DNA from: Perna viridis
Taxonomy: Eukaryota
Direction: 5' to 3'
Assembly: GCA_037379345.1 (NCBI GenBank)
Contig: CM074511.1
Coordinates: 54,566,862 to 54,630,861 of the forward strand
DNA length: 64,000 bases
This document shows, in pieces, positions 1 to 64,000 of the stretch. A program made the translations under genes and the position numbers. Numbering within the stretch: position 1 is the stretch's first letter; the number at the start of each line of letters is the position of its first letter. Under the pieces are notes generated by a model, which was not told where the DNA came from, did not search any database, and saw only the letters and a program-made list of their open reading frames with translations.

Positions 1-1169
1 TGAAACTCCAAGAATCGGAATTTCATATAATTCACGGCTTCTTCGGTTACTGAATCATCTAATAATTACAATGTAAGTACAAAGCGGATGTAGGTTTACT
101 ATAGCTATATAATTAAAACAATAACTGTTATTGTTACATTTACATGTATACACCGTGTACATGCACACATTTAGGGGTAGGGATATGTGGATACCTGGGA
201 TACAAAATTGAGGCGGTACGGACACAGGAAAGTCGACTTAAGTCTTGGTTTAAAAAAATGAGCGAACATGATAAAATGTTCACATTCATTTCTCTGTGAT
301 TTGTTTCAATAATAAATTATCTAACTTTTATTGAGCCCAACAGAACGATCTAAAACAAAAACAAAACAAAACTGGAATTTTAAAGCCGTCACAAATCGAA
401 AAAATCCAAATATTACGTGTGCCAACTGGGTGTGTATACACCTCTCGTGAGAGTGTTTTGCTAGTAGCTAATACCTGGAACGTAGTCCCGGGAACCAGGA
501 TAGTGTTGTCAGGGGTAAATTTAGGCGGTTTTTAGTTGAAACTTTAATTTCTCGCTAATTTTACCACAAAAGATATCTACACTGCACTCACTCTAGAAGA
601 ATATTTCAAAAATTTGACTTCAAAATGGTAGTAACATCGTTAAATTTGAAACGCTTTCTAGTGTCTTGCCATTTTCACGTATCACGTATTTTCAAACTTT
701 AACTTCGGTCCACTCATTTGGCACCTCCGTGTAGCAAAAGCAATACAAAGAAGTTCATGATACGTAATTGACCTAATAAATATTAAAAAAAAATAATTAT
801 TCTTTTAGGTACCAAAATTTAGCAGCAACCACATATGACATAAAATCATTCACGGGTGGGTTTCTCGAAACTATCTTAAGGATAAGACGTGTCCTAAAAC
901 TATCTTATGATTCGTCTCTGCCTTAAGTCGTGTTCTCGAAGTCATCATAATTTAAGCCGAGTCGTAATTTTCATCCTAACTTTAGGACGACTAAATAGGT
1001 GTCGAGGGATCATCTTATCGAAAAAAAATACCACAGAATGAGGGGGCACCCGTCGGTTTAAACATATTTTTAAGGAGTGTGCATGATTATAAACTTTGAC
1101 CTGAATGTTTTTAACGATTCAGTGACACTTAATTAAAAAAAAATTGTCACTGTTTCTATTTCTAATACA

Positions 1170-2210
1170 TATATGTAACAATCGAAAATGACAAGTTTAA
1201 TAGATCTTCTTTACATAAGTCTAACCTGAAAACAAAGGAAAAAGAATATAAGTCTGAAATGAACAAAGCAATGATTACACATCGACGTCAAATAAGAAAA
1301 AAGCTTAAAGCACTCAGAAGTTGTAACAACAACGAATGTTGGAATATATTGAACTCAAATCGCACTAGAAATGCTCCGGAAATTTCCATTGATTCGTTGT
1401 TAAACTTTTTCAAAGATTTAAATAGCGCCGATGACGACGAGGTTCAAACTCCAAATCCGCATAGCGTTGATGTAGATTCAAATTCAGTTATCAATGATGA
1501 GATTTCTGAAAATGAAATTTTAAAATGTGTTAAAAATTTTAAAAATGGTAAAGCCTGTGGCGATGATTTAATAATTAATGAGTATATTAGAAATAGTTGT
1601 CATCTTCTTATGCCCCTATACATCAATTTTTTTTAATATTGTATTTAATTCTGGTATAGTACCAGAAAGTTGGCTATTTGGAAATATTATTCCATTTTAT
1701 AAAAATAAGGGAGACAAATCAGATCCAAAAAACTATAGACCCAGAACTATTTTAAGCTGTATGGGAAAATTATTCACATCTTGTTTTGAATTTAAGGTTA
1801 AATGCCTTTTTAGAAAATTATCTTTTACTTAATGAGAACCAATTTGGCTTCAGACATGGTTATTCAACTATTGACAGCATTTTTACTTTACATTTATTGA
1901 ATGAATTGCTTCGACAAAAGAAGAAAAAAACTCTACTGTGCCTTTATTTATTTTGCCAAGGCCTTTGACACGGTTTGGTGTCCTGGTTTATGGACAAAAC
2001 TGCTATACTCATCAATTAATGGTAAGATGTTTAATGTTATTGTTAACATGTATAGAAATGTAAAATCTCGTATCTTTAATGGTAGAGAACATTCAGATTA
2101 TTTCCCCTGTGATATAGGTGTTAGACAAGGAGAAAACTTGTCACGTGCACTAATTTCGTTATATGTAAATGACTTGGAAGATTTTATGTATAGTAAAAAT
2201 ATTATTGGTC
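1170..2210 (+). mobile_element. Degraded non-LTR retrotransposon (CR1/L2-like) ORF2 reverse-transcriptase fragment
   Basis: Frameshifted motifs KNGKACGDD.I.NE, IPFYKNKGDKSDPKNYRP, QFGFR.GYST.D, FAKAFDTVW, GVRQGENLS; truncated before the YADD motif. Confidence 0.9.
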
Positions 2211-3352
2211 TGGAGTTTCCAGTACTGCACTGCAACTTTGCTAACCCCACATGCCATTCTGAGGATTGTGAGCTGACATATGTAAAATCATGCTGATATA
2301 TAGTCCTCGGCAGGTTAAAGTTAAGGTCAAGTCCAGAGAAGCCATTGAATATGGTGAAATTAACATAGAAGCCTATGGGAAGTGGAATTAGTGGTTTCTA
2401 GCCTTTAAACAAACAATTTAACCCAGTCATCACCTTTAGTCACCGGATGGGTGTTAAATTATCAGACATCTTTAACTGTTATTTAATGTGATTTGTACCC
2501 ACACCAAAACAATAAAGAGTGAATTTATTAAACTTTGTTGAATGGTAGTTAAGTAAAACAGAACGAATGATTAATTACCAGCCCTTTGATCTTTAACACA
2601 CATTCTTTCTAAACAGTGAGCATTATTTATCGAAAAGACCGTTTGATTTTAATCAAACCATTTACAAGTGATGCAAGTTTTGAAATGCAATAAGGCCCAA
2701 AGTTTTGAAATTGCATCAAACATTTGTCTCGACCAGGAAACCACAACGTCTAAGGTTATATAACACACGTAGGGTGGCAACTCTTTTTATGCATTTTAGA
2801 GTATAGATTTGTTGTGCTTTTTAGAAAAAAAAATCGAAAATTACAAACTTTTTTTCAAATTGTGACTGTGTATGACAACTCAAATCAGTGGGTTCCATCT
2901 TACACTTCTATTGTACTATGACAACGATGAAACATCCATTTAAAATATAAACCATGTATATTTGGTGTCAAATGTATAAGGTGTCATGTTTTCGAAGTAG
3001 TTGAATTCACCCATATACTCCTTTGTAAAATTGAATACTTTTCCAAATAGGTGTGACCATAAATTAAGTTTAATAGGGTCTTGATTTTTTCCGGTTGAAC
3101 GCATAGTTTTTAAAGTCAGAATTTATACAAAATTACTGAAAACTTTATTAAAATGTAAAACAAAATCGACTCTCTCGACAAGTGATTGCAAATTTGGTAT
3201 CATTCGATAGATAATATAATTTCTATATTGTGAATATAAAAAAAGAATAAGAATTTGCCAAGAAAATTTTAAATATTACCCTTACCCCTAAAAACAAAAT
3301 GTTCCTTTACAGCAAACCAATACAGTCAACATCACATGTAGTGCATTTATAT

Positions 3353-3487
3353 NNNNNNNNNNNNNNNNNNNNNNNNNNNNNNNNNNNNNNNNNNNNNNNN
3401 NNNNNNNNNNNNNNNNNNNNNNNNNNNNNNNNNNNNNNNNNNNNNNNNNNNNNNNNNNNNNNNNNNNNNNNNNNNNNNNNNNNNNNN
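3353..3487. other. Assembly gap (N run)
   Basis: 135 N, flanked by an inverted pair aatgttcctttaca / tgtaaaggaacatt. Confidence 1.
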
Positions 3488-3679
3488 TGTAAAGGAACAT
3501 TATATATATATAAGTTGGGCGCTTAGAGTTTAAGAATTTCACAAGTTATTGTCATTTTTTTTAATAGCGTAGTTCAAGTAAGATTTTATGCGACATAGTG
3601 TGTTCACATAGTATCTTAACATTCGAATGAACCTAGGCCTTCGTTATGTTTCAACCAAAGGTGGCCAATATACTCTAAT

Positions 3680-3992
3680 AAGTAAAGTATCAATGATTGC
3701 AAATTCAAGCAAGTAAGTACAGTACCTTAGATTTCAAATTTACTCTGAAGTAAGTAAAGTATCAAGGGCTGCAAATAACTATACGAAAATAGGTAAACTA
3801 TCAAGGATTGCAAATATACGCAAGTAAGCGAAGTATCAAGGAATGCGAATATACGCAAGTAAGTAAAGTATCAAGGATTGTAAATATACGCAAATAGGTA
3901 TAGTATGAAGATAATTGTTTGCAAAAGATTGCAAATATATGCAAGTGAGTAAATTGTCAAGGAATGTAAATATACACAAGTTAAAAAAGTAT
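3680..3992. repeat. Degenerate 35-bp minisatellite (aagtaagtaaagtatcaaggattgcaaatatacgc)
   Basis: About 8-9 diverged tandem units. Confidence 0.85.
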
Positions 3993-5329
3993 ACTATCAG
4001 TAAATGTATTCAGAGCTAAATGTTGTTGTTATTTTCGTAATTATTTCCCAGGTTTTTTTTTTTTTTTTTTTTTGGTTTTTTGTTTTTTTTTTGTTTTTGG
4101 TTTGGGTTTAGGTAGTACTATACGGTTAGGTCAATTCTGAAAATTTGGTCTCATCTTGTTGAAATAAAGCCGCTTTGAGGCAGTCTGCACAGAAATTTCA
4201 AATGTTTTGTCATAAAAAGTACATATTTTTCTAATCCTTGGTGTGTAGAGAAATTTATAAGTAATTTAGTGATTATTGTTATAAAATCTAGTAGCTGATG
4301 CTGAGGTGAGAACCTAATACGGCAGTGGACTGAAACGTTCCGGATACCATTCACCTGTTACCATTACATGTGACATTTTTATTAGCACTTCGGCGGGTGT
4401 TTCTAGAAAAGCAAAGAACTCTTACCCTAAGGTGCACATGGTCCATGCTCCCAGTTTTTAGTTGAGTTTTGATTTTTCCTGTCTAGTTTTAATCCTTGGA
4501 ATATATTCTATTGAATACCCTCGAATCTTGGATCCATTGAATACTTTTACAAGAAGCATGACATCGCTCTTAATATGATTGTATGATTAATAAAATCCTA
4601 CATTGCTTTAGATATTTCTTTATCAGAAAAAGTGTTTTTTCCTATAACCATTATAAGCAAATTAGTTTAATAGAAACGGATTAAAGTGAAGTTGTGATTC
4701 TTGATTTTATTAAGGCATATAAGAGTTTCCCCGGGGGAGTAGCCGCCTTTAAAGATGAATTTTATGAGGTCAACAAGCTTATGATTGGGTCAGATTTGAT
4801 TTGATTGGTAGCTAACTGTTACCATGACGAATAGTTTATGAATGGGGTTTGCTTAAATGACAAGATAATTCTCTGCCTAATTTGGTTCGTATTCGTAATT
4901 TGATGGCATTAATTGTATTCACTTAAGTATCAGTCTTTATAAAAATCAGACAGGAGGTGATTCATGCATATCAAAAACCCACCGAATTCAGTTTTATTTT
5001 TTATTCAGAATCCATTATAGATAAGTAACCAGTCTTAGTTTTTCATTTGCTTGTTGCGCTTTCGAGATAAAATTCATATAGATTGTACACGAAATTAGTA
5101 CTTTGCAAGAGTTATCGTACTTGATTAAGTGTGATTTGGTTGATTTTAGTGGGATGTTGGAGTGTAGTTTTCTCAAAAGTACAGATTTAACTACAGAAAG
5201 GACTATTGTCGCATAAAATATATCGTATGTAGACCAAAAAAGCATCGTCTGATCCATGGGGTTTTCTCATGATTAGTGTTAGTAGATTAATATTTATGTA
5301 GCTAGTATATACATTGTATATATATATAT

Positions 5330-5708
5330 AAGGGTCTGAAAACTTCCAAACTTCCCAACAATGTTAGAACTGTCAAATTTGCGAAGCAAATTTTTGGTCG
5401 TTCCCTCCACGACTGGAACTCGTACCGCTGTGACATACATTTGTATCCGTTTGTGTAATATGGATTTGTTGTGACATGTATCTTTAATTTGATCATCTAT
5501 CCTACACAACAATACCTAGATGAGCTGTCCCATATTACCACACTTCGTGTACTAAGTTACAAACCTAGATTAACAACAAATCAATATTATACTAACGGAT
5601 ATATATGAATGTCACAGCGGTACGAGTTCGAGTCCCGCAAAGGAACGACCAAAATTTTGCTTCGCAAATTTGACAGTTCTAACATCGTTGGGAATTTTTC
5701 AGACCCTT
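5330..5708. repeat. Long imperfect inverted repeat built from tRNA-SINE-like halves
   Basis: 5330-5472 is the reverse complement of about 5572-5708; B-box-like GTTCGAGTCCC at 5626-5636. Confidence 0.75.
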
Positions 5709-6141
5709 CTATGCTTACATTATCTTCCTTGTATCAATTTGAGCCGATGGAGCAGTGAAGCAAATAGAGTCGTCACATTCTGAGACGTTATATATATAAA
5801 GGTAGAGTATTTAAAAACATTTGGTTACACGTCTGTACCAAATTTTACTTAAAGTTACTCCCAGCCCTCTCACTTTCCCCATCCAACCGGGATTTTCTTT
5901 TAAGTTTTCAAATGCATGTTCACGTTTTGGCCAACAAGAGATATGAGATATTGGATTTCAATATATACATGAATGATTCTAGTGCTTCAATAATCCTTGG
6001 TGTCACTATGATTTTTTGCATCCGTTGTGACCGGGGAACATTAACCGACCTGTATTTTCATATATAAAAATCAATAAAAAAATATTAACAGAAAAAAACA
6101 TCTTTAATCAACAAAACCATTACGGAAAATCTATGTAAGAG

Positions 6142-6852
6142 TTACTCTGCATAAACAACGAAAACCATTCCTATTACGAAGTATTCTCCACGTTTTATAG
6201 TGACTGTTGCTGAGTTATCAAATCTTTGGTCCCACAGACAACGTGAAGTTATCATCATACTTTGGTCACCCTTCTGTGCCGCGAGGACATGACATATTAT
6301 TTTGAATCTGTGCATGTTAAGTGATTTAACTTTTTCTTTAATAATCTCACTTGTCAGTTTACATTTTTGTCCCATAGCTTGTGGGTCATATTCCTTTTCT
6401 GTTATGTTTTCTGTGAAAACATTCCTCATAATGTCTTCAACTTTTGACTCCAGGAATCGGTAATCTGGTAGCATTTTGTACGTGTTCTCATATTTGACTT
6501 CCGGTTGAGGTACCTCAGCCGATGAAGCGCTCCCTCTGTCATGGTCTTTATGACTATGGCCTTTGACAGATCCGTGTCCAACAGAATGAGTCGTATCTTT
6601 ACGAGTAAAACTTCTAGATCTGTGTCGTCCATGATGGGAGTTGGCATGTCCAGCATTCATTGTGGCACCTTTTAGAGCATGATGTTTGTCGTGCTTATCA
6701 TGGTGCTTCTCATGATGTTTGTCATGGTGTTTGTCAGACTTGTCATGATGCTTATCTGGTGAATGGTGTTTCTCATGGTGATGCCCACTTTTTTCTGATT
6801 CACCGTGACTCCCTTTTGACGAATGGACTTTTTTGTCCGATTTCTCTTTCAT
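6142..6852 (-). CDS. Tctex-1 domain dynein light chain (TCTEX1D1/DYNLT5-like) with His-rich N-terminal extension
   Basis: C-terminal YENTYKM.P..F....V..I..YDP..CK..SE.IK.KVK.L...RFKII.HV...K.Q.....SRCLWD..FDN.A...VFVVY.E is the Tctex-1 signature. Single-exon CDS; a splice acceptor (cattatag) 2 nt before the ATG implies a 5'UTR intron. Confidence 0.92.
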   Translation of the reverse strand: MKEKSDKKVHSSKGSHGESEKSGHHHEKHHSPDKHHDKSDKHHDKHHEKHHDKHDKHHALKGATMNAGHANSHHGRHRSRSFTRKDTTHSVGHGSVKGHSHKDHDRGSASSAEVPQPEVKYENTYKMLPDYRFLESKVEDIMRNVFTENITEKEYDPQAMGQKCKLTSEIIKEKVKSLNMHRFKIICHVLAAQKGDQSMMITSRCLWDQRFDNSATVTIKRGEYFVIGMVFVVYAE

Positions 6853-9800
6853 CGCTATAATGAAAAAGCAGTCAATGCTTCAATAATTATGTAGTGAAAG
6901 AAATACATTTTTGTTGTACACTGGGAAAATATACGCGTTCTTTTTCTTTACATCGAAATATTTATTATCAGGCCATACAAGAACTAAAATCTTCAGAAAA
7001 TCAATGGAATGCAATAAAAGATTTTCTGTTCCCACTTATCCTACAAAGTTAATCCGTATACTTTGGGACAAGTTTTAATTTAAACATTAAACATATCCTT
7101 TTAGAGATAGTTGGATTTATTGATTGGTTTAGGGGGATTTTATTCGAAACATTGCTGTTTGTTTTAAATCGAAACTCTAAATAGTAGCGTATGAAGTCAT
7201 AGATAAGTTTTATATTACATGTTTGATAAATATTTACAAATGATCATTTTTTTAATTATTACCAACGAATTGTCCAAGAGATTTATGTTTTAACTATTCG
7301 TCTTTCTTCGTTTTTCAAACTCTAAATGCTGGTATTGCTTAACTTAAATTCTATGAGAGCGTTTCTTGTACCAAAAATTATAAGATCAATATCCACATAT
7401 ACTGCTTGTACAAAGATAATTTACAGTAATGCTTAGAAACGTAAGTGCTTACCTTTTTTTCTTAATATCCGAACTGAAATAAGTCTAAAGCGATTGGACA
7501 CTTTCGTTAAAAGATACAACACGGTGTTGGAAACTAAAATACCTCTAGACTCTGTTTAATTCAAGATCTGTGACTTTCTACTATTTTCTCTTTATCTGGT
7601 AACTAAAGAAATTGGTCTTCATGAAATCTATTGATTAGAGGGTGGTATTTGTCTAATAGAGGCAAAAACGTACAAGTTGATAATACATAATATCAACTGC
7701 GTGATAGCATTCACTGGAATTAAAGCCCTATCAGTCCGCTCAATAATTGATTTTTGTGGTCAAGGGTTACTTAAACTTCGGATTATACCTTCTGGATAAT
7801 TTGTCAAAAAGTTGCATGTAAAACAAACGTGGTTGTTTAAATATTTTATCAAGGAGCTAGACAAATCGATGTGGAAGAATACCTTTGCCTTTGTCGTTTT
7901 TTGACTTTCATTTCCTGGTTAATGTGGAGTCACAATATGCAAACAGTGTCGAAACAAATACGTGTTTAATAAATATAACAGACTCTTTTTGGGCCAAGTT
8001 CTTTTCATTGTCGATAGAAAAATTTCGAAGACAGCCGACTTTCATCTTCGGGCTTAAATCTAGCAAAAGTCTATTCTTGAAAGTCCATTGTCAACTTTTT
8101 GTTACGCAGACATTTGTTCTTTTTAAATGCGTTTTATATAACTAGAACGAACACATGTTTTTCTCTTTGATCATACATGAATCCTTGCATTTAGCCAAAG
8201 ATGTTTATAACTGATTATATACTATGTAAATCAGATGAACCTTTTTATCCAAAACTACTATTACACATTATGCCATCTGAAACCATTTATTTATAATTCG
8301 GGTTACAGATATAGGAAAGACTTAGTCGTAAAACATGACTACAGAGAGTAGTCCGATAAAAATATGTTTATTTACAATCGATTTGTTTAACATTCTTTTG
8401 TATTGTCATGGATGCATACTTTTCCAGTTCGAAAGAAATCTGAAAAAAAATCCTTTTAAGTAAGATGTATTTTGTCATCATGAAAACAGTCGAATAACAT
8501 TGAAATTCCAACTAGAAGAATTTTGTCCATAGATCACGAATGCCCCCGCTACCCCTGAAGTCCATTAGTCCAAACTAGTTGATGTAGTCTAAAGCATCGC
8601 ACATAATACAGCTTGAAAAACCATCTCAAACACTTTGACCAACTTTTCAGTATTTTTGTTCAAAGAAAAATAACCATGAGTTAATGCTATGATAATGTAT
8701 TTGACAGACTGGATTGATGTCATTTGCGAAACAAGACAGAAAATAAACAAGGTTATGAGTAACAAAAAAAAAAAAACAAAAACAAAAAAAAACTGTCGAA
8801 CTCGAACCTTTTCCGATAAATATCCTGTCAGTTCGGCTACGATCACTATATTTTTTATGATTATTAAAACTATGAAAAAGAATTGAAACCAAAAACAGTA
8901 AACACAAAATATAATTGTCCGACTTGCACTAAAACGCTCACTATATAATTGCTATGCTCAATAATTGTAATGAATTACAGTATGTCTACTATTCACGTGT
9001 TATATTTAAAAAAAAATCATACACTTTTCATTCACAACAGGAAACAAAAACAAACTCACACATGCAAATAGTAATGATTGAAAGATGCTTCTTCGAGTCC
9101 ATTTGCTCCAACAGTTCTTTTTATTTTTTTCCTACTTCTGGTCAGATTTCAGAACGAAACGACCTTTAGTTTCGTTGAAATCCTTCCCTACACGTTTTTC
9201 AAAGTTGCACACCGCACAAGTACACTTTTAACTCCGACCGTTCACAAATAGCTAGTTAAAGTGAAACCGTACTGAAGGTCTTGGTACAGCTGTTTAACAA
9301 ATTTAACACCATGAAGTGTCAATTTATTGCGATAATATTAACGAATTTACGATCCCAAGAAAAACAGCAACAATTGTGTACGACATATAGAAAGATAACA
9401 TATTTCATTTAGAAATTATTAGATTACTCTACGAAGGGTTGCCGGAAGGACTACACTCAAACTTAATGATTCAGTACCTATAGCAGAGGCTCAAAAACGT
9501 AATCGAAAAACAAGCATGATAAAAAGGTTACAATTAACAACTATAAGAAATACAAGTAGTGGGTACTCACCTAATGTATAATAGCATGATGAAATTTGGG
9601 TACAAATTTTGATGTCCGGATAAGTGTCGGAATTGTTTCCGCAATTTACATATCATCTCATCTAAATTGAGCCTCCAGATCACGAGGCCTCCTAATAGGA
9701 ACAGACACCCACCAACAACCTGAGTTCAGGACAGGAGTTAAAATTTCCAATATTTCAACTTCCCAATCGACATCCTCATCTGCCGATGTGGTGCCTTCGA

Positions 9801-11944
9801 GAAACGCTGATCTGAAAAGCCATTTGAATTACCTACAAGGACCTTTAACAAGTGGACCGACTAATCTTCAGGGACCTTCGACGAGTCCGCTTCCCTGTAC
9901 ATGAACTCAGGACCAAAAACACACAACTTGACAATTGTCATGTTGTTCATTGCCCGGTTGTCAACATCACGGAAGAACAGAAAGAACGAAAGTACATTAC
10001 ATGACGGTGACACTAAACTTCAAACATCAAGACCTGGGACAAGTAGTCCAACTTCAGTGCATGCGAAGTTGGTTTAGAGTTTACCAGATATGCCTGTCGT
10101 TCCTGCTGTATTTCATTTTAACTGCAACTTACACCCACCAATGATTCACTAGAGCCTGACACCACAGTCTCATCAGCTAACACATTGATGGAACTAGGTA
10201 GCTCGGATTTCCACAATACTAACAGGAGGTTCGGCAGCTACGGCAGCTGGCTGTATTATAAATGGTACGTTATGTGATTTTTCATATTCTGTTAATTGTC
10301 TTGGGTCTTGTTTAAGCATGATATATACTCATTTACAAGTTCATAATAAGCCAGTTTTAATACCTAGTATTTTTGACCCCATTCCATCCCACAGCCCAAT
10401 GAAAATTAAAAAGAAAGTGAGGAATGGAATGTAAATTGATTTAGGTTACCTTTGAAATAAAACTGTGGTAATCTAGAAGGAGATCTTGCAATAAAGGGCG
10501 GTATGTTGTCGCTAGTAAAAAATATTTCTGTAAATATTATACATATTTGGACCAATACCTCCATGATTTATGCTGGAAAAGTAGTCAGAAAAAGGGTAAG
10601 AGTATTCGAAGTACAACGAAGTCATTGTCGTACAAGATACGTTTTTGTCTCCAAATTATGAAATATTAAAAACAAAATTATTTCCTGTTTCTGAAACAAT
10701 AAATGTTAAGGGAACCTTTCTGCAAAATGAAAAAAAGTGTCAAAAAGTTGTGGTGATAATAAACAAAATGTCAAGTAAGTATGTTGAAAACATGTTTACG
10801 GATATTAAAATGGTGTGTTAAATTAAATCACCCAGATCAAAAGACGCTCTCCTTATTGATAGTCAAACCACAGTCTTAGCAGCTGTATATTAAAAAAGTA
10901 AATGTAAGAGAGCATTTGGGTGTAAACTCGGGTAACCGGTGAGAAGATTGACGACTGGGAGACGGCATAGAACGAAAACAGTGAGTCCTGTTTGGACTAT
11001 TACAAACTGAAAGTTGCAATCAGAATCCTAGCCTGTAGAACAAAAACAGCTTACATACAAGTTTTGGTTATCAAGTGGTATTTTTAGTCCTCAGGGAACA
11101 AAAAAGATGTGTAAAGGGAAAGACTTAGGCCACATTTACATTGCAAGTCACATGATTCAAATCCTCGAAAAGTCTCAAACTGTAGTCTACAATTCATTTA
11201 AAGAGCAATATCCTGAAATTAAAATATAACAGATGAGCCTTTGTTCGAGAAGTTACGGGACAAAATCGTACAAATTGTTGTCGCCATAAAGAATTCAGGA
11301 CTGAATTGCACACTCTTCGTGCATGAAAAATAGACAACTGATAATTCTGTCAAAAGAAAATTCAGTTAAATTGGAAGTTTAACACGACTTTGACATCGTT
11401 TTTTTTTTAATTTTAAGCAAAGGGAAGTAAGGCCCCAAACAACAAACTGGTTTACTGTCCAAATTCAAATAATTGATTTATTTGTACACATGGAATGTGC
11501 TTGGAGACTTTTGAATAACTTATTTTAAACCATGTAAGTACTTACGGGAGAAAAATAGTTGAAATTTGAAAGAAAAAATGTTTACAATTCTTCCTTCCCT
11601 AGACTGTGGTGTGTTGGTGGATTACCTTCCTAAAATGGCTTACATTCCATAAATATGAAAGTGCTATTCCCAATCTACAAAAGACAAAAAAAAATAATAA
11701 TTTCACAAAACTTAGTGCCTCAAATCTGACGATCAAGGGTATTACAACCTAAAGTGTTTACATAGAAATTGTTTAAATGATGTCCAAAAATGAAAAATAC
11801 AAGCGTCTTAGAGAAATTCGAAAACGTAAAAGTGCGCTGTAAATGTAACCAAGAAAAAAAAACACCATAGCTGTGAAACGGTTAACCAAAATTGGCGAGA
11901 AATCACTTTTCTTTAAAAAAAAGTTATTATTTCAATCAATAAAG

Positions 11945-12289
11945 TACGGAAGCCCATTAGTGCCAGGTGTTCACTTATTTAGTATCTCGTTTAAACGACT
12001 TAGCTAACTCGTTTAAACGACATAGCTAACTCGTTTAAACGACTAAGTATCTCGTTTTAACAACATAGCTAACTTATTTAAACGACTTAGCATCTCGTTT
12101 AATCGACTTGGTATCTCGTTTTAACAGCATAGCTAACAACGCCAGTTATGTCGTTATAACGAGATACTAAGTCGTTTAAACGAGTTAGATATGTCGTTCA
12201 AACGAGATACTAAGTCGTTTTAACGAGTTAGCTAAGTCGTTATAACGACTTAAAAATACGTGAACACCTGGCACTAATGGGCTTCCGTA
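11945..12289. mobile_element. MITE with perfect 30-bp TIR (TACGGAAGCCCATTAGTGCCAGGTGTTCAC, including probable TA TSD) and internal inverted 22-bp subrepeats
   Basis: TIRs are exact reverse complements. Subrepeat tagctaactcgtttaaacgac(a/t) runs in opposite orientation in the two halves; a remnant lies at about 13197-13233. Confidence 0.9.
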
Positions 12290-13899
12290 ATAAAGATCAA
12301 AATCAACAGTTAAAATTAATCGTATCAAACCATGAATGAATGCGTCTGCATGCATGATTTCTCTGAAAATTTGAAGTCAAAACGCAGTCAATTTGAAAGT
12401 AAACAAAGTACATGTCGCAAGGGAAAATTGTTTATATACAAACAATATGATCAGCCTAATCTTTATAAGGTAAGTGTCATTTAGGTTATCTATTCATGAG
12501 GGTGCAAGTGATCGAAAAACTTAGTCGTTTATGAGTTTTTTTTAATATGAGGCAGGTGTATTCTGTAAGAGCACGAAGTTGAACATATAGATATATTTAA
12601 AAATCTTATTATCTCTATTTCCCCTCTTTTTTGTTTTTTTCTAGACATATGATGGTTTTTTGTCACTTCTTGACGCTACTTGTCGCTAATTAGTGAGAGC
12701 GGTATTTTACGCATTTCCTGATGAAACAGAAAGGCCTACTCTTATGGCAGAAGCGAGGTAAACGAGGAAAAGAAAAAAAATCTAAACAGGTTTGACGAAA
12801 CGCACTTGTCAGATACCGGCTACGCGGCGTATTTAAAAAAAAATAAACAATGTGGTCAAGAATATTTGTTATATATTTCCGCAAGAATGAGCAATGTCAT
12901 TAAAGGTTAAAACAGCAGGGAAAAGTTTGTTTCTGGAAAATGTGGAAAAAAAATAATTTTGACTAATAAAAGTTTGTTTTAAAAAATGACAAAATATGAT
13001 AAACAATGCTGTCTATGTGAAAGGTTCTATATAATTGTGAAATGTCTCAGAAAAAAATCCATAGCTCCAGAGAATCAAATGGTTGATGCCTAATATGATT
13101 GATGTGTCGAGGGCTCAGTGATAGAATGGTGAAACGCAACTCATTCAATATGGTATAACCCCTCTTGAAATAGTATATACTTACAGAGATTACCAAAACG
13201 ACTTAGTATCTCGTTTGAACGACATATCTAACTCTGGAAAGCCCAGATTACATAAGTAATAAAATAAACGATGGCGCTCCTTCAAAATAAACTAAAAAGT
13301 AAAAAAAAATACACACGAAGAAACATTAATGACCAACATTGACATTAGAGCGAAATCATTCATTTGGCCAAGTATCATACTGTAAGCACAGCAGACAAAT
13401 TGGAAATAATGGACATATATCCGAAACCGACAAATTAGATTAAGACAACGAATAAAAAACGCCATAAACATGCTTCATTCATAAATTAATTGTTGAAAAT
13501 TTTGAATTTGGTCAAGAACTTGATATCACAAAGCAATAAATCGTGGATAAAAACAACGCAGGGCAAAACATTTACTAGAAGATTTGAAAAGAAATAAAAT
13601 GTACAAAAAAATCTCGCAAACTGAATCGTTTTAGACAAACCCATTTGGCGAGATTTGACCAAATAAAAGGTCACATTCTCCGATGTTCTACGCTGCATCA
13701 TATCAAAAATAACTTTCATGTGAAGTGAGGTAGACCATTTCATGCATACCTTGAGTTTCTGATTCTTTTCTGTTAATCAATTTGAGCTTCAAAGTTGAGG
13801 TTGCTATATTCAATTTTTTTAATGAAAATTTACATTTTTTCTTTTTTTTTTTTGCTCTACAGAGTGATGTGACATGGTTATTCCATCCCAAAGATACTT

Positions 13900-16800
13900 T
13901 TGTGTCTAAACTTTTGGATAAAACTCGTCAAAATACGGACGATCTTAAAGCTATGTAAACAGTCGCCAGATTTCCCATACCCGAAAGGTACTCTTAAACG
14001 GAGACTCGAGAAACGGGCAAATGGTTGCGATTACCTTGCAGTAAAATTAGCCAAGGATTGTCATGTATTGTTAGTTGTGTACAATAGTACATAGATAAAT
14101 GAACTTAGCGATGTTTTATCTGTAAAAACAACGAAACCAATGATACTAACACAAGGTGATATAAACACTCCGAATCCGAACGCGGCCCTACAAGAAAACG
14201 TGATAAGAGTTGATCGCGATCTTATAACTTGGCGTGGTGAATTTGTACAGGATAGCGAGTTTCTCAATAGAAGTGTAAAAAGTTTAACTGGTGAAAATTC
14301 GAAATTACGTGAAATTATCAACAAACAATCGGATAGAATTCTGCAACTACAAAACCAGATAAACTTGATTCGCGATGGCAATAAAAGAGCTTGAAACTGT
14401 AAATAAACGATGTGATAAGATGGACGGTATCGTAAAACGTTGCAATGAACTTGAATCTAGATTAAATGAACAAACCATTTTAAAATCAAGAGTTGATAAA
14501 GTTGAAAGTACAGTAACTACATTGTCTGAATCAATCAAGCTTGTTACATGTAACGAAAAGAACTCAATAGCAATTAAAAACCTGAAATCGAGAGTTGAAG
14601 ACATTCAAAAACAACTTAAGTCGAAATCTAGCGGAATTAACCTTGTCCAAGACCAACGCTATTCTGGGGTTTCGTCCTTAAAAACTTGAAATCATAAATT
14701 AACAGGTCAAAGAGAATGAACCAGCTGATGAACATGTTGAACGCAATGAAACAATGCTGACTTCATGTTTTAACTCTTTTTTCTGAATTTCAGAAAATAA
14801 TAAATAACTTTGAAAAGAAAATAAATACGAATGAAAGTGATTGTAATAAATCGTATGCCAACATAGTGAAGGCTAATGAAACTAAACCCGATAAAAGCAT
14901 TGCGGATGATACTGTTCTCGACACATCGAATGAGGCAAATGTTCAAGCAGCTTCCAATATCCAAAATTGCAAAGCGGGTCCCAAAATACCAACAGAATCA
15001 ACCACGACAAACAAACAATGCGCCTTTGTGTAAATGATCCAAAAGTAAACATCAGTTTAGATATGGAAAAAGTAAATGTGACCCATTGCCCTGTCTTGAA
15101 CGGCACTTATGCTAATAAGCATAACGAACAGCAGTCTGCATATTATGATCGTAACACTAGTCTCAAAGGTAGTGAAATAACAGTTGTATGTAACAGTGAT
15201 ATGAACATGGTTACCAACAAATTTCAAGGTTACCATCGGAACCGTGTCGATTGGTTCTTTGTCAGTAGAATAAGTAAGGCGTCTTCTGAAAACGACATGC
15301 GTGCCTATTTACAAGAAAGAAACATACGTTTCTTTGATAATCCAAATTCAACCAGAAACTCTGCACAATTAAACGTTTCATTGCAAGAAAGTGACATTAT
15401 CCACAACCGTTCCTTTTGGCCAACTGGTATTAAAGTCCGGAAATGGATTTCACGGAGCAAATTTTATTTACGAAGTGAATATAGTGACTCAAATAATATT
15501 CATAATGGCTAACCCAATTAACATAATGGCATGGAACTGTAAAGGTGTGATGTCCGCAACATCATACCTTAATCAATGTCTTGAGAAGCATTCAATTCAT
15601 GTGTGCGCCCTCTCCGAGCATTGGTTGCGTCTGTGTCATATTCACTTCTTGGACAAAATAAACACTGAGTATATAGCGTACTCAAAAAGCGTCGACTATC
15701 AAAACCCTGAGTTACAAACTTTTTCGAACTATAGACAGGGTGTGGCCTTTCTCATTCATCGATCTTACGACCAATTTGTTACACGGGAAATTGAAGTCGA
15801 CTCGGATCGTATCATCGGTATTGAGTTTAACTTGCCTAGTAATATTCGCTTGTATATGTTTGCGATATGTATGCCTGCATCCTCACTCTCGATTCAATTG
15901 TTTAAAGATTATGTAGACTTGTTGCATGAACTTTACTCCATATATAGTGAACATGGTCATCTGATTCTAATGGGAGACTTTAATATCAAAATTAGAGGCT
16001 CACGTTACGATTTTTACGATTCTGAACGCAATCGTTATGCTGAGACACTGTTAAATGACTTTGATATCTTTTCAATAAACAGTGACGTTAAATGTTTAGG
16101 ACCACGCTTTACATTTCAATGTTTTCAGAATGGTCCCACAACCATGATAGACCACATTCTTTTATCTAAAGAAATTTCGTCCCATGTTATCAGCGCTAGA
16201 GTTTTGGACGATCATGCTGTAAATGTATCTGATCATCATCCCGTGTTGTGCACATTGACAAAAATTCCATATATTGAAAACACAAACTTAGAATATTCGA
16301 CTACGTGTAGGATTGCATGGAACAAAGCGGTTGATACCGAACAAGTGGTTGACTATAGATTTGCGGTCTCTCAACATTTATGGACGCTTTATCAACAGGA
16401 ATGTGATGACATTGAAACATATTATAATATACCGCTTACGGTTATGTCTAATTCAGCTATTGAAACTCTGCCCCTGGTCCAATTCCGTAAGCACCATAAA
16501 CCCTATTGGAATGATCGGTTAACGTCTCTACAGCGAGATGTAATGCGTATACGGGATGCATAGATACTTGACGGTAAACCTAGATCGTATAGTTGCGAGT
16601 CTTATGCTAACTACAAAGCACTGACGAAATCCTTCCGTGATGAGCTCAGAAAAACATACGATGATTATTTCGCATCAGTATCAGAAACTAAATTCAAAAC
16701 TCTATAGAGGTAGATCAAAAACTAGTATGGTCAATTATCAACTCACGTAAACAGAAAAAAGAATACTTGTATTACATTAAAATCGGACGACAAGGTGCTT

Positions 16801-19280
16801 CACAGTGTAACTGATGTATGTAACGAATTTTCAAAACACTTCGAAGACATAGTTAAGATTCTCGATGGTCAAAACGACGATACATTACAAGAAAAACTTT
16901 TAGAAATTCGTCGAAGGAATAATAACTCTGCTATTCGTAATGTTGATCGTGTTGAACTCACTAAAATGCTTCATAGTCTCCGAATAAAAAAAGCATGTGG
17001 TGTTGATGAAATATGCTACGAACATTTGAAATATAGCGGAAATTAGTTAGCAGATCACTTATGCAAATTGTTTAATTTGATATTTGAAAATGGTGAGATT
17101 CCATCTATCTCTAAAGAGAGTGTTATTATTCCCTTATATAAATTCAAAACCGACGTAAAGTCACATAGTGAAATTTCTCTTATTCCAGTAGTCTGCAAGG
17201 TATTTGAAAAACTTCTGGATTGTCGCATGGACGAACTGATCACCAACTTTCCAAATCTCCAACAAATGGCATATCAGAAACATTTGTGTAGCATGTTCGC
17301 ATCTTTCAACCTTCAAGAGACTGCGCATCACTACATTCTTGACAGTCAAAAAGCCTTTGACACGGTTGACCATAATTGTTTGAAAATGGAATTTCCGGGA
17401 AATTTTGGACTCTTTTGGATTAATTCTATGATAAACTGTCATATCAGTTGTATCAGATATAACCACAAACTTTCTCGTTTCTTTAATCTTGAGAGATGAA
17501 TTCGCCAAGGTGGCTCGCTGTCGGCTAAACCTTACCTGGTTTATATTAATCAATTGATAAACATTTTAAGTGCATCAGGGAAAGGTGCTTTGGTGATTGA
17601 TATTCAGGCCGGCTGTCCTGTCGCATTAATATCTGGTAATATTCAATTTTTGCAAGATATGATTCACATTTAATCAATGGAAGTTCCACTTTTCATAAGC
17701 TAAAGGTCAAGTTATGTTATTCTCAAAGAGACCAATGGAATTAAAATTGAAAATTAATGGTGAAATTCTTCCTGTACGCAGTTCATTTTGAAACATGTCG
17801 GGATTACTTCAGACAACAAATTCAACTCCATAGAAAGAACTTTAGTGGCATGTAGGACTATACGATCATTGAGCATGTCAATTATTCATCAAGGTGTGCA
17901 TCCCAGTGTTTTAAGTGTTAAAACTTGCAGTAAAGTGATCCTTCAACTTAGCTACTCAAAAGCTCTCTATAGTTGTGAACTGTGGAATAACATAGCAGGA
18001 AATGAAATATTACATCTCGAACGTGCTCATCGATACGTTTGTAAGTACATGCTAGGTCTACCAAAAAGAACTAGAACCGATATTTGTACTTCACTTATTG
18101 GTTGGACATTAATCACGTGCATCATCGAAATTAAGAAACTCTTGTTTTCCGGCAGAGTATGCAACCTTCCATCTAGAAGTTTACCTCGTCAGATTTTCTT
18201 TAGTCACTTACTCCTTCATCTCAACCACGCAGATATGTCAAAATCCTGTTTTATATATGACTTTATGCAAATCATCAGAAAGTATGACATAATGCAGTTT
18301 GTTGACAATTTAATCAGAAATAGTGATTATCACCACTATGGAAACGAATTGTACAAAACAAAGTAAATTCTGAGGAAGAAAAGTATTTTCTGGAAAGACT
18401 AGAATTCGACAGCGAGTTTGAATATTTTTAAGTTATTCGTCCAAAGATTGAACAACATCGTGCATGGACAATTCCAATGAAGCATAGTCGCCTCACAACA
18501 CAGTGCAGGTTCGTCATCTCGTTGTGTGCTGTTGTTAAACCTTCCCGTGATACTCCTAGAACCATGTGCCATCAATGTGTTTATTTCTACGACGATTCTA
18601 TTATACACATAATATCATCATGCTCTAGTAGCAATTCAACAAGAGACAAAATCTGGTATGACATTATCAACATTGGGCCTATCGATTTCAGCGTAACTCT
18701 GCATGGTATGGATGATACAACCCAAGCTCTAACTATTCTCTCCTGTGATAGTGACCGATTTTTCGAGCTGTCATGATGAATCAGAATGTTTTGCAATTAA
18801 TTGTGTACAGTCATCTGCAGAATGTGCAAGGATTTCGACAAGTGATTATAACGTTATACATACAGTCATCCTTTTTTTCTTTATTCGTAATTAGTTTTGT
18901 AATTAAATACAATTAAATGTATCTCACTGTGTGCGTGTGAAATTGTGATGGTGTGCCGTGATGACGTGTGTGTTAGATGGTGCGTACATGACTCTGCGTG
19001 TGCGTGTGGATGGAGTGTACCGTTCGTGCGTAAGCGTGTTTCGTTGAAAGAGTTAGTATATGCGTATTTGTGTAATCGAATGTGTGTGTATTTTTTGATA
19101 TTTTGTTTCTCTAGTAAACCCTGTACCTCATATGTATATATATGATGTAATTGTTTATTTCCGTTGTCTGTGAAACAACTTCTCAAAAAGTGTGTCTACA
19201 AAAAAAAATCTGTAAGCTTAAAATAAAATCCTTTATATGTTTACGTTTGCTTTCTTGTTCTTTTTTTTTTAAATAAAGAA
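13900..19280 (+). mobile_element. Near full-length degraded LINE (CR1/L2-group): ORF1 about 14000-15512, ORF2 from 15505 (APE endonuclease + broken RT), TG-rich 3' tail
   Basis: ORF1 has a coiled-coil and FVSRI..FWP.GI.VR.W. Endonuclease motifs: WNCKG, ALSEHWL, ILMGDFN, IDHI, SDHHPV. RT motifs: KKACGVDEI..EHLK, D.QKAFDTV.H, IRQGGSLS. AATAAA at 19272. 5' boundary approximate. Confidence 0.9.
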
Positions 19281-19302
19281 ACAGTAGTTTAGAAATCATA
19301 TA

Positions 19303-19308
19303 TTTATT
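19303..19308 (-). terminator. Candidate AATAAA polyadenylation signal of the Ig receptor gene
   Basis: tttatt on + strand about 820 nt past the stop; a second copy near 19363. Confidence 0.45.
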
Positions 19309-20127
19309 ATAAGACATTTATCAAGGTAAAAATTCTACAAAGTTCATAGCATAGTAACAATATTTATTTATAATAAAAAGACATTCTGTTATGACATAAA
19401 TACTTCGACAGTCGAAAGACCATCTTTGATTGCTTTAAATAACAACTATACAAGAATAACAACATACAATTTTATATCATTACACAACTTTATCACAAAT
19501 CCGATCAAAAATTCATGAAGAAAAATCAGCTTTCACAAGCACTGTTTTTTTTAAATCCTGAGTATATTATGAAAGTGTAAAAAAAAACGTTTGAGCAATA
19601 AGAAATTTTTAAGCTATTTAACATAAACACAAACTGAAATGGACGGCATCTAATCAAAAATAATTTAAATAACTATAAGCACAATACATGGACGGAATCA
19701 TTTCCACGAATATATGAACTATCACATACAATGAATATGAATGGAAGAAATGCAATTTAAGTTAAGATAAACTCAAAACTGCTCTATAAATAAATATCAA
19801 TGTCTCACTTTTGAATCACTCGTACCCTGAATAAAGTAATTCAAATCCCCATAAACATAGCACTACTATATTCTACTGCTGATAAAGTATTGTCCAGGTG
19901 TTAAATGTACGTTCTATTCTCCATATTTAAACATCAAAGGCAGCATGGTAAGTACTCTAATGAACAGTCTTAGAATGAAACGATTACTAAATGCGTAAAA
20001 CTATCCAAATCTAACAGTTTTATATTTAATATCACTATCGTCAAAGAATTCTGTCAGATTCTACATAGGTGCTGCACATCACAGTATACATTTAGATTCC
20101 ATTAAACTATAACTTTGTTTTAAGCTA

Positions 20128-20419
20128 TCATACTTGATCATAGTAAAAGTCAGGACCGACAGTCACTTCGCCATCATGATCGCTTTTTCTAGACCTTACT
20201 GAAGACCTAAGAACGTCACCGTTATCAATTCTGTCTTCGACTATTATCTCGTTGTCACGTAAAGTTTCGTCGTGGCGTTTGCTCTTCCTCTTCTTCTTTC
20301 GACGACGACGCCTGCGCTCTTCTTCCTGGTCATAAGTGTACTCTAATTCCGGGAGATAAAGATTGCGGGTACCTGTCGAAGTGACGTAAGTGTTCTCTCT
20401 AGCACGGTCGGTGTAACCC
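20128..20419 (-). CDS. Terminal coding exon: (L)GYTDRARENTYVTSTGTRNLYLPELEYTYDQEEERRRRRKKKRKSKRHDETLRDNEIIVEDRIDNGDVLRSSVRSRKSDHDGEVTVGPDFYYDQV*
   Basis: Phase-2 acceptor tttacag, open to TGA. Confidence 0.85.
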
Positions 20420-23400
20420 CTGTAAATATATGGTATTGTTCATTAGAGTCACTACATTACTTAGTCTTCTATGCGTTGACTAATGTCTAAAAAATTACAT
20501 TACTCGAATACATTATTTTTACAGTTTTAATGAATATCATCAGACAAAACAAGTATTAGTTGTATTTTATATTTAGGTGGATCAAAATAATAAGGACTCA
20601 CAAGTCTTCTGTTCCATCTGGCCTCAGTACTCGGTACTTGTTAATTTCAAACTCATCCGACGGTTGCCTGAAATTAGACATATAAATCAAATGAAAACAT
20701 TTTATAGGGCAGGATTGTAATCGTATGATAACGAATTTATTCGGTCAAACCGGAAATGAAAATTGCTATCAGAAACATTTTTTGTAACTGTTGTAAATGG
20801 ACGTTGCAATAAAATTTTAAGTTGTGAGAATATTAAAGTATAATTTGCTTACAAATCAAAAAACGCTACACGATTTTTCATTCTTTTTCTTCATTCATGC
20901 ATTGTTCGTTACTATGTCAATGGTAACCACAGGCCCTTGGGGCCAGGATTTGTTTAATTACAAAAAAATATAATTAAATCATTTTGTTAGAGGAGGAGAT
21001 AGACAAAACACTGGGCATAGTATAAACAGTAATAAATATCAAGCGGACACGTCTGAGAACATAATCACTCATATATGGAAACAAAATAATTTAATGATAT
21101 TTTTTTGGTGATAAAAATAATATCCTGGTCCCAAGGGCTTGTGATGGTAACGAATAATAGAACTAATAATATGAATCAAGGATAACGACTAGATAGGGAA
21201 AATAGACACCAAATAAAAAACATGAAATAACACAACTAACACTACAAAGAGACATTGAAAAAATCCTGATGTAATTTGCGGTCACCCACCATACACCCAT
21301 ATATAACTCCTGTGTTATGCTTAACCTAAACCAATTATCTAAGTTCTTGAAGTGCTAATGTTTAGTGTTTTAAGAAACCCAATCAATAACCTACCTGATA
21401 TGGACTTGCATATAGCAAGATAAATCAAAATGATCATTATAAGTCTTATGAAAATTTGCAAGTATACAAGTACTATGTTATAATGTTATGTTTACATGAT
21501 CAACTATTTCAGACTCACATTTTACTTTACATTTGGTTCCTACTGTTTAAACTCACCTGTAAGATTTATGTTTCTTTCTACGAATCTTCCTTACGGCTGT
21601 CGTTTCTGGCTCACTGAAAATTAAATAGTCGATTTCGTTAATGGTCAACCTACATGAAATGATTCTTGCACAAAACGTAACCGGTTTAACATTTCTATTT
21701 TGTTTCAATAAGCCATTTAATGAAAAATTGATACACAGCTTCTACGAACAATCTTTAAATAAAGCAAACTGAACATACTTGCAAGAAGCACTACTTACTC
21801 AATATATACAGGTTCTTCGTAGAATCTTGGAATCTCAAATTTACGAACTGTTATAACTGAGTCCTCAGGTTCTTCGTAATAAACTGGTATTTCAACTCTC
21901 TTGGGTGCTGGTTGTGGTTCAACCTTTTCTTTCTTCCCTCCACAACAAAGAGCTGCACAGTATGCTGAAAACATTATCAAAAGTTAGAAAGAGTATTCTT
22001 AATAAGGAACAGTCAATTTTACTTGTTAACAGATAAAATTGATAAAATTCGGATTTAAACCCTAATTTGTGGTTCAACCTTTTCTCTCTTCCCTCCACAA
22101 CAAAGAGCTGCACAGTATGCTGAAAACATTATCAAAAGTTAGAAAGAGTATTCTTAATAAGGAACAGTCAATTTTACTTGTTAACAGATTAAATTGATAA
22201 AATTCGGATTTAAACCCTAATTTGTGGTTCAACCTTTTCTCTCTTCCCTCCACAACAAAGAGCTGCACAGTATGCTGAAAACATTATCAAAAGTCAGAAA
22301 GAGTATTCTTAATAAGGAACAGTCAAATTTTATTTGTTAACAGAGAAAATTGATAAAATTCGGATTTAAACCCTAATTTAGAGAATTTAAATACATTTTT
22401 TTTTGTATTTGCAATATATTGTTTTATTTTTCTGAAAACTAATGATTTCTTATCATTTACCTTGACAGCAACAACATACGATGATTCCTATTATTAGCAA
22501 GAGGAAGAAAAGAATAGCCAGGATGATAGCCGCTATTTCCCCTGCTGTTAAACCACTTGATTCTCCACCAGTAGCTGCTCCTGTATTAGGTGCTATAAGA
22601 AAAAGAGAACATTTACAAGATTGTTGACAGTAAGTATATGTCGGTCTTTTAAATGAAAAATTAGGGAAAACAATAACGACAACGAAAAACTTACATTCTC
22701 CCGGTATTTTATTTTAAAATTATAATTGTTTATACAGACTTCATTAGATCAAAAAGAAGACTATTCATATATAATTACTTCAGCATAATGCATCATCGAA
22801 GAAATGTGAGAAAAGAAGCAAAATAAAATCAGTTTACAAGGATTATCGCCAACGTGTTTAGTTCATGAATCTTAGATTTTTGTGTGTGAAAGTGGTTTAA
22901 GGACATTTTATTTTGTTTTTTTTTTATGGTATTGTGAGATGTTTTTTTTTTTTAAATGGGGAAATGTTTTTGTTTGGAAATGGGACACATTTGGTGGAAA
23001 AAAACGAAGGGCATTTGTGAAATTATATGTTGCAAAATGAGTACAAAACTATAACATCCACCTAAAACTATGATATTAAACATTATGAATACATGTGTAT
23101 ATTAAAAGACATTATACACAAGAATGTTCAAAGTATTTCGCAATCACTTCTTTTGTTCCTCGTGTTTTAATTGTATTAAAAGTTATAATCTACTATTGTT
23201 TATCAATTTTACATTGACAGCACATTCTACTGACTTGCACCACTTCCCACTGAAAGACTGAATGCGATATCAGCTGACTGTCCGACAGTATTTGTAGCTC
23301 TGCATGTGTATGTGCCTGCATCACTAGCGGTATTCATGTCGACTACAAGCGTCTTTGTAGTTGTAGAAAGAGCGTTGCCGTTATAAGACCAAACCCATTC

Positions 23401-26400
23401 TGTTGCGGATGGATTTGCACGGGTGTCACAGCTTAGTGTTATTGGCGTTCCGACGACTTGGCTTACACTATTTTGGGTAACAGCGCTGACAGGAATATCT
23501 ACAAAACGGTAAGATTTTATTGTTAAAAATACTTAGCGAACTCTGTAAAACTTGCATACTCACTACCTGAACAATCAAACATCATTTGGTAATCATAAAG
23601 CAATCACTCATCGATTAAGCTAGCTGTTATTAATACATGGGATCAGTCAAACAACTACCAAATACGACGTAAAAAGAAAATCCGATTGTTTCCGAAGATA
23701 CTCTCAAGTTGTGTGTATATTCTTTCCTAGCATATATAAAATTTGACCATAAGTATCGGTAAAAAAATACCGAGGAGTGAACACTGAGACAATTCAGAAT
23801 ACCGAGGAGTGAACACTGAGACAATTCAGATGACCGAGGAGTGAACACTGAGACAGATGCGTCAAAATCCAAATCAGAACGTAAGAATGATCAAATGAAT
23901 AAGCATACATTGTACATCAACGTCTTCCCAGGTTTGTCTACTTCCACGAGAATTTGTTGCTTTACACAAATGCAATCCGTCGTTTTGTGTCCATTTAGCA
24001 TTGTTAATAGTAAGAACAGCTCCTTGATGTATCATAACATCATTGTGATACCATTGGTACGTTGGTGCTGGATCTCCGTCCGCATCACACGTCAATGTAT
24101 AGCTTTCTCCTTCCTTTATTACAACACCAGCTGGTGTAATAGTTATCCAAGAAGGTGCAGCTAAAAATGCAAATATAACATTAACTTCTTTTAGTATTCA
24201 TAATGTATGGTAATACAAATACTTCTACAAAAAATGTATTTCATTTAAGTGTGTACCTAAATTTTATTTGCCTCTATTTAAATTTCTTGAAATTGTAGCC
24301 AGTGGTTTAGTTCGATGATAGACGCAAATTACATAACTTTCAACAAATTTAATTCACATATTTCAAGGGAATATGATTTCAATGAACACATAGTAGCTTC
24401 ATTAACAAAAATTTTGATCACTAAGATGATTTGAGTTTGAAATGCCACCCATCAAAAAAAGTTTTGCTAAATTTTATAGTTACTTCCATTAGATGTTGTG
24501 TACCCCTTAAGCATTAAAGGCATTATACGGTTAATCCAACGGATGTAATAATGATATATGATGAGAAAAAGTCAGTACGCTAACTGTTCAGTTAGAAAAT
24601 TAATAAGTTAATTGTTCCCGTACTATTAAAAAAGAAGAAATTATCTTATAAAATGAGGTTTACAAGATACACATACTTGAGGTATCAACAGTGAAGGCAA
24701 CAACCGAAGAATCCCCTTGTCCAACAGCATTTACGGCAGAACATCTGTATGACCCTGCATCCGACGCTACCAAGTTAGTAATTGTCAGGCTAGGATTGGC
24801 TAAATTTCCACCAACGTATTTTGTCCCGTCAACTGTTATGATTTGACCTCCTTTTGTCCAAACTACATTTGTAGCGCTAGGATTAGCTACATATGAGCAA
24901 CTTATTGTGGCTGATTGTCCCCCAAGTCCTTGAGCAGGCGTCGTAATAGTTACATCAGGTACATCTACAATAACATGATATAACTATATATTTATTTAAG
25001 GCACTGAAGAAGGTCATTTGTTGACTGAAAATTTTGCCCATTATATACTTTATTATAGTATGTTAACATCTTTATCGGTATCGTTGTACAATCCTTTAGA
25101 CTTATATAAATATTTTTGTTTGTGCTGCATCGTCATGACTGGACGATCCGATACCCATTAAGTTTCCTGGTTTGCAGATTCCTTTAGACTTATATATACT
25201 GTGTGAGTTATGGAGAAAGTGACTTTTTGATTGCCATATCAAAAAATAATAAAATAAAAACAACATAAAAATACTAAAGTGCACAACTAAAAAGAAATTA
25301 GAACAGTATACTTACAGCGAACGTCAACATTGACTGATGCTTCTCCGCTGCCATAGTTATTAGTAGCTCGACAAGTGTAAGATCCAGTATCAGTACGGGA
25401 TGATGACGCAATATTTAGTGCTGCTCCGGTGGAAATTTCAGTATTAGAATTTCCTTTATACCATCTGTATGTAATTGTTGGACTTCCTTGTGCAGAACAA
25501 GTTGCCGTTATTCCAGTTCCTTCGGTAACAGTGATTGGATTAGGCGTCACAGTTACTCCAGTAGGTGCATCTGAAATTAAAGGACAACATTGCTTACTTT
25601 TAAATAAAGATCACCCACGCGAGTTAAATTGACAACACATTAATTATTTGAATCAGGAGATTGAGTTCGTGACTTGCTTGACAAATGGGAAACAAATCAC
25701 ATTAAATAAGGTAGCTATCATTGGTAAATTTATATATGCCTTTGGTTCTTTTAAGTTTTAAGTTCGGTTGGGTTGTATGTCTCTTCATACATTCACCATT
25801 TCCAGTTTCTTGTTTACTGTAATATATTTTTATCAAAGCAATTACTATATTTCAATATCACTACCCATTGTCTTACCTCCTGAGATGGTAAGATAAACTT
25901 GGTTACTGCTTCCTGTTCCTATAGAGTTGGTGGCCTGACATACGTATTGTCCCTGGTCATCCTGTACTACGGAATTGATCGTTAGAGAAGGAACAGATAA
26001 GGTCCCTCCGGTGTATCTACCACTGTTTATGCTTATAGTGGTAGGTTGGTTGTTTTCATATTTCTGCCATGTAACCGACGTGGCAGATGGGTTGGACTGG
26101 ATGGTACATGTAATTGTTACCGAGTTTCCTACTTTGACAGACGCTTGAACTGTTGCTGTTACAGTAGGTACATCTATAAAATTAAAAGGGAAACTTTCAA
26201 AAACAATTTTTACTTTATGTGGCAAGAATTTTGCAACAAATGATACAATTTGTGCATGTAATTCTTTTTAAAAGACCTATTGAGCAATAACTGTATTGGC
26301 AGTTACCCTAATATCTTTCCACTTATTCTATCCCTATAAAGACCTTTAATATGTGAGTATACTTTCGGAAACTTTCAATTATTGTGTTCAAAAGAACATG

Positions 26401-29400
26401 GATTTCAAAGTATGTACATTAACATGACTCTTACTTCCAACCACATCCAAAAATGCTTGTGAACTTTGACCAGTTCCAACGGCATTCGTTGCATGGCAAA
26501 CGTAGTTTCCTTCATCAGCAAGATCAACATTGTTGATGGTTAGTGAAGGAGATATCAAAGTACCACCGTCATATTTAGTCGATGTTGACGGATTTAATGT
26601 TGCCGTATTTCCATTGGGTGTCTGTTTTGTCCAGTAAACTGTGGAATGTTGTGGGTTAGCTGATATAACACAATCAATGGTAATAGTATTACCAATGTTT
26701 GTAGAGTAGGTACTCTGGGAAATGGTCACAACTGGTATATCTACAAATAGAATCATGCATTATTGTTATAACATGCATGGGAGAAAAGCTGTATTTTAAA
26801 ATAGTTATAGACTAACTCTGAAATGTAAATTGAACTTGAGTATAATATTTGTCTAGAAAATATTGAATATACCATTGGTATCAGATACAAGAGTTAATTA
26901 TTCGACATGGATTTCAGCAAAAATTAATGAAAGAAAAGAGCAAAATAAAAGACAAACATAAAGACGATTAGTAAATGGAAAGTCAAAAAGGAAAAATCGG
27001 AACAACAAATTGCAAAATCAAGGCAGGAAAAAACCAGTAAGTTTGAAACCGCAATAGTTCTGACTTGGTATAGACATTTTTAAAAGACATGGTAGGTAAA
27101 ACCAGGTTTTATATCGCGCTATACCCCCGCATCAATAACTGTTAACTGTCTCCGGTGGATTGCTAACGGGCAGCGTGACATTGACACTTGTTCAAATCAC
27201 AAGTCATAACAATACCGAAGATACATTCATGATATCATGAAAATCTAAACCTATATTTTTGTCAGAAGCAAAATAGTTCTCAATAAGGCCTGGATACAGT
27301 TAATAACACTGCTTCAGGCTGTGTAGGAGACGCATTTTTCATCATGCCCTTTGTTCAAAAGCCTATCTCTCAGGCAACAATGGCGGGCGTATTAATAAAT
27401 CAGATTATTACCTAATTATAAGGTTTTATCTTGTTTATTAAATGTACACATATTTTTCTATATTTTCAAAATTTATTCAGGACAGGGCGATCTATTGCAT
27501 TGTTGATGTACTATTGCACGGTACAATAGTCTCCTTGAGGAGTCTATTGCATTGACCCAATAATGACCTTTATCTAAGCCTATTGTTTGGTTGAATTTTT
27601 TTAAGCGCTTCATTGAATTGGAATTTACACACAAAAAACTCGTGTGTAAAAACGTAGATGTGACTCTCGTCTGCCAATTCGTAAACATGGAGCGGTCAAT
27701 TTCCTATTCCTGGTCGAATGGTTGTCTCTTTGACATATTCCCCATTTCCATTCTTTATTATATCTCATAGACAAATTAGGTAATAAAACAGTTATTAAAT
27801 GGGTTGGATGCAATAGACCAGAACATTTGTCCTTTGGTACTGAGAATGATCAAGTGTTCTTCTTGATCATTCTCAGTACCAAAGGACAAATGTTCTGGTC
27901 TATTGCATCCAACCCATTTAAGAACTGTATAATAGTGGCTAATAGATCCGTCATATTATAACAACTGTGAAATATAAACATTATACACAGAGTAAGCTGG
28001 AATGTTAATGCAAATGAAAGGGATTTATATTTTACAATCAAAATCGTGTCGTTTGTCATATATTATTGTACGGAGATGACTACTGTCGTCGAAATCGAGA
28101 TGAAGATCCAAGAATGATTCGGAGAAAGCCGTGTTAAAGTCTCTGTAATTTCTAGTTCTGGTGGATAAATGGACGGAAGCAACTCTTCAAATTTAGGTTT
28201 ACTAAGTGAAAGAGCATCGCTGATATATCGATGTGTGAATTAAAAGGGAACTTACTTCCAATAACTGTGAGAGGACCCTGTGAACTTTGTCCTGTCCCAA
28301 CAGAGTTTGCGGCTAAACAAACATATCTAGCTTCATCATTACTGTTCAAGTTCGAAATTGTGAGTGATGGTGTGGTTATTGTAGAACCAGAGTATCTGGA
28401 GTTGGACATATCAACAGTAGAAGTTGTAGCTCCTGTAATTTTATGCCAGTATACGGAAGTTGCTTGCGGATTAGCAGATACTGTACAACCGAGAGTAATT
28501 GAGTCACCGTAGTTTCCTGTGAAGGATGTCTGTGTTAATGTTACACTTGGAACACCTGGAAAATAATTTAGAGACATGTAGATAATGTCAGGTGTAACAG
28601 GTCATTCCAGGACAAATAAATTTAAATGAAAGTTACAACAGAACAACGTAAAACAATGTAATACTTTAGATGTCTTCAGTAGTGAAAAAGACTCTTACAT
28701 AATTCGACACAAAAACTTACTTCCGGTAACAGCCAAAACTACTTGTGTACTCTGTCCGGTTCCGACGCTGTTAGTTGCGAAACATACATAGGTACCCTGA
28801 TCCGAAAGTGCAGCACTTGTTATGGTTAAAGATGGTGTGGTAGTAGAAGAACCAGTAAACCTGCCTCCCATGTTAACGTTGTTTGTGTTGCCACCTGAAA
28901 TGAACTGCCAATAGACAGAAGTTGCCTGTGGATCAGCTGTTACTTGACAATCGATTGTAACAGAACTACCAACGTTTACTGTATAGGCAGGGGTCGGAGC
29001 GACGACGACTGGAATATCTGAAAAGAAATTATTTCTGTAATCAGTGTGTTTGTTATTTACATGATTGACCTTAACAAAATTTGTTTGTTTTGTTTGTTTG
29101 TTGGGGTTTAACGTCCGAGCAGCAATATTTCAGCTATGTTCAGACAATGAACATGAAATGGATGATAAAATGAACATGAAATGAAAAAAAGAAAGGATGG
29201 GTCACAAGGATAATAGGGTCGACAAATTTTGATTGCCACTGGAAAAAGGGGAGGATGAGTAAGGTCGGGCAATTTAGCCTCCTGTGGCGGAGCGCAAAGG
29301 TTCCTACTCCTATCGAATACCACAGCAGGGTTCTTTAACGTGCGAGGAACGTGGCATCTTTCCCAACACGGTGCACCACTATGGTTTGCGGTCAGGTTTT

Positions 29401-32400
29401 CCGTATTATAGCCTGACAACCCCAGCATGTAACATGCCAGGGGTACCCCATTCCACCATCTGGGGCACACATCCCAGTTCCCCTGTGGGCAGAGCGCCTA
29501 TCCCCTGGCTAGGTTTCTGAGCACTATTTAGTCGCCTTTTACGACAAGCTTAGCGCTGCTGCAGGCCTATTCTTTTGACACCCGGACCTGCACGGGGCGA
29601 CCTTAAAAATGAAGAATATCAAAAATGCAGTTGAATTGAACTTTTGAAGTGTTATGATTTTGGTAAGATGCTGTCAGTTTAACTGAAACGTTAAAGCAGT
29701 CTATATCAGGTTTAACAACTTACTTCCAAGAACATCCAGGAATGTTGTCGAACTAATTCCGGTACCAACACTGTTAGTTACTTTACAAACATAATTTCCT
29801 TCGTCTGATTCAACTGCATTGTTGATTATCAAAGATGGCGACTGGACAGTTGATCCACTGAACTTGGTAATGGCAGTAGAAATCGTAGTGACTTGGTTTG
29901 CAACAGTTTTTTCCCAAGTTACACTGGTGGCAATTGGATTTGCAGTAAACCTACATTCCAAAGTAACTGACGAACCTCTGTTTACGCTGTAAGCATTGAC
30001 TGGTACAGTAACAGACGGTATACCTGTAATTAAAGAAGATAAATCAACATCATACAATTACACGTTGCATGGAAAGCGTATGATTTATTATGAAACTGTT
30101 CAACTAATAGGACCTAACCATCAAAATAATACTTACTTCCAATCACATCTAAGAAAGTCTGTTGACTTTGTCCGGTTCCAACTGCATTTGTTGCTCGACA
30201 AATGTAAAAGCCTTCATCGTCAATCACAGCATTGTTAATAATAAGAGATGGAGATCCAACAGTACTTCCACTGTATTTTGCATTTGACATTTGTACATCC
30301 GTTGCAACATTGTTTACAAAACGCTGCCACGTGACACTTGTTTCAGTTGGACTTGCAGTAACTGTACACTGTAGAGTAATAGAGTTACCAACATTTACGG
30401 AATAACTGGTTGACAGGACATTTACAACCGGTATACCTATAATAAAAATGGTAACAATATGATATACTTATAATGTTTAAGTAAATTTAAGGTTTGTAGA
30501 CTCAGAGTATTGCAAAAAATAAAAAAGAAAGTTGCATTTAAATTCAGGGAAAATATACAAAGAACTTAAACAAAAGTTTTACGTTTGATAAAAGTGATTA
30601 TATGGACGACCATACTATGTTAAAAGGAAAGTTTAAAAACTGTTACTCACTTCCTACAACGTCTAAGTATGTCTGACTACTAGTTCCTGTTCCAACACTA
30701 TTTTGGGCATTACAGACATAGTAGCCTTCATCAGTGAGGGCAGTATTTAGTATAGTTAATGCAGGAGTTGTTGTTGTTGAACCGCTGTATTTGTTTGTCT
30801 GTTGCATATTGATGTTTGTTGCAACTCCATTTGTCACTTTCTGCCAGAAAACTGAAGTGTGGGCTGGATTTGCCGAGATCGTACATGGAATTGTTACAGA
30901 TACTCCAATATCGACATTGTACTGCGGCTGTGGTATGGTTACCGTTGGCTGAGCTAGAATACATCAAATTATAATGGCATCAAGCATAACGTTCAATAAT
31001 AAGTATGTATTGAAGAATCAACTTTCTGAGCCGACTTAAAAATAAATCTTTACACCGCTTTAGATATCAACTTAACGTAATTCAGTTGAAGATTACAGGT
31101 GTAAAATAATTTTAAAAGCAATGTAAAAAATACTGAAATACATTAAGGAAAGATATTCTAAAACTTCTTGAAACTGTCTGTTGTGATAGGATTTACCGTT
31201 TTTAGTGCACTTACTTCCTTGGACATTTAAGTATGTCTGAGTACTAGTTCCTGTTCCGACAGAGTTGGTAGCCTGGCATGTGTAGTATCCTAAATCTGAG
31301 GATGCAGCGTTTACAATTGTCAAGGAAGGAGTGTTGATATTGCCTCCAGAGTATTTGGTAGGATTGCCAGTTATATCGATAGCTACAGAATTTCCACCAG
31401 TCACCTTGTTCCATCCTACTGAAGTTGCCGAAGGTGTGGCAAATACCGTGCAAGTGAGTGTGACTGAATTTCCAAGGGTTACAGTGAAACCTGTTCCGAC
31501 AGTAACAGATGGCACACCTGAAATTTATACATGATAATATTGAACGCAGGGACTTTTCAAAGATGCAGTTTTTAGTAACTGTATGGAACTTAAGAAAAGT
31601 AAAGGGGTAAATTCACTAACACTAGTTTCTGGCCTACTATTTTGCCAAAGTTTCAACTTGCTTTTTGAAATTTACTATTTGCCTATTTTAAAGCTAAAAT
31701 ACTATTTGAAACTAGTATACAGAACATACATGCTGTTGCGTGATAATTTTTTCATAAGGAGGCACAATACTCTACATCTACACAGTTTTCGAAGAATTTT
31801 CACAAAAATGTGAGGATCATGGGTAGTTTTTTAATCCAAAAATAGAGAGCGCAAGCTATGAACAACAAAATATTTTGTCAGGAGTTGCAATGGTACAGAA
31901 GGCTATTTTTGTAGAAATAACAAAGAGTTCGATAAATGCGCTCTATATTTTCTACATAAAAATGTCTCATGAAATAAGCTATTCTAATACAATTCGGCTA
32001 GATTTTCAAATTTTGGGTTATTTACCTCAACAATTTTAGTGCAACACATGCATTAACAGCAATGAAACTTTGTTTTTCACGAAAGTCACATATTCAACTA
32101 GTAAATTATGCAATTTTCAAATTTATTTGAAATACTTTAGTTTTTGGGGTTGATTTTGCTATTTTCTTAACATACTCCTTTACGATAGGGATACTTGAAA
32201 GCAAATATTTGAATACAAAATTTCTATGAATTTTCATAGCAACGTTTTTTAAACTTACTGCCAACAACAGAAAGCTGGGTTTGTTGACTCTGTCCAGTCC
32301 CAATTGAATTAACAGCAAAACATTTGTATGACCCTGCATCATTGGAGTCTGCATTGAAGATAGTCAAAGATGGATTGGTAGTTGTCGACCCTGTGTACTT

Positions 32401-35400
32401 GTTTGTGCTCGTGTTAATGTTAGTTTGAACACCATTCCTGGTTTTCTGCCAATAGACACTTGTAGCTGCCGGGTTACCAGTCACTGTACACACTAGCTGT
32501 ACTGACTGGCCATAATTGACGGAATATGAAGCCTGGACAATGCTAACTGTGAGCACACCTGAAATAAAGCTTTCGTTTATTATATTGTTCTATGGAAGTT
32601 TGCATTATATTACATGCCACAATCGTTAAACATCAAATACAAGTAGATGCGATAATTGAGTAAATCCTTTACAATAGGTTCTTTATGAACTGATTTATCA
32701 ATCTGATTGCATAAACTTACCATAACAACATCAAATTTTAAAACATCATTGTAAGTACATATTGGGAAAACACTTACTTCCAGTGATATCCAGATAAGTC
32801 TGTGAACTTTGACCTGTTCCAACCACATTAGTGGCTGTGCATATATAGTAACCTTCATCGGAGTTAGCAGCATTGGTAATGGTCAATGAAGGTACATTTG
32901 TTGTACCTCCACTATATCTATTATCAGATACATCTACGTTCTGCTGGTTACCATTTACGATCTTTTTCCACTGGACACTTTGATGTGCAGGGTTTGCCGT
33001 CACTGAGCATTGTAACGTTACACTATTGCCAATTTCAACTGGATAGTAGTTTGAAGATACAGTGACACTTGGTATGGCTGTAAAACAAATATTACACTAA
33101 ACAATAAAGTCATTGTTTTGAGACAGACTTTCATAACGAATAACTATGAATACAATATGAATTGGCAATAAATTTTCGTAAATCATTTCAACATTGTGGG
33201 TTGACGGTTTTTGCTGAACGAAATATCTCTCAGATTCAAAAATTAATGTTGTTGACCAGTGAAAACTACTTACTGCCTTGAATATCTAAGTACGTCTGAG
33301 AACTCTGTCCCGTTCCAACACTGTTCGTGGCTGAACATACATAAAAAGCTTCGTCACTGCTGTCAACATTAGATATGACCAGGCTAGGGGATGATACTGT
33401 GCCCCCGGAATATCGACCAGAGATAGTAAGCGTTGATGGAATTCCATTCTGTATTTTTTGCCACTGAACGCTGGTAGCACTTGGTGTTGAATCAACGGTA
33501 CAAACAATTGTTGCAGTGCCTCCGAAACTCACAGGATAAAAAGTAGATCCAATAGTTACAACTGGGACGCCTAAAAATATATTTGTTATCGTAAGAATCT
33601 ATGAAAATCATTTTCCTAATCAATTTATTGCACATTGAGCCGACATTGTCGTTAAAAAAACTTCGATGAATGCGTAATACATGTACTACATATACAAATC
33701 TGTAATTATAATTTTATACATGGATGTTCCCACAAGTTTAATTGCTGATAAACTTATATCAGGCTTTTAACAAAATCTTTACTTACTACCAATCACGTCC
33801 AAGAATGTTTGAGAACTTTGTCCACTTCCAACACTGTTTGTAGCCATGCAAACATAGTAACCCTCGTCACTCAGCACCGCACCAGATATTGTCAATGTTG
33901 GACTGCTAACAGAGGCACCAGAGAATCTACCAGAAACTTGTACTGTAGTGGTTGCTCCATTAACTATTTTCTGCCATGTAACAGATGTATGGGTAGGATT
34001 GGCCTGCACTGTACAAACCAAATTAATGCTGCTACCGATGTTAACAGAATAGACGTTCTCTTGAACAGTCACTGTTGGTACATCTGAAAAAGAAATTGAA
34101 TATATATTTATGAAAATAATATTTATGAAATTATATTCACATTTTCTCTCAATGCTTAAAAATCCTTAGAATCATATAAGACAAGATAAGTTTTCTTTAA
34201 TTGCGTACGCTAAGTCACAACAAACTAACGAGGTGCTTAACACGATTACTTCAGTACATCTTTTTACTCTTTTTTACTTGAACTTGAAAAAAACAAAGTT
34301 TTTGTCAAAAACATAAAAAAAAAACTTACTGCCAATAACATCTAGGTACGTTCTTTGACTCTCTCCAGTGCCGATACTATTGGTTGCAAAACAGATATAA
34401 TTCCCCTCATCAGATGACTGTACATTGCTGATGACGAGAGAAGGACTACTAACAGTACTACCACTATATCTGGTGCCTACTGAGGTCGTATCGACGTTTT
34501 GTTGTTGGTTGTTAACTACCCTTCTCCAGAAAACATTCGTCGCTGCTGGTGAAGCAACAACAGTACAACCTAGTGTCACAGTACCGCCGATGTTGGTATT
34601 ATATGTAGATAATGTCACTGTTACTGATGGGACGTCTAAAAAGAAAATATCGTAAATGGAAGCGTTACATTGTAACAAACATTTCCGCCTGTTAATTATA
34701 TAACAATAGTCATTGCTGAAAAAAAAGCATCACCAGGATCAATCATTTTTTTTTTTTCAGTTCAAATGAAATATGAATTTACAGAAGTGGACGTCGAAAA
34801 AACGTAGAAATATTTCTAAGTGAACACCTTAAAGTATATTTACTTACTTCCAGTAACAGAGAGGAATGTCTGTGAAGATGTTCCTGTACCTACAGCATTA
34901 GCAGCTGTACACACGTAGTACGCAGAATCGCTGGTAGCAGCGTTGTATATAACCAGATTTGGACTGTTGACAGTAGGTGTATTGTATTTGCTTGGGTTAT
35001 TTGTTAAGGATTGTTGTATTCCATTTACCACTTTATACCACTGCATGCTTGTAGCAGATGGATTGGCCGTGATGGAGCATTCTAATGTAGCTGTCTGGCC
35101 AGTCAGTATATTGTAGTTGTTTGATGAAATAGATACAATCGGTAAACCTGGAAGTGTATGACAAATTGTTGTAAAACAATACTTTCGATCGAAGAATATC
35201 GATTATATCACCATATTAAACCTTGTACTCAAAATGACTTGATCAGTTTTGTTTTGTTTTATTTTTGGTTTTGGTTTTGTTTTTGTTTTGTTCTTATTTT
35301 TTGGTTACATTTCTACGAGACGAGAGAGTGGTAACTTGGTAATTCAAAGGGCGAAATTTCAAGGTGTGCAGTTTTAAAATTTCATTTGTAGAGTTAATTG

Positions 35401-38400
35401 GTTACTATGAAAAACTTGTGATATCGAAAATACTTGATATCTATTGATTTTTAATGCATACTTCCAAGTACGTCAACATAGGTCTGCTGACTGTTTCCTG
35501 TTCCGACGCTGTTTGTTGCATAACACTTATAGAATGTTTCGTCACTTTGCTCTACATTAAAGATGGTAAGAGATGGGTTACTGACAGTGGATCCGCTATA
35601 CTTTGCCGAGTTAGCCGTGGATATGGTATTCTCCTGTCCATTCTGTACTTTTGTCCAGTAAACGGTTGTGTGGGTAGGGTTGGACGTTACTGAACAAACC
35701 AGTTGAACAGTCTGTCCAAAATTTACTGGGTAGTTGCTATTTGCAACAGTAACAATTGGTACATCTAAAATGAAATGATTATATACCGCCATAAGTAACA
35801 GTTATAATTATTCTGTCCATATTGATTTATATTTTAAAATGAGACAGATTTTGTCATAAAACAAAAGGGGACAGAGACTTTTTAATGTGCATTTGTTTAT
35901 TATTTGACTTCATTCCAGCAACACTGAGATAATAGGGTTACTTACTTCCTACAACACTGAGATAATAGGGTTACTTACTTCCAACAACACTGAGATAATA
36001 GGGTTACTTACTTCGAACAACACTGAGATAATAGGGTTACTTACTTCCTACAACACTGAGATAATAGGGTTACTTACTTCCTACAACACTGAGATAATAG
36101 GGTTACTTACTTCCAACAACACTGAGATAATAGGGTTACTTACTTCGAACAACACTGAGATAATAGGGTTACTTACTTCCTACAACACTGAGATAATAGG
36201 GTTACTTACTTCCTACAACACTGAGATAATAGAGTTACTTACTTCGAACAACACTGAGATAATAGGGTTACTTACTTCGAACAACACTGAGATAATAGGG
36301 TTACTTACTTCGAACAACACTGAGATAATAGGGTTACTTACTTCGAACAACACTGAGATAATAGGGTTACTTACTTCCTACAACACTGAGGGTAGTAGGG
36401 TTACTCTGACCATTTCCAATACTGTTGACAGCGAAACATCTATACACTCCTGCATCAGTAGAGGCTGTATTCAAGATAATTAAAGACGGAGAGTTGACCG
36501 TTGAACCTTGATATTTCTGTGTATTTGCCATGGATATCGTCTGAGGGGCATTATTCCCGACAGTTAATGTCCAATAGATACTGGTTTCTGTAGGATTAGC
36601 GGACACTGTGCATGGAATAGTGATTTGGCTTCCAATATTGACACTGTAGCTGTTTTGAGGTATGGAAACGCTTGGTATATCTAAAATGAAATTAGAAGCT
36701 CAACAAATGTACCAATTTTCTTTTTTTCCCAAATGTTTAAATTCAGCATTTGCATTATGCGTGTTTTAACTTATCATATAATCTATGCATACATAATCCA
36801 ATAAGCAATTTTCAATTTATTTATATCGAGATAAAACACTGAAGATTATAACTACACTTGAAGTGGTCGCAAATGAGAAAAACGTTTTGCATATAAATTT
36901 TATAAAACAAGAAAGCAATACACTTTAAAGATATTAGTTTCCTCAGTTTCTTGGAACGCTAAATTATTTGCGCCGTTAAATAAAAGTATGCATTCACATG
37001 TTAAAAACCAACATTAAAAAAAAAGACATGTTTAATCCTTCATAGTGCCATGCTTTGAAAGTACTAATAGAAAGAAAATTATTCAAAATATTCATAAAAT
37101 ATTTTTACTTTCACGATCAGTACTTACTGCCAACAACATCAAGGAAAGTATCACTGCTAGTAGCCGTTCCAACAGAATTTGTAGCTGAACAAACGTAATT
37201 TCCTTCATCACCGGCGGTGGCTCCTGTAATTGTCAGTGAAGGCGTTTGTACGGTTGATCCACTATATTTATTGTTATTGTTTGTTCCCATATTGATTGCT
37301 GTTAGGACTCCATTTACACGTTTTTGCCAGAATACATTAGTAGCTGAGGGATTTGCTACGACTTGACAACCCAAAACTACCGTATTGCCAAGAGTAGTTG
37401 TGTATGTATTGGACAACACCTGAACTGTAGGAAGCCCTGCAATAAAAAGGAAAACACATCCACATTAAAATATCTTACATAATAGGTGAGAATTAAGTTA
37501 CAATATTAAATATGGAAAAATATTCATGTCTTTCTACTGTTATTCCCTTCTTGCGGAGCTCGGGATGCAGCCATATTTTATCCTGTTTCTGCAGAGTTAC
37601 CTCCCGTAAGAGCAGGTGTAATTTCGAAGTCTCTCTAATCGATGTTCGGCTTCGGGTGCAGAAAAAAGAGGTAACTCGAATGAAAATGGAATCCCCAGCA
37701 GACAAACACAACGGTGTTTCTAAAATTTACAGGGTGTTTCATTTTGTTGGTAGGTTACATAAGGATGATTTTCATTTGTATCCCGGGTGAGGAAAATTTA
37801 TTGCAGGGTCAGTAGAACGAGAAATTCCCTTTTGACTTTCGAGATTTTCTAAAATATCGTCGATATCAGATGGAAAAATCTACGTGTTCCGAATAGACAC
37901 CTGCTCCAACAGGGAGATAAATGTTGACAAAATGTTGTTCCGCAAGTCGGGAATTTCCTTTTCACTTCCCCGCAATTAAGACTGGTAACTAAGGTATTCG
38001 TTAATCGTTAATCGTGAAAAAAAAATCAATCTGAGTATATTGCCATACGCTATAGAAAAATCAATATAATAATAGCAATTCTATTGGTTTTTTACCTCCA
38101 AGAACATCAAGGAATGTCTGCTGACTGGATCCTATTCCCACACTGTTTTGGGCAAAACATTGATAGTATGCTTCATCAGAGAGAGATAGTGAGGATATAG
38201 TGAGAGATGGAGTAGCAACAGTAGAACCGGAAATTCTAGAACTGGATGTAGATACGTCTGTCGTCTGTCCTCCCTGTATCTTTCTCCAGTATACGTTAGT
38301 TGTTGCAGGATTCGCTGTGACCGTACAGACTAACGTTACTGTTTGTCCGATGTTACCTGAGTATTGACTCTGAGCTACCGTAACTGTTGGAATATCTGTA

Positions 38401-41400
38401 AAAGAAAATAAAATGCAGTTCTTACCATTTTACTTTAGGTTATGCAAATTGCCACGATACACGGCTTTTGATCAATATAGTGGCGTAACTATAAAAAAAT
38501 TCTACACAAGTTTGAAAAAAATATTGATTAAAGACGTGGTGAATAAGCTAGTAAACATCAATAACGTCATTAATATTAACTACTTCTCATTAATTTAGCT
38601 ATTACTTACTTCCTGTGACATCTAGGAATGATGTTTGACTGCTTCCTGTTCCAACGCTATTGGCAGCAGAACAAATATAATTCCCTTCATCGCTTGTTGC
38701 GGCGTTACTTATAGTAAGTGATGGTGTGGTTACTGTACCACCAGTTAACCGGCTTCCATCAATGGTTACCGTCGTCTGTTGTCCATTGACTATCCTCAGC
38801 CATGTAACAGATGTATGAGTTGGGTTCGCAGAAACCGTGCATTGTAGTGTAATAGTTCCACCTTGTGTCACCGAATAACTGTTAGACAGTATGGAGACAG
38901 TTGGAATGGCTGAAAAAAGGACGAAAAACAAAATTTTACATGTGGATATATATTGATAGGATTCTTTGTTTATAGGGGGTATAGCTGTTGATTATAGGAA
39001 TGGCTGTGCCCTGAAGATTTGTTCCATGTATATTAAGTGAGTTGTGCACTGCAAGATTTTAAATCGTGAAATATGCTAATAACACTGAACGAAAAAAGAA
39101 ACTTTTTCATCACCCTTAAACATTTAAGGATTGGCTTAAGTTGGTTTATTTAAGTACCTCCGAGAACATCAAGAAACGTCTGGGAACTTTGTCCTGTACC
39201 GATGCTGTTTGAGGCAAAACAAATATAGTTAGCCTCGTCACTAACAGCAGCATTGTTTATCGTAAGAGATGGGTTGTTGACAGAAGAACCGCTGTACTTG
39301 TTGTTGCTGTTTGCTATGTTAACAGTTGTCGTCACGCCATTCTGGATTTTACGCCAGAAGACGATGGTGTGTGTAGGATTAGCAGTGACGGTACAAACAA
39401 GCGTAACAGAGCCTCCAATGTTGGTACTGTAGGATGAGCTTTGTATGGTAACACTGGGTACATCTACAACATAAAGAATTATATTTGTAGAGTCAGCTTA
39501 TATTTTTATTGATATCGTTAAACACAACTTGTTTTGGACCCAAGGTAGTGAGTGTGTAATATTCTGGTTTTTGCAACGATGTTATTGTTTTTTACTCGTT
39601 TTCTTTTTGAATATGGTAATATCTAATATATTTGAACCAATACCATAAATATAATAAATAGAAAGTTTTAACGACTGCGATCATTATTCGTTATATAAGA
39701 ATCGATTGCAAAAGATGCGTTTAATGTTGAACCATATATATTTGTATCGTACTCTTATCTAAAAGTTTTTTTTTCCTTGGTTGAAATTGAAAAGTTTGTT
39801 TGTATAGTCAAGTATTTATGAAAGTTCTTGGAGATTAAATACATGAATTGGAGTTATTTCTTGTAAGCAATTCTATTAAATCGAATTTGGTTTTTAAATA
39901 TAATCAGCTTATATTTAAGGACTTTAAGTCAAATTATAATTCTTTATTGATGCAATAAACAGTAAAACTATACTCAGTGAAAACATGCCAGAATTTCGAA
40001 ATCAATTTATAGTATGGGTAGAATGATTTGAATAATAATTGTAAAGAAAATAAATCTTCATTTTGAGGTAAAAAACTTAATAGTTATATATTGTATATTG
40101 AACCCCTCATTTGACAAAGAAAGGTTTTCTTTATTTACGCAATAGTTACTTACTGCCAACTACATCCAATGTAGCAATCGAACTTTGACCTGTACCAACA
40201 CTGTTTGTAGCATAGCAAATATAATCAGCTTTATCACTTGATGCTGCATTAGATATTGTAAGAGATGGTGTCGAAACAGTAGATCCTGAATATTTCCCGC
40301 CACTGTTTATCACGTCAATGTCGGACGTGACACCATTTACTGTTTTCCTCCAAAATACTTGATAGTGAGCTGGATTGGAAGTTATTAAGCAACCCAGAGT
40401 GACTGTACCTCCAGTGTTAACTTGATAGTTGCTAATTGTCACTTGGACATTGGGAATTTCTGAAAACAAGCAACAGTAAAGGAGTTTCATTTAATAAAAG
40501 AGTGGCCAAAAAATGATGCCACAAATCAATAAAATATCAGCATCTTAATAAAGTACTTGAAACTTATTAGGCTTATGCAGTAGGACAGCAGTAATTCTTG
40601 TGTTTAAAATTCTAAAAAATAAAGTCAACAGAAGTATTTGTCACAAATGGCAATGTATACTTACGACCTGACACGCCTAGAACGGCTTGCTGACTGGATC
40701 CTGTTCCAATGGAATTAACAGCGTAACATATATAGTTTCCTCTGTCGCTCAAATCTGCATTTAGTATGGTCAGAGATGGAGAAACGATAGTAGATCCACC
40801 ATACTTGCTTGGGTTTGTAGAGGGACCGATGTTAGTGCTTTGTCCATTGACATCTCTGGTCCAGTAGACACTAGTAGCGGCGGGAGTAGCAGAAACGGTA
40901 CAACCAATTGTGATGGAATTTCCTACTTGGACATTGTAGGTAGACCCACCTATTGTTACTACGGGGACACCTGAAATATGAAAAGAAAGTTTCATTTTAA
41001 ATTTCAGACAGTTTTAATGCTTATGTTGTGTTCCGTGTAATGCATTTCTTAAACCTAAAGAAAAACGAAAGCGCGTGCTACCAAATTTACAGATACAAGT
41101 ACATTTTGTATTATTTTTTGGCAAGTGATGTGACGCATGTGAATTACTAGTTTTCATTTCCATGTAATTAAGACTAATAGAACTTACCCCCAGTTACATC
41201 TAGAAAGGTATTTTGGCTATTTGATGTTCCAATGCTGTTAGATGCGTAGCAAATATAGGTTCCCTCATCATCGATGGTTGCCCCAGTGATGGTAAAGGAT
41301 GGATTGGTTGTAGTACCACCACTATACCGACTGTTGGTAGATATAGTGACATCGGTCGGTACACCATTCACCAACTTTCTCCAGTATACATTGTTGGCGG

Positions 41401-44400
41401 ATGGTGTGCCGGTAACTGTACATGGAATAGTGACCTGTTGTCCAATCAACACGGAGTAAGAAGTAGAGGGTATCGAAACCGTCAATAAATCTATTAAATT
41501 ATAAGAAAATGAATTATTTGATTTTCATCTTGATTTCCATCTTAACATCATTTTGTGAGTGTTGAATATCGTTTTGATGTACAAAGGATTCGGGCATATG
41601 CTTTACTTTTCAAAATGCATTTTTTCAATAACTCTTTTAATTGTAAATGTATACCACATGATGTTATCGTTCAACCTACATCATAGTGAAGTGAGAAGTT
41701 AACCCGTCACGTTAAGCACTCTTAACAGCAATAAACATTAACAATTAACACGAAGCACGCACTGCAACAAGGAGAAGATTGTTGAAAAACTTGTCTGTAA
41801 AGCAACACATTGAACACAACATCCACACAAAATATAATTGAGAATAGCCTTAATTCTTTAAAAATAGAATTCAGAAATTGAGTCACGTTAATCAAAAGTT
41901 GTAGCAACGTATATACTGTATATACTTAAGGTGCTCACAGATTTTCTGTTAGAGTCCTTTCATATGTTGACCAAATATGTCTAACAAAAATAAAAACATT
42001 GTTACGACTTACTGCCAGTGACGCTAAGTTGTGTAGGATTACTGTTTCCAGTTCCGACGGTGTTAGTAGCTGAACATGTGTAAGACCCCACATCAGACGA
42101 CGCAAGATTTATAATTGTCAATGACGGGTTGGTAGTAGTCATTCCATTATATTTTGCTGTGTTTGTAAAGGTTGTAATGATATTGTTTGTTTGACCATTG
42201 TTAAATGTCCATGATATCGACTGGAGTTGGCTATTAGGGGAGGATACGGTACAGGGTATTGTAACTTGGCTTCCAGTTGTTCCTGAGTAAGAACTTTGTG
42301 GAATGGTTACTGTAGGAGCAGTTCCTGCAAAGATAAAATTAGTGAGAAGCAAGTGTCATACACTTTTTTGCGTTTATTAGACTTTTTATACCCACAAGAC
42401 CTGTTTGTTCATCTAAAGACTTCTGTTTTCTCATTCATTCACTTAAAAATGAAGAATGGTCAATTTATCATTTTCGTTATTTTTTTCTTACTTTAGATCG
42501 GCTTACCTTGCACTGTTAATGTGATTTGGTTAGAATTAACAGTTGTTGCTCCGTTTGATGCTTGGCAATAGTACGTTCCAGCATCTGAAGTTGCTACGCT
42601 GTTAATGGTCAAGGATGGATTGTTGATATTTCCGTTACTATATTTAGAAGAACTACTGGTTGTGATCTGATTGTTATTGAAGTACCATCTGAGTGATGTA
42701 GCGGTTCCAGTTACTTCGCATCGCAAAACTGCCATAGTACCGGCTGTCTGAACATAATTAAGCTGAGGCGCATTTACAGATAGAGGATCTACAATTGAAG
42801 AGTATGTCTCGGTTTAACTACCCCATTGCTTTACTTTAACCAATAGTATTAACGAAATATATTAATACATGAAATGAATCCTAATTCCTTTGATTTAGGT
42901 TTCACATACTTTAAATTATGCAGGTTCGTATTTTTTAATAAGTGTTATTTCTTATAATGTTTCTTTAAACTTGTGGAAAAAGAAATGCATTGTGTTTTAA
43001 ATAAAGACTTTTAAAACCAAAACATCAGTCAGTCCGTTATTGTTACTATTCCTTACTGGTGACACTGAGTTGTAGTGACACTGTCTGTAGATTGTTGCCC
43101 CTAGTTTGTTGGTGCTCCACATCACAGTATAGTGTATCTCCATTATTAGACAAAGATGGTACCCAGGTGAGGACACCAGTAACTGTATATGTCTTGTCTG
43201 TCTGTAAGGCTGCATTTGTATTGACTCCAGAATTAAGTTTAGTGTTGCCAATCCTAAATGACATAGCAGGAGCGGGTATACCGCCTAAACTGACACATGT
43301 CCATTGTTTTGTTATTCCAGGCGTCAGACTTGTAGGTCCTGTCAATGTTGGAGTATTGGGTTCCGCTGTAATATTAAAAAGACGATTTTCTAACCATTGG
43401 TGACTCCTGTATATAAGGTCTGTCTTAGTCATTGTTGGGAATATGTAAAATTAAAAAAAAAGAACTGACTAAGCGTGTCAATGACATCTCTTAAAACTTC
43501 CTTTAACTTTTACTTAATATCTAAAAGTATTGATTTTTAAATATAAAGAGTTCCCAATTTTTAGTACCATTAAACTTTAAAGAACTTGTCTTTAAATCAA
43601 TTCAAAAAACATTAAAAAAATCCAATTAAAATTCAGCATGTCTGCATTAATATTAAGAATTTTCCATAATTTCTCAGTTACTGAATTGTTCCCCAAAACC
43701 GCTTAACATGATTTCAACTTTATATTAATTCTGAAAGAAAATTGAATTGATAAGTACATACTATAGACCTGAAAGTACCAAGTAAAAGCTAGGGGATTCT
43801 GGAGAACATTGTTATCAGCTTGACATTCATAGACAGACAAATGGTGAGATTTATCGGCTGTGAATGTATATGTGTTAGTTGTTACACCGTTGGTAGTTGT
43901 ATATGACTGGTCTACCGGGGTTCCTCCCCGTAACCAGGTCACAGATGGCGATGGTTCTCCGCCTGTAGACGAACACGTTAAGGTGATACTGTTGCCCTCT
44001 ACTATAAATGTTGGGCCCGTAATAACGGGAGGACCAGGTGCAGCTATTAAAGAAAGGGAGTTAATGTTTTAATTAAGCATGCAGTTATATAGAAAGTATA
44101 GGAAAACTACACTTCTTAAGTCAGAAAATTGTCTCAAACCAAAATATATACTAGTATAAAGTAACGTAAGAAGAGTATTTTTCTGGAGTTATATATACAC
44201 CGTGTAAGAAGATGGTAGGAAATACAAGTTTGCCTATTATTGTAATAAAACTAGAGAGTGTATACTATTTTTAAAAGAAATTTGAAAATATTTTCTTGAC
44301 ATGATTTCGACGCCTAGCGAAAATCAAAGCCTTTGATTTTTGCAACAGTGACTCCAATTGATCATACCATATCTTACGACGCTATATATAAACACGACCA

Positions 44401-45315
44401 GACTGTCCTTTTCATACGTGAAAGAAAGATAGAAATATTATTTGGTAATTTTTTATAAATCAAGAAAATCAGTAAAAATGTTTTGAGGGGTTAAGTTGTT
44501 GTACTAATTTGTAATTATGTACATTATTGTATAATAATTGACGCTGTACATAAAATAAAAATTTTGATACCCGTTCCAATGGCTAGCTTGGCTAATGGGA
44601 TTTTCAGAATTTTAAGTCTATTTTTACTAATATTTATTTCCATAAATTAATTGTTCGCTTGTTGACATTAATCAAAATCGACTCTGTGATATTTCGTCTA
44701 CAGAAAAAATAACTCAAACTTGATATCATGTTGTCGGGACATCTGTGATTCCATTTTTGGGGTTTGATTTCTTTTAGAATGAGTGTACTTAAAAAAAATG
44801 CTGCTGTAAAAGAAGCAAAGGTACAATATTAGAGCGATGCTTAAATTATTGCTGTGAAAGAAGCAAAGATTTTAAATATTCGGTAATACGAAATGAAATA
44901 CTGCAGTATAATAATTAAGCTTTTATACAAAATATATTAAACTAAAAAAAATAGTAAAAGAATGCCCATTTGCCCTCATTGTATTTGGGACCCCTGTTAT
45001 GTACAGAATAATGATCAATTCAAACAGTCGCTGTATAAACGACATACCATTGAATTATGTGTCAATATTTGTTTTCCTATAAGAGAGTTTTAACAAAAGT
45101 TTGCTTTGGAAACAGGCTCAGAGGGAGAACAAACGAGAATCATTAAAGTCCGAGAATATGTGTTATAACCCATAGCTGAGTGTACTATACGTTTTGTGTA
45201 ACTAGGAGATTTGTGAACATATGATATGTAAGAACTTACATGTACTTTGGCTAAGAACAGTTGATATGATTGAAAGCACTGTGGGTAAAAGCAGAAGTGG
45301 AATTCTGTTATCCAT
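20128..45315 (-). CDS. Giant multi-exon type I transmembrane Ig-superfamily receptor: signal peptide + 31 Ig domains + TM + Tyr-rich cytoplasmic tail, about 3325 aa. Likely to be auto-annotated hemicentin/titin-like, but it has no vWA/EGF domains and does have a TM helix
   Basis: 37 coding exons bounded by AG/GT join in frame, total 9978 nt. All 31 Ig exons are phase 1-1 with lengths divisible by 3, and each has the two canonical Cys. Most have the C-strand Trp and the DxGxYxC motif. TM segment IAAIILAILFFLLLIIGIIV; stop TGA at 20128-20130. Confidence 0.88.
20602..20667 (-). CDS. Cytoplasmic exon 3: (R)QPSDEFEINKYRVLRPDGTED
   Basis: 66 nt, phase 2-2, tttcag/gtgagt. Confidence 0.8.
20928..21143. 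mobile_element. hAT-like MITE in an intron of the Ig receptor gene
   Basis: TIR CACA(G/A)GCCCTTGGG(G/A)CCAGGAT; exact 8-bp TSD ATGGTAAC at 20920-20927 and 21144-21151. Confidence 0.85.
21557..21613 (-). CDS. Cytoplasmic exon 2: (D)EPETTAVRKIRRKKHKSY
   Basis: 57 nt, phase 2-2, ttttcag/gtgagt. Confidence 0.8.
21799..21964 (-). CDS. Cytoplasmic exon 1: AYCAALCCGGKKEKVEPQPAPKRVEIPVYYEEPEDSVITVRKFEIPRFYEEPVYI
   Basis: Phase 1-2, ttttcag/gtaagt; acceptor is triplicated upstream. Confidence 0.85.
21912..22379. repeat. 155-bp tandem triplication spanning an intron/exon acceptor boundary
   Basis: Units start at 21912, 22067 and 22222, with a few substitutions between copies. Confidence 0.95.
22461..22592 (-). 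CDS. Transmembrane exon: PNTGAATGGESSGLTAGEIAAIILAILFFLLLIIGIIVCCCCQ
   Basis: 132 nt, phase 1-1, about 20-aa hydrophobic stretch, cttatag/gtaaat. Confidence 0.9.
23235..23498 (-). CDS. Ig exon 31 (membrane-proximal; absent from ORF track)
   Basis: 264 nt if donor A/gtcagt is used; weaker phase-1 donors lie a few nt upstream. LSCDTRANPSATEWVW..DAGTYTC. Confidence 0.82.
23768..23852. repeat. About 32-bp tandem repeat (ccgaggagtgaacactgagacaattcaga..), about 2.7 copies
   Basis: Direct reading. Confidence 0.85.
23909..24160 (-). CDS. Ig exon 30 (short C2-like: CDADGDPAPTYQW..DGLHLC)
   Basis: 252 nt, phase 1-1. Confidence 0.88.
24677..24964 (-). CDS. Ig exon 29 (absent from ORF track)
   Basis: 288 nt, phase 1-1, ISCSYVANPSATNVVW..DAGSYRC. 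Confidence 0.9.
25000..25038 (+). ncRNA. Candidate minimal type I hammerhead ribozyme (Penelope/retrozyme type)
   Basis: GGCA-CTGAAGA-A-GGTCA tttgt TGACT-GAAA-ATTT-TGCC: stem I, CUGANGA core, stem II, GAAA, palindromic minimal stem III. Confidence 0.5.
25316..25570 (-). CDS. Ig exon 28 (short C2-like, Siglec/CEACAM-like: CSAQGSPTITYRW..DTGSYTC)
   Basis: 255 nt, phase 1-1. Confidence 0.9.
25877..26173 (-). CDS. Ig exon 27
   Basis: 297 nt, phase 1-1. Confidence 0.9.
26435..26740 (-). CDS. Ig exon 26
   Basis: 306 nt, phase 1-1. Confidence 0.9.
27795..27921. repeat. Perfect palindrome, 60-bp arms, 7-nt loop, inside an intronic repeat
   Basis: 27795-27854 is the exact reverse complement of 27862-27921. 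Confidence 0.95.
28256..28555 (-). CDS. Ig exon 25
   Basis: 300 nt, phase 1-1. Confidence 0.9.
28721..29017 (-). CDS. Ig exon 24 (absent from ORF track)
   Basis: 297 nt, phase 1-1, IPVVVAPTPAYTVNVGSSVTIDC..DQGTYVC. Confidence 0.9.
29080..29600. mobile_element. SINE-like/RTE-3'-end composite retroposon insertion in the Ig23-Ig24 intron
   Basis: GC-richer block with a (TTTG)n end, gggttctttaacgtgc SINE-core-like motif, and ttagtcgcc..ttacgaca..cacgggg RTE-like terminus. Recognised from memory, not searched. Confidence 0.55.
29724..30023 (-). CDS. Ig exon 23
   Basis: 300 nt, phase 1-1. Confidence 0.9.
30137..30436 (-). CDS. Ig exon 22 (absent from ORF track)
   Basis: 300 nt, phase 1-1, IPVVNVLSTSYSVNVGNSITLQC..DEGFYIC. 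Confidence 0.9.
30651..30953 (-). CDS. Ig exon 21
   Basis: 303 nt, phase 1-1, donor gtgagt. Confidence 0.88.
31215..31517 (-). CDS. Ig exon 20
   Basis: 303 nt, phase 1-1. Confidence 0.9.
32259..32558 (-). CDS. Ig exon 19
   Basis: 300 nt, phase 1-1. Confidence 0.9.
32778..33077 (-). CDS. Ig exon 18
   Basis: 300 nt, phase 1-1. Confidence 0.9.
33274..33570 (-). CDS. Ig exon 17
   Basis: 297 nt, phase 1-1. Confidence 0.9.
33787..34083 (-). CDS. Ig exon 16
   Basis: 297 nt, phase 1-1. Confidence 0.9.
34330..34635 (-). CDS. Ig exon 15
   Basis: 306 nt, phase 1-1. Confidence 0.9.
34848..35147 (-). CDS. Ig exon 14
   Basis: 300 nt, phase 1-1. Confidence 0.9.
35462..35764 (-). CDS. Ig exon 13
   Basis: 303 nt, phase 1-1. 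Confidence 0.9.
35919..36390. repeat. 33-bp VNTR (14 units + partial) containing the Ig12 splice donor
   Basis: Unit caacactgagataatagggttacttacttc(ct/ca/ga)a; starts every 33 nt from 35919 to 36348. Confidence 0.97.
36375..36680 (-). CDS. Ig exon 12 (its donor site is amplified in the 33-bp VNTR)
   Basis: 306 nt, phase 1-1. Confidence 0.9.
37128..37436 (-). CDS. Ig exon 11
   Basis: 309 nt, phase 1-1. Confidence 0.9.
37599..37918. repeat. Imperfect foldback/MITE-like element in the Ig10-Ig11 intron
   Basis: acctcccgtaagagcaggtgt ... acacctgctccaacagggagat inverted pair. Confidence 0.5.
38096..38395 (-). CDS. Ig exon 10 (absent from ORF track: IPTVTVAQSQYSGNIGQTVTLVC..VYW..DEAYYQC)
   Basis: 300 nt, phase 1-1, hand-translated and open. 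Confidence 0.9.
38610..38909 (-). CDS. Ig exon 9
   Basis: 300 nt, phase 1-1. Confidence 0.9.
39158..39463 (-). CDS. Ig exon 8
   Basis: 306 nt, phase 1-1, donor gtactt. Confidence 0.88.
40154..40459 (-). CDS. Ig exon 7
   Basis: 306 nt, phase 1-1. Confidence 0.9.
40665..40970 (-). CDS. Ig exon 6
   Basis: 306 nt, phase 1-1. Confidence 0.9.
41188..41490 (-). CDS. Ig exon 5
   Basis: 303 nt, phase 1-1. Confidence 0.9.
42013..42324 (-). CDS. Ig exon 4
   Basis: 312 nt, phase 1-1. Confidence 0.9.
42507..42788 (-). CDS. Ig exon 3
   Basis: 282 nt, phase 1-1, PSLTI..DAGTYYC. Confidence 0.9.
43057..43365 (-). CDS. Ig exon 2 (C2-type: WTCVSLGGIPAP..LYCDVEH)
   Basis: 309 nt, phase 1-1. Confidence 0.9.
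43762..44043 (-). CDS. Ig exon 1 (C2-type, nephrin/sidestep-like: APGPPVITGP..LTCSSTGGEPSPSVTW..YECQADN)
   Basis: 282 nt, phase 1-1, taatag/gtatgt. Confidence 0.9.
45240..45315 (-). CDS. Ig receptor first coding exon: signal peptide MDNRIPLLLLPTVLSIISTVLSQST (exon starts in 5'UTR at about 45362)
   Basis: ATG at 45315, hydrophobic core, phase-1 donor GTAAGT, upstream acceptor tttacag. Not in the ORF track. Confidence 0.8.
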
Positions 45316-46646
45316 TGAGTATTGTCTGTATTATAGCACCTGTCCTTTACACTCTCAGTTCCCTGTAAATATCATTGAAAACGAATAAATATGGTTGGCT
45401 TAAATAATAACTCAAAACAGGCACTAACTCGTATAACACGAAATGAGTTTGATTTGTATAATACCCTTTGAAGGAATATTTGAATTTTGGCGCAAGTTCT
45501 TCAGAAGTCAGATGTTAACACTTTTTCTTTTGCATAATTATAGGTGGATTCGATTCATTATCTCTATTCATAATTTCCTTTTCAAATTCATCGTTTTGTT
45601 TGAACAAATCCTGACTACATTGTTTATTCACAAAATATTTGGTTAAATTATCCAGAGTTACCATTTCTGAACTTTTTATGTAGTTTACTTTGATGTCGGA
45701 TTTCAAAACTGTTGTTGGTTTAAACAGACCTAACATCAAACATATGTTGGGTCATCGTGTATTCTATCTGGTTCTCATGAAACTCAGAGTGAGGATTCTT
45801 CAACGGTCAAATTTTTAAAGTTATCATGAGAAAAATAACTATTTTATCAGATCAAGGTGACAGCATATTTACATAGTCGACCAAGTTTTGGGAAGCAGAG
45901 CACTATATTTGGTAGTTATATTTGGAGAAAAATAGTGAGAGGACTTGTATAGAGTCATTTGGACCATGTTTACAGTACATAAAGTTTTTGAATTTTTATC
46001 ACAATCGTTTATGCTCCTCGTCACAAAAATATTGAAATATTTAACCTTTAGCAAAAAATAATTGTGATTGATTAAACATTTGTAGTTGATATCTGTTCAT
46101 AGTGAATGTATGTTCTACAAGAACCTTTAAAATACAAAAATGTCTCTAATTTTAATGAACAGTACTGTAACTATATATCATTATTACTGTTTTACAGTCT
46201 TTTCACTAGTGACCTGATCATACATAAAATCTGTAACCCAAATATTGAACCTTGATCAAGTAAGAGTCACTTACAATACGACCTTCAGTTAAAACTTATT
46301 ATTACGTCTGGATTTTTAAATTCACAAACCGTATCGCTCAGTAAACATAAATGAAAATCTTTTTGAATTTCTACCTACATAATCCATTTCTACAATAAAG
46401 AAGTATCCTAGACATTGTCAATGGTGTCCTTGGAGTAGGTATACCCTGTAGAAGCTATTCGGGTTTCCATATATAAAATATTAAGTGCACATTTTTTAAG
46501 TATAGACGATCACACTTCATAGGCAATTAATTTTTTTTTTCAATACAGATCTTTTTCATCAAATGTACCATTATAGATGCATTTAAATGTACCATCTATT
46601 TCTAGGTTAGTCAGATATAAAATGTTTTTAACAGAAATCTTACATT

Positions 46647-46660
46647 GTTGCTATGGCAAT
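46647..46660. promoter_or_regulatory. RFX X-box-like motif GTTGCTATGGCAAT upstream of the Ig receptor's first coding exon
   Basis: 13/14 match to the X-box GTTGCTATGGCAAC. Confidence 0.35.
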
Positions 46661-49261
46661 TACGTACACAAAAATTGGCTGAATATAAGAACAATCAGTA
46701 CATTTGTGTTAAAATCAATTTATATGATATGAAAATTTGATAAAACGTACTTATCCTGTGTGTTCAAGAGTAATAAATCCAGTTTCAGAATATGAAAGAT
46801 ACAATATATAATAAAAATGTCGTCTTGATTACATCGTTTTCAATTATTCCACTGAGAACATTTATTTTGTATTGTAGAACACACCTGTCATCGATTATTT
46901 GTTCCCACTTTTTATATGGAGGACACATTATCCTATATTTACATGTAGGAGCACATTAGGCCTTGGATTAATTAACGGGATTTAATTCTCAAATACCACT
47001 AAGACAGATTAAAAATCGAGGGAAAACTAAGTGTTGCTAATTTTGTTAATTAAATATTTTATATTGTCTTATGATTCAATTTATTACTGGTGTAAAAATT
47101 AGCGAATTAGTTTAATGGCACACCACTAATTAATTGTAATGGATGTGAAATCGATTCTGTTCAGGTTAAGCGGGCCACATGTTAGAAAAGTGCAATATCC
47201 AGTAAGTATAGGAAAATTGCTTCAGATTCTGTTTCAGATGTTTGAACTAATGAATTAGGATAACCATCATATCTACCGAAGACAGACTATGTTGCAAATA
47301 AACTTATCTAAAAACAGGTCTTAAGAAAATTGTCTAAATTTATCAGTGTTAGTTAGAAATGTAAATAAACGAAAAAAAAACTGTATACATTTATCTTTAA
47401 ATTTTTACAAAATAAAATACGAAAACACTTCATTTCTAAGAAGCATCTTGTGTCAATACTATTCCAGTTAAACTATCGGGAGAAGTTTTTTGTAACACCG
47501 TATGAACTTCTACCGGTTGTAACATAGAGTATAGGCTCAGACAAGTTCTGATTATATGTCATTATCCCATGGACAATTTTGTACATTATAAGTCTTGATA
47601 GGGTAGAGTCATCGCCACAGTTTAAACTTTTCATGGCGGCTTGATACATAATTTAGATATGACTTTTTAAAAAAAATCCTTTAGATTTAAAAAAAAAACA
47701 TGTAAATATGGCTCTATACAAAATAATTGCTTTATTTTAAAAACATCGTGAGTTTAATGAGCTTGTTGTACGACTTCTTGTGAATTATATTTCAAGGTTG
47801 ACAAAATTACATTATGGAAAGTACATTCATGCTGTTCGTATGTAATGCTTATATCCTAGCTCAAAATATAGTATTTTGACTTATTACCGAGGCATACATT
47901 TTCATTCCTCTCACTATCCAAGAATGCACAAGAAACGTAAGAAAACCTAGATGCTTGAAAAATATTGTGCACAATTAACATTCTCGAGCTAATTTTACAC
48001 TATTGTAATAACTGACAGTCATGGTAAAAAAATATTTTTTATTTTGTATTTTGAATTCAAACCACATGGTATATATGTACCGATTCTATGATTTTTGAAA
48101 AGCACAACCCACACATGTGAAGCTCCTGGAAAATAGATATACCTTTACATGACCCTCTGAATCATGAGTAGACTTGTTTAAAAGTATGACAACACAGATT
48201 GTGAAAAAGATTAAAAAAAACATTTAAAACTTTTTGTCTAAGGACATCAAATTCATCTCCTTGTAACAGTCCGTGTAACAGATTATGTAATGCTAAATAA
48301 TCTAACAACTATCTATGACTAACTTTCCATAATTGTTTTAAAACCGAACAATTTTTAAATGCCTACACATTCTTTATTTTTTGTAATGAATGGGAAAACA
48401 TTTATGTCCAAAATTAAAACCGAATGTTTTCGATATGATCCACTGATCAATGTGTAACCAATAGCAATAACAGACACAAGAAAACTACTTGACCGTTCAA
48501 TGAATAAAATAAAAAAAATACTAAAACAATTTAAAATGATATGTATAGATATTTTTACTAAGCAGCTCTTTATTTCAGGCAAACCATTTTTGACGTATTA
48601 GAATCTGATTCAAAGAGCATTTGATAACATACTAATACCTAAAATATTATTCGCGACTGAAATACTATAATAGTACGATAAAGTAACCTCTCTCTGTCCT
48701 AGAATTTCACGAAAAAAGGGGGAGGGAGATAAAAGAAAATGTAATACCTTACAATAATGCACCTATATTCCAATTGCAAATAGTTATTTTCACAACATTT
48801 TCCTAAAAAGATAAGTCCCACAGCTTTGAAAGAATCACTCTTCTATCGTTTACAGGACCCAACTCTTGATCGAATCGAAATTTAAATGTCCAAATGTCGT
48901 TTCCAACGGGATTTCACAAGCGGTCGCCCACTGAAATTAACATATTAATAATTGTGTACATAGAGAATAAACGAGTTCTATTAAATTAAAATCTATTTTA
49001 AAATTGGTTGAATCAGTTTAATTTCGAGTCTCTAATAAGTGTAATATAACTAAGATCCTACACGTGAGTTATAGAAACAATTGATTATTACATCTAGAAA
49101 TCTTTAAAATCTAATTGAAAATATACAATAACTTTGATTTCACAGGGTTGTATTTTTTAAAATCTTGCGAAGCCATCTATACAGTTATAATTGGTTGAAA
49201 AGAGAGCATATTTGTATAATTATTACGCTACCAGCAAATGTCTAGACGAATGCCAAAACAA

Positions 49262-49293
<32 letters not shown>

Positions 49294-51609
49294 ATTAGTG
49301 CATCGTTCATTGGCAAATGCTGCAACTGATAGCAATTCTTAAAATTTGTTTACATAATTCAATTTTCTATACAATCGGCCTCACCGACTTTCGAGTTTTC
49401 TTCTTACTTACAACAACAATAAGAAGTTTCGTTTCAAATATGTCTTACGTTGATATCAAATGAATCTACAATCTGAATTTTTTTTTTTTTTTATTATAAA
49501 TTATTATTTTAAAATTACTATAAATAATGATTGAATTTCCTTTTACAATATCTGTTCGTTTGTTAAACGCACATAATTCTGGGCCCACTCATTTGTTATA
49601 AGTATTTGTATGTATGAACTTACCTTAGGAGTTTAAATAAGGCAGAGACGAAATTGCAGTCAAGGAAATATGCTTCCACTGTCTTTATAAAGTCGACTTA
49701 CACAATTCACGAAAGTACAATCACTTACTTGCTGGGTTTTTGTGTATTTATTAAGTTGCTTCTTTATTCATATTAGTTACAACATTGGCGAGAGTATACG
49801 ATTTGTTTTTTTTTTTAGTTACAACATTGGCGAGAGTGTACGATTTTTTTTACTTAATTCGATATTTCAAATATTTTGGCATTTTTTAACCGGAATATTT
49901 CGAAACAATTTATTTATGTTTTTTTATACACATATAGTTTTATTAAACATGAATAATTCCTGTTTCAGAGGCCGCATTATAAAAACCGAAATCTATAACG
50001 TCAGGCGTTGCGACAATATGTGTGTGTGTGTGTGCGTATGAACACTAAATTACAACTTATATTCAAATGTTATCGGAATTTCTGCGGGGACAAATCGTGG
50101 ACCACTTACTGTCGACTATTTCCTTATTGTTATGAATTAAAGTTTATGTCCATAACCAGTAAAGACCCATCGAAACAACATTTGGTGCATTGCAAACGAC
50201 AAATATTTGTATTTTTTTTTCGGATAACGGTAACGGCTTTGCTGATTTTCTTGTGAAAGGAATCTCATGTTATATGATTGAAAAGATATTCCATCAAAGT
50301 TTTCAATATCATAAACTTGACAAAAGATTGTAATCAAAATTTCATCATCGACTACTAAAGATATATAAATCTACTATCAGACCATTCTTCTTATATTCTG
50401 GAATTTCCCGTTTAATCTCCTATGTTAATATTCTCTACAAAGTACAAAAATGTCAATCCAGTTGGCTTATTTACAGGGTTAAAATTATCATAAATTTATC
50501 AAGTCATTAAAGATGTGATATTTTCTATTTGAATGAATATAGATTCACACAAGGGAACCTTATATCGGTTATGATTTTCTTATATAGGTAACGATATTTT
50601 TGTTTGGCCAAGCCTACACTTTCCTTTTTTTCAGACTGATCTTGAACTTTCACAATATTGAAATCAAGATTAAGAGTGAATTAGCGCCATTTACTTTGAT
50701 TGTTTACACATTGTTTAAAATTCAATTATTAATCTGTCTCGGGTTATGCTTTCTCGTGTATATCAATATACTAAACCCTAAAATAGGAAGGATTATCATG
50801 AGACGACGGATAGGGTAAAGGGAGACCGGCTAAGATGGGACGGAAGAAAGGAGAAAGGTACAACCTGTGTCCTCCCCTTTACTGTTAATGTGCTAAATTT
50901 TCTCAAATTATTCATATATTCTACATATACTACAAAGAAACTAAATGGCACATTAGGTTAGGCACGAAAGAAAACAGTGTCTACAGGAAGTCAAACTTTA
51001 CCTATCGCACGAACTAAAATTCTAAGGATAACATTACACTGCTTGCCTTTTTTTAATTCATGGTTTTGACATATTTCCTTTTTTTTAATGAAGTCCTTCA
51101 AACTGATCTCATCTGACGCTCTTGTTAATCTTCCAGTTGGTATCGTGCTTTCCTCTCACTCTGATCGAATGCACTGAAGGACTTTGGCCCGTATCCAGAG
51201 TCTTCGGACATCCTAAAGTGTCTTGCATGATTTGCTGTTGTATTTTGGTTAATATTTTACCTCGTTGGGTGTGTTATTTGCTGAGATTTATTTAGATTGA
51301 CGTTTGGGACCCATGATCATAGCACTGAGGACGGCCTTGGTCCACACCTGGATACTTAGGGGCTTGCGGGCGGATTTTCTTCCTCCTTCACGATTGATCA
51401 TTATCTACGTAGTTCATAAGTTTTCGTCTAGGGCATGCAATCCAAGTCGGAGTCAAGTTTGAGACTCATTTTCTTTATTGGTGCATTTTTAAACCTGTTG
51501 CATATAAAAAACTTAACCCAAATGTCTATTGAACGTTCAGACTTCTTCCTATTTTCCTGATCGACGGGACCATCTTTGATCCTTTTTTTTTTGTAGTCCA
51601 AAAAAGTTC

Positions 51610-51787
51610 TTAATAGGATAATAATAGGAAGGAAAGAATAACCAAAATATGATCACGAGTGCCGAGGAACGCCTAGATTTAACGAGTGTGCGCAACTTGT
51701 TCCGCGCACGACTTAAATCCTACTGCCTTCTTGGCATGAGTGATCATATATTGGTTGTTCACGATAACCAAATGATAATCCTATTAA
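51610..51787. repeat. Imperfect about 180-bp foldback
   Basis: gaataaccaaaatatgatcacgagtgccgagg.. pairs with ..cttggcatgagtgatcatatattggttgttc; outer pair ttaataggat/atcctattaa. Confidence 0.7.
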
Positions 51788-52905
51788 CTATATAGATTTC
51801 CTCGATTCTTCGTTGTTATTTTCAGCATAAATTTTTAAATTTTGTGAACAGCGGATTGATTTCAAAATTGTGACGTTTTGACGGGAGAAAGTCCGAGAGT
51901 GAAATTACCGAATTCATTTCACAGTATGAATTATCGAAATTTATTTCACTCGGAACATTCGATAAAACACTGCTATCTATATGATAATGCGGTATATATA
52001 CCTCCAGACTTAGCAATTGTCTATTCGGTGTCAGCTCAGTTCTAGGATTTTGTATTCTCCCGTGAGAAGAACTAGTTGCTTATCCCAGACATTCTGATTT
52101 TCCGTTACAAATCATCTCATCCTTTGCAGGAGGGATGATAGTATCACGATTAAATCTCTCGATGATATCTTCCTAGCTTGAATGTTAAGGAGTGGTACAT
52201 GTTTTTGCCGATCCTAAGTTTTCCTAAACGACCCATTGAGCTAGGTCGCAATAAAAATTTCCCCTTGGTCGGTATGGACGTCAAGAGATACTTTGAATCG
52301 AGAAAAGAACTCCTGAACGATAGTTCCTGCCACAGTTTCGGATGTTTGGTCAGCCAGAGTGTACCAAAATTTACTACCTCGATTTGGGAAATGGACCTAA
52401 AATATTGAACTGGGTCCGATCTGTAGGGGATATTAACTATGAACTTGGCATTGGTGCACAACTAGATTTTGTGTTAAATTCTAATGGTTTCATATTTTTT
52501 GCAACAGGAGACATACAAAGTAGCAACCTAACACATTGAGTATCAATAAAAGTACTGTCCAATTCATTTTTGGATGAGCCGAAATAATCAATGTATGGTT
52601 CAGGTCAAAGATTCATTTCTCAGGTACAATAAAATTGAAGTTTTAGACATTCATCTCGAATTTAACGACAGTAGTAATCTTAGTTCAAAATATATTACAA
52701 ACAAGACGATTTTGTTTTTAAATTATAAATTTCCCTTTTATTGTGTAGTAATATACCAGCTTCCCTTGCACATGGTTTTTGGACCAAGTTATAAAAATAA
52801 GCTGCCTTAAAAAGTTTAATTTCCTGTATCCATTTCTTGTGGATAAATATTCTGTTTTTGACAAATAGATTTTCTTAATATCAACGCATTAAATAAATTT
52901 TCTGC

Positions 52906-54292
52906 GGCCAAGTGAGCTTATGCCATCACTTGGCGTCCGTCGTCGTCGTATCGGACAAATTTTAAAAAATCTTCTCCTCTGAAACTACTGGACTGACAGG
53001 TTTTAAACTTGACATGAATGTTTTTAGGGTGTTCTGCACAAAATAACCGTTGGGATTTTTGATCCATGAAAAAACATGGCCGCTGTTACTAAAAATAGAA
53101 CATAGGAGTCAGATTGCATTTTTTTTGCAAATAACGCAAAAAAAAAAACGTTGCCTTTAGCAAATTTCTGGCAGAGTAATATTGTTTAGCATTATGAGAT
53201 GAACATATGCCAAAATTTTCAAAACGATTGGTCAACTGATGTAGGAGTTACGGCCCCGAAACAGTTTTTTTTTGCATTTTTCGCATGTGCAACTTTGAAA
53301 ATCTTCTTCTCAAAATCCATTCCACAGAATTCAATGGAAGTTGGCATTTATGTTTCTTAGGGTATCCCACACAAAATGACAGTTGGAATTGTTGATTCAT
53401 GAAAAAACATGGCCGCCGTTACTAAAAATAGACCGTAGAGGTCAGATGGCAGTTTTTTTGCAAAAAGCTCAAAAACCGTTGCCGTTATCAATTTCTGTCA
53501 GGGTAATATTGTTTAGCATCTTGAGACGGACATATGCCAAAATTTTTAAAACGATTGGTCAACTGATGTAGAAGTTACGCCCCTGAATTTTTTTTTAGCA
53601 TTTTTTCGCATGTGCAACTTTGAAAATCTTCTTCTCAAAATCCATTCCACAGAATTCAATGGAAGTTGGCATTTATGTTCTTTAGGTTATCCCACACAAA
53701 ATGACCGTTGAGATTGTTGATTCATAAAAACATGGCCGCCGTTACTAAAAATAGAACATAGGGGTCAGATGGCAGTTTTTTTGCAAAAAGCTCAAAAACC
53801 ATTGCCTTTAGCAAATTTCAGGCGTGTATAATATTGTTTAGCATCATGAGACGGACCTATCCAAAAATTTTCAAAACGATTGGTCAACTGATGTAGGAGT
53901 TACGACCCCTGAAACAGTTTTTTTTGTTTTTTTTTGTTTTTTTTTTTCACGTGCACAACTTTGAAAATCTACTTCTCTAAAACCATTTATGATCATTGAA
54001 TGAAAATAAGCATAGTAGTTCTTTAGTGTATTGTGCTCAGAATGACTGTTGTGATTTTTAATCCGTGAATAGATATGGCTGCCTATACTAAAAATGGAAC
54101 TTAGGGGTCATAAGACAGGTTTTTGAACAAAATTCAAAAATTGTTGCCTTTAGCAAAATTCTGGTTCAGGTCATGAAAATGCTATGAATTATTTTAGTTG
54201 GTTTTAACTTAGTCTGTCTCATTCCTCATTTTTTTTCAAATAAGCAAATGGTTAACAAGTTGAGCGATTCAGGCTCTCTTGAGCCTCTAGTT
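52906..54292 (+). mobile_element. Non-autonomous Helentron/Helitron-like element carrying about four 330-bp tandem satellite units
   Basis: 5' ggccaagtgagctt..catcacttggcgtccgtcgtc; unit marker aaaacatggccgc.gttactaaaaatag at about 53070, 53402, 53726 and 54074; 3' tgagcgattc + hairpin aggctc-tctt-gagcct + ctagtt. Confidence 0.75.
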
Positions 54293-55059
54293 TTCATCTT
54301 GACGCGTCTTTCCCACAAAGTTCCTGACTTATTTTGAAACTAGTATTTATCATTTCGGTAGTTTTGATATAACCCTTCACTTGCATTTAGTTCATTTTAA
54401 TTGCATATTGTTCTTTTCATTTTCACTTTTTTTTCATATCTTTTGTGCTGTTTTAAATAAAGATTTCACCGATTATGACTGGTGGCAATCTTATGCTGCC
54501 CATTTGTGTTGAAATATACCGGAATTAGTGTACCGTAATGGAAGCGGGGTGTTAAGCGGGCTAGAAAACCCGCTTTAACCCACCTGCCTGTACTAAGTTA
54601 GGACCATTGCGGTGGTTTCCAACTGTCTGGATTTTACCCCCATGTTGCCATTTATTATACGGACTTTCCTTTTGACTGTTGTCTAGATTTCATTAACAAG
54701 GAAATTTCGTTATTACCCTTTCTTTCCAATATCGCACGGGTTTGGTGACCCAAGTGTCTTAAGTCTTATCATAGTCAGGAATATTTATCTATTATATGTT
54801 CCCCGTTTACCTATGAAAAGGAAATCCCTCTATCCATGGTAGTGTTATTACTTGTATCTATGTTGGAAGAGTAAGCCTCGTTGATTTTTTTTTTATAAAT
54901 TCTATGCGCTGAATTGTCGATAACTACTGATTGTACATGGTCGACATCTGCCTACAAGAGACCAAACTATTCATGCATCATGGCGCAATGTTTACACTTT
55001 GACATGGTAGTGAATGTAGCCCACCAGTAATAACATGTTGTTTTTCCCGAACATTGGGG

Positions 55060-55320
55060 TACTTATTACTCCACACTAGAAAATAGTGCCTTCTTTTCCG
55101 GTAAATGAGTTTTATGCTGGCGTCAATCTTCGAATTGCAAAGCTGATCACTCTTTCGAACCCAATATAAACTTGGACGTAGACACCTCCTATCAACCTGT
55201 TTGATGCATCGGTGTCCAGGAAAAGTCTGGTCTGAGTTTGCGAAATTGTTGTATCATACGGTCACACCAACTGTTTATAATGGAAGAACATCCTTCCCAC
55301 ACAAATTCTAGTTTCACGCC
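55060..55320 (-). mobile_element. Degraded Ty3/Gypsy LTR-retrotransposon RNase H fragment (remnant may extend about 54750-57050)
   Basis: Minus-strand translation FLDTDASNRLIGGVYVQ..FERVISFAIRRLTPA*NSFTGKE, preceded by FVWE; matches the Gypsy RNase H TDAS..G.VL.Q..IAYASR.L..AE.NY..KE motif. Confidence 0.7.
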
Positions 55321-55911
55321 ATTTTAACCAAATTTGTAAGTAATAGTGCTGCATTTGCGGTATCTTTTTGGTAAAACCACGTTGAAGGAAATTTTGCTGA
55401 AAAATAATGAAAATATATAAAATAATAATGATTTGAATATTTTCCGAGTTATACTACAAACGATGATTCGTCTTTAAAAGTTTGGCTCATTCAAAGGTTT
55501 GTTTTATGTATATAGGATTTATTTTGTTTTAGATTTTATTTTCTATCGTATATGGATTTCAGAACTGGCAAATCTTTTTTCATCGGCAACTCAAACGTGT
55601 GCACTTGTTACAATTTTTCATCTAGAGTCTTACCACATTTCATTTTGCTGATAATTTCTTAATTGTCATCAGTTGTTAAAAATTCTTAAAACTGTAAAAA
55701 ATACTTTTGATTAATTGCATTGAAGAAAGTATTATTTTCCCTTTACGCATGCTTACTTTCTTTGCGGAGACGAGATATTTCAAGTCTTGTCTTTTTGGCA
55801 GGTTGGATTTATTCATATTTGAAGCTGATTCAGCGGATTAAGTATATATATTTTTGATTTGATTAATATTGTCCTCAATTTAACCACTATAAATATCTGC
55901 TAAGCTCAAAC

Positions 55912-56011
55912 GCACTTCTGTTAAGTTCTTATGTCGTTCAATATTGCACTTCTGCTAAGTTCTTATGTCGTTCAATATTGCACTTCTGCTAAGTTCTTAT
56001 GTCATTCAATA
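55912..56011. repeat. 34-bp tandem repeat x3 (gcacttctgctaagttcttatgtcgttcaatatt)
   Basis: Direct reading. Confidence 0.9.
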
Positions 56012-57329
56012 TTTAGAAGAATGTTTAGAAGTACTGTTGTTCACATTGACACTACTGCTGTGCGAGTGATTTCTTTTGGATGCTGGTCATTCATCCCTAA
56101 ATTCAGTTTTTATGTTATTTTTCATCTATACTATTTCTCGATATGTTACTGATTGCTATATTATTCTTTGGCGTACCACTTTGTCTGATTTTCGGTTTTA
56201 TTCTACAAATGGCTAAAGATTTCATTAGCGTGACACTTTACCCCTTCTATGTCTTATTACCGATTGACAGATATTTCTTACGTGTATCGCTGTTCCACAA
56301 AACGTATTCCCTTGAAAGTTGTTGTTGTAACAATGTCTATAAACAGTTATTTTTAGTGTAGGATGTCTCGAAATTTCTACACAGACTTCAAATTTTCCAT
56401 TGAAATGTCTCCTGCACATGTATATCTCAACTTTTACCCTCTATCGTTTTGTAACAGGGTCGTAATCCTAATAGCATTGGTCAATACATTTGGTCGTCGG
56501 CTGTCCCAAATACAACTTGTTGAACTTGTTCATACTGAAATGAGGTGCACTAGAGAGTCATTTTGACTGTTCCCGTAGCGACCCAGTACTTTATCTTGTA
56601 GTGAGGCTTGATCTGGAATATGGCCTTGATCTCTGTCAACGGTCCTTTTTTTATTCAATGACTGTGCGTTTTTGGTTGTTTTACACGCGGCAAGGAATGT
56701 CTGTAATAAGTTTTCCTGTGCTGCTATATTATCTTAATGGAACCCGCCTTCAAGTCTGTTTGTCTTCGTTCCATTTGTTCAAACTTCGTGGTTACCTCAG
56801 CTAAATAACTATTCTTCCGCGAATCTTTTACTCTTTGTCCCTTACATCGTATTTTCTGTCAAATGATCTTGATTTTTCTGTTAGATCTTAAGGGATTGGT
56901 TCATGTAGAGTTCGTCAATATTCTAATATCACAGCCCATTCTTTCTAGTATATCCATCATTTTGATAATCATCATCTTTGTGTCATCTTTAAATGTTTCT
57001 TAAAAAGTGCTACCCTAACCACATTCGTTGTGAGACTGCATAATTTATTTTATAACCTTAACTTAGACGTAGTAATTTACATGGTATTGAAAATTACAGA
57101 AGATTAGCTGAAGGTAAGATTACCTATATGACTTTGTGAATACATTATCAATGAGTGTGTATTTACGATGGAGTTAACATGCCGTCCCTTTTGTTTTGAT
57201 TTTTCATTACCTTATATTTCATGATATTTTGCCAGTAAAAAACTATAACGGTGTGCATGCGATACCATGTATTTCTGTTTTAATAAAGGAACTGATTTTA
57301 AGGTGTGTTAAATTGTGTAATATATCTCA

Positions 57330-57640
57330 CTAGTGGCTAGAATCTAAAAGGGAACGGTTGTGATCACGCCAAAGTAATTTAACCCCGCCGCATTTTTGCG
57401 CCTGTCCCAAGTCAGGAATTTCTGGTCTTTTTGTTTTCTCTTTCAGTTTACTTTTACGATGCTGGAGTATACAGTGATAACGAATTCGCTGTACATGTGT
57501 ATAATAATATTTTGGAGCCAGCAACAGTCTGTACAGTGGTGTGAGGGTTTCCTCATCGTTCATTGAAGACCCATTGAGCTGACATTTTTCATCCCGGTGG
57601 GGTTGATGTCTCTGACATATTCACCATATCCATTCTTGTT
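57330..57640 (+). repeat. Interspersed repeat fragments; related pieces at about 54545-54620 (+), 27050-27110 (-), 25765-25810 and 27712-27760
   Basis: Shared motifs tttaaccc..gcctgt.c.aagt.agga and tgtctct..acat.ttc.ccat.tcca recur within the window. Confidence 0.6.
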
Positions 57641-60283
57641 ACATTTATAGGTGACGTCACATTAAATTCCCTTTCGGCTATCCTACTTGCTGCCTTGATA
57701 AGAGTGGTACTCGGAATGATGCTATAAATCACTTCTTGCACAGCTTGGACACCATATATTCAAGATTCATAATTAAACTAGCTGAGTAATATGTTCATGT
57801 ATATACGATGACTTGTTCTACCAATCTGGATCACAGTGGCTTGCTCCTACTATAAAATACGCAGCCCTACTAGTATATAACCACGAAAATTGTGGGATCC
57901 CCCTTTTCGTAATTATATACTAGTGGGAAGTGGGAAAAAGCCCCTGTGTTTGGATTGCAAAGTTGATATTTGATCCTCGAGCCAGACTTGTAAAATCAAG
58001 GGCGAAAAGCAACGATTTCACGTATGTATTTACTTCCATGCAATTTATGAATTGTTTGTATTTATGTGTTCGTTTTGTAATTACCCATCTTACTTTTTAC
58101 GACTATGTCTACCAGTATAAGGAGGGTTTTTTTCTATAGATTATGAAAGTTATTAGACTATAAGCTATAAAGTTTTACAATCCTTAACTCCAGTACTGTC
58201 GGAAGATATATGTGTAGTTGGTTTTACAACTATTCAACGCTAATTGTATAGGAATTAGGACTGAAATCAACATTTCCAATCAACCCGAATTCAATTGTTC
58301 GGAGTTATGGTCCTTGGATTTTGAAAATTAATGCACACTCGGTTTTCTTCTGGATTTTTCTTATGAACAAAGTATACATGAAGTTTACATTCTTTTCTCT
58401 TTCCAGTAGGTGACTTTGTATATTGCCATGCAATACTCCCAGAATGCTTGTTATGTTAGTGTTTGTCGTTGAACACCCATTGAGTTTTTCTTCCTGGTTG
58501 AGTGTTACTTTGCTCTAGTAGTCAGCACTTTTGAATGTTGTACATCAGGGTTCCTAGGAAATTTCTATTTAAAAATTAAAAGTATTGAAAGCCATTGGGT
58601 TTAGTGCTTCTTCAAAGTCTACGAATGCGCATTATAAGACAAAATGTACATACATCTGTCCGATTTGTCGAAATATCTCGTTAATATGATTTCAGAATTT
58701 AGACAACAGATTACAGATAACAATTATAATAGATTTGCCTTCTTTCAAGTATTTTTTTCGGAAACTGGGTTTAGAAATTGAAACCCAATAAAAAATCTAT
58801 TTTATTCATTTCCTGATCCTTTTAATGATTTTGTTGTTTTTTACTTGCCCTTGCGTATTAATATGAATTGAGTTATCTCCCTTTGATTATAATTTTTCTT
58901 AGATTATGACAACTACTCAAGACAGACGGCCCACTGAACTGGACGCTATCCTGATTTTATTCACGTGTTATGTGACGGATACCGCTGGCAGAGCAGGGCG
59001 TGCTTGCCCTTCCGGGTACGCATAGGACGCTTTCATTACTGGGGCACCTGATCCATGCTCTCAGTTATTAGTGGAGTCCGGGTTGCTCACTTCTTTTTGT
59101 CACTTTGTATGTATTATTTTGGCTACTTTATGTTCTTTGTTGTGTGTCTCTGTTTTTCATGTCTGGTCTTTGTCCTTAGATTGCATTCTTTTGATTTCCG
59201 CCAGAATCTTAATTCCCTTGATGTCTCTTTTATGACATTAACATCATAATGCGTGTTAGGGTCAAACTTTACGTTTACTTTTCGTTTTGGAATACCAACC
59301 ATGCTTTCACGGCCTTCCTAATGGTGAAGCGCTTATAATTATAGATTAATACATGGTCCTTTTCATATTGCCATTGTTATCATCCTGGGATCTTTATATT
59401 GGCCACGAGGCTTTAGTTTTAAGTTGAAGGAAGATGTCCGTTTTCACCAGTTTTGCGTCCTTTTGTGCCGTGACTTATTTGCTCCTTCCACTTTTACAAA
59501 AAATGAGCCAATAATTATCGCATTCGATTGCTCAACATATAATGAAGTATGATATTAAACAATGTGAACGTTTTGAAAAAAAAAGTATGACTCCCTTTCT
59601 GCTTTAAACGGACTCAGAATAGGCAGTATATAAACTAGCAGAGTGAGTCATTTTGATAAATAATTAGATGTTTTTCCTTAAGATGGGCCACAGAAAATAT
59701 TTAAATCATTTTTATATCTTTATCAAAGACAACACACATCAACAGTAAAATTATTTACAATCAAAACGCAACAATACAGCCAAACACCTGTATGTTTTTT
59801 CAAGTTAAGGGCTCGAACTTCCAACTCATTACGAACACGTTTTATGGCGACTTATTTCACCGTACACATAATTATATTTGTTACATTTCACAATAGAAAT
59901 GTTCTCTTTCTCGGAGTTATGCCTGCCCCTGACTGCAGCGGTATACATGATAATAAAGTAAAAAAAAAATACCTAACTGATGAATCTATGCAATACATGC
60001 TTCATACATTCATGGTACATAATACTATACGGATAGACAGGCACAAGGAATTCCACATTCTTGCGCAATTCAAACAATAAAATTATTTGTGGCGCAATTG
60101 ATACCTCTATAAATATGTAATTGGCACGAAAGAACGCTTTGCAAATAAAAAAATATAAGGATGAAGAGATTCAATGTACAATTACTGGTAATAAGCTAAG
60201 TGGTATATAATGTTTTTGTGAATAATAAATAAGTGAACAATAGCTTCAAAGGAAAAGGAACTAATACAAATAAAACTTATTTA

Positions 60284-60882
60284 GGGACCAGTCATTGTTT
60301 ATCTCCAGGGATGGACCGGCAAAAAAGTAGGGGGTCAAAGAAAAAACTAGCAGCACTTGAGGGGGGTATGTATTTTTTGACTAATTGATCATGGGGGGGT
60401 GTCATGATTTTTTTTTAAAGAAAAGTCATTTACACATGTACTTGTGCAATATCTAGAATTGTATACATAATGTCCTGTGTAATGAAGCTTTTTATGTTTT
60501 GGTTCAGTCATTGTCTCTAATTGTCTGTTTCATTTTTTATCAATGCATAGAAAATGACATTGCTTAAATTTTTACTTGGGGCCTTTCAGAGCTCACTACT
60601 GGATGAGGTTATCCGCATGATGAAGGTCCTGTTCAAATATTGGAAACATTCCTGAAAATAACTTGTGATTGTACTATATGTTTCCTATTCAGTTTTGAAT
60701 AAATCAATACATACATTGAAATTTCATTTAAAAAAAAATGCAGGGGGTGAGTGACTTTTTTGGTACTTTAGAGAAGAGGGGGGATTGAGAATTCTTCTGT
60801 GTTTGGAAAAGGGGGGGTATTTTTTCCGGGATCATTTTTCAATTTGCCGACCCACCCCTGGAGATAAATAATGACCGGTCCC
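60284..60882. mobile_element. PIF/Harbinger-like MITE
   Basis: About 39-bp imperfect TIR GGGACC(A/G)GTCATT(G/A)TTTATCTCCAGGG..GGCAA; TTA on both flanks (60281-60283, 60883-60885). Confidence 0.8.
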
Positions 60883-61544
60883 TTATTAAACCCGGAAAGT
60901 GAGCTAGGCCCACTATTTTAGGAGACTGGTAATAAGACACTAACTAAAATGGTCAAATATTGCACAACAATACAAACCCAGTAACTATTAATAATATTAA
61001 GTTGTGTATATCCACAAATCCTTCAATATTTGCATTGCTATTACCCACTGGTTCCATTTACAATATTTAATTTTGTTTATGCTGCACTTAGCTATACCAA
61101 AACCAGTTTATAACGTTATGACTTGATGTAATATTCAACCAATCATAAATGCGGTTACTTGGCTGACATTTGACTTAAAAAAAATCATATTGTCACGTCA
61201 ATCAGTGATGCGATCACCTGGTCGTACTGACTCTAATTTGTCCTGACAACGAATTCGGAGTGGATTTGATTGACATATTTCACAGGGTTGGTAGACGAAT
61301 GATACAAGTGAACAGCATTGTAGTATTTTCCCTGTCTTTTCATTATTTTCTTAATGCGAAGTGGCAACAAAACGCCTTTTCCTCTCATCATTTTTATTCT
61401 CAATTAAGAGCGTAAGCTTAACAGATAGCAGCCGAAAAATTACAGAAATGATTATGGGGTGGTTCTAACCTTTATTCTTTACCCAAAAATTATCAGTCAG
61501 ATGTGCATAGCAAAATAATGCCTGGGGGAATAACAGCCCAGTCA

Positions 61545-62040
61545 GCATCTGCGTATGGAGTGTTCATATCACAACTCATACGTTATGCCAGAGCTTGCCG
61601 AGACTACGCAGACTTTGTATTGCGCTAGAATTCTAACAAATGGGCTTCTGGAGCAGGGTTATGTTGCTACAAGATTGAAGTCACCACTACAAAAGTTTTA
61701 TAGTCGTCATCATAAACTCGTGGATCGTCACGGTGTATCCACCTGCGCCATGAAAATTGATTTGTTCAATGCGTCATACATGTAGTTTTTCTTTCCTCTT
61801 TCGTCTATCCTGGGCTTGACTTTTTATGAGCAACTCGGCGGGTGTTTCTAGAAAAGCAGAGGACGCTTACCCTATCGGTGCATCTGGTCCATGCTCCCAG
61901 TTTTTAGTGGAGTCCGAGTATGTATGATTTTAGTTACTTTATGTTCTTTGTTGTGGATGTCGGTTTTTCATGCCTGGTTTTTGTCCCTGGATTACATTCT
62001 TTTGATTACCGCTATAACCTTGGCTCCCTTGCTTACTCTT
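61545..62040 (+). mobile_element. Penelope-like retroelement 3' fragment (RT C-terminal region plus terminal repeat); related terminal-repeat copies at about 4388-4550 and 58975-59230
   Basis: SAYGVFISQLIRYARAC..LLEQGY...RLK..LQKFY.RH motif, then ggcgggtgtttctagaaaagca..cttaccct..ggtccatgctcccagtttttagt, shared with the 4388 copy. Confidence 0.75.
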
Positions 62041-64000
62041 TTTATTTTTGTTAATTTGAAGGTTGCAATTTTTTACAAATATGTTATTTGGTGCTCATAT
62101 TTAAATGAATTTGTTACAGGATTAGCGCGAACCCTCAACCTATAACAGTAGTACTGCCATACGAATAATAATGTCCGGTCGTATTTCGCGTGCTTTCCCC
62201 TTATAACAAGAAACGCCTCGGTGGTCTCTGGGTAGCGTGCTCACTTCATGCAAATCGTTCGTGTCCTGAACTGCATGAAATACTTGTCATACAAATATAC
62301 AAAATGTTAGCAACCAATATATACGTCAATAGAAACCATGTTTTCGTGGCGTAGTCTTTAATAAAAAAAATAATTATGCTTGTAAAACTGAGCAAATTAT
62401 GCTTTCTTTATGATACCCCCTCCACGTAATGGCATTTCGTGCTAAAAATTGTGAAAGTTTCATTTAATTGTATTCAGCGGTTTCAGAGGATATGGCAAAT
62501 TGAAGATTGACCCACCCTTATCGACCGATGACATATAGTCCATTTATTGCATCAAGAAACCCCACTAAATTCACCCAGTTGGCAATACAAAATAAGAGGT
62601 GCAAAATAAAGAATTTGTTAAAGTTTGATCAAACTATATTCTGCCATTAAAAAGGCCTTTTTTCGGCCAATGACCCAAATTATGAAAGCAAAATCTATTG
62701 CACAACAATGGAAACTTGGTTTCATGGACTATCTTTAGTTGTGAATACCCTCACTCCTTCAATAAAGTTATATATGATTTTGTAAATCTCAAATGACCTA
62801 CGATACAAAGTTCTGGCAGAAACAAACCATAAACTTCAAAATATAGAAATGATATCGGTGAGCAAGCTTTTTGAAAAGCTTATTCTTGTTAATGATTTGA
62901 TTTGGTAAATAACATGACCAAACACTCATCGGACCAACATCATAAGCATCCAGTGAGGCCTTCACTACGAAAAAAATAGAAATGATAACTATATGCTGTT
63001 TTGAAAACTTGTACTCGTATTAATGTTGAATGAGACTTTTTTGTTTGTTTTAGGACTCGAAATCATGCGACTTTGTGTTCCACAGGTGAACGATCGATTA
63101 ATGTTTTTAGATTATTTTGTTTTCGTGATGAAATGTTGTATCACTTGTAACGAATAAATATTGAATAATCAATGTTTACTTAAGAAATGTAACATTTTGA
63201 GATTATCAAAAATACCATATCGCCCTTCATTCAACTAAACAACAATACGTCAGGTTACGCGTGATTTTAATGGGTTCAATAGATAGTCATCTTACTGGAT
63301 AGCAGTCGCTTTGATTGTGTCGGTGGGCGTTCCGGTCCTATGAGTATCATTTCTTTAACATATAATGATGATATGTTCAAATTACTGTAGTCCTTTTTAA
63401 TCAATCGGGCTTTTCACATGCCGATAGGAGACTATTTTGTGTGTAAATACTACATGTAATTCGTTTCAGCGGATTTATGTATTAACTCCTTACATTTAAA
63501 TTTAAAATGATAAAGAAATAAAAAGCCGTTTAGTTTCTATTCCAAGGGCATTTTTTACTGCTTTACTGAACAATAGGTGCTATCGCGAGTGGACCTAATA
63601 ATTCAGTTACTTGACCAGATGAGTTAGATCTGGCAAAGCGAACGAAACACTGGGATTTTTTTTGTGTTATGAAAATGACCAAATACAATGTATATTTTTT
63701 AAAACGTCAATGTTTATGGAGTTCACTTGTTATGGATGTTCTTTGAAAGATAATCAATCATGTAAGTAAGCCGAATATTTTATATCATTTTCTGATGGCA
63801 AAATACTTTTGTATTCTATCACTGCAATGAAAATAGATACATTAGTTCAAAGTTTCACTTAATGTTGAGGTGACAAAATGCCAGAAATGAAATGTGACAT
63901 AGAAATTAACATTACTTCTGAGGATGACAATTACGACGCAATAGAAATCCCAGCATGTTTACGGGAATCTACCCTGCAATCACTGACCAACTCGGTAAAG

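What the first reader, a model, noticed from the sequence alone, without database searches (positions are those of the whole stretch)
20128..45315. A 31-Ig-domain membrane receptor built as an array of interchangeable, frame-symmetric exon cassettes
Seen: signal peptide + 31 Ig + TM + tail, with one domain per exon. Every Ig exon is phase 1-1 with length divisible by 3 (252-312 nt). About 24 of them (Ig4-Ig27) are diverged paralogues sharing P.V.....Y....G..V...C.V.ANP..T.V.W..Y.G.T...PSLTI....DEG.Y.C.A.N.VG.G.S..T.L.V.G. They vary mainly in the C'-D loop (e.g. IGPSTNPSK, MGTNNNNK, TTSVGTR) and are very Ser/Thr/Asn-rich and charge-poor. None shows a stop or frameshift. Established: hemicentin has vWA/EGF domains and no TM; Dscam and FREPs diversify invertebrate Ig receptors. 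Inference: any subset of the exons can be skipped in frame, giving a length-tunable (about 120 nm if extended, at 4 nm per domain) or combinatorially diversified adhesion/immune receptor that pipelines would mislabel hemicentin-like. Phase-1 Ig exons are common in IgSF genes, so symmetry permits but does not prove alternative splicing.
Basis: partly seen in the sequence, partly recalled or inferred. Interest (0 to 1): 0.8.

Follow-up and report, generated by a model that had tools for sequence, protein, structure and literature searches.

The report
Giant 31-Ig mussel membrane receptor gene
This is a real, expressed mollusc gene for a very long cell-surface protein made of 31 antibody-like domains, one per exon, but public RNA data show the tested exons are all spliced in, so it looks like a fixed long rod rather than a mix-and-match receptor.

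Summary
On the minus strand, 45315-20128, lies a 35-exon gene. It has a signal-peptide exon, 31 one-domain Ig exons, a TM exon and two tail exons. Every Ig exon is phase 1-1, 252-312 nt, with AG/GT sites and no stops. The CDS is 9,855 nt (3,284 aa).

The splicing inference is not supported where tested. In RNA assemblies from four studies, single 6-8 kb contigs join Ig12 through Ig23 consecutively at the predicted sites. No canonical exon-skipping joint appears.

The cassettes are not interchangeable. Ig4-27 are about 49% identical with no neighbour effect. Ig9-Ig31 match a paralogous gene on another chromosome one-to-one and in order, at 56-68% identity.

None is characterised. RefSeq lists scallop isoforms that lack exactly one or two cassettes, so some skipping in the family remains possible.

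A new point is that the 3,032-aa ectodomain has one N-glycosylation sequon against about 70 expected. Mussel and scallop relatives share this depletion.

Most likely this is a constitutive, roughly 130 nm Ig-rod adhesion receptor with a conserved tyrosine-rich tail. The scan did not report this gene type before on other DNA.

The parts
45240..45315 (-). Exon 1: start codon and signal peptide (25 codons + 1 base)
   Evidence: ATG at 45315, hydrophobic core, GTAAGT donor in phase 1. A Mytilus edulis RefSeq relative has a signal peptide directly before Ig1.
43762..44043 (-). Ig1 exon (282 nt)
   Evidence: Pfam Ig_3 and C2-set_2; phase 1-1
43057..43365 (-). Ig2 exon (309 nt), CD80-like C2-set
   Evidence: Pfam C2-set_2 E 4e-11; phase 1-1
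42507..42788 (-). Ig3 exon (282 nt)
   Evidence: Pfam I-set E 1.7e-14
42013..42324 (-). Ig4 exon (312 nt), first cassette
41188..41490 (-). Ig5 cassette exon (303 nt)
40665..40970 (-). Ig6 cassette exon (306 nt)
   Evidence: sister of C5 cassette 15
40154..40459 (-). Ig7 cassette exon (306 nt)
39158..39463 (-). Ig8 cassette exon (306 nt)
   Evidence: AlphaFold model pLDDT 96.4, I-set-like strands
38610..38909 (-). Ig9 cassette exon (300 nt)
   Evidence: positional orthologue C5 cassette 18
38096..38395 (-). Ig10 cassette exon (300 nt)
   Evidence: orthologue C5 cassette 19
37128..37436 (-). Ig11 cassette exon (309 nt)
   Evidence: Pfam I-set
36375..36680 (-). Ig12 cassette exon (306 nt)
   Evidence: the donor at 36375 is joined to Ig13 in RNA contigs
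35913..36405 (.). 33-nt x 14.9 tandem repeat copying the 3' end of Ig12 and its donor, in intron 12
   Evidence: TRF. The RNA contigs carry the genuine exon end, not the repeat variant.
35462..35764 (-). Ig13 cassette exon (303 nt)
   Evidence: both borders seen in RNA contigs
34848..35147 (-). Ig14 cassette exon (300 nt)
   Evidence: RNA joints; orthologue C5 cassette 23, support 99
34330..34635 (-). Ig15 cassette exon (306 nt)
   Evidence: RNA joints; orthologue C5 cassette 24
33787..34083 (-). Ig16 cassette exon (297 nt)
   Evidence: RNA joints
33274..33570 (-). Ig17 cassette exon (297 nt)
   Evidence: RNA joints; orthologue C5 cassette 26
32778..33077 (-). Ig18 cassette exon (300 nt)
   Evidence: RNA joints; orthologue C5 cassette 27
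32259..32558 (-). Ig19 cassette exon (300 nt); holds the only N-x-S/T sequon
   Evidence: RNA joints; sequon NTS
31215..31517 (-). Ig20 cassette exon (303 nt)
   Evidence: RNA joints; orthologue C5 cassette 29
30651..30953 (-). Ig21 cassette exon (303 nt)
   Evidence: RNA joints
30137..30436 (-). Ig22 cassette exon (300 nt)
   Evidence: RNA joints; orthologue C5 cassette 31
29724..30023 (-). Ig23 cassette exon (300 nt)
   Evidence: acceptor seen in RNA; orthologue C5 cassette 32, support 99
28721..29017 (-). Ig24 cassette exon (297 nt)
   Evidence: orthologue C5 cassette 33, support 99
28256..28555 (-). Ig25 cassette exon (300 nt)
   Evidence: orthologue C5 cassette 34
26435..26740 (-). Ig26 cassette exon (306 nt)
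   Evidence: orthologue C5 cassette 35
25877..26173 (-). Ig27 cassette exon (297 nt), last cassette
   Evidence: orthologues in the C5 and C2 genes
25316..25570 (-). Ig28 exon (255 nt), distinct membrane-proximal type
   Evidence: Pfam Ig_3 and I-set; acceptor; orthologues in the C5 and C2 genes
24677..24964 (-). Ig29 exon (288 nt)
23909..24160 (-). Ig30 exon (252 nt)
23235..23498 (-). Ig31 exon (264 nt)
   Evidence: only three other copies in the genome
22461..22592 (-). Stalk and transmembrane exon, ending in a CCCC cluster
   Evidence: hydrophobic 23-residue segment; acceptor and phase-1 donor read from the sequence
21912..22379 (.). 155-nt x 3 repeat that triplicates the acceptor and start of tail exon 1
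   Evidence: TRF, 97% matches. The two upstream copies run into a stop after about 13 codons.
21799..21964 (-). Cytoplasmic tail exon 1 (Cys-rich juxtamembrane part, two YEEP-type motifs)
   Evidence: splice sites by sequence only; motifs shared with Mytilus relatives
20128..20419 (-). Cytoplasmic tail exon 2 with stop (polybasic run, C-terminal YYDQV)
   Evidence: three paralogous copies on C5; conserved in M. edulis

Best explanation
This is a complete, expressed gene for a 3,284-aa type I membrane protein. It belongs to a mollusc-wide, uncharacterised family that pipelines call 'hemicentin-1-like'. Shown: the layout is a signal peptide, a three-domain head (Ig1-2 of the CD80-like C2-set kind, then Ig3), 24 related I-set cassettes joined without linkers, four distinct membrane-proximal Ig domains, one TM helix with a Cys cluster, and a roughly 150-aa tail. 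The tail carries conserved tyrosine motifs and a polybasic run. In every RNA assembly examined, the tested cassettes (Ig12-Ig23) are spliced in constitutively. The array is old and stable, because each cassette from Ig9 onward has its own counterpart, in the same order, in a paralogous gene. The ectodomain is almost free of N-glycosylation sequons. Inferred: the 31 domains form a semi-rigid rod of about 125-135 nm that holds the head far from the membrane, as sialoadhesin's Ig stalk does on a smaller scale. The bare, Ser/Thr/Asn-rich, charge-poor surface is kept glycan-free because it takes part in protein-protein contacts, either lateral or trans. Engagement is relayed through tyrosine phosphorylation of the tail.
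For: Gene model and phases. Ig identity: Pfam; best solved relatives are contactin-2, Robo, titin, Dscam; AlphaFold pLDDT 96.4, Ig fold. Expression and constitutive splicing: one search found 14 runs from at least four studies that hold about 0.47 of the words, which equals the exon share of the stretch. In one search, one contig per run covers Ig13-Ig23 with continuous record coordinates and 10 canonical joints at the predicted sites, and its loose end runs into the genuine Ig12 donor. Splice signals: 21 of 34 donors are GTAAGT and the median intron is 310 nt. Stability: within-gene identity is 49% with no lag effect. Against the C5 paralogue, 21 reciprocal best hits from Ig9 onward are collinear at 56-68% identity, with Ig8 the one exception among the cassettes, and the tree gives 17 sister pairs. 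Family. Tail conservation. Sequon purge: 1 observed against 70.0 +/- 6.6, and against 32.3 +/- 3.6 when column composition is kept. It is shared by paralogues and by mussel and scallop relatives. PMC5562741 reports that secretory proteins lose sequons at buried sites and interfaces.
Against: Only 11 of 34 introns were checked with RNA. Contigs drop rare isoforms, so minor or tissue-specific skipping is not excluded. RefSeq lists isoforms of an Argopecten homologue that lack one or two cassettes. Other homologues carry up to 31 numbered isoforms. Function, ligand, cell type, rod geometry, tail phosphorylation and the reason for the sequon purge are all inferred, with no experiment on any family member found. 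The TM and tail splice sites rest on sequence and paralogue comparison only. The joined 3,284-aa model was not sent to any search or folding tool; it was used only inside local scripts.
Confidence: 0.65

Rival explanations
1. One reading: the frame-symmetric Ig exons are alternatively spliced cassettes, and skipping subsets gives a length-tunable or combinatorially diversified adhesion or immune receptor.
For: All 31 Ig exons are phase 1-1 and multiples of 3. Argopecten irradians RefSeq isoforms X1-X8 differ by exact deletion of one (101-103 aa) or two (202 aa) cassettes. Two M. edulis models differ by one 99-aa cassette. Homologues are annotated with up to X31 isoforms. Four RNA runs of the same species hold almost none of the gene, so not all tissues were sampled.
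Against: Four studies' RNA contigs include Ig12-Ig23 without any canonical skipping joint. The contigs are not broken at exon borders, as they would be if alternative junctions were common. Donors are strong and introns short. Each cassette is conserved position by position against the paralogue. Several of the scallop 'skips' involve near-identical neighbouring cassettes, where read mapping is ambiguous.
Confidence: 0.12
2. It is an innate immune pattern-recognition receptor whose diversity comes from the multigene family and its expanding arrays, not from splicing.
For: It belongs to a multigene family with lineage-specific cassette amplification. The C5 gene has a two-cassette unit repeated five times. 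The C2 gene has at least 52 cassettes, some identical. The head domains diverge faster than the stalk: Ig1 and Ig3 are 46-52% identical to the paralogue, against 56-68% for cassettes. The tyrosine-rich tail could signal.
Against: Exons are nearly invariant across four independent RNA data sets, with 0-2 differences per roughly 300 nt. There is no lectin, FBG, C1q or other recognition domain. The gene's own array has had no duplication for a long time, with a maximum of 62% identity between cassettes. No expression or challenge data were available.
Confidence: 0.1
3. It is mainly a structural surface component. Glycan-free Ig rods pack side by side or end to end into long links or a coat (for example between cilia, microvilli or cells), and the membrane anchor only fixes them.
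For: Sequons are almost completely eliminated even under a column-preserving null. This is conserved between mussels and scallops, and the literature links sequon loss to buried or interface surfaces. The cassettes are more conserved than the head. There are no linkers between domains.
Against: There is no direct evidence of self-association, and no complex prediction was run. The conserved tail with tyrosine motifs suggests signalling rather than pure anchoring. The sequon purge could have other causes, such as avoidance of lectin recognition or dense O-glycosylation.
Confidence: 0.1

Closest known systems
Molluscan 'hemicentin-1-like' / HMCN gene models. The closest are Mytilus edulis CAG2194105/CAG2194106 and M. 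trossulus XP_063420714. Others include M. edulis XP_071159627 and Argopecten irradians XP_069133957 and XP_069133859-66.
   Same: They share the cassette consensus, scoring about 100 bits per domain over up to 62 domains. The M. edulis and M. trossulus models share the Ig1/Ig3 head at about 60% identity. They share the Ig28-31 module, the TM plus Cys cluster and the tail motifs. Most also share the sequon depletion.
   Different: Domain numbers differ widely, from 10 to 62 in the models. None of them is characterised. Some relatives are sequon-rich instead (Gigantopelta, M. coruscus, Pomacea; O/E 1.8-2.5). No model from this window's own species turned up in the length range searched.
Hemicentin-1 / HIM-4 (secreted matrix protein)
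   Same: A long uninterrupted array of I-set Ig domains. This is the reason for the automatic name.
   Different: Here there is no vWA domain, no EGF or fibulin-type C-terminus, and a TM helix plus cytoplasmic tail are present.
Sialoadhesin (Siglec-1)
   Same: A type I membrane protein whose ectodomain is only Ig domains. In sialoadhesin the long stalk projects the head beyond the cell's own coat (established knowledge). It appears as a distant hit (E 1.5e-95, 29% identity).
   Different: Sialoadhesin has 17 domains rather than 31. It has an N-terminal V-set sialic-acid-binding domain, which is absent here because Ig1 is Ig_3/C2-set_2. Its tail is short and lacks the motifs seen here.
Dscam
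   Same: An invertebrate IgSF receptor; its Ig domains are among the best solved sequence relatives.
   Different: Dscam has 10 Ig plus 6 FN3 domains, and its diversity comes from clusters of mutually exclusive exons that encode half-domains. Here there is no FN3, each exon is a whole domain, and all tested exons are included together.
Nephrin / Kirre (IRM) adhesion receptors
   Same: CD80-like C2-set domains at the N-terminus. The tail ends in YYDQV, which resembles nephrin's YDxV sites (recalled from memory, not tested).
   Different: There is no FN3 domain, there are 31 rather than 5-8 Ig domains, and sequence identity is only about 26%.
Titin / obscurin / UNC-89 tandem Ig rods
   Same: Linker-less tandem I-set domains. 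Titin is among the best solved sequence matches and UNC-89 appears.
   Different: Those proteins are intracellular, carry kinase and FN3 domains, and show ordinary sequon frequency (O/E 1.29 for UNC-89). This protein has a signal peptide, conserved disulfide cysteines, a TM and purged sequons.

Membership tests
Hemicentin | N-terminal von Willebrand A domain | tested here: not met
   There is no open frame of 30 aa or more with such content between the signal exon and Ig1. Pfam on Ig1 gives Ig families only.
Hemicentin | C-terminal EGF repeats and fibulin-type module; secreted, no TM | tested here: not met
   After Ig31 come a TM exon and two tail exons with no Pfam hit.
Hemicentin | Long tandem array of Ig domains | tested here: met
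   31 Ig exons.
Dscam | Clusters of mutually exclusive alternative exons encoding half Ig domains | tested here: not met
   Each exon encodes a whole domain. Ig12-Ig23 are all present together in RNA contigs.
Dscam | Fibronectin type III domains before the TM | tested here: not met
   No FN3 hit in Ig28-31 or in the TM or tail frames.
Nephrin / IRM | C2-set Ig domains followed by an FN3 domain and a TM | tested here: not met
   C2-set_2 hits in Ig1 and Ig2 only; no FN3.
Nephrin / IRM | Tail YDxV phosphotyrosine sites that bind Nck | tested here: inconclusive
   One C-terminal YYDQV is present. The motif definition is from memory, and binding is not testable here.
Sialoadhesin / Siglec | N-terminal V-set domain with a sialic-acid-binding arginine | tested here: not met
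   Ig1's best Pfam hits are Ig_3, Ig_2 and C2-set_2. V-set scores only 18.4 bits, below its cut-off.
Molluscan TM 'hemicentin-1-like' Ig-array family (uncharacterised) | Cassette consensus (P.V..Y..G..V.L.C.V.ANP..T.V.W ... PSLTI ... SDEG.Y.C.A.NS.GTG.S...L.V.G) repeated many times | tested here: met
   A profile of Ig4-27 retrieves these proteins at about 100 bits per domain, with up to 62 stretches.
Molluscan TM 'hemicentin-1-like' Ig-array family (uncharacterised) | Shared C-terminal module: Ig28-31 types, TM with Cys cluster, tail with Y motifs and a polybasic run | tested here: met
   The C-terminus aligns to the end of M. edulis XP_071159627 at 43% over 623 aa. The tail aligns to CAG2194105 at 39%. 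Motif alignment is, and paralogous tail exons are.
Titin / UNC-89 | Intracellular, with kinase and FN3 domains and no signal peptide or TM | tested here: not met
   A signal peptide and a TM are present, and no kinase or FN3 domain was found.

The most novel reading that the evidence does not exclude
The near-total removal of N-glycosylation sites from a 3,000-residue ectodomain is conserved between mussels and scallops. It may mark a new kind of extracellular structure, in which bare Ig rods of about 130 nm assemble laterally into long links or a lattice between cells, cilia or microvilli. That would be an Ig-based counterpart of the giant cadherin links. Length would be set by gene-specific cassette number and possibly adjusted by occasional cassette skipping.
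Probability: 0.15. Interest if true: 0.7.

Novelty: new member of a known kind. Interest (0 to 1): 0.4.

Why it matters
Bivalve genomes hold many giant multi-Ig genes that are auto-named hemicentin-like, and their function is unknown (PMC13093298). This report adds four things:
- A base-accurate, partly RNA-verified model of a membrane-anchored member of the family.
- Evidence that its 31-domain array is ancient, position-specific and constitutively spliced where tested. This argues against a Dscam-like diversity generator.
- A separation of the family from true hemicentin.
- A sharp and testable family signature, the almost complete loss of N-glycosylation sequons, which points to a surface that must stay bare.
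If that signature reflects ordered self-assembly, the family would be a new type of long-range adhesion structure. If not, this is one more large IgSF adhesion receptor.

Tried and rejected
**Strand.** A plus-strand reading was rejected, because all Ig frames are on the minus strand.

**Extra 5' domain.** I looked for a missing V-set or vWA exon between the signal exon and Ig1. No open frame of 30 aa or more with such content was found.

**Higher-order repeat or recent duplication within the gene.** Identity is flat at 47-51% for lags 1-12, with a maximum of 62%.

**Odd joints in the RNA table.** Examples are 32340>32801 and 32823>35496, plus the 'goes back' rows. They have 23-36 nt sides and non-canonical ends. 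I took them as cross-matches between paralogous cassettes or assembly chimeras, not as splicing.

**Transcript-derived ORFs of this species.** I hoped the word search would return them so that I could check the remaining junctions. None appeared in the length range.

**Literature.** Two searches for functional work on hemicentin-like genes in bivalves gave only annotation-level mentions.

**Structure search.** Foldseek on the cassette model returned generic Ig folds, namely antibody lambda V domains, Robo1 Ig5, Dlar and NCAM2. No informative specific match emerged.

**Within-genome control for the sequon purge.** The C7 array with Ig2-type domains gave 9 observed against 20 expected. It is a noisy control, because my frame finder picked up some false frames.

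**Steps not run.**
Searches were made exon by exon by reference, or with database proteins.

Full report
**1. What is there**

All Ig-like open frames between 23.2 and 44.1 kb lie on the minus strand. I searched each frame for an acceptor and a donor.
- In all 31 cases I found an AG acceptor that leaves two bases before the first full codon and a GT donor that leaves one base after the last. This is phase 1-1.
- Exon lengths are 282, 309, 282, 312, 303, 306, 306, 306, 300, 300, 309, 306, 303, 300, 306, 297, 297, 300, 300, 303, 303, 300, 300, 297, 300, 306, 297, 255, 288, 252 and 264 nt.
- None has a stop, and each peptide has exactly two cysteines.

The rest of the gene is as follows.
- An ATG at 45315 opens a 25-codon signal peptide that ends at a GTAAGT donor in phase 1.
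- After Ig31 comes an exon with a 23-residue hydrophobic helix that ends in CCCC.
- Two tail exons follow, and the stop ends at 20128.
- Joined inside a local script only, the 35 exons give 9,855 nt, or 3,284 aa.
- The joined protein was not sent to any search or folding tool. All searches used single exons by reference or database proteins.

**2. The domains**
- Pfam places every one of the nine Ig exons scanned (Ig1-4, 11, 28-31) in Ig families above the cut-offs: Ig_3, I-set or ig for eight of them, and C2-set_2 for Ig2. Ig1 also hits the CD80-like C2-set family. The TM and tail frames hit nothing.
- An AlphaFold model of Ig8, built on that alignment, has pLDDT 96.4. Its strands run A, A', B, C, C', D, E, F, G.
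- All length variation falls in residues 47-55, between C' and D.
- Substitutions are also frequent in A/A' and C'.
- The nearest solved sequences are contactin-2, Robo, titin and Dscam. Foldseek finds only generic Ig folds.
- The composition is extreme: T 15.6%, S 12.8%, N 8.6%, and D+E+K+R only 7.4%.

**3. Is it spliced combinatorially?**

For the stretch 29880-35870, 14 runs from at least four studies hold about 0.47 of the sampled words. That fraction equals the exonic share of the stretch. Three runs, taken to be DNA and one of them perhaps the assembly's own source, hold 0.78-0.95.

I laid four runs from four studies on the stretch.
- One contig per run, or two in X5, lies on every exon from Ig13 to Ig23. 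The contigs are 6.2-8.0 kb long, plus one of 4.3 kb in X5.
- Record coordinates are continuous. In X1, positions 86-3238 span 3,153 nt, which equals the summed exon lengths.
- All ten introns are removed at the predicted GT-AG sites.
- The unaligned continuation beyond 35764 is identical to the plus strand at 36375 onward. So Ig12's genuine donor is used, not one of the copies in the 33-nt tandem repeat.
- The only other joints have 23-36 nt on one side and non-canonical ends. I read these as cross-matches between cassettes.
- The exon pieces listed differ from the window by 0-2 letters.
- 21 of 34 donors are the full GTAAGT, and the median intron is 310 nt.

So in four independent samples the dominant transcript contains all tested cassettes, and the exon number does not vary among them. 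Contigs cannot exclude rare isoforms, and 23 introns remain untested.

**4. Are the cassettes interchangeable?**

Within the gene, Ig4-27 are 35-62% identical, with a mean of 49%. Neighbours are no more alike than distant cassettes. There has therefore been neither recent duplication nor homogenisation.

The cassette type has at least 424 candidate copies in the 723-Mb genome, grouped in a few large arrays. The Ig31 type occurs in only three other genes (C2 26.96 Mb; C5 9.14 and 9.28 Mb), and the tail exon has three copies on C5.

I fetched the gene at C5 9.10-9.144 Mb and compared it with this one.
- It has the same head, stalk, Ig28-31 module, TM and tail.
- From Ig9 to Ig31, 21 reciprocal best hits are one-to-one and collinear at 56-68% identity. 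The single out-of-order pair among the cassettes is Ig8.
- A quick maximum-likelihood tree gives 17 window/C5 sister pairs, ten of them with support of 90 or more.

The array is therefore older than the gene duplication. Each position has kept its own identity since then.

Growth does happen elsewhere in the family.
- The C5 gene has a two-cassette unit repeated five times.
- The C2 gene has at least 52 cassettes. Some are identical, and it has two exons that hold three domains without introns.

**5. Relatives**

A profile of Ig4-27 run against 1.84 billion representatives finds 874 proteins at E below 1e-30. The top hits are mollusc models:
- Argopecten irradians: 6,335 aa with 62 domains, named 'serine-rich adhesin for platelets-like isoform X31'.
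- Mytilus edulis: 4,924 aa, 'hemicentin-1-like isoform X20'.
- Ylistrum, Pecten, Mizuhopecten, Saccostrea, Aplysia, Gigantopelta and Pomacea.

The closest to this gene are M. edulis CAG2194105/6 and M. trossulus XP_063420714. Their head is about 60% identical, their cassettes 63-78% and the M. edulis tail 39%. The window therefore comes from a mussel relative outside the sampled Mytilus species.

A word search with the C-terminal module of the M. edulis protein returns only such uncharacterised mollusc models. It then finds sialoadhesin, Dscam, NrCAM and nephrin at 23-30% identity.

A 2026 paper states that hemicentin-like multi-Ig proteins are abundant in bivalves and of unknown function (PMC13093298).

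The eight RefSeq isoforms of one Argopecten gene differ by exact loss of one or two cassettes. This is a lead for splicing in the family. Several of those cassettes are near-identical neighbours, where junction reads are ambiguous.

**6.
- The 3,032 aa of Ig exons contain one N-x-S/T sequon. Per-domain shuffles give 70.0 +/- 6.6, and the lowest of 2,000 shuffles gives 45.
- The reversed motif occurs 76 times.
- 23 of the 24 N-x-S/T triplets have proline in the middle.
- When each alignment column's composition is kept, the expectation for Ig4-27 is still 32.3 +/- 3.6.
- The paralogues show 10 against 76 expected (C5) and 0 against 143 expected (C2).
- Scallop and mussel relatives have observed/expected ratios of 0.00-0.16.
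- Some other relatives are enriched at 1.8-2.5, and the intracellular UNC-89 is at 1.3.

Published work shows that secretory proteins lose sequons at buried sites and at interfaces (PMC5562741). I infer two things. The protein does pass through the ER. Most of its surface must stay free of N-glycans, most simply because it makes protein contacts.

**7. The tail**

Mussel relatives share the following, and Pecten shares them in part:
- the TM helix followed by a Cys cluster;
- two YY/FY-E-x-P motifs;
- a TGTR..YLP..EYT block;
- an acidic-then-polybasic run;
- a tyrosine-rich C-terminus, here YYDQV.

This speaks for conserved cytoplasmic partners. What those partners are remains inference.

**8. 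Verdict**

The architecture and the 'not hemicentin' call are right. The proposed combinatorial or length-tuning mechanism is not seen where tested, and the cassettes are not interchangeable.

The best reading is a constitutive, roughly 130 nm Ig-rod adhesion and signalling receptor of a mollusc-wide, uncharacterised family. The sequon purge is the most interesting open point.

Two earlier notes on this window concern the donor repeat and the triplicated acceptor. They describe real repeats. The donor repeat is not used in the contigs seen.

Noticed in passing
window 23235-44043 (all Ig exons); also L001-L014: N-glycosylation sequons are almost completely absent: 1 observed against about 70 expected, and against about 32 under a column-preserving null. 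Paralogues and mussel and scallop relatives share this, while some other relatives are sequon-enriched.
   Followed up: yes
window 35913-36405: A 33-nt unit is repeated 14.9 times in intron 12. It copies the end of Ig12 and its donor. RNA contigs of two runs carry the genuine exon end at 36375, not the repeat variant.
   Followed up: partly
window 21912-22379: A 155-nt unit is repeated three times at 97% identity. It triplicates the acceptor and the first codons of tail exon 1. The two upstream copies would end the protein after about 13 more residues. Which acceptor is used was not tested.
   Followed up: partly
window 31517-32259 (intron between Ig19 and Ig20): RNA contigs pile up here at 3-10 times the exon depth, with many variant letters and loose ends. 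This is probably a transcribed interspersed repeat rather than part of this gene.
   Followed up: no
window 29111-29497: A G+C-richer insert lies in the intron between Ig23 and Ig24. It has a 129-aa minus-strand open frame with no Pfam match, and is possibly a mobile element.
   Followed up: partly
window 6145-6879 (-): An open frame has a His/Lys/Asp-rich N-terminal half and a Tctex-1 dynein light-chain domain (Pfam E 1.7e-23). This is a separate downstream gene.
   Followed up: partly
window 1166-2293 (+) and 15373-18363 (+): Non-LTR retrotransposon remnants with endonuclease and reverse-transcriptase Pfam hits flank the gene.
   Followed up: partly
L008:141-1055 and L009:513-1415 (G000 C2 26.900 and 26.910 Mb): The C2 paralogue has two exons that encode three Ig cassettes in one open frame, which indicates intron loss. 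It also has several cassettes with identical peptides, from recent duplication or assembly collapse.
   Followed up: partly
L001-L003 (G000 C5 9.106-9.119 Mb): The C5 paralogue carries a two-cassette unit amplified five times near its N-terminal end. The rest of its array is collinear with the window gene.
   Followed up: partly
L015-L017 (G000 C7 42.93-42.955 Mb): Another giant Ig gene has a head like Ig1 and Ig3 of this gene, but its stalk is built from about 30 copies of the Ig2-type C2-set domain. Some of these copies contain stops.
   Followed up: partly
G000 C5 9.283-9.330 Mb (-) and 9.456-9.485 Mb (+): Two arrays give pairwise equal scores in inverted orientation, which suggests a large inverted duplication of a family member. 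Several cassettes there contain stop codons.
   Followed up: no
window 23766-23855: A 32-nt unit is repeated 2.8 times in the intron between Ig30 and Ig31.
   Followed up: no
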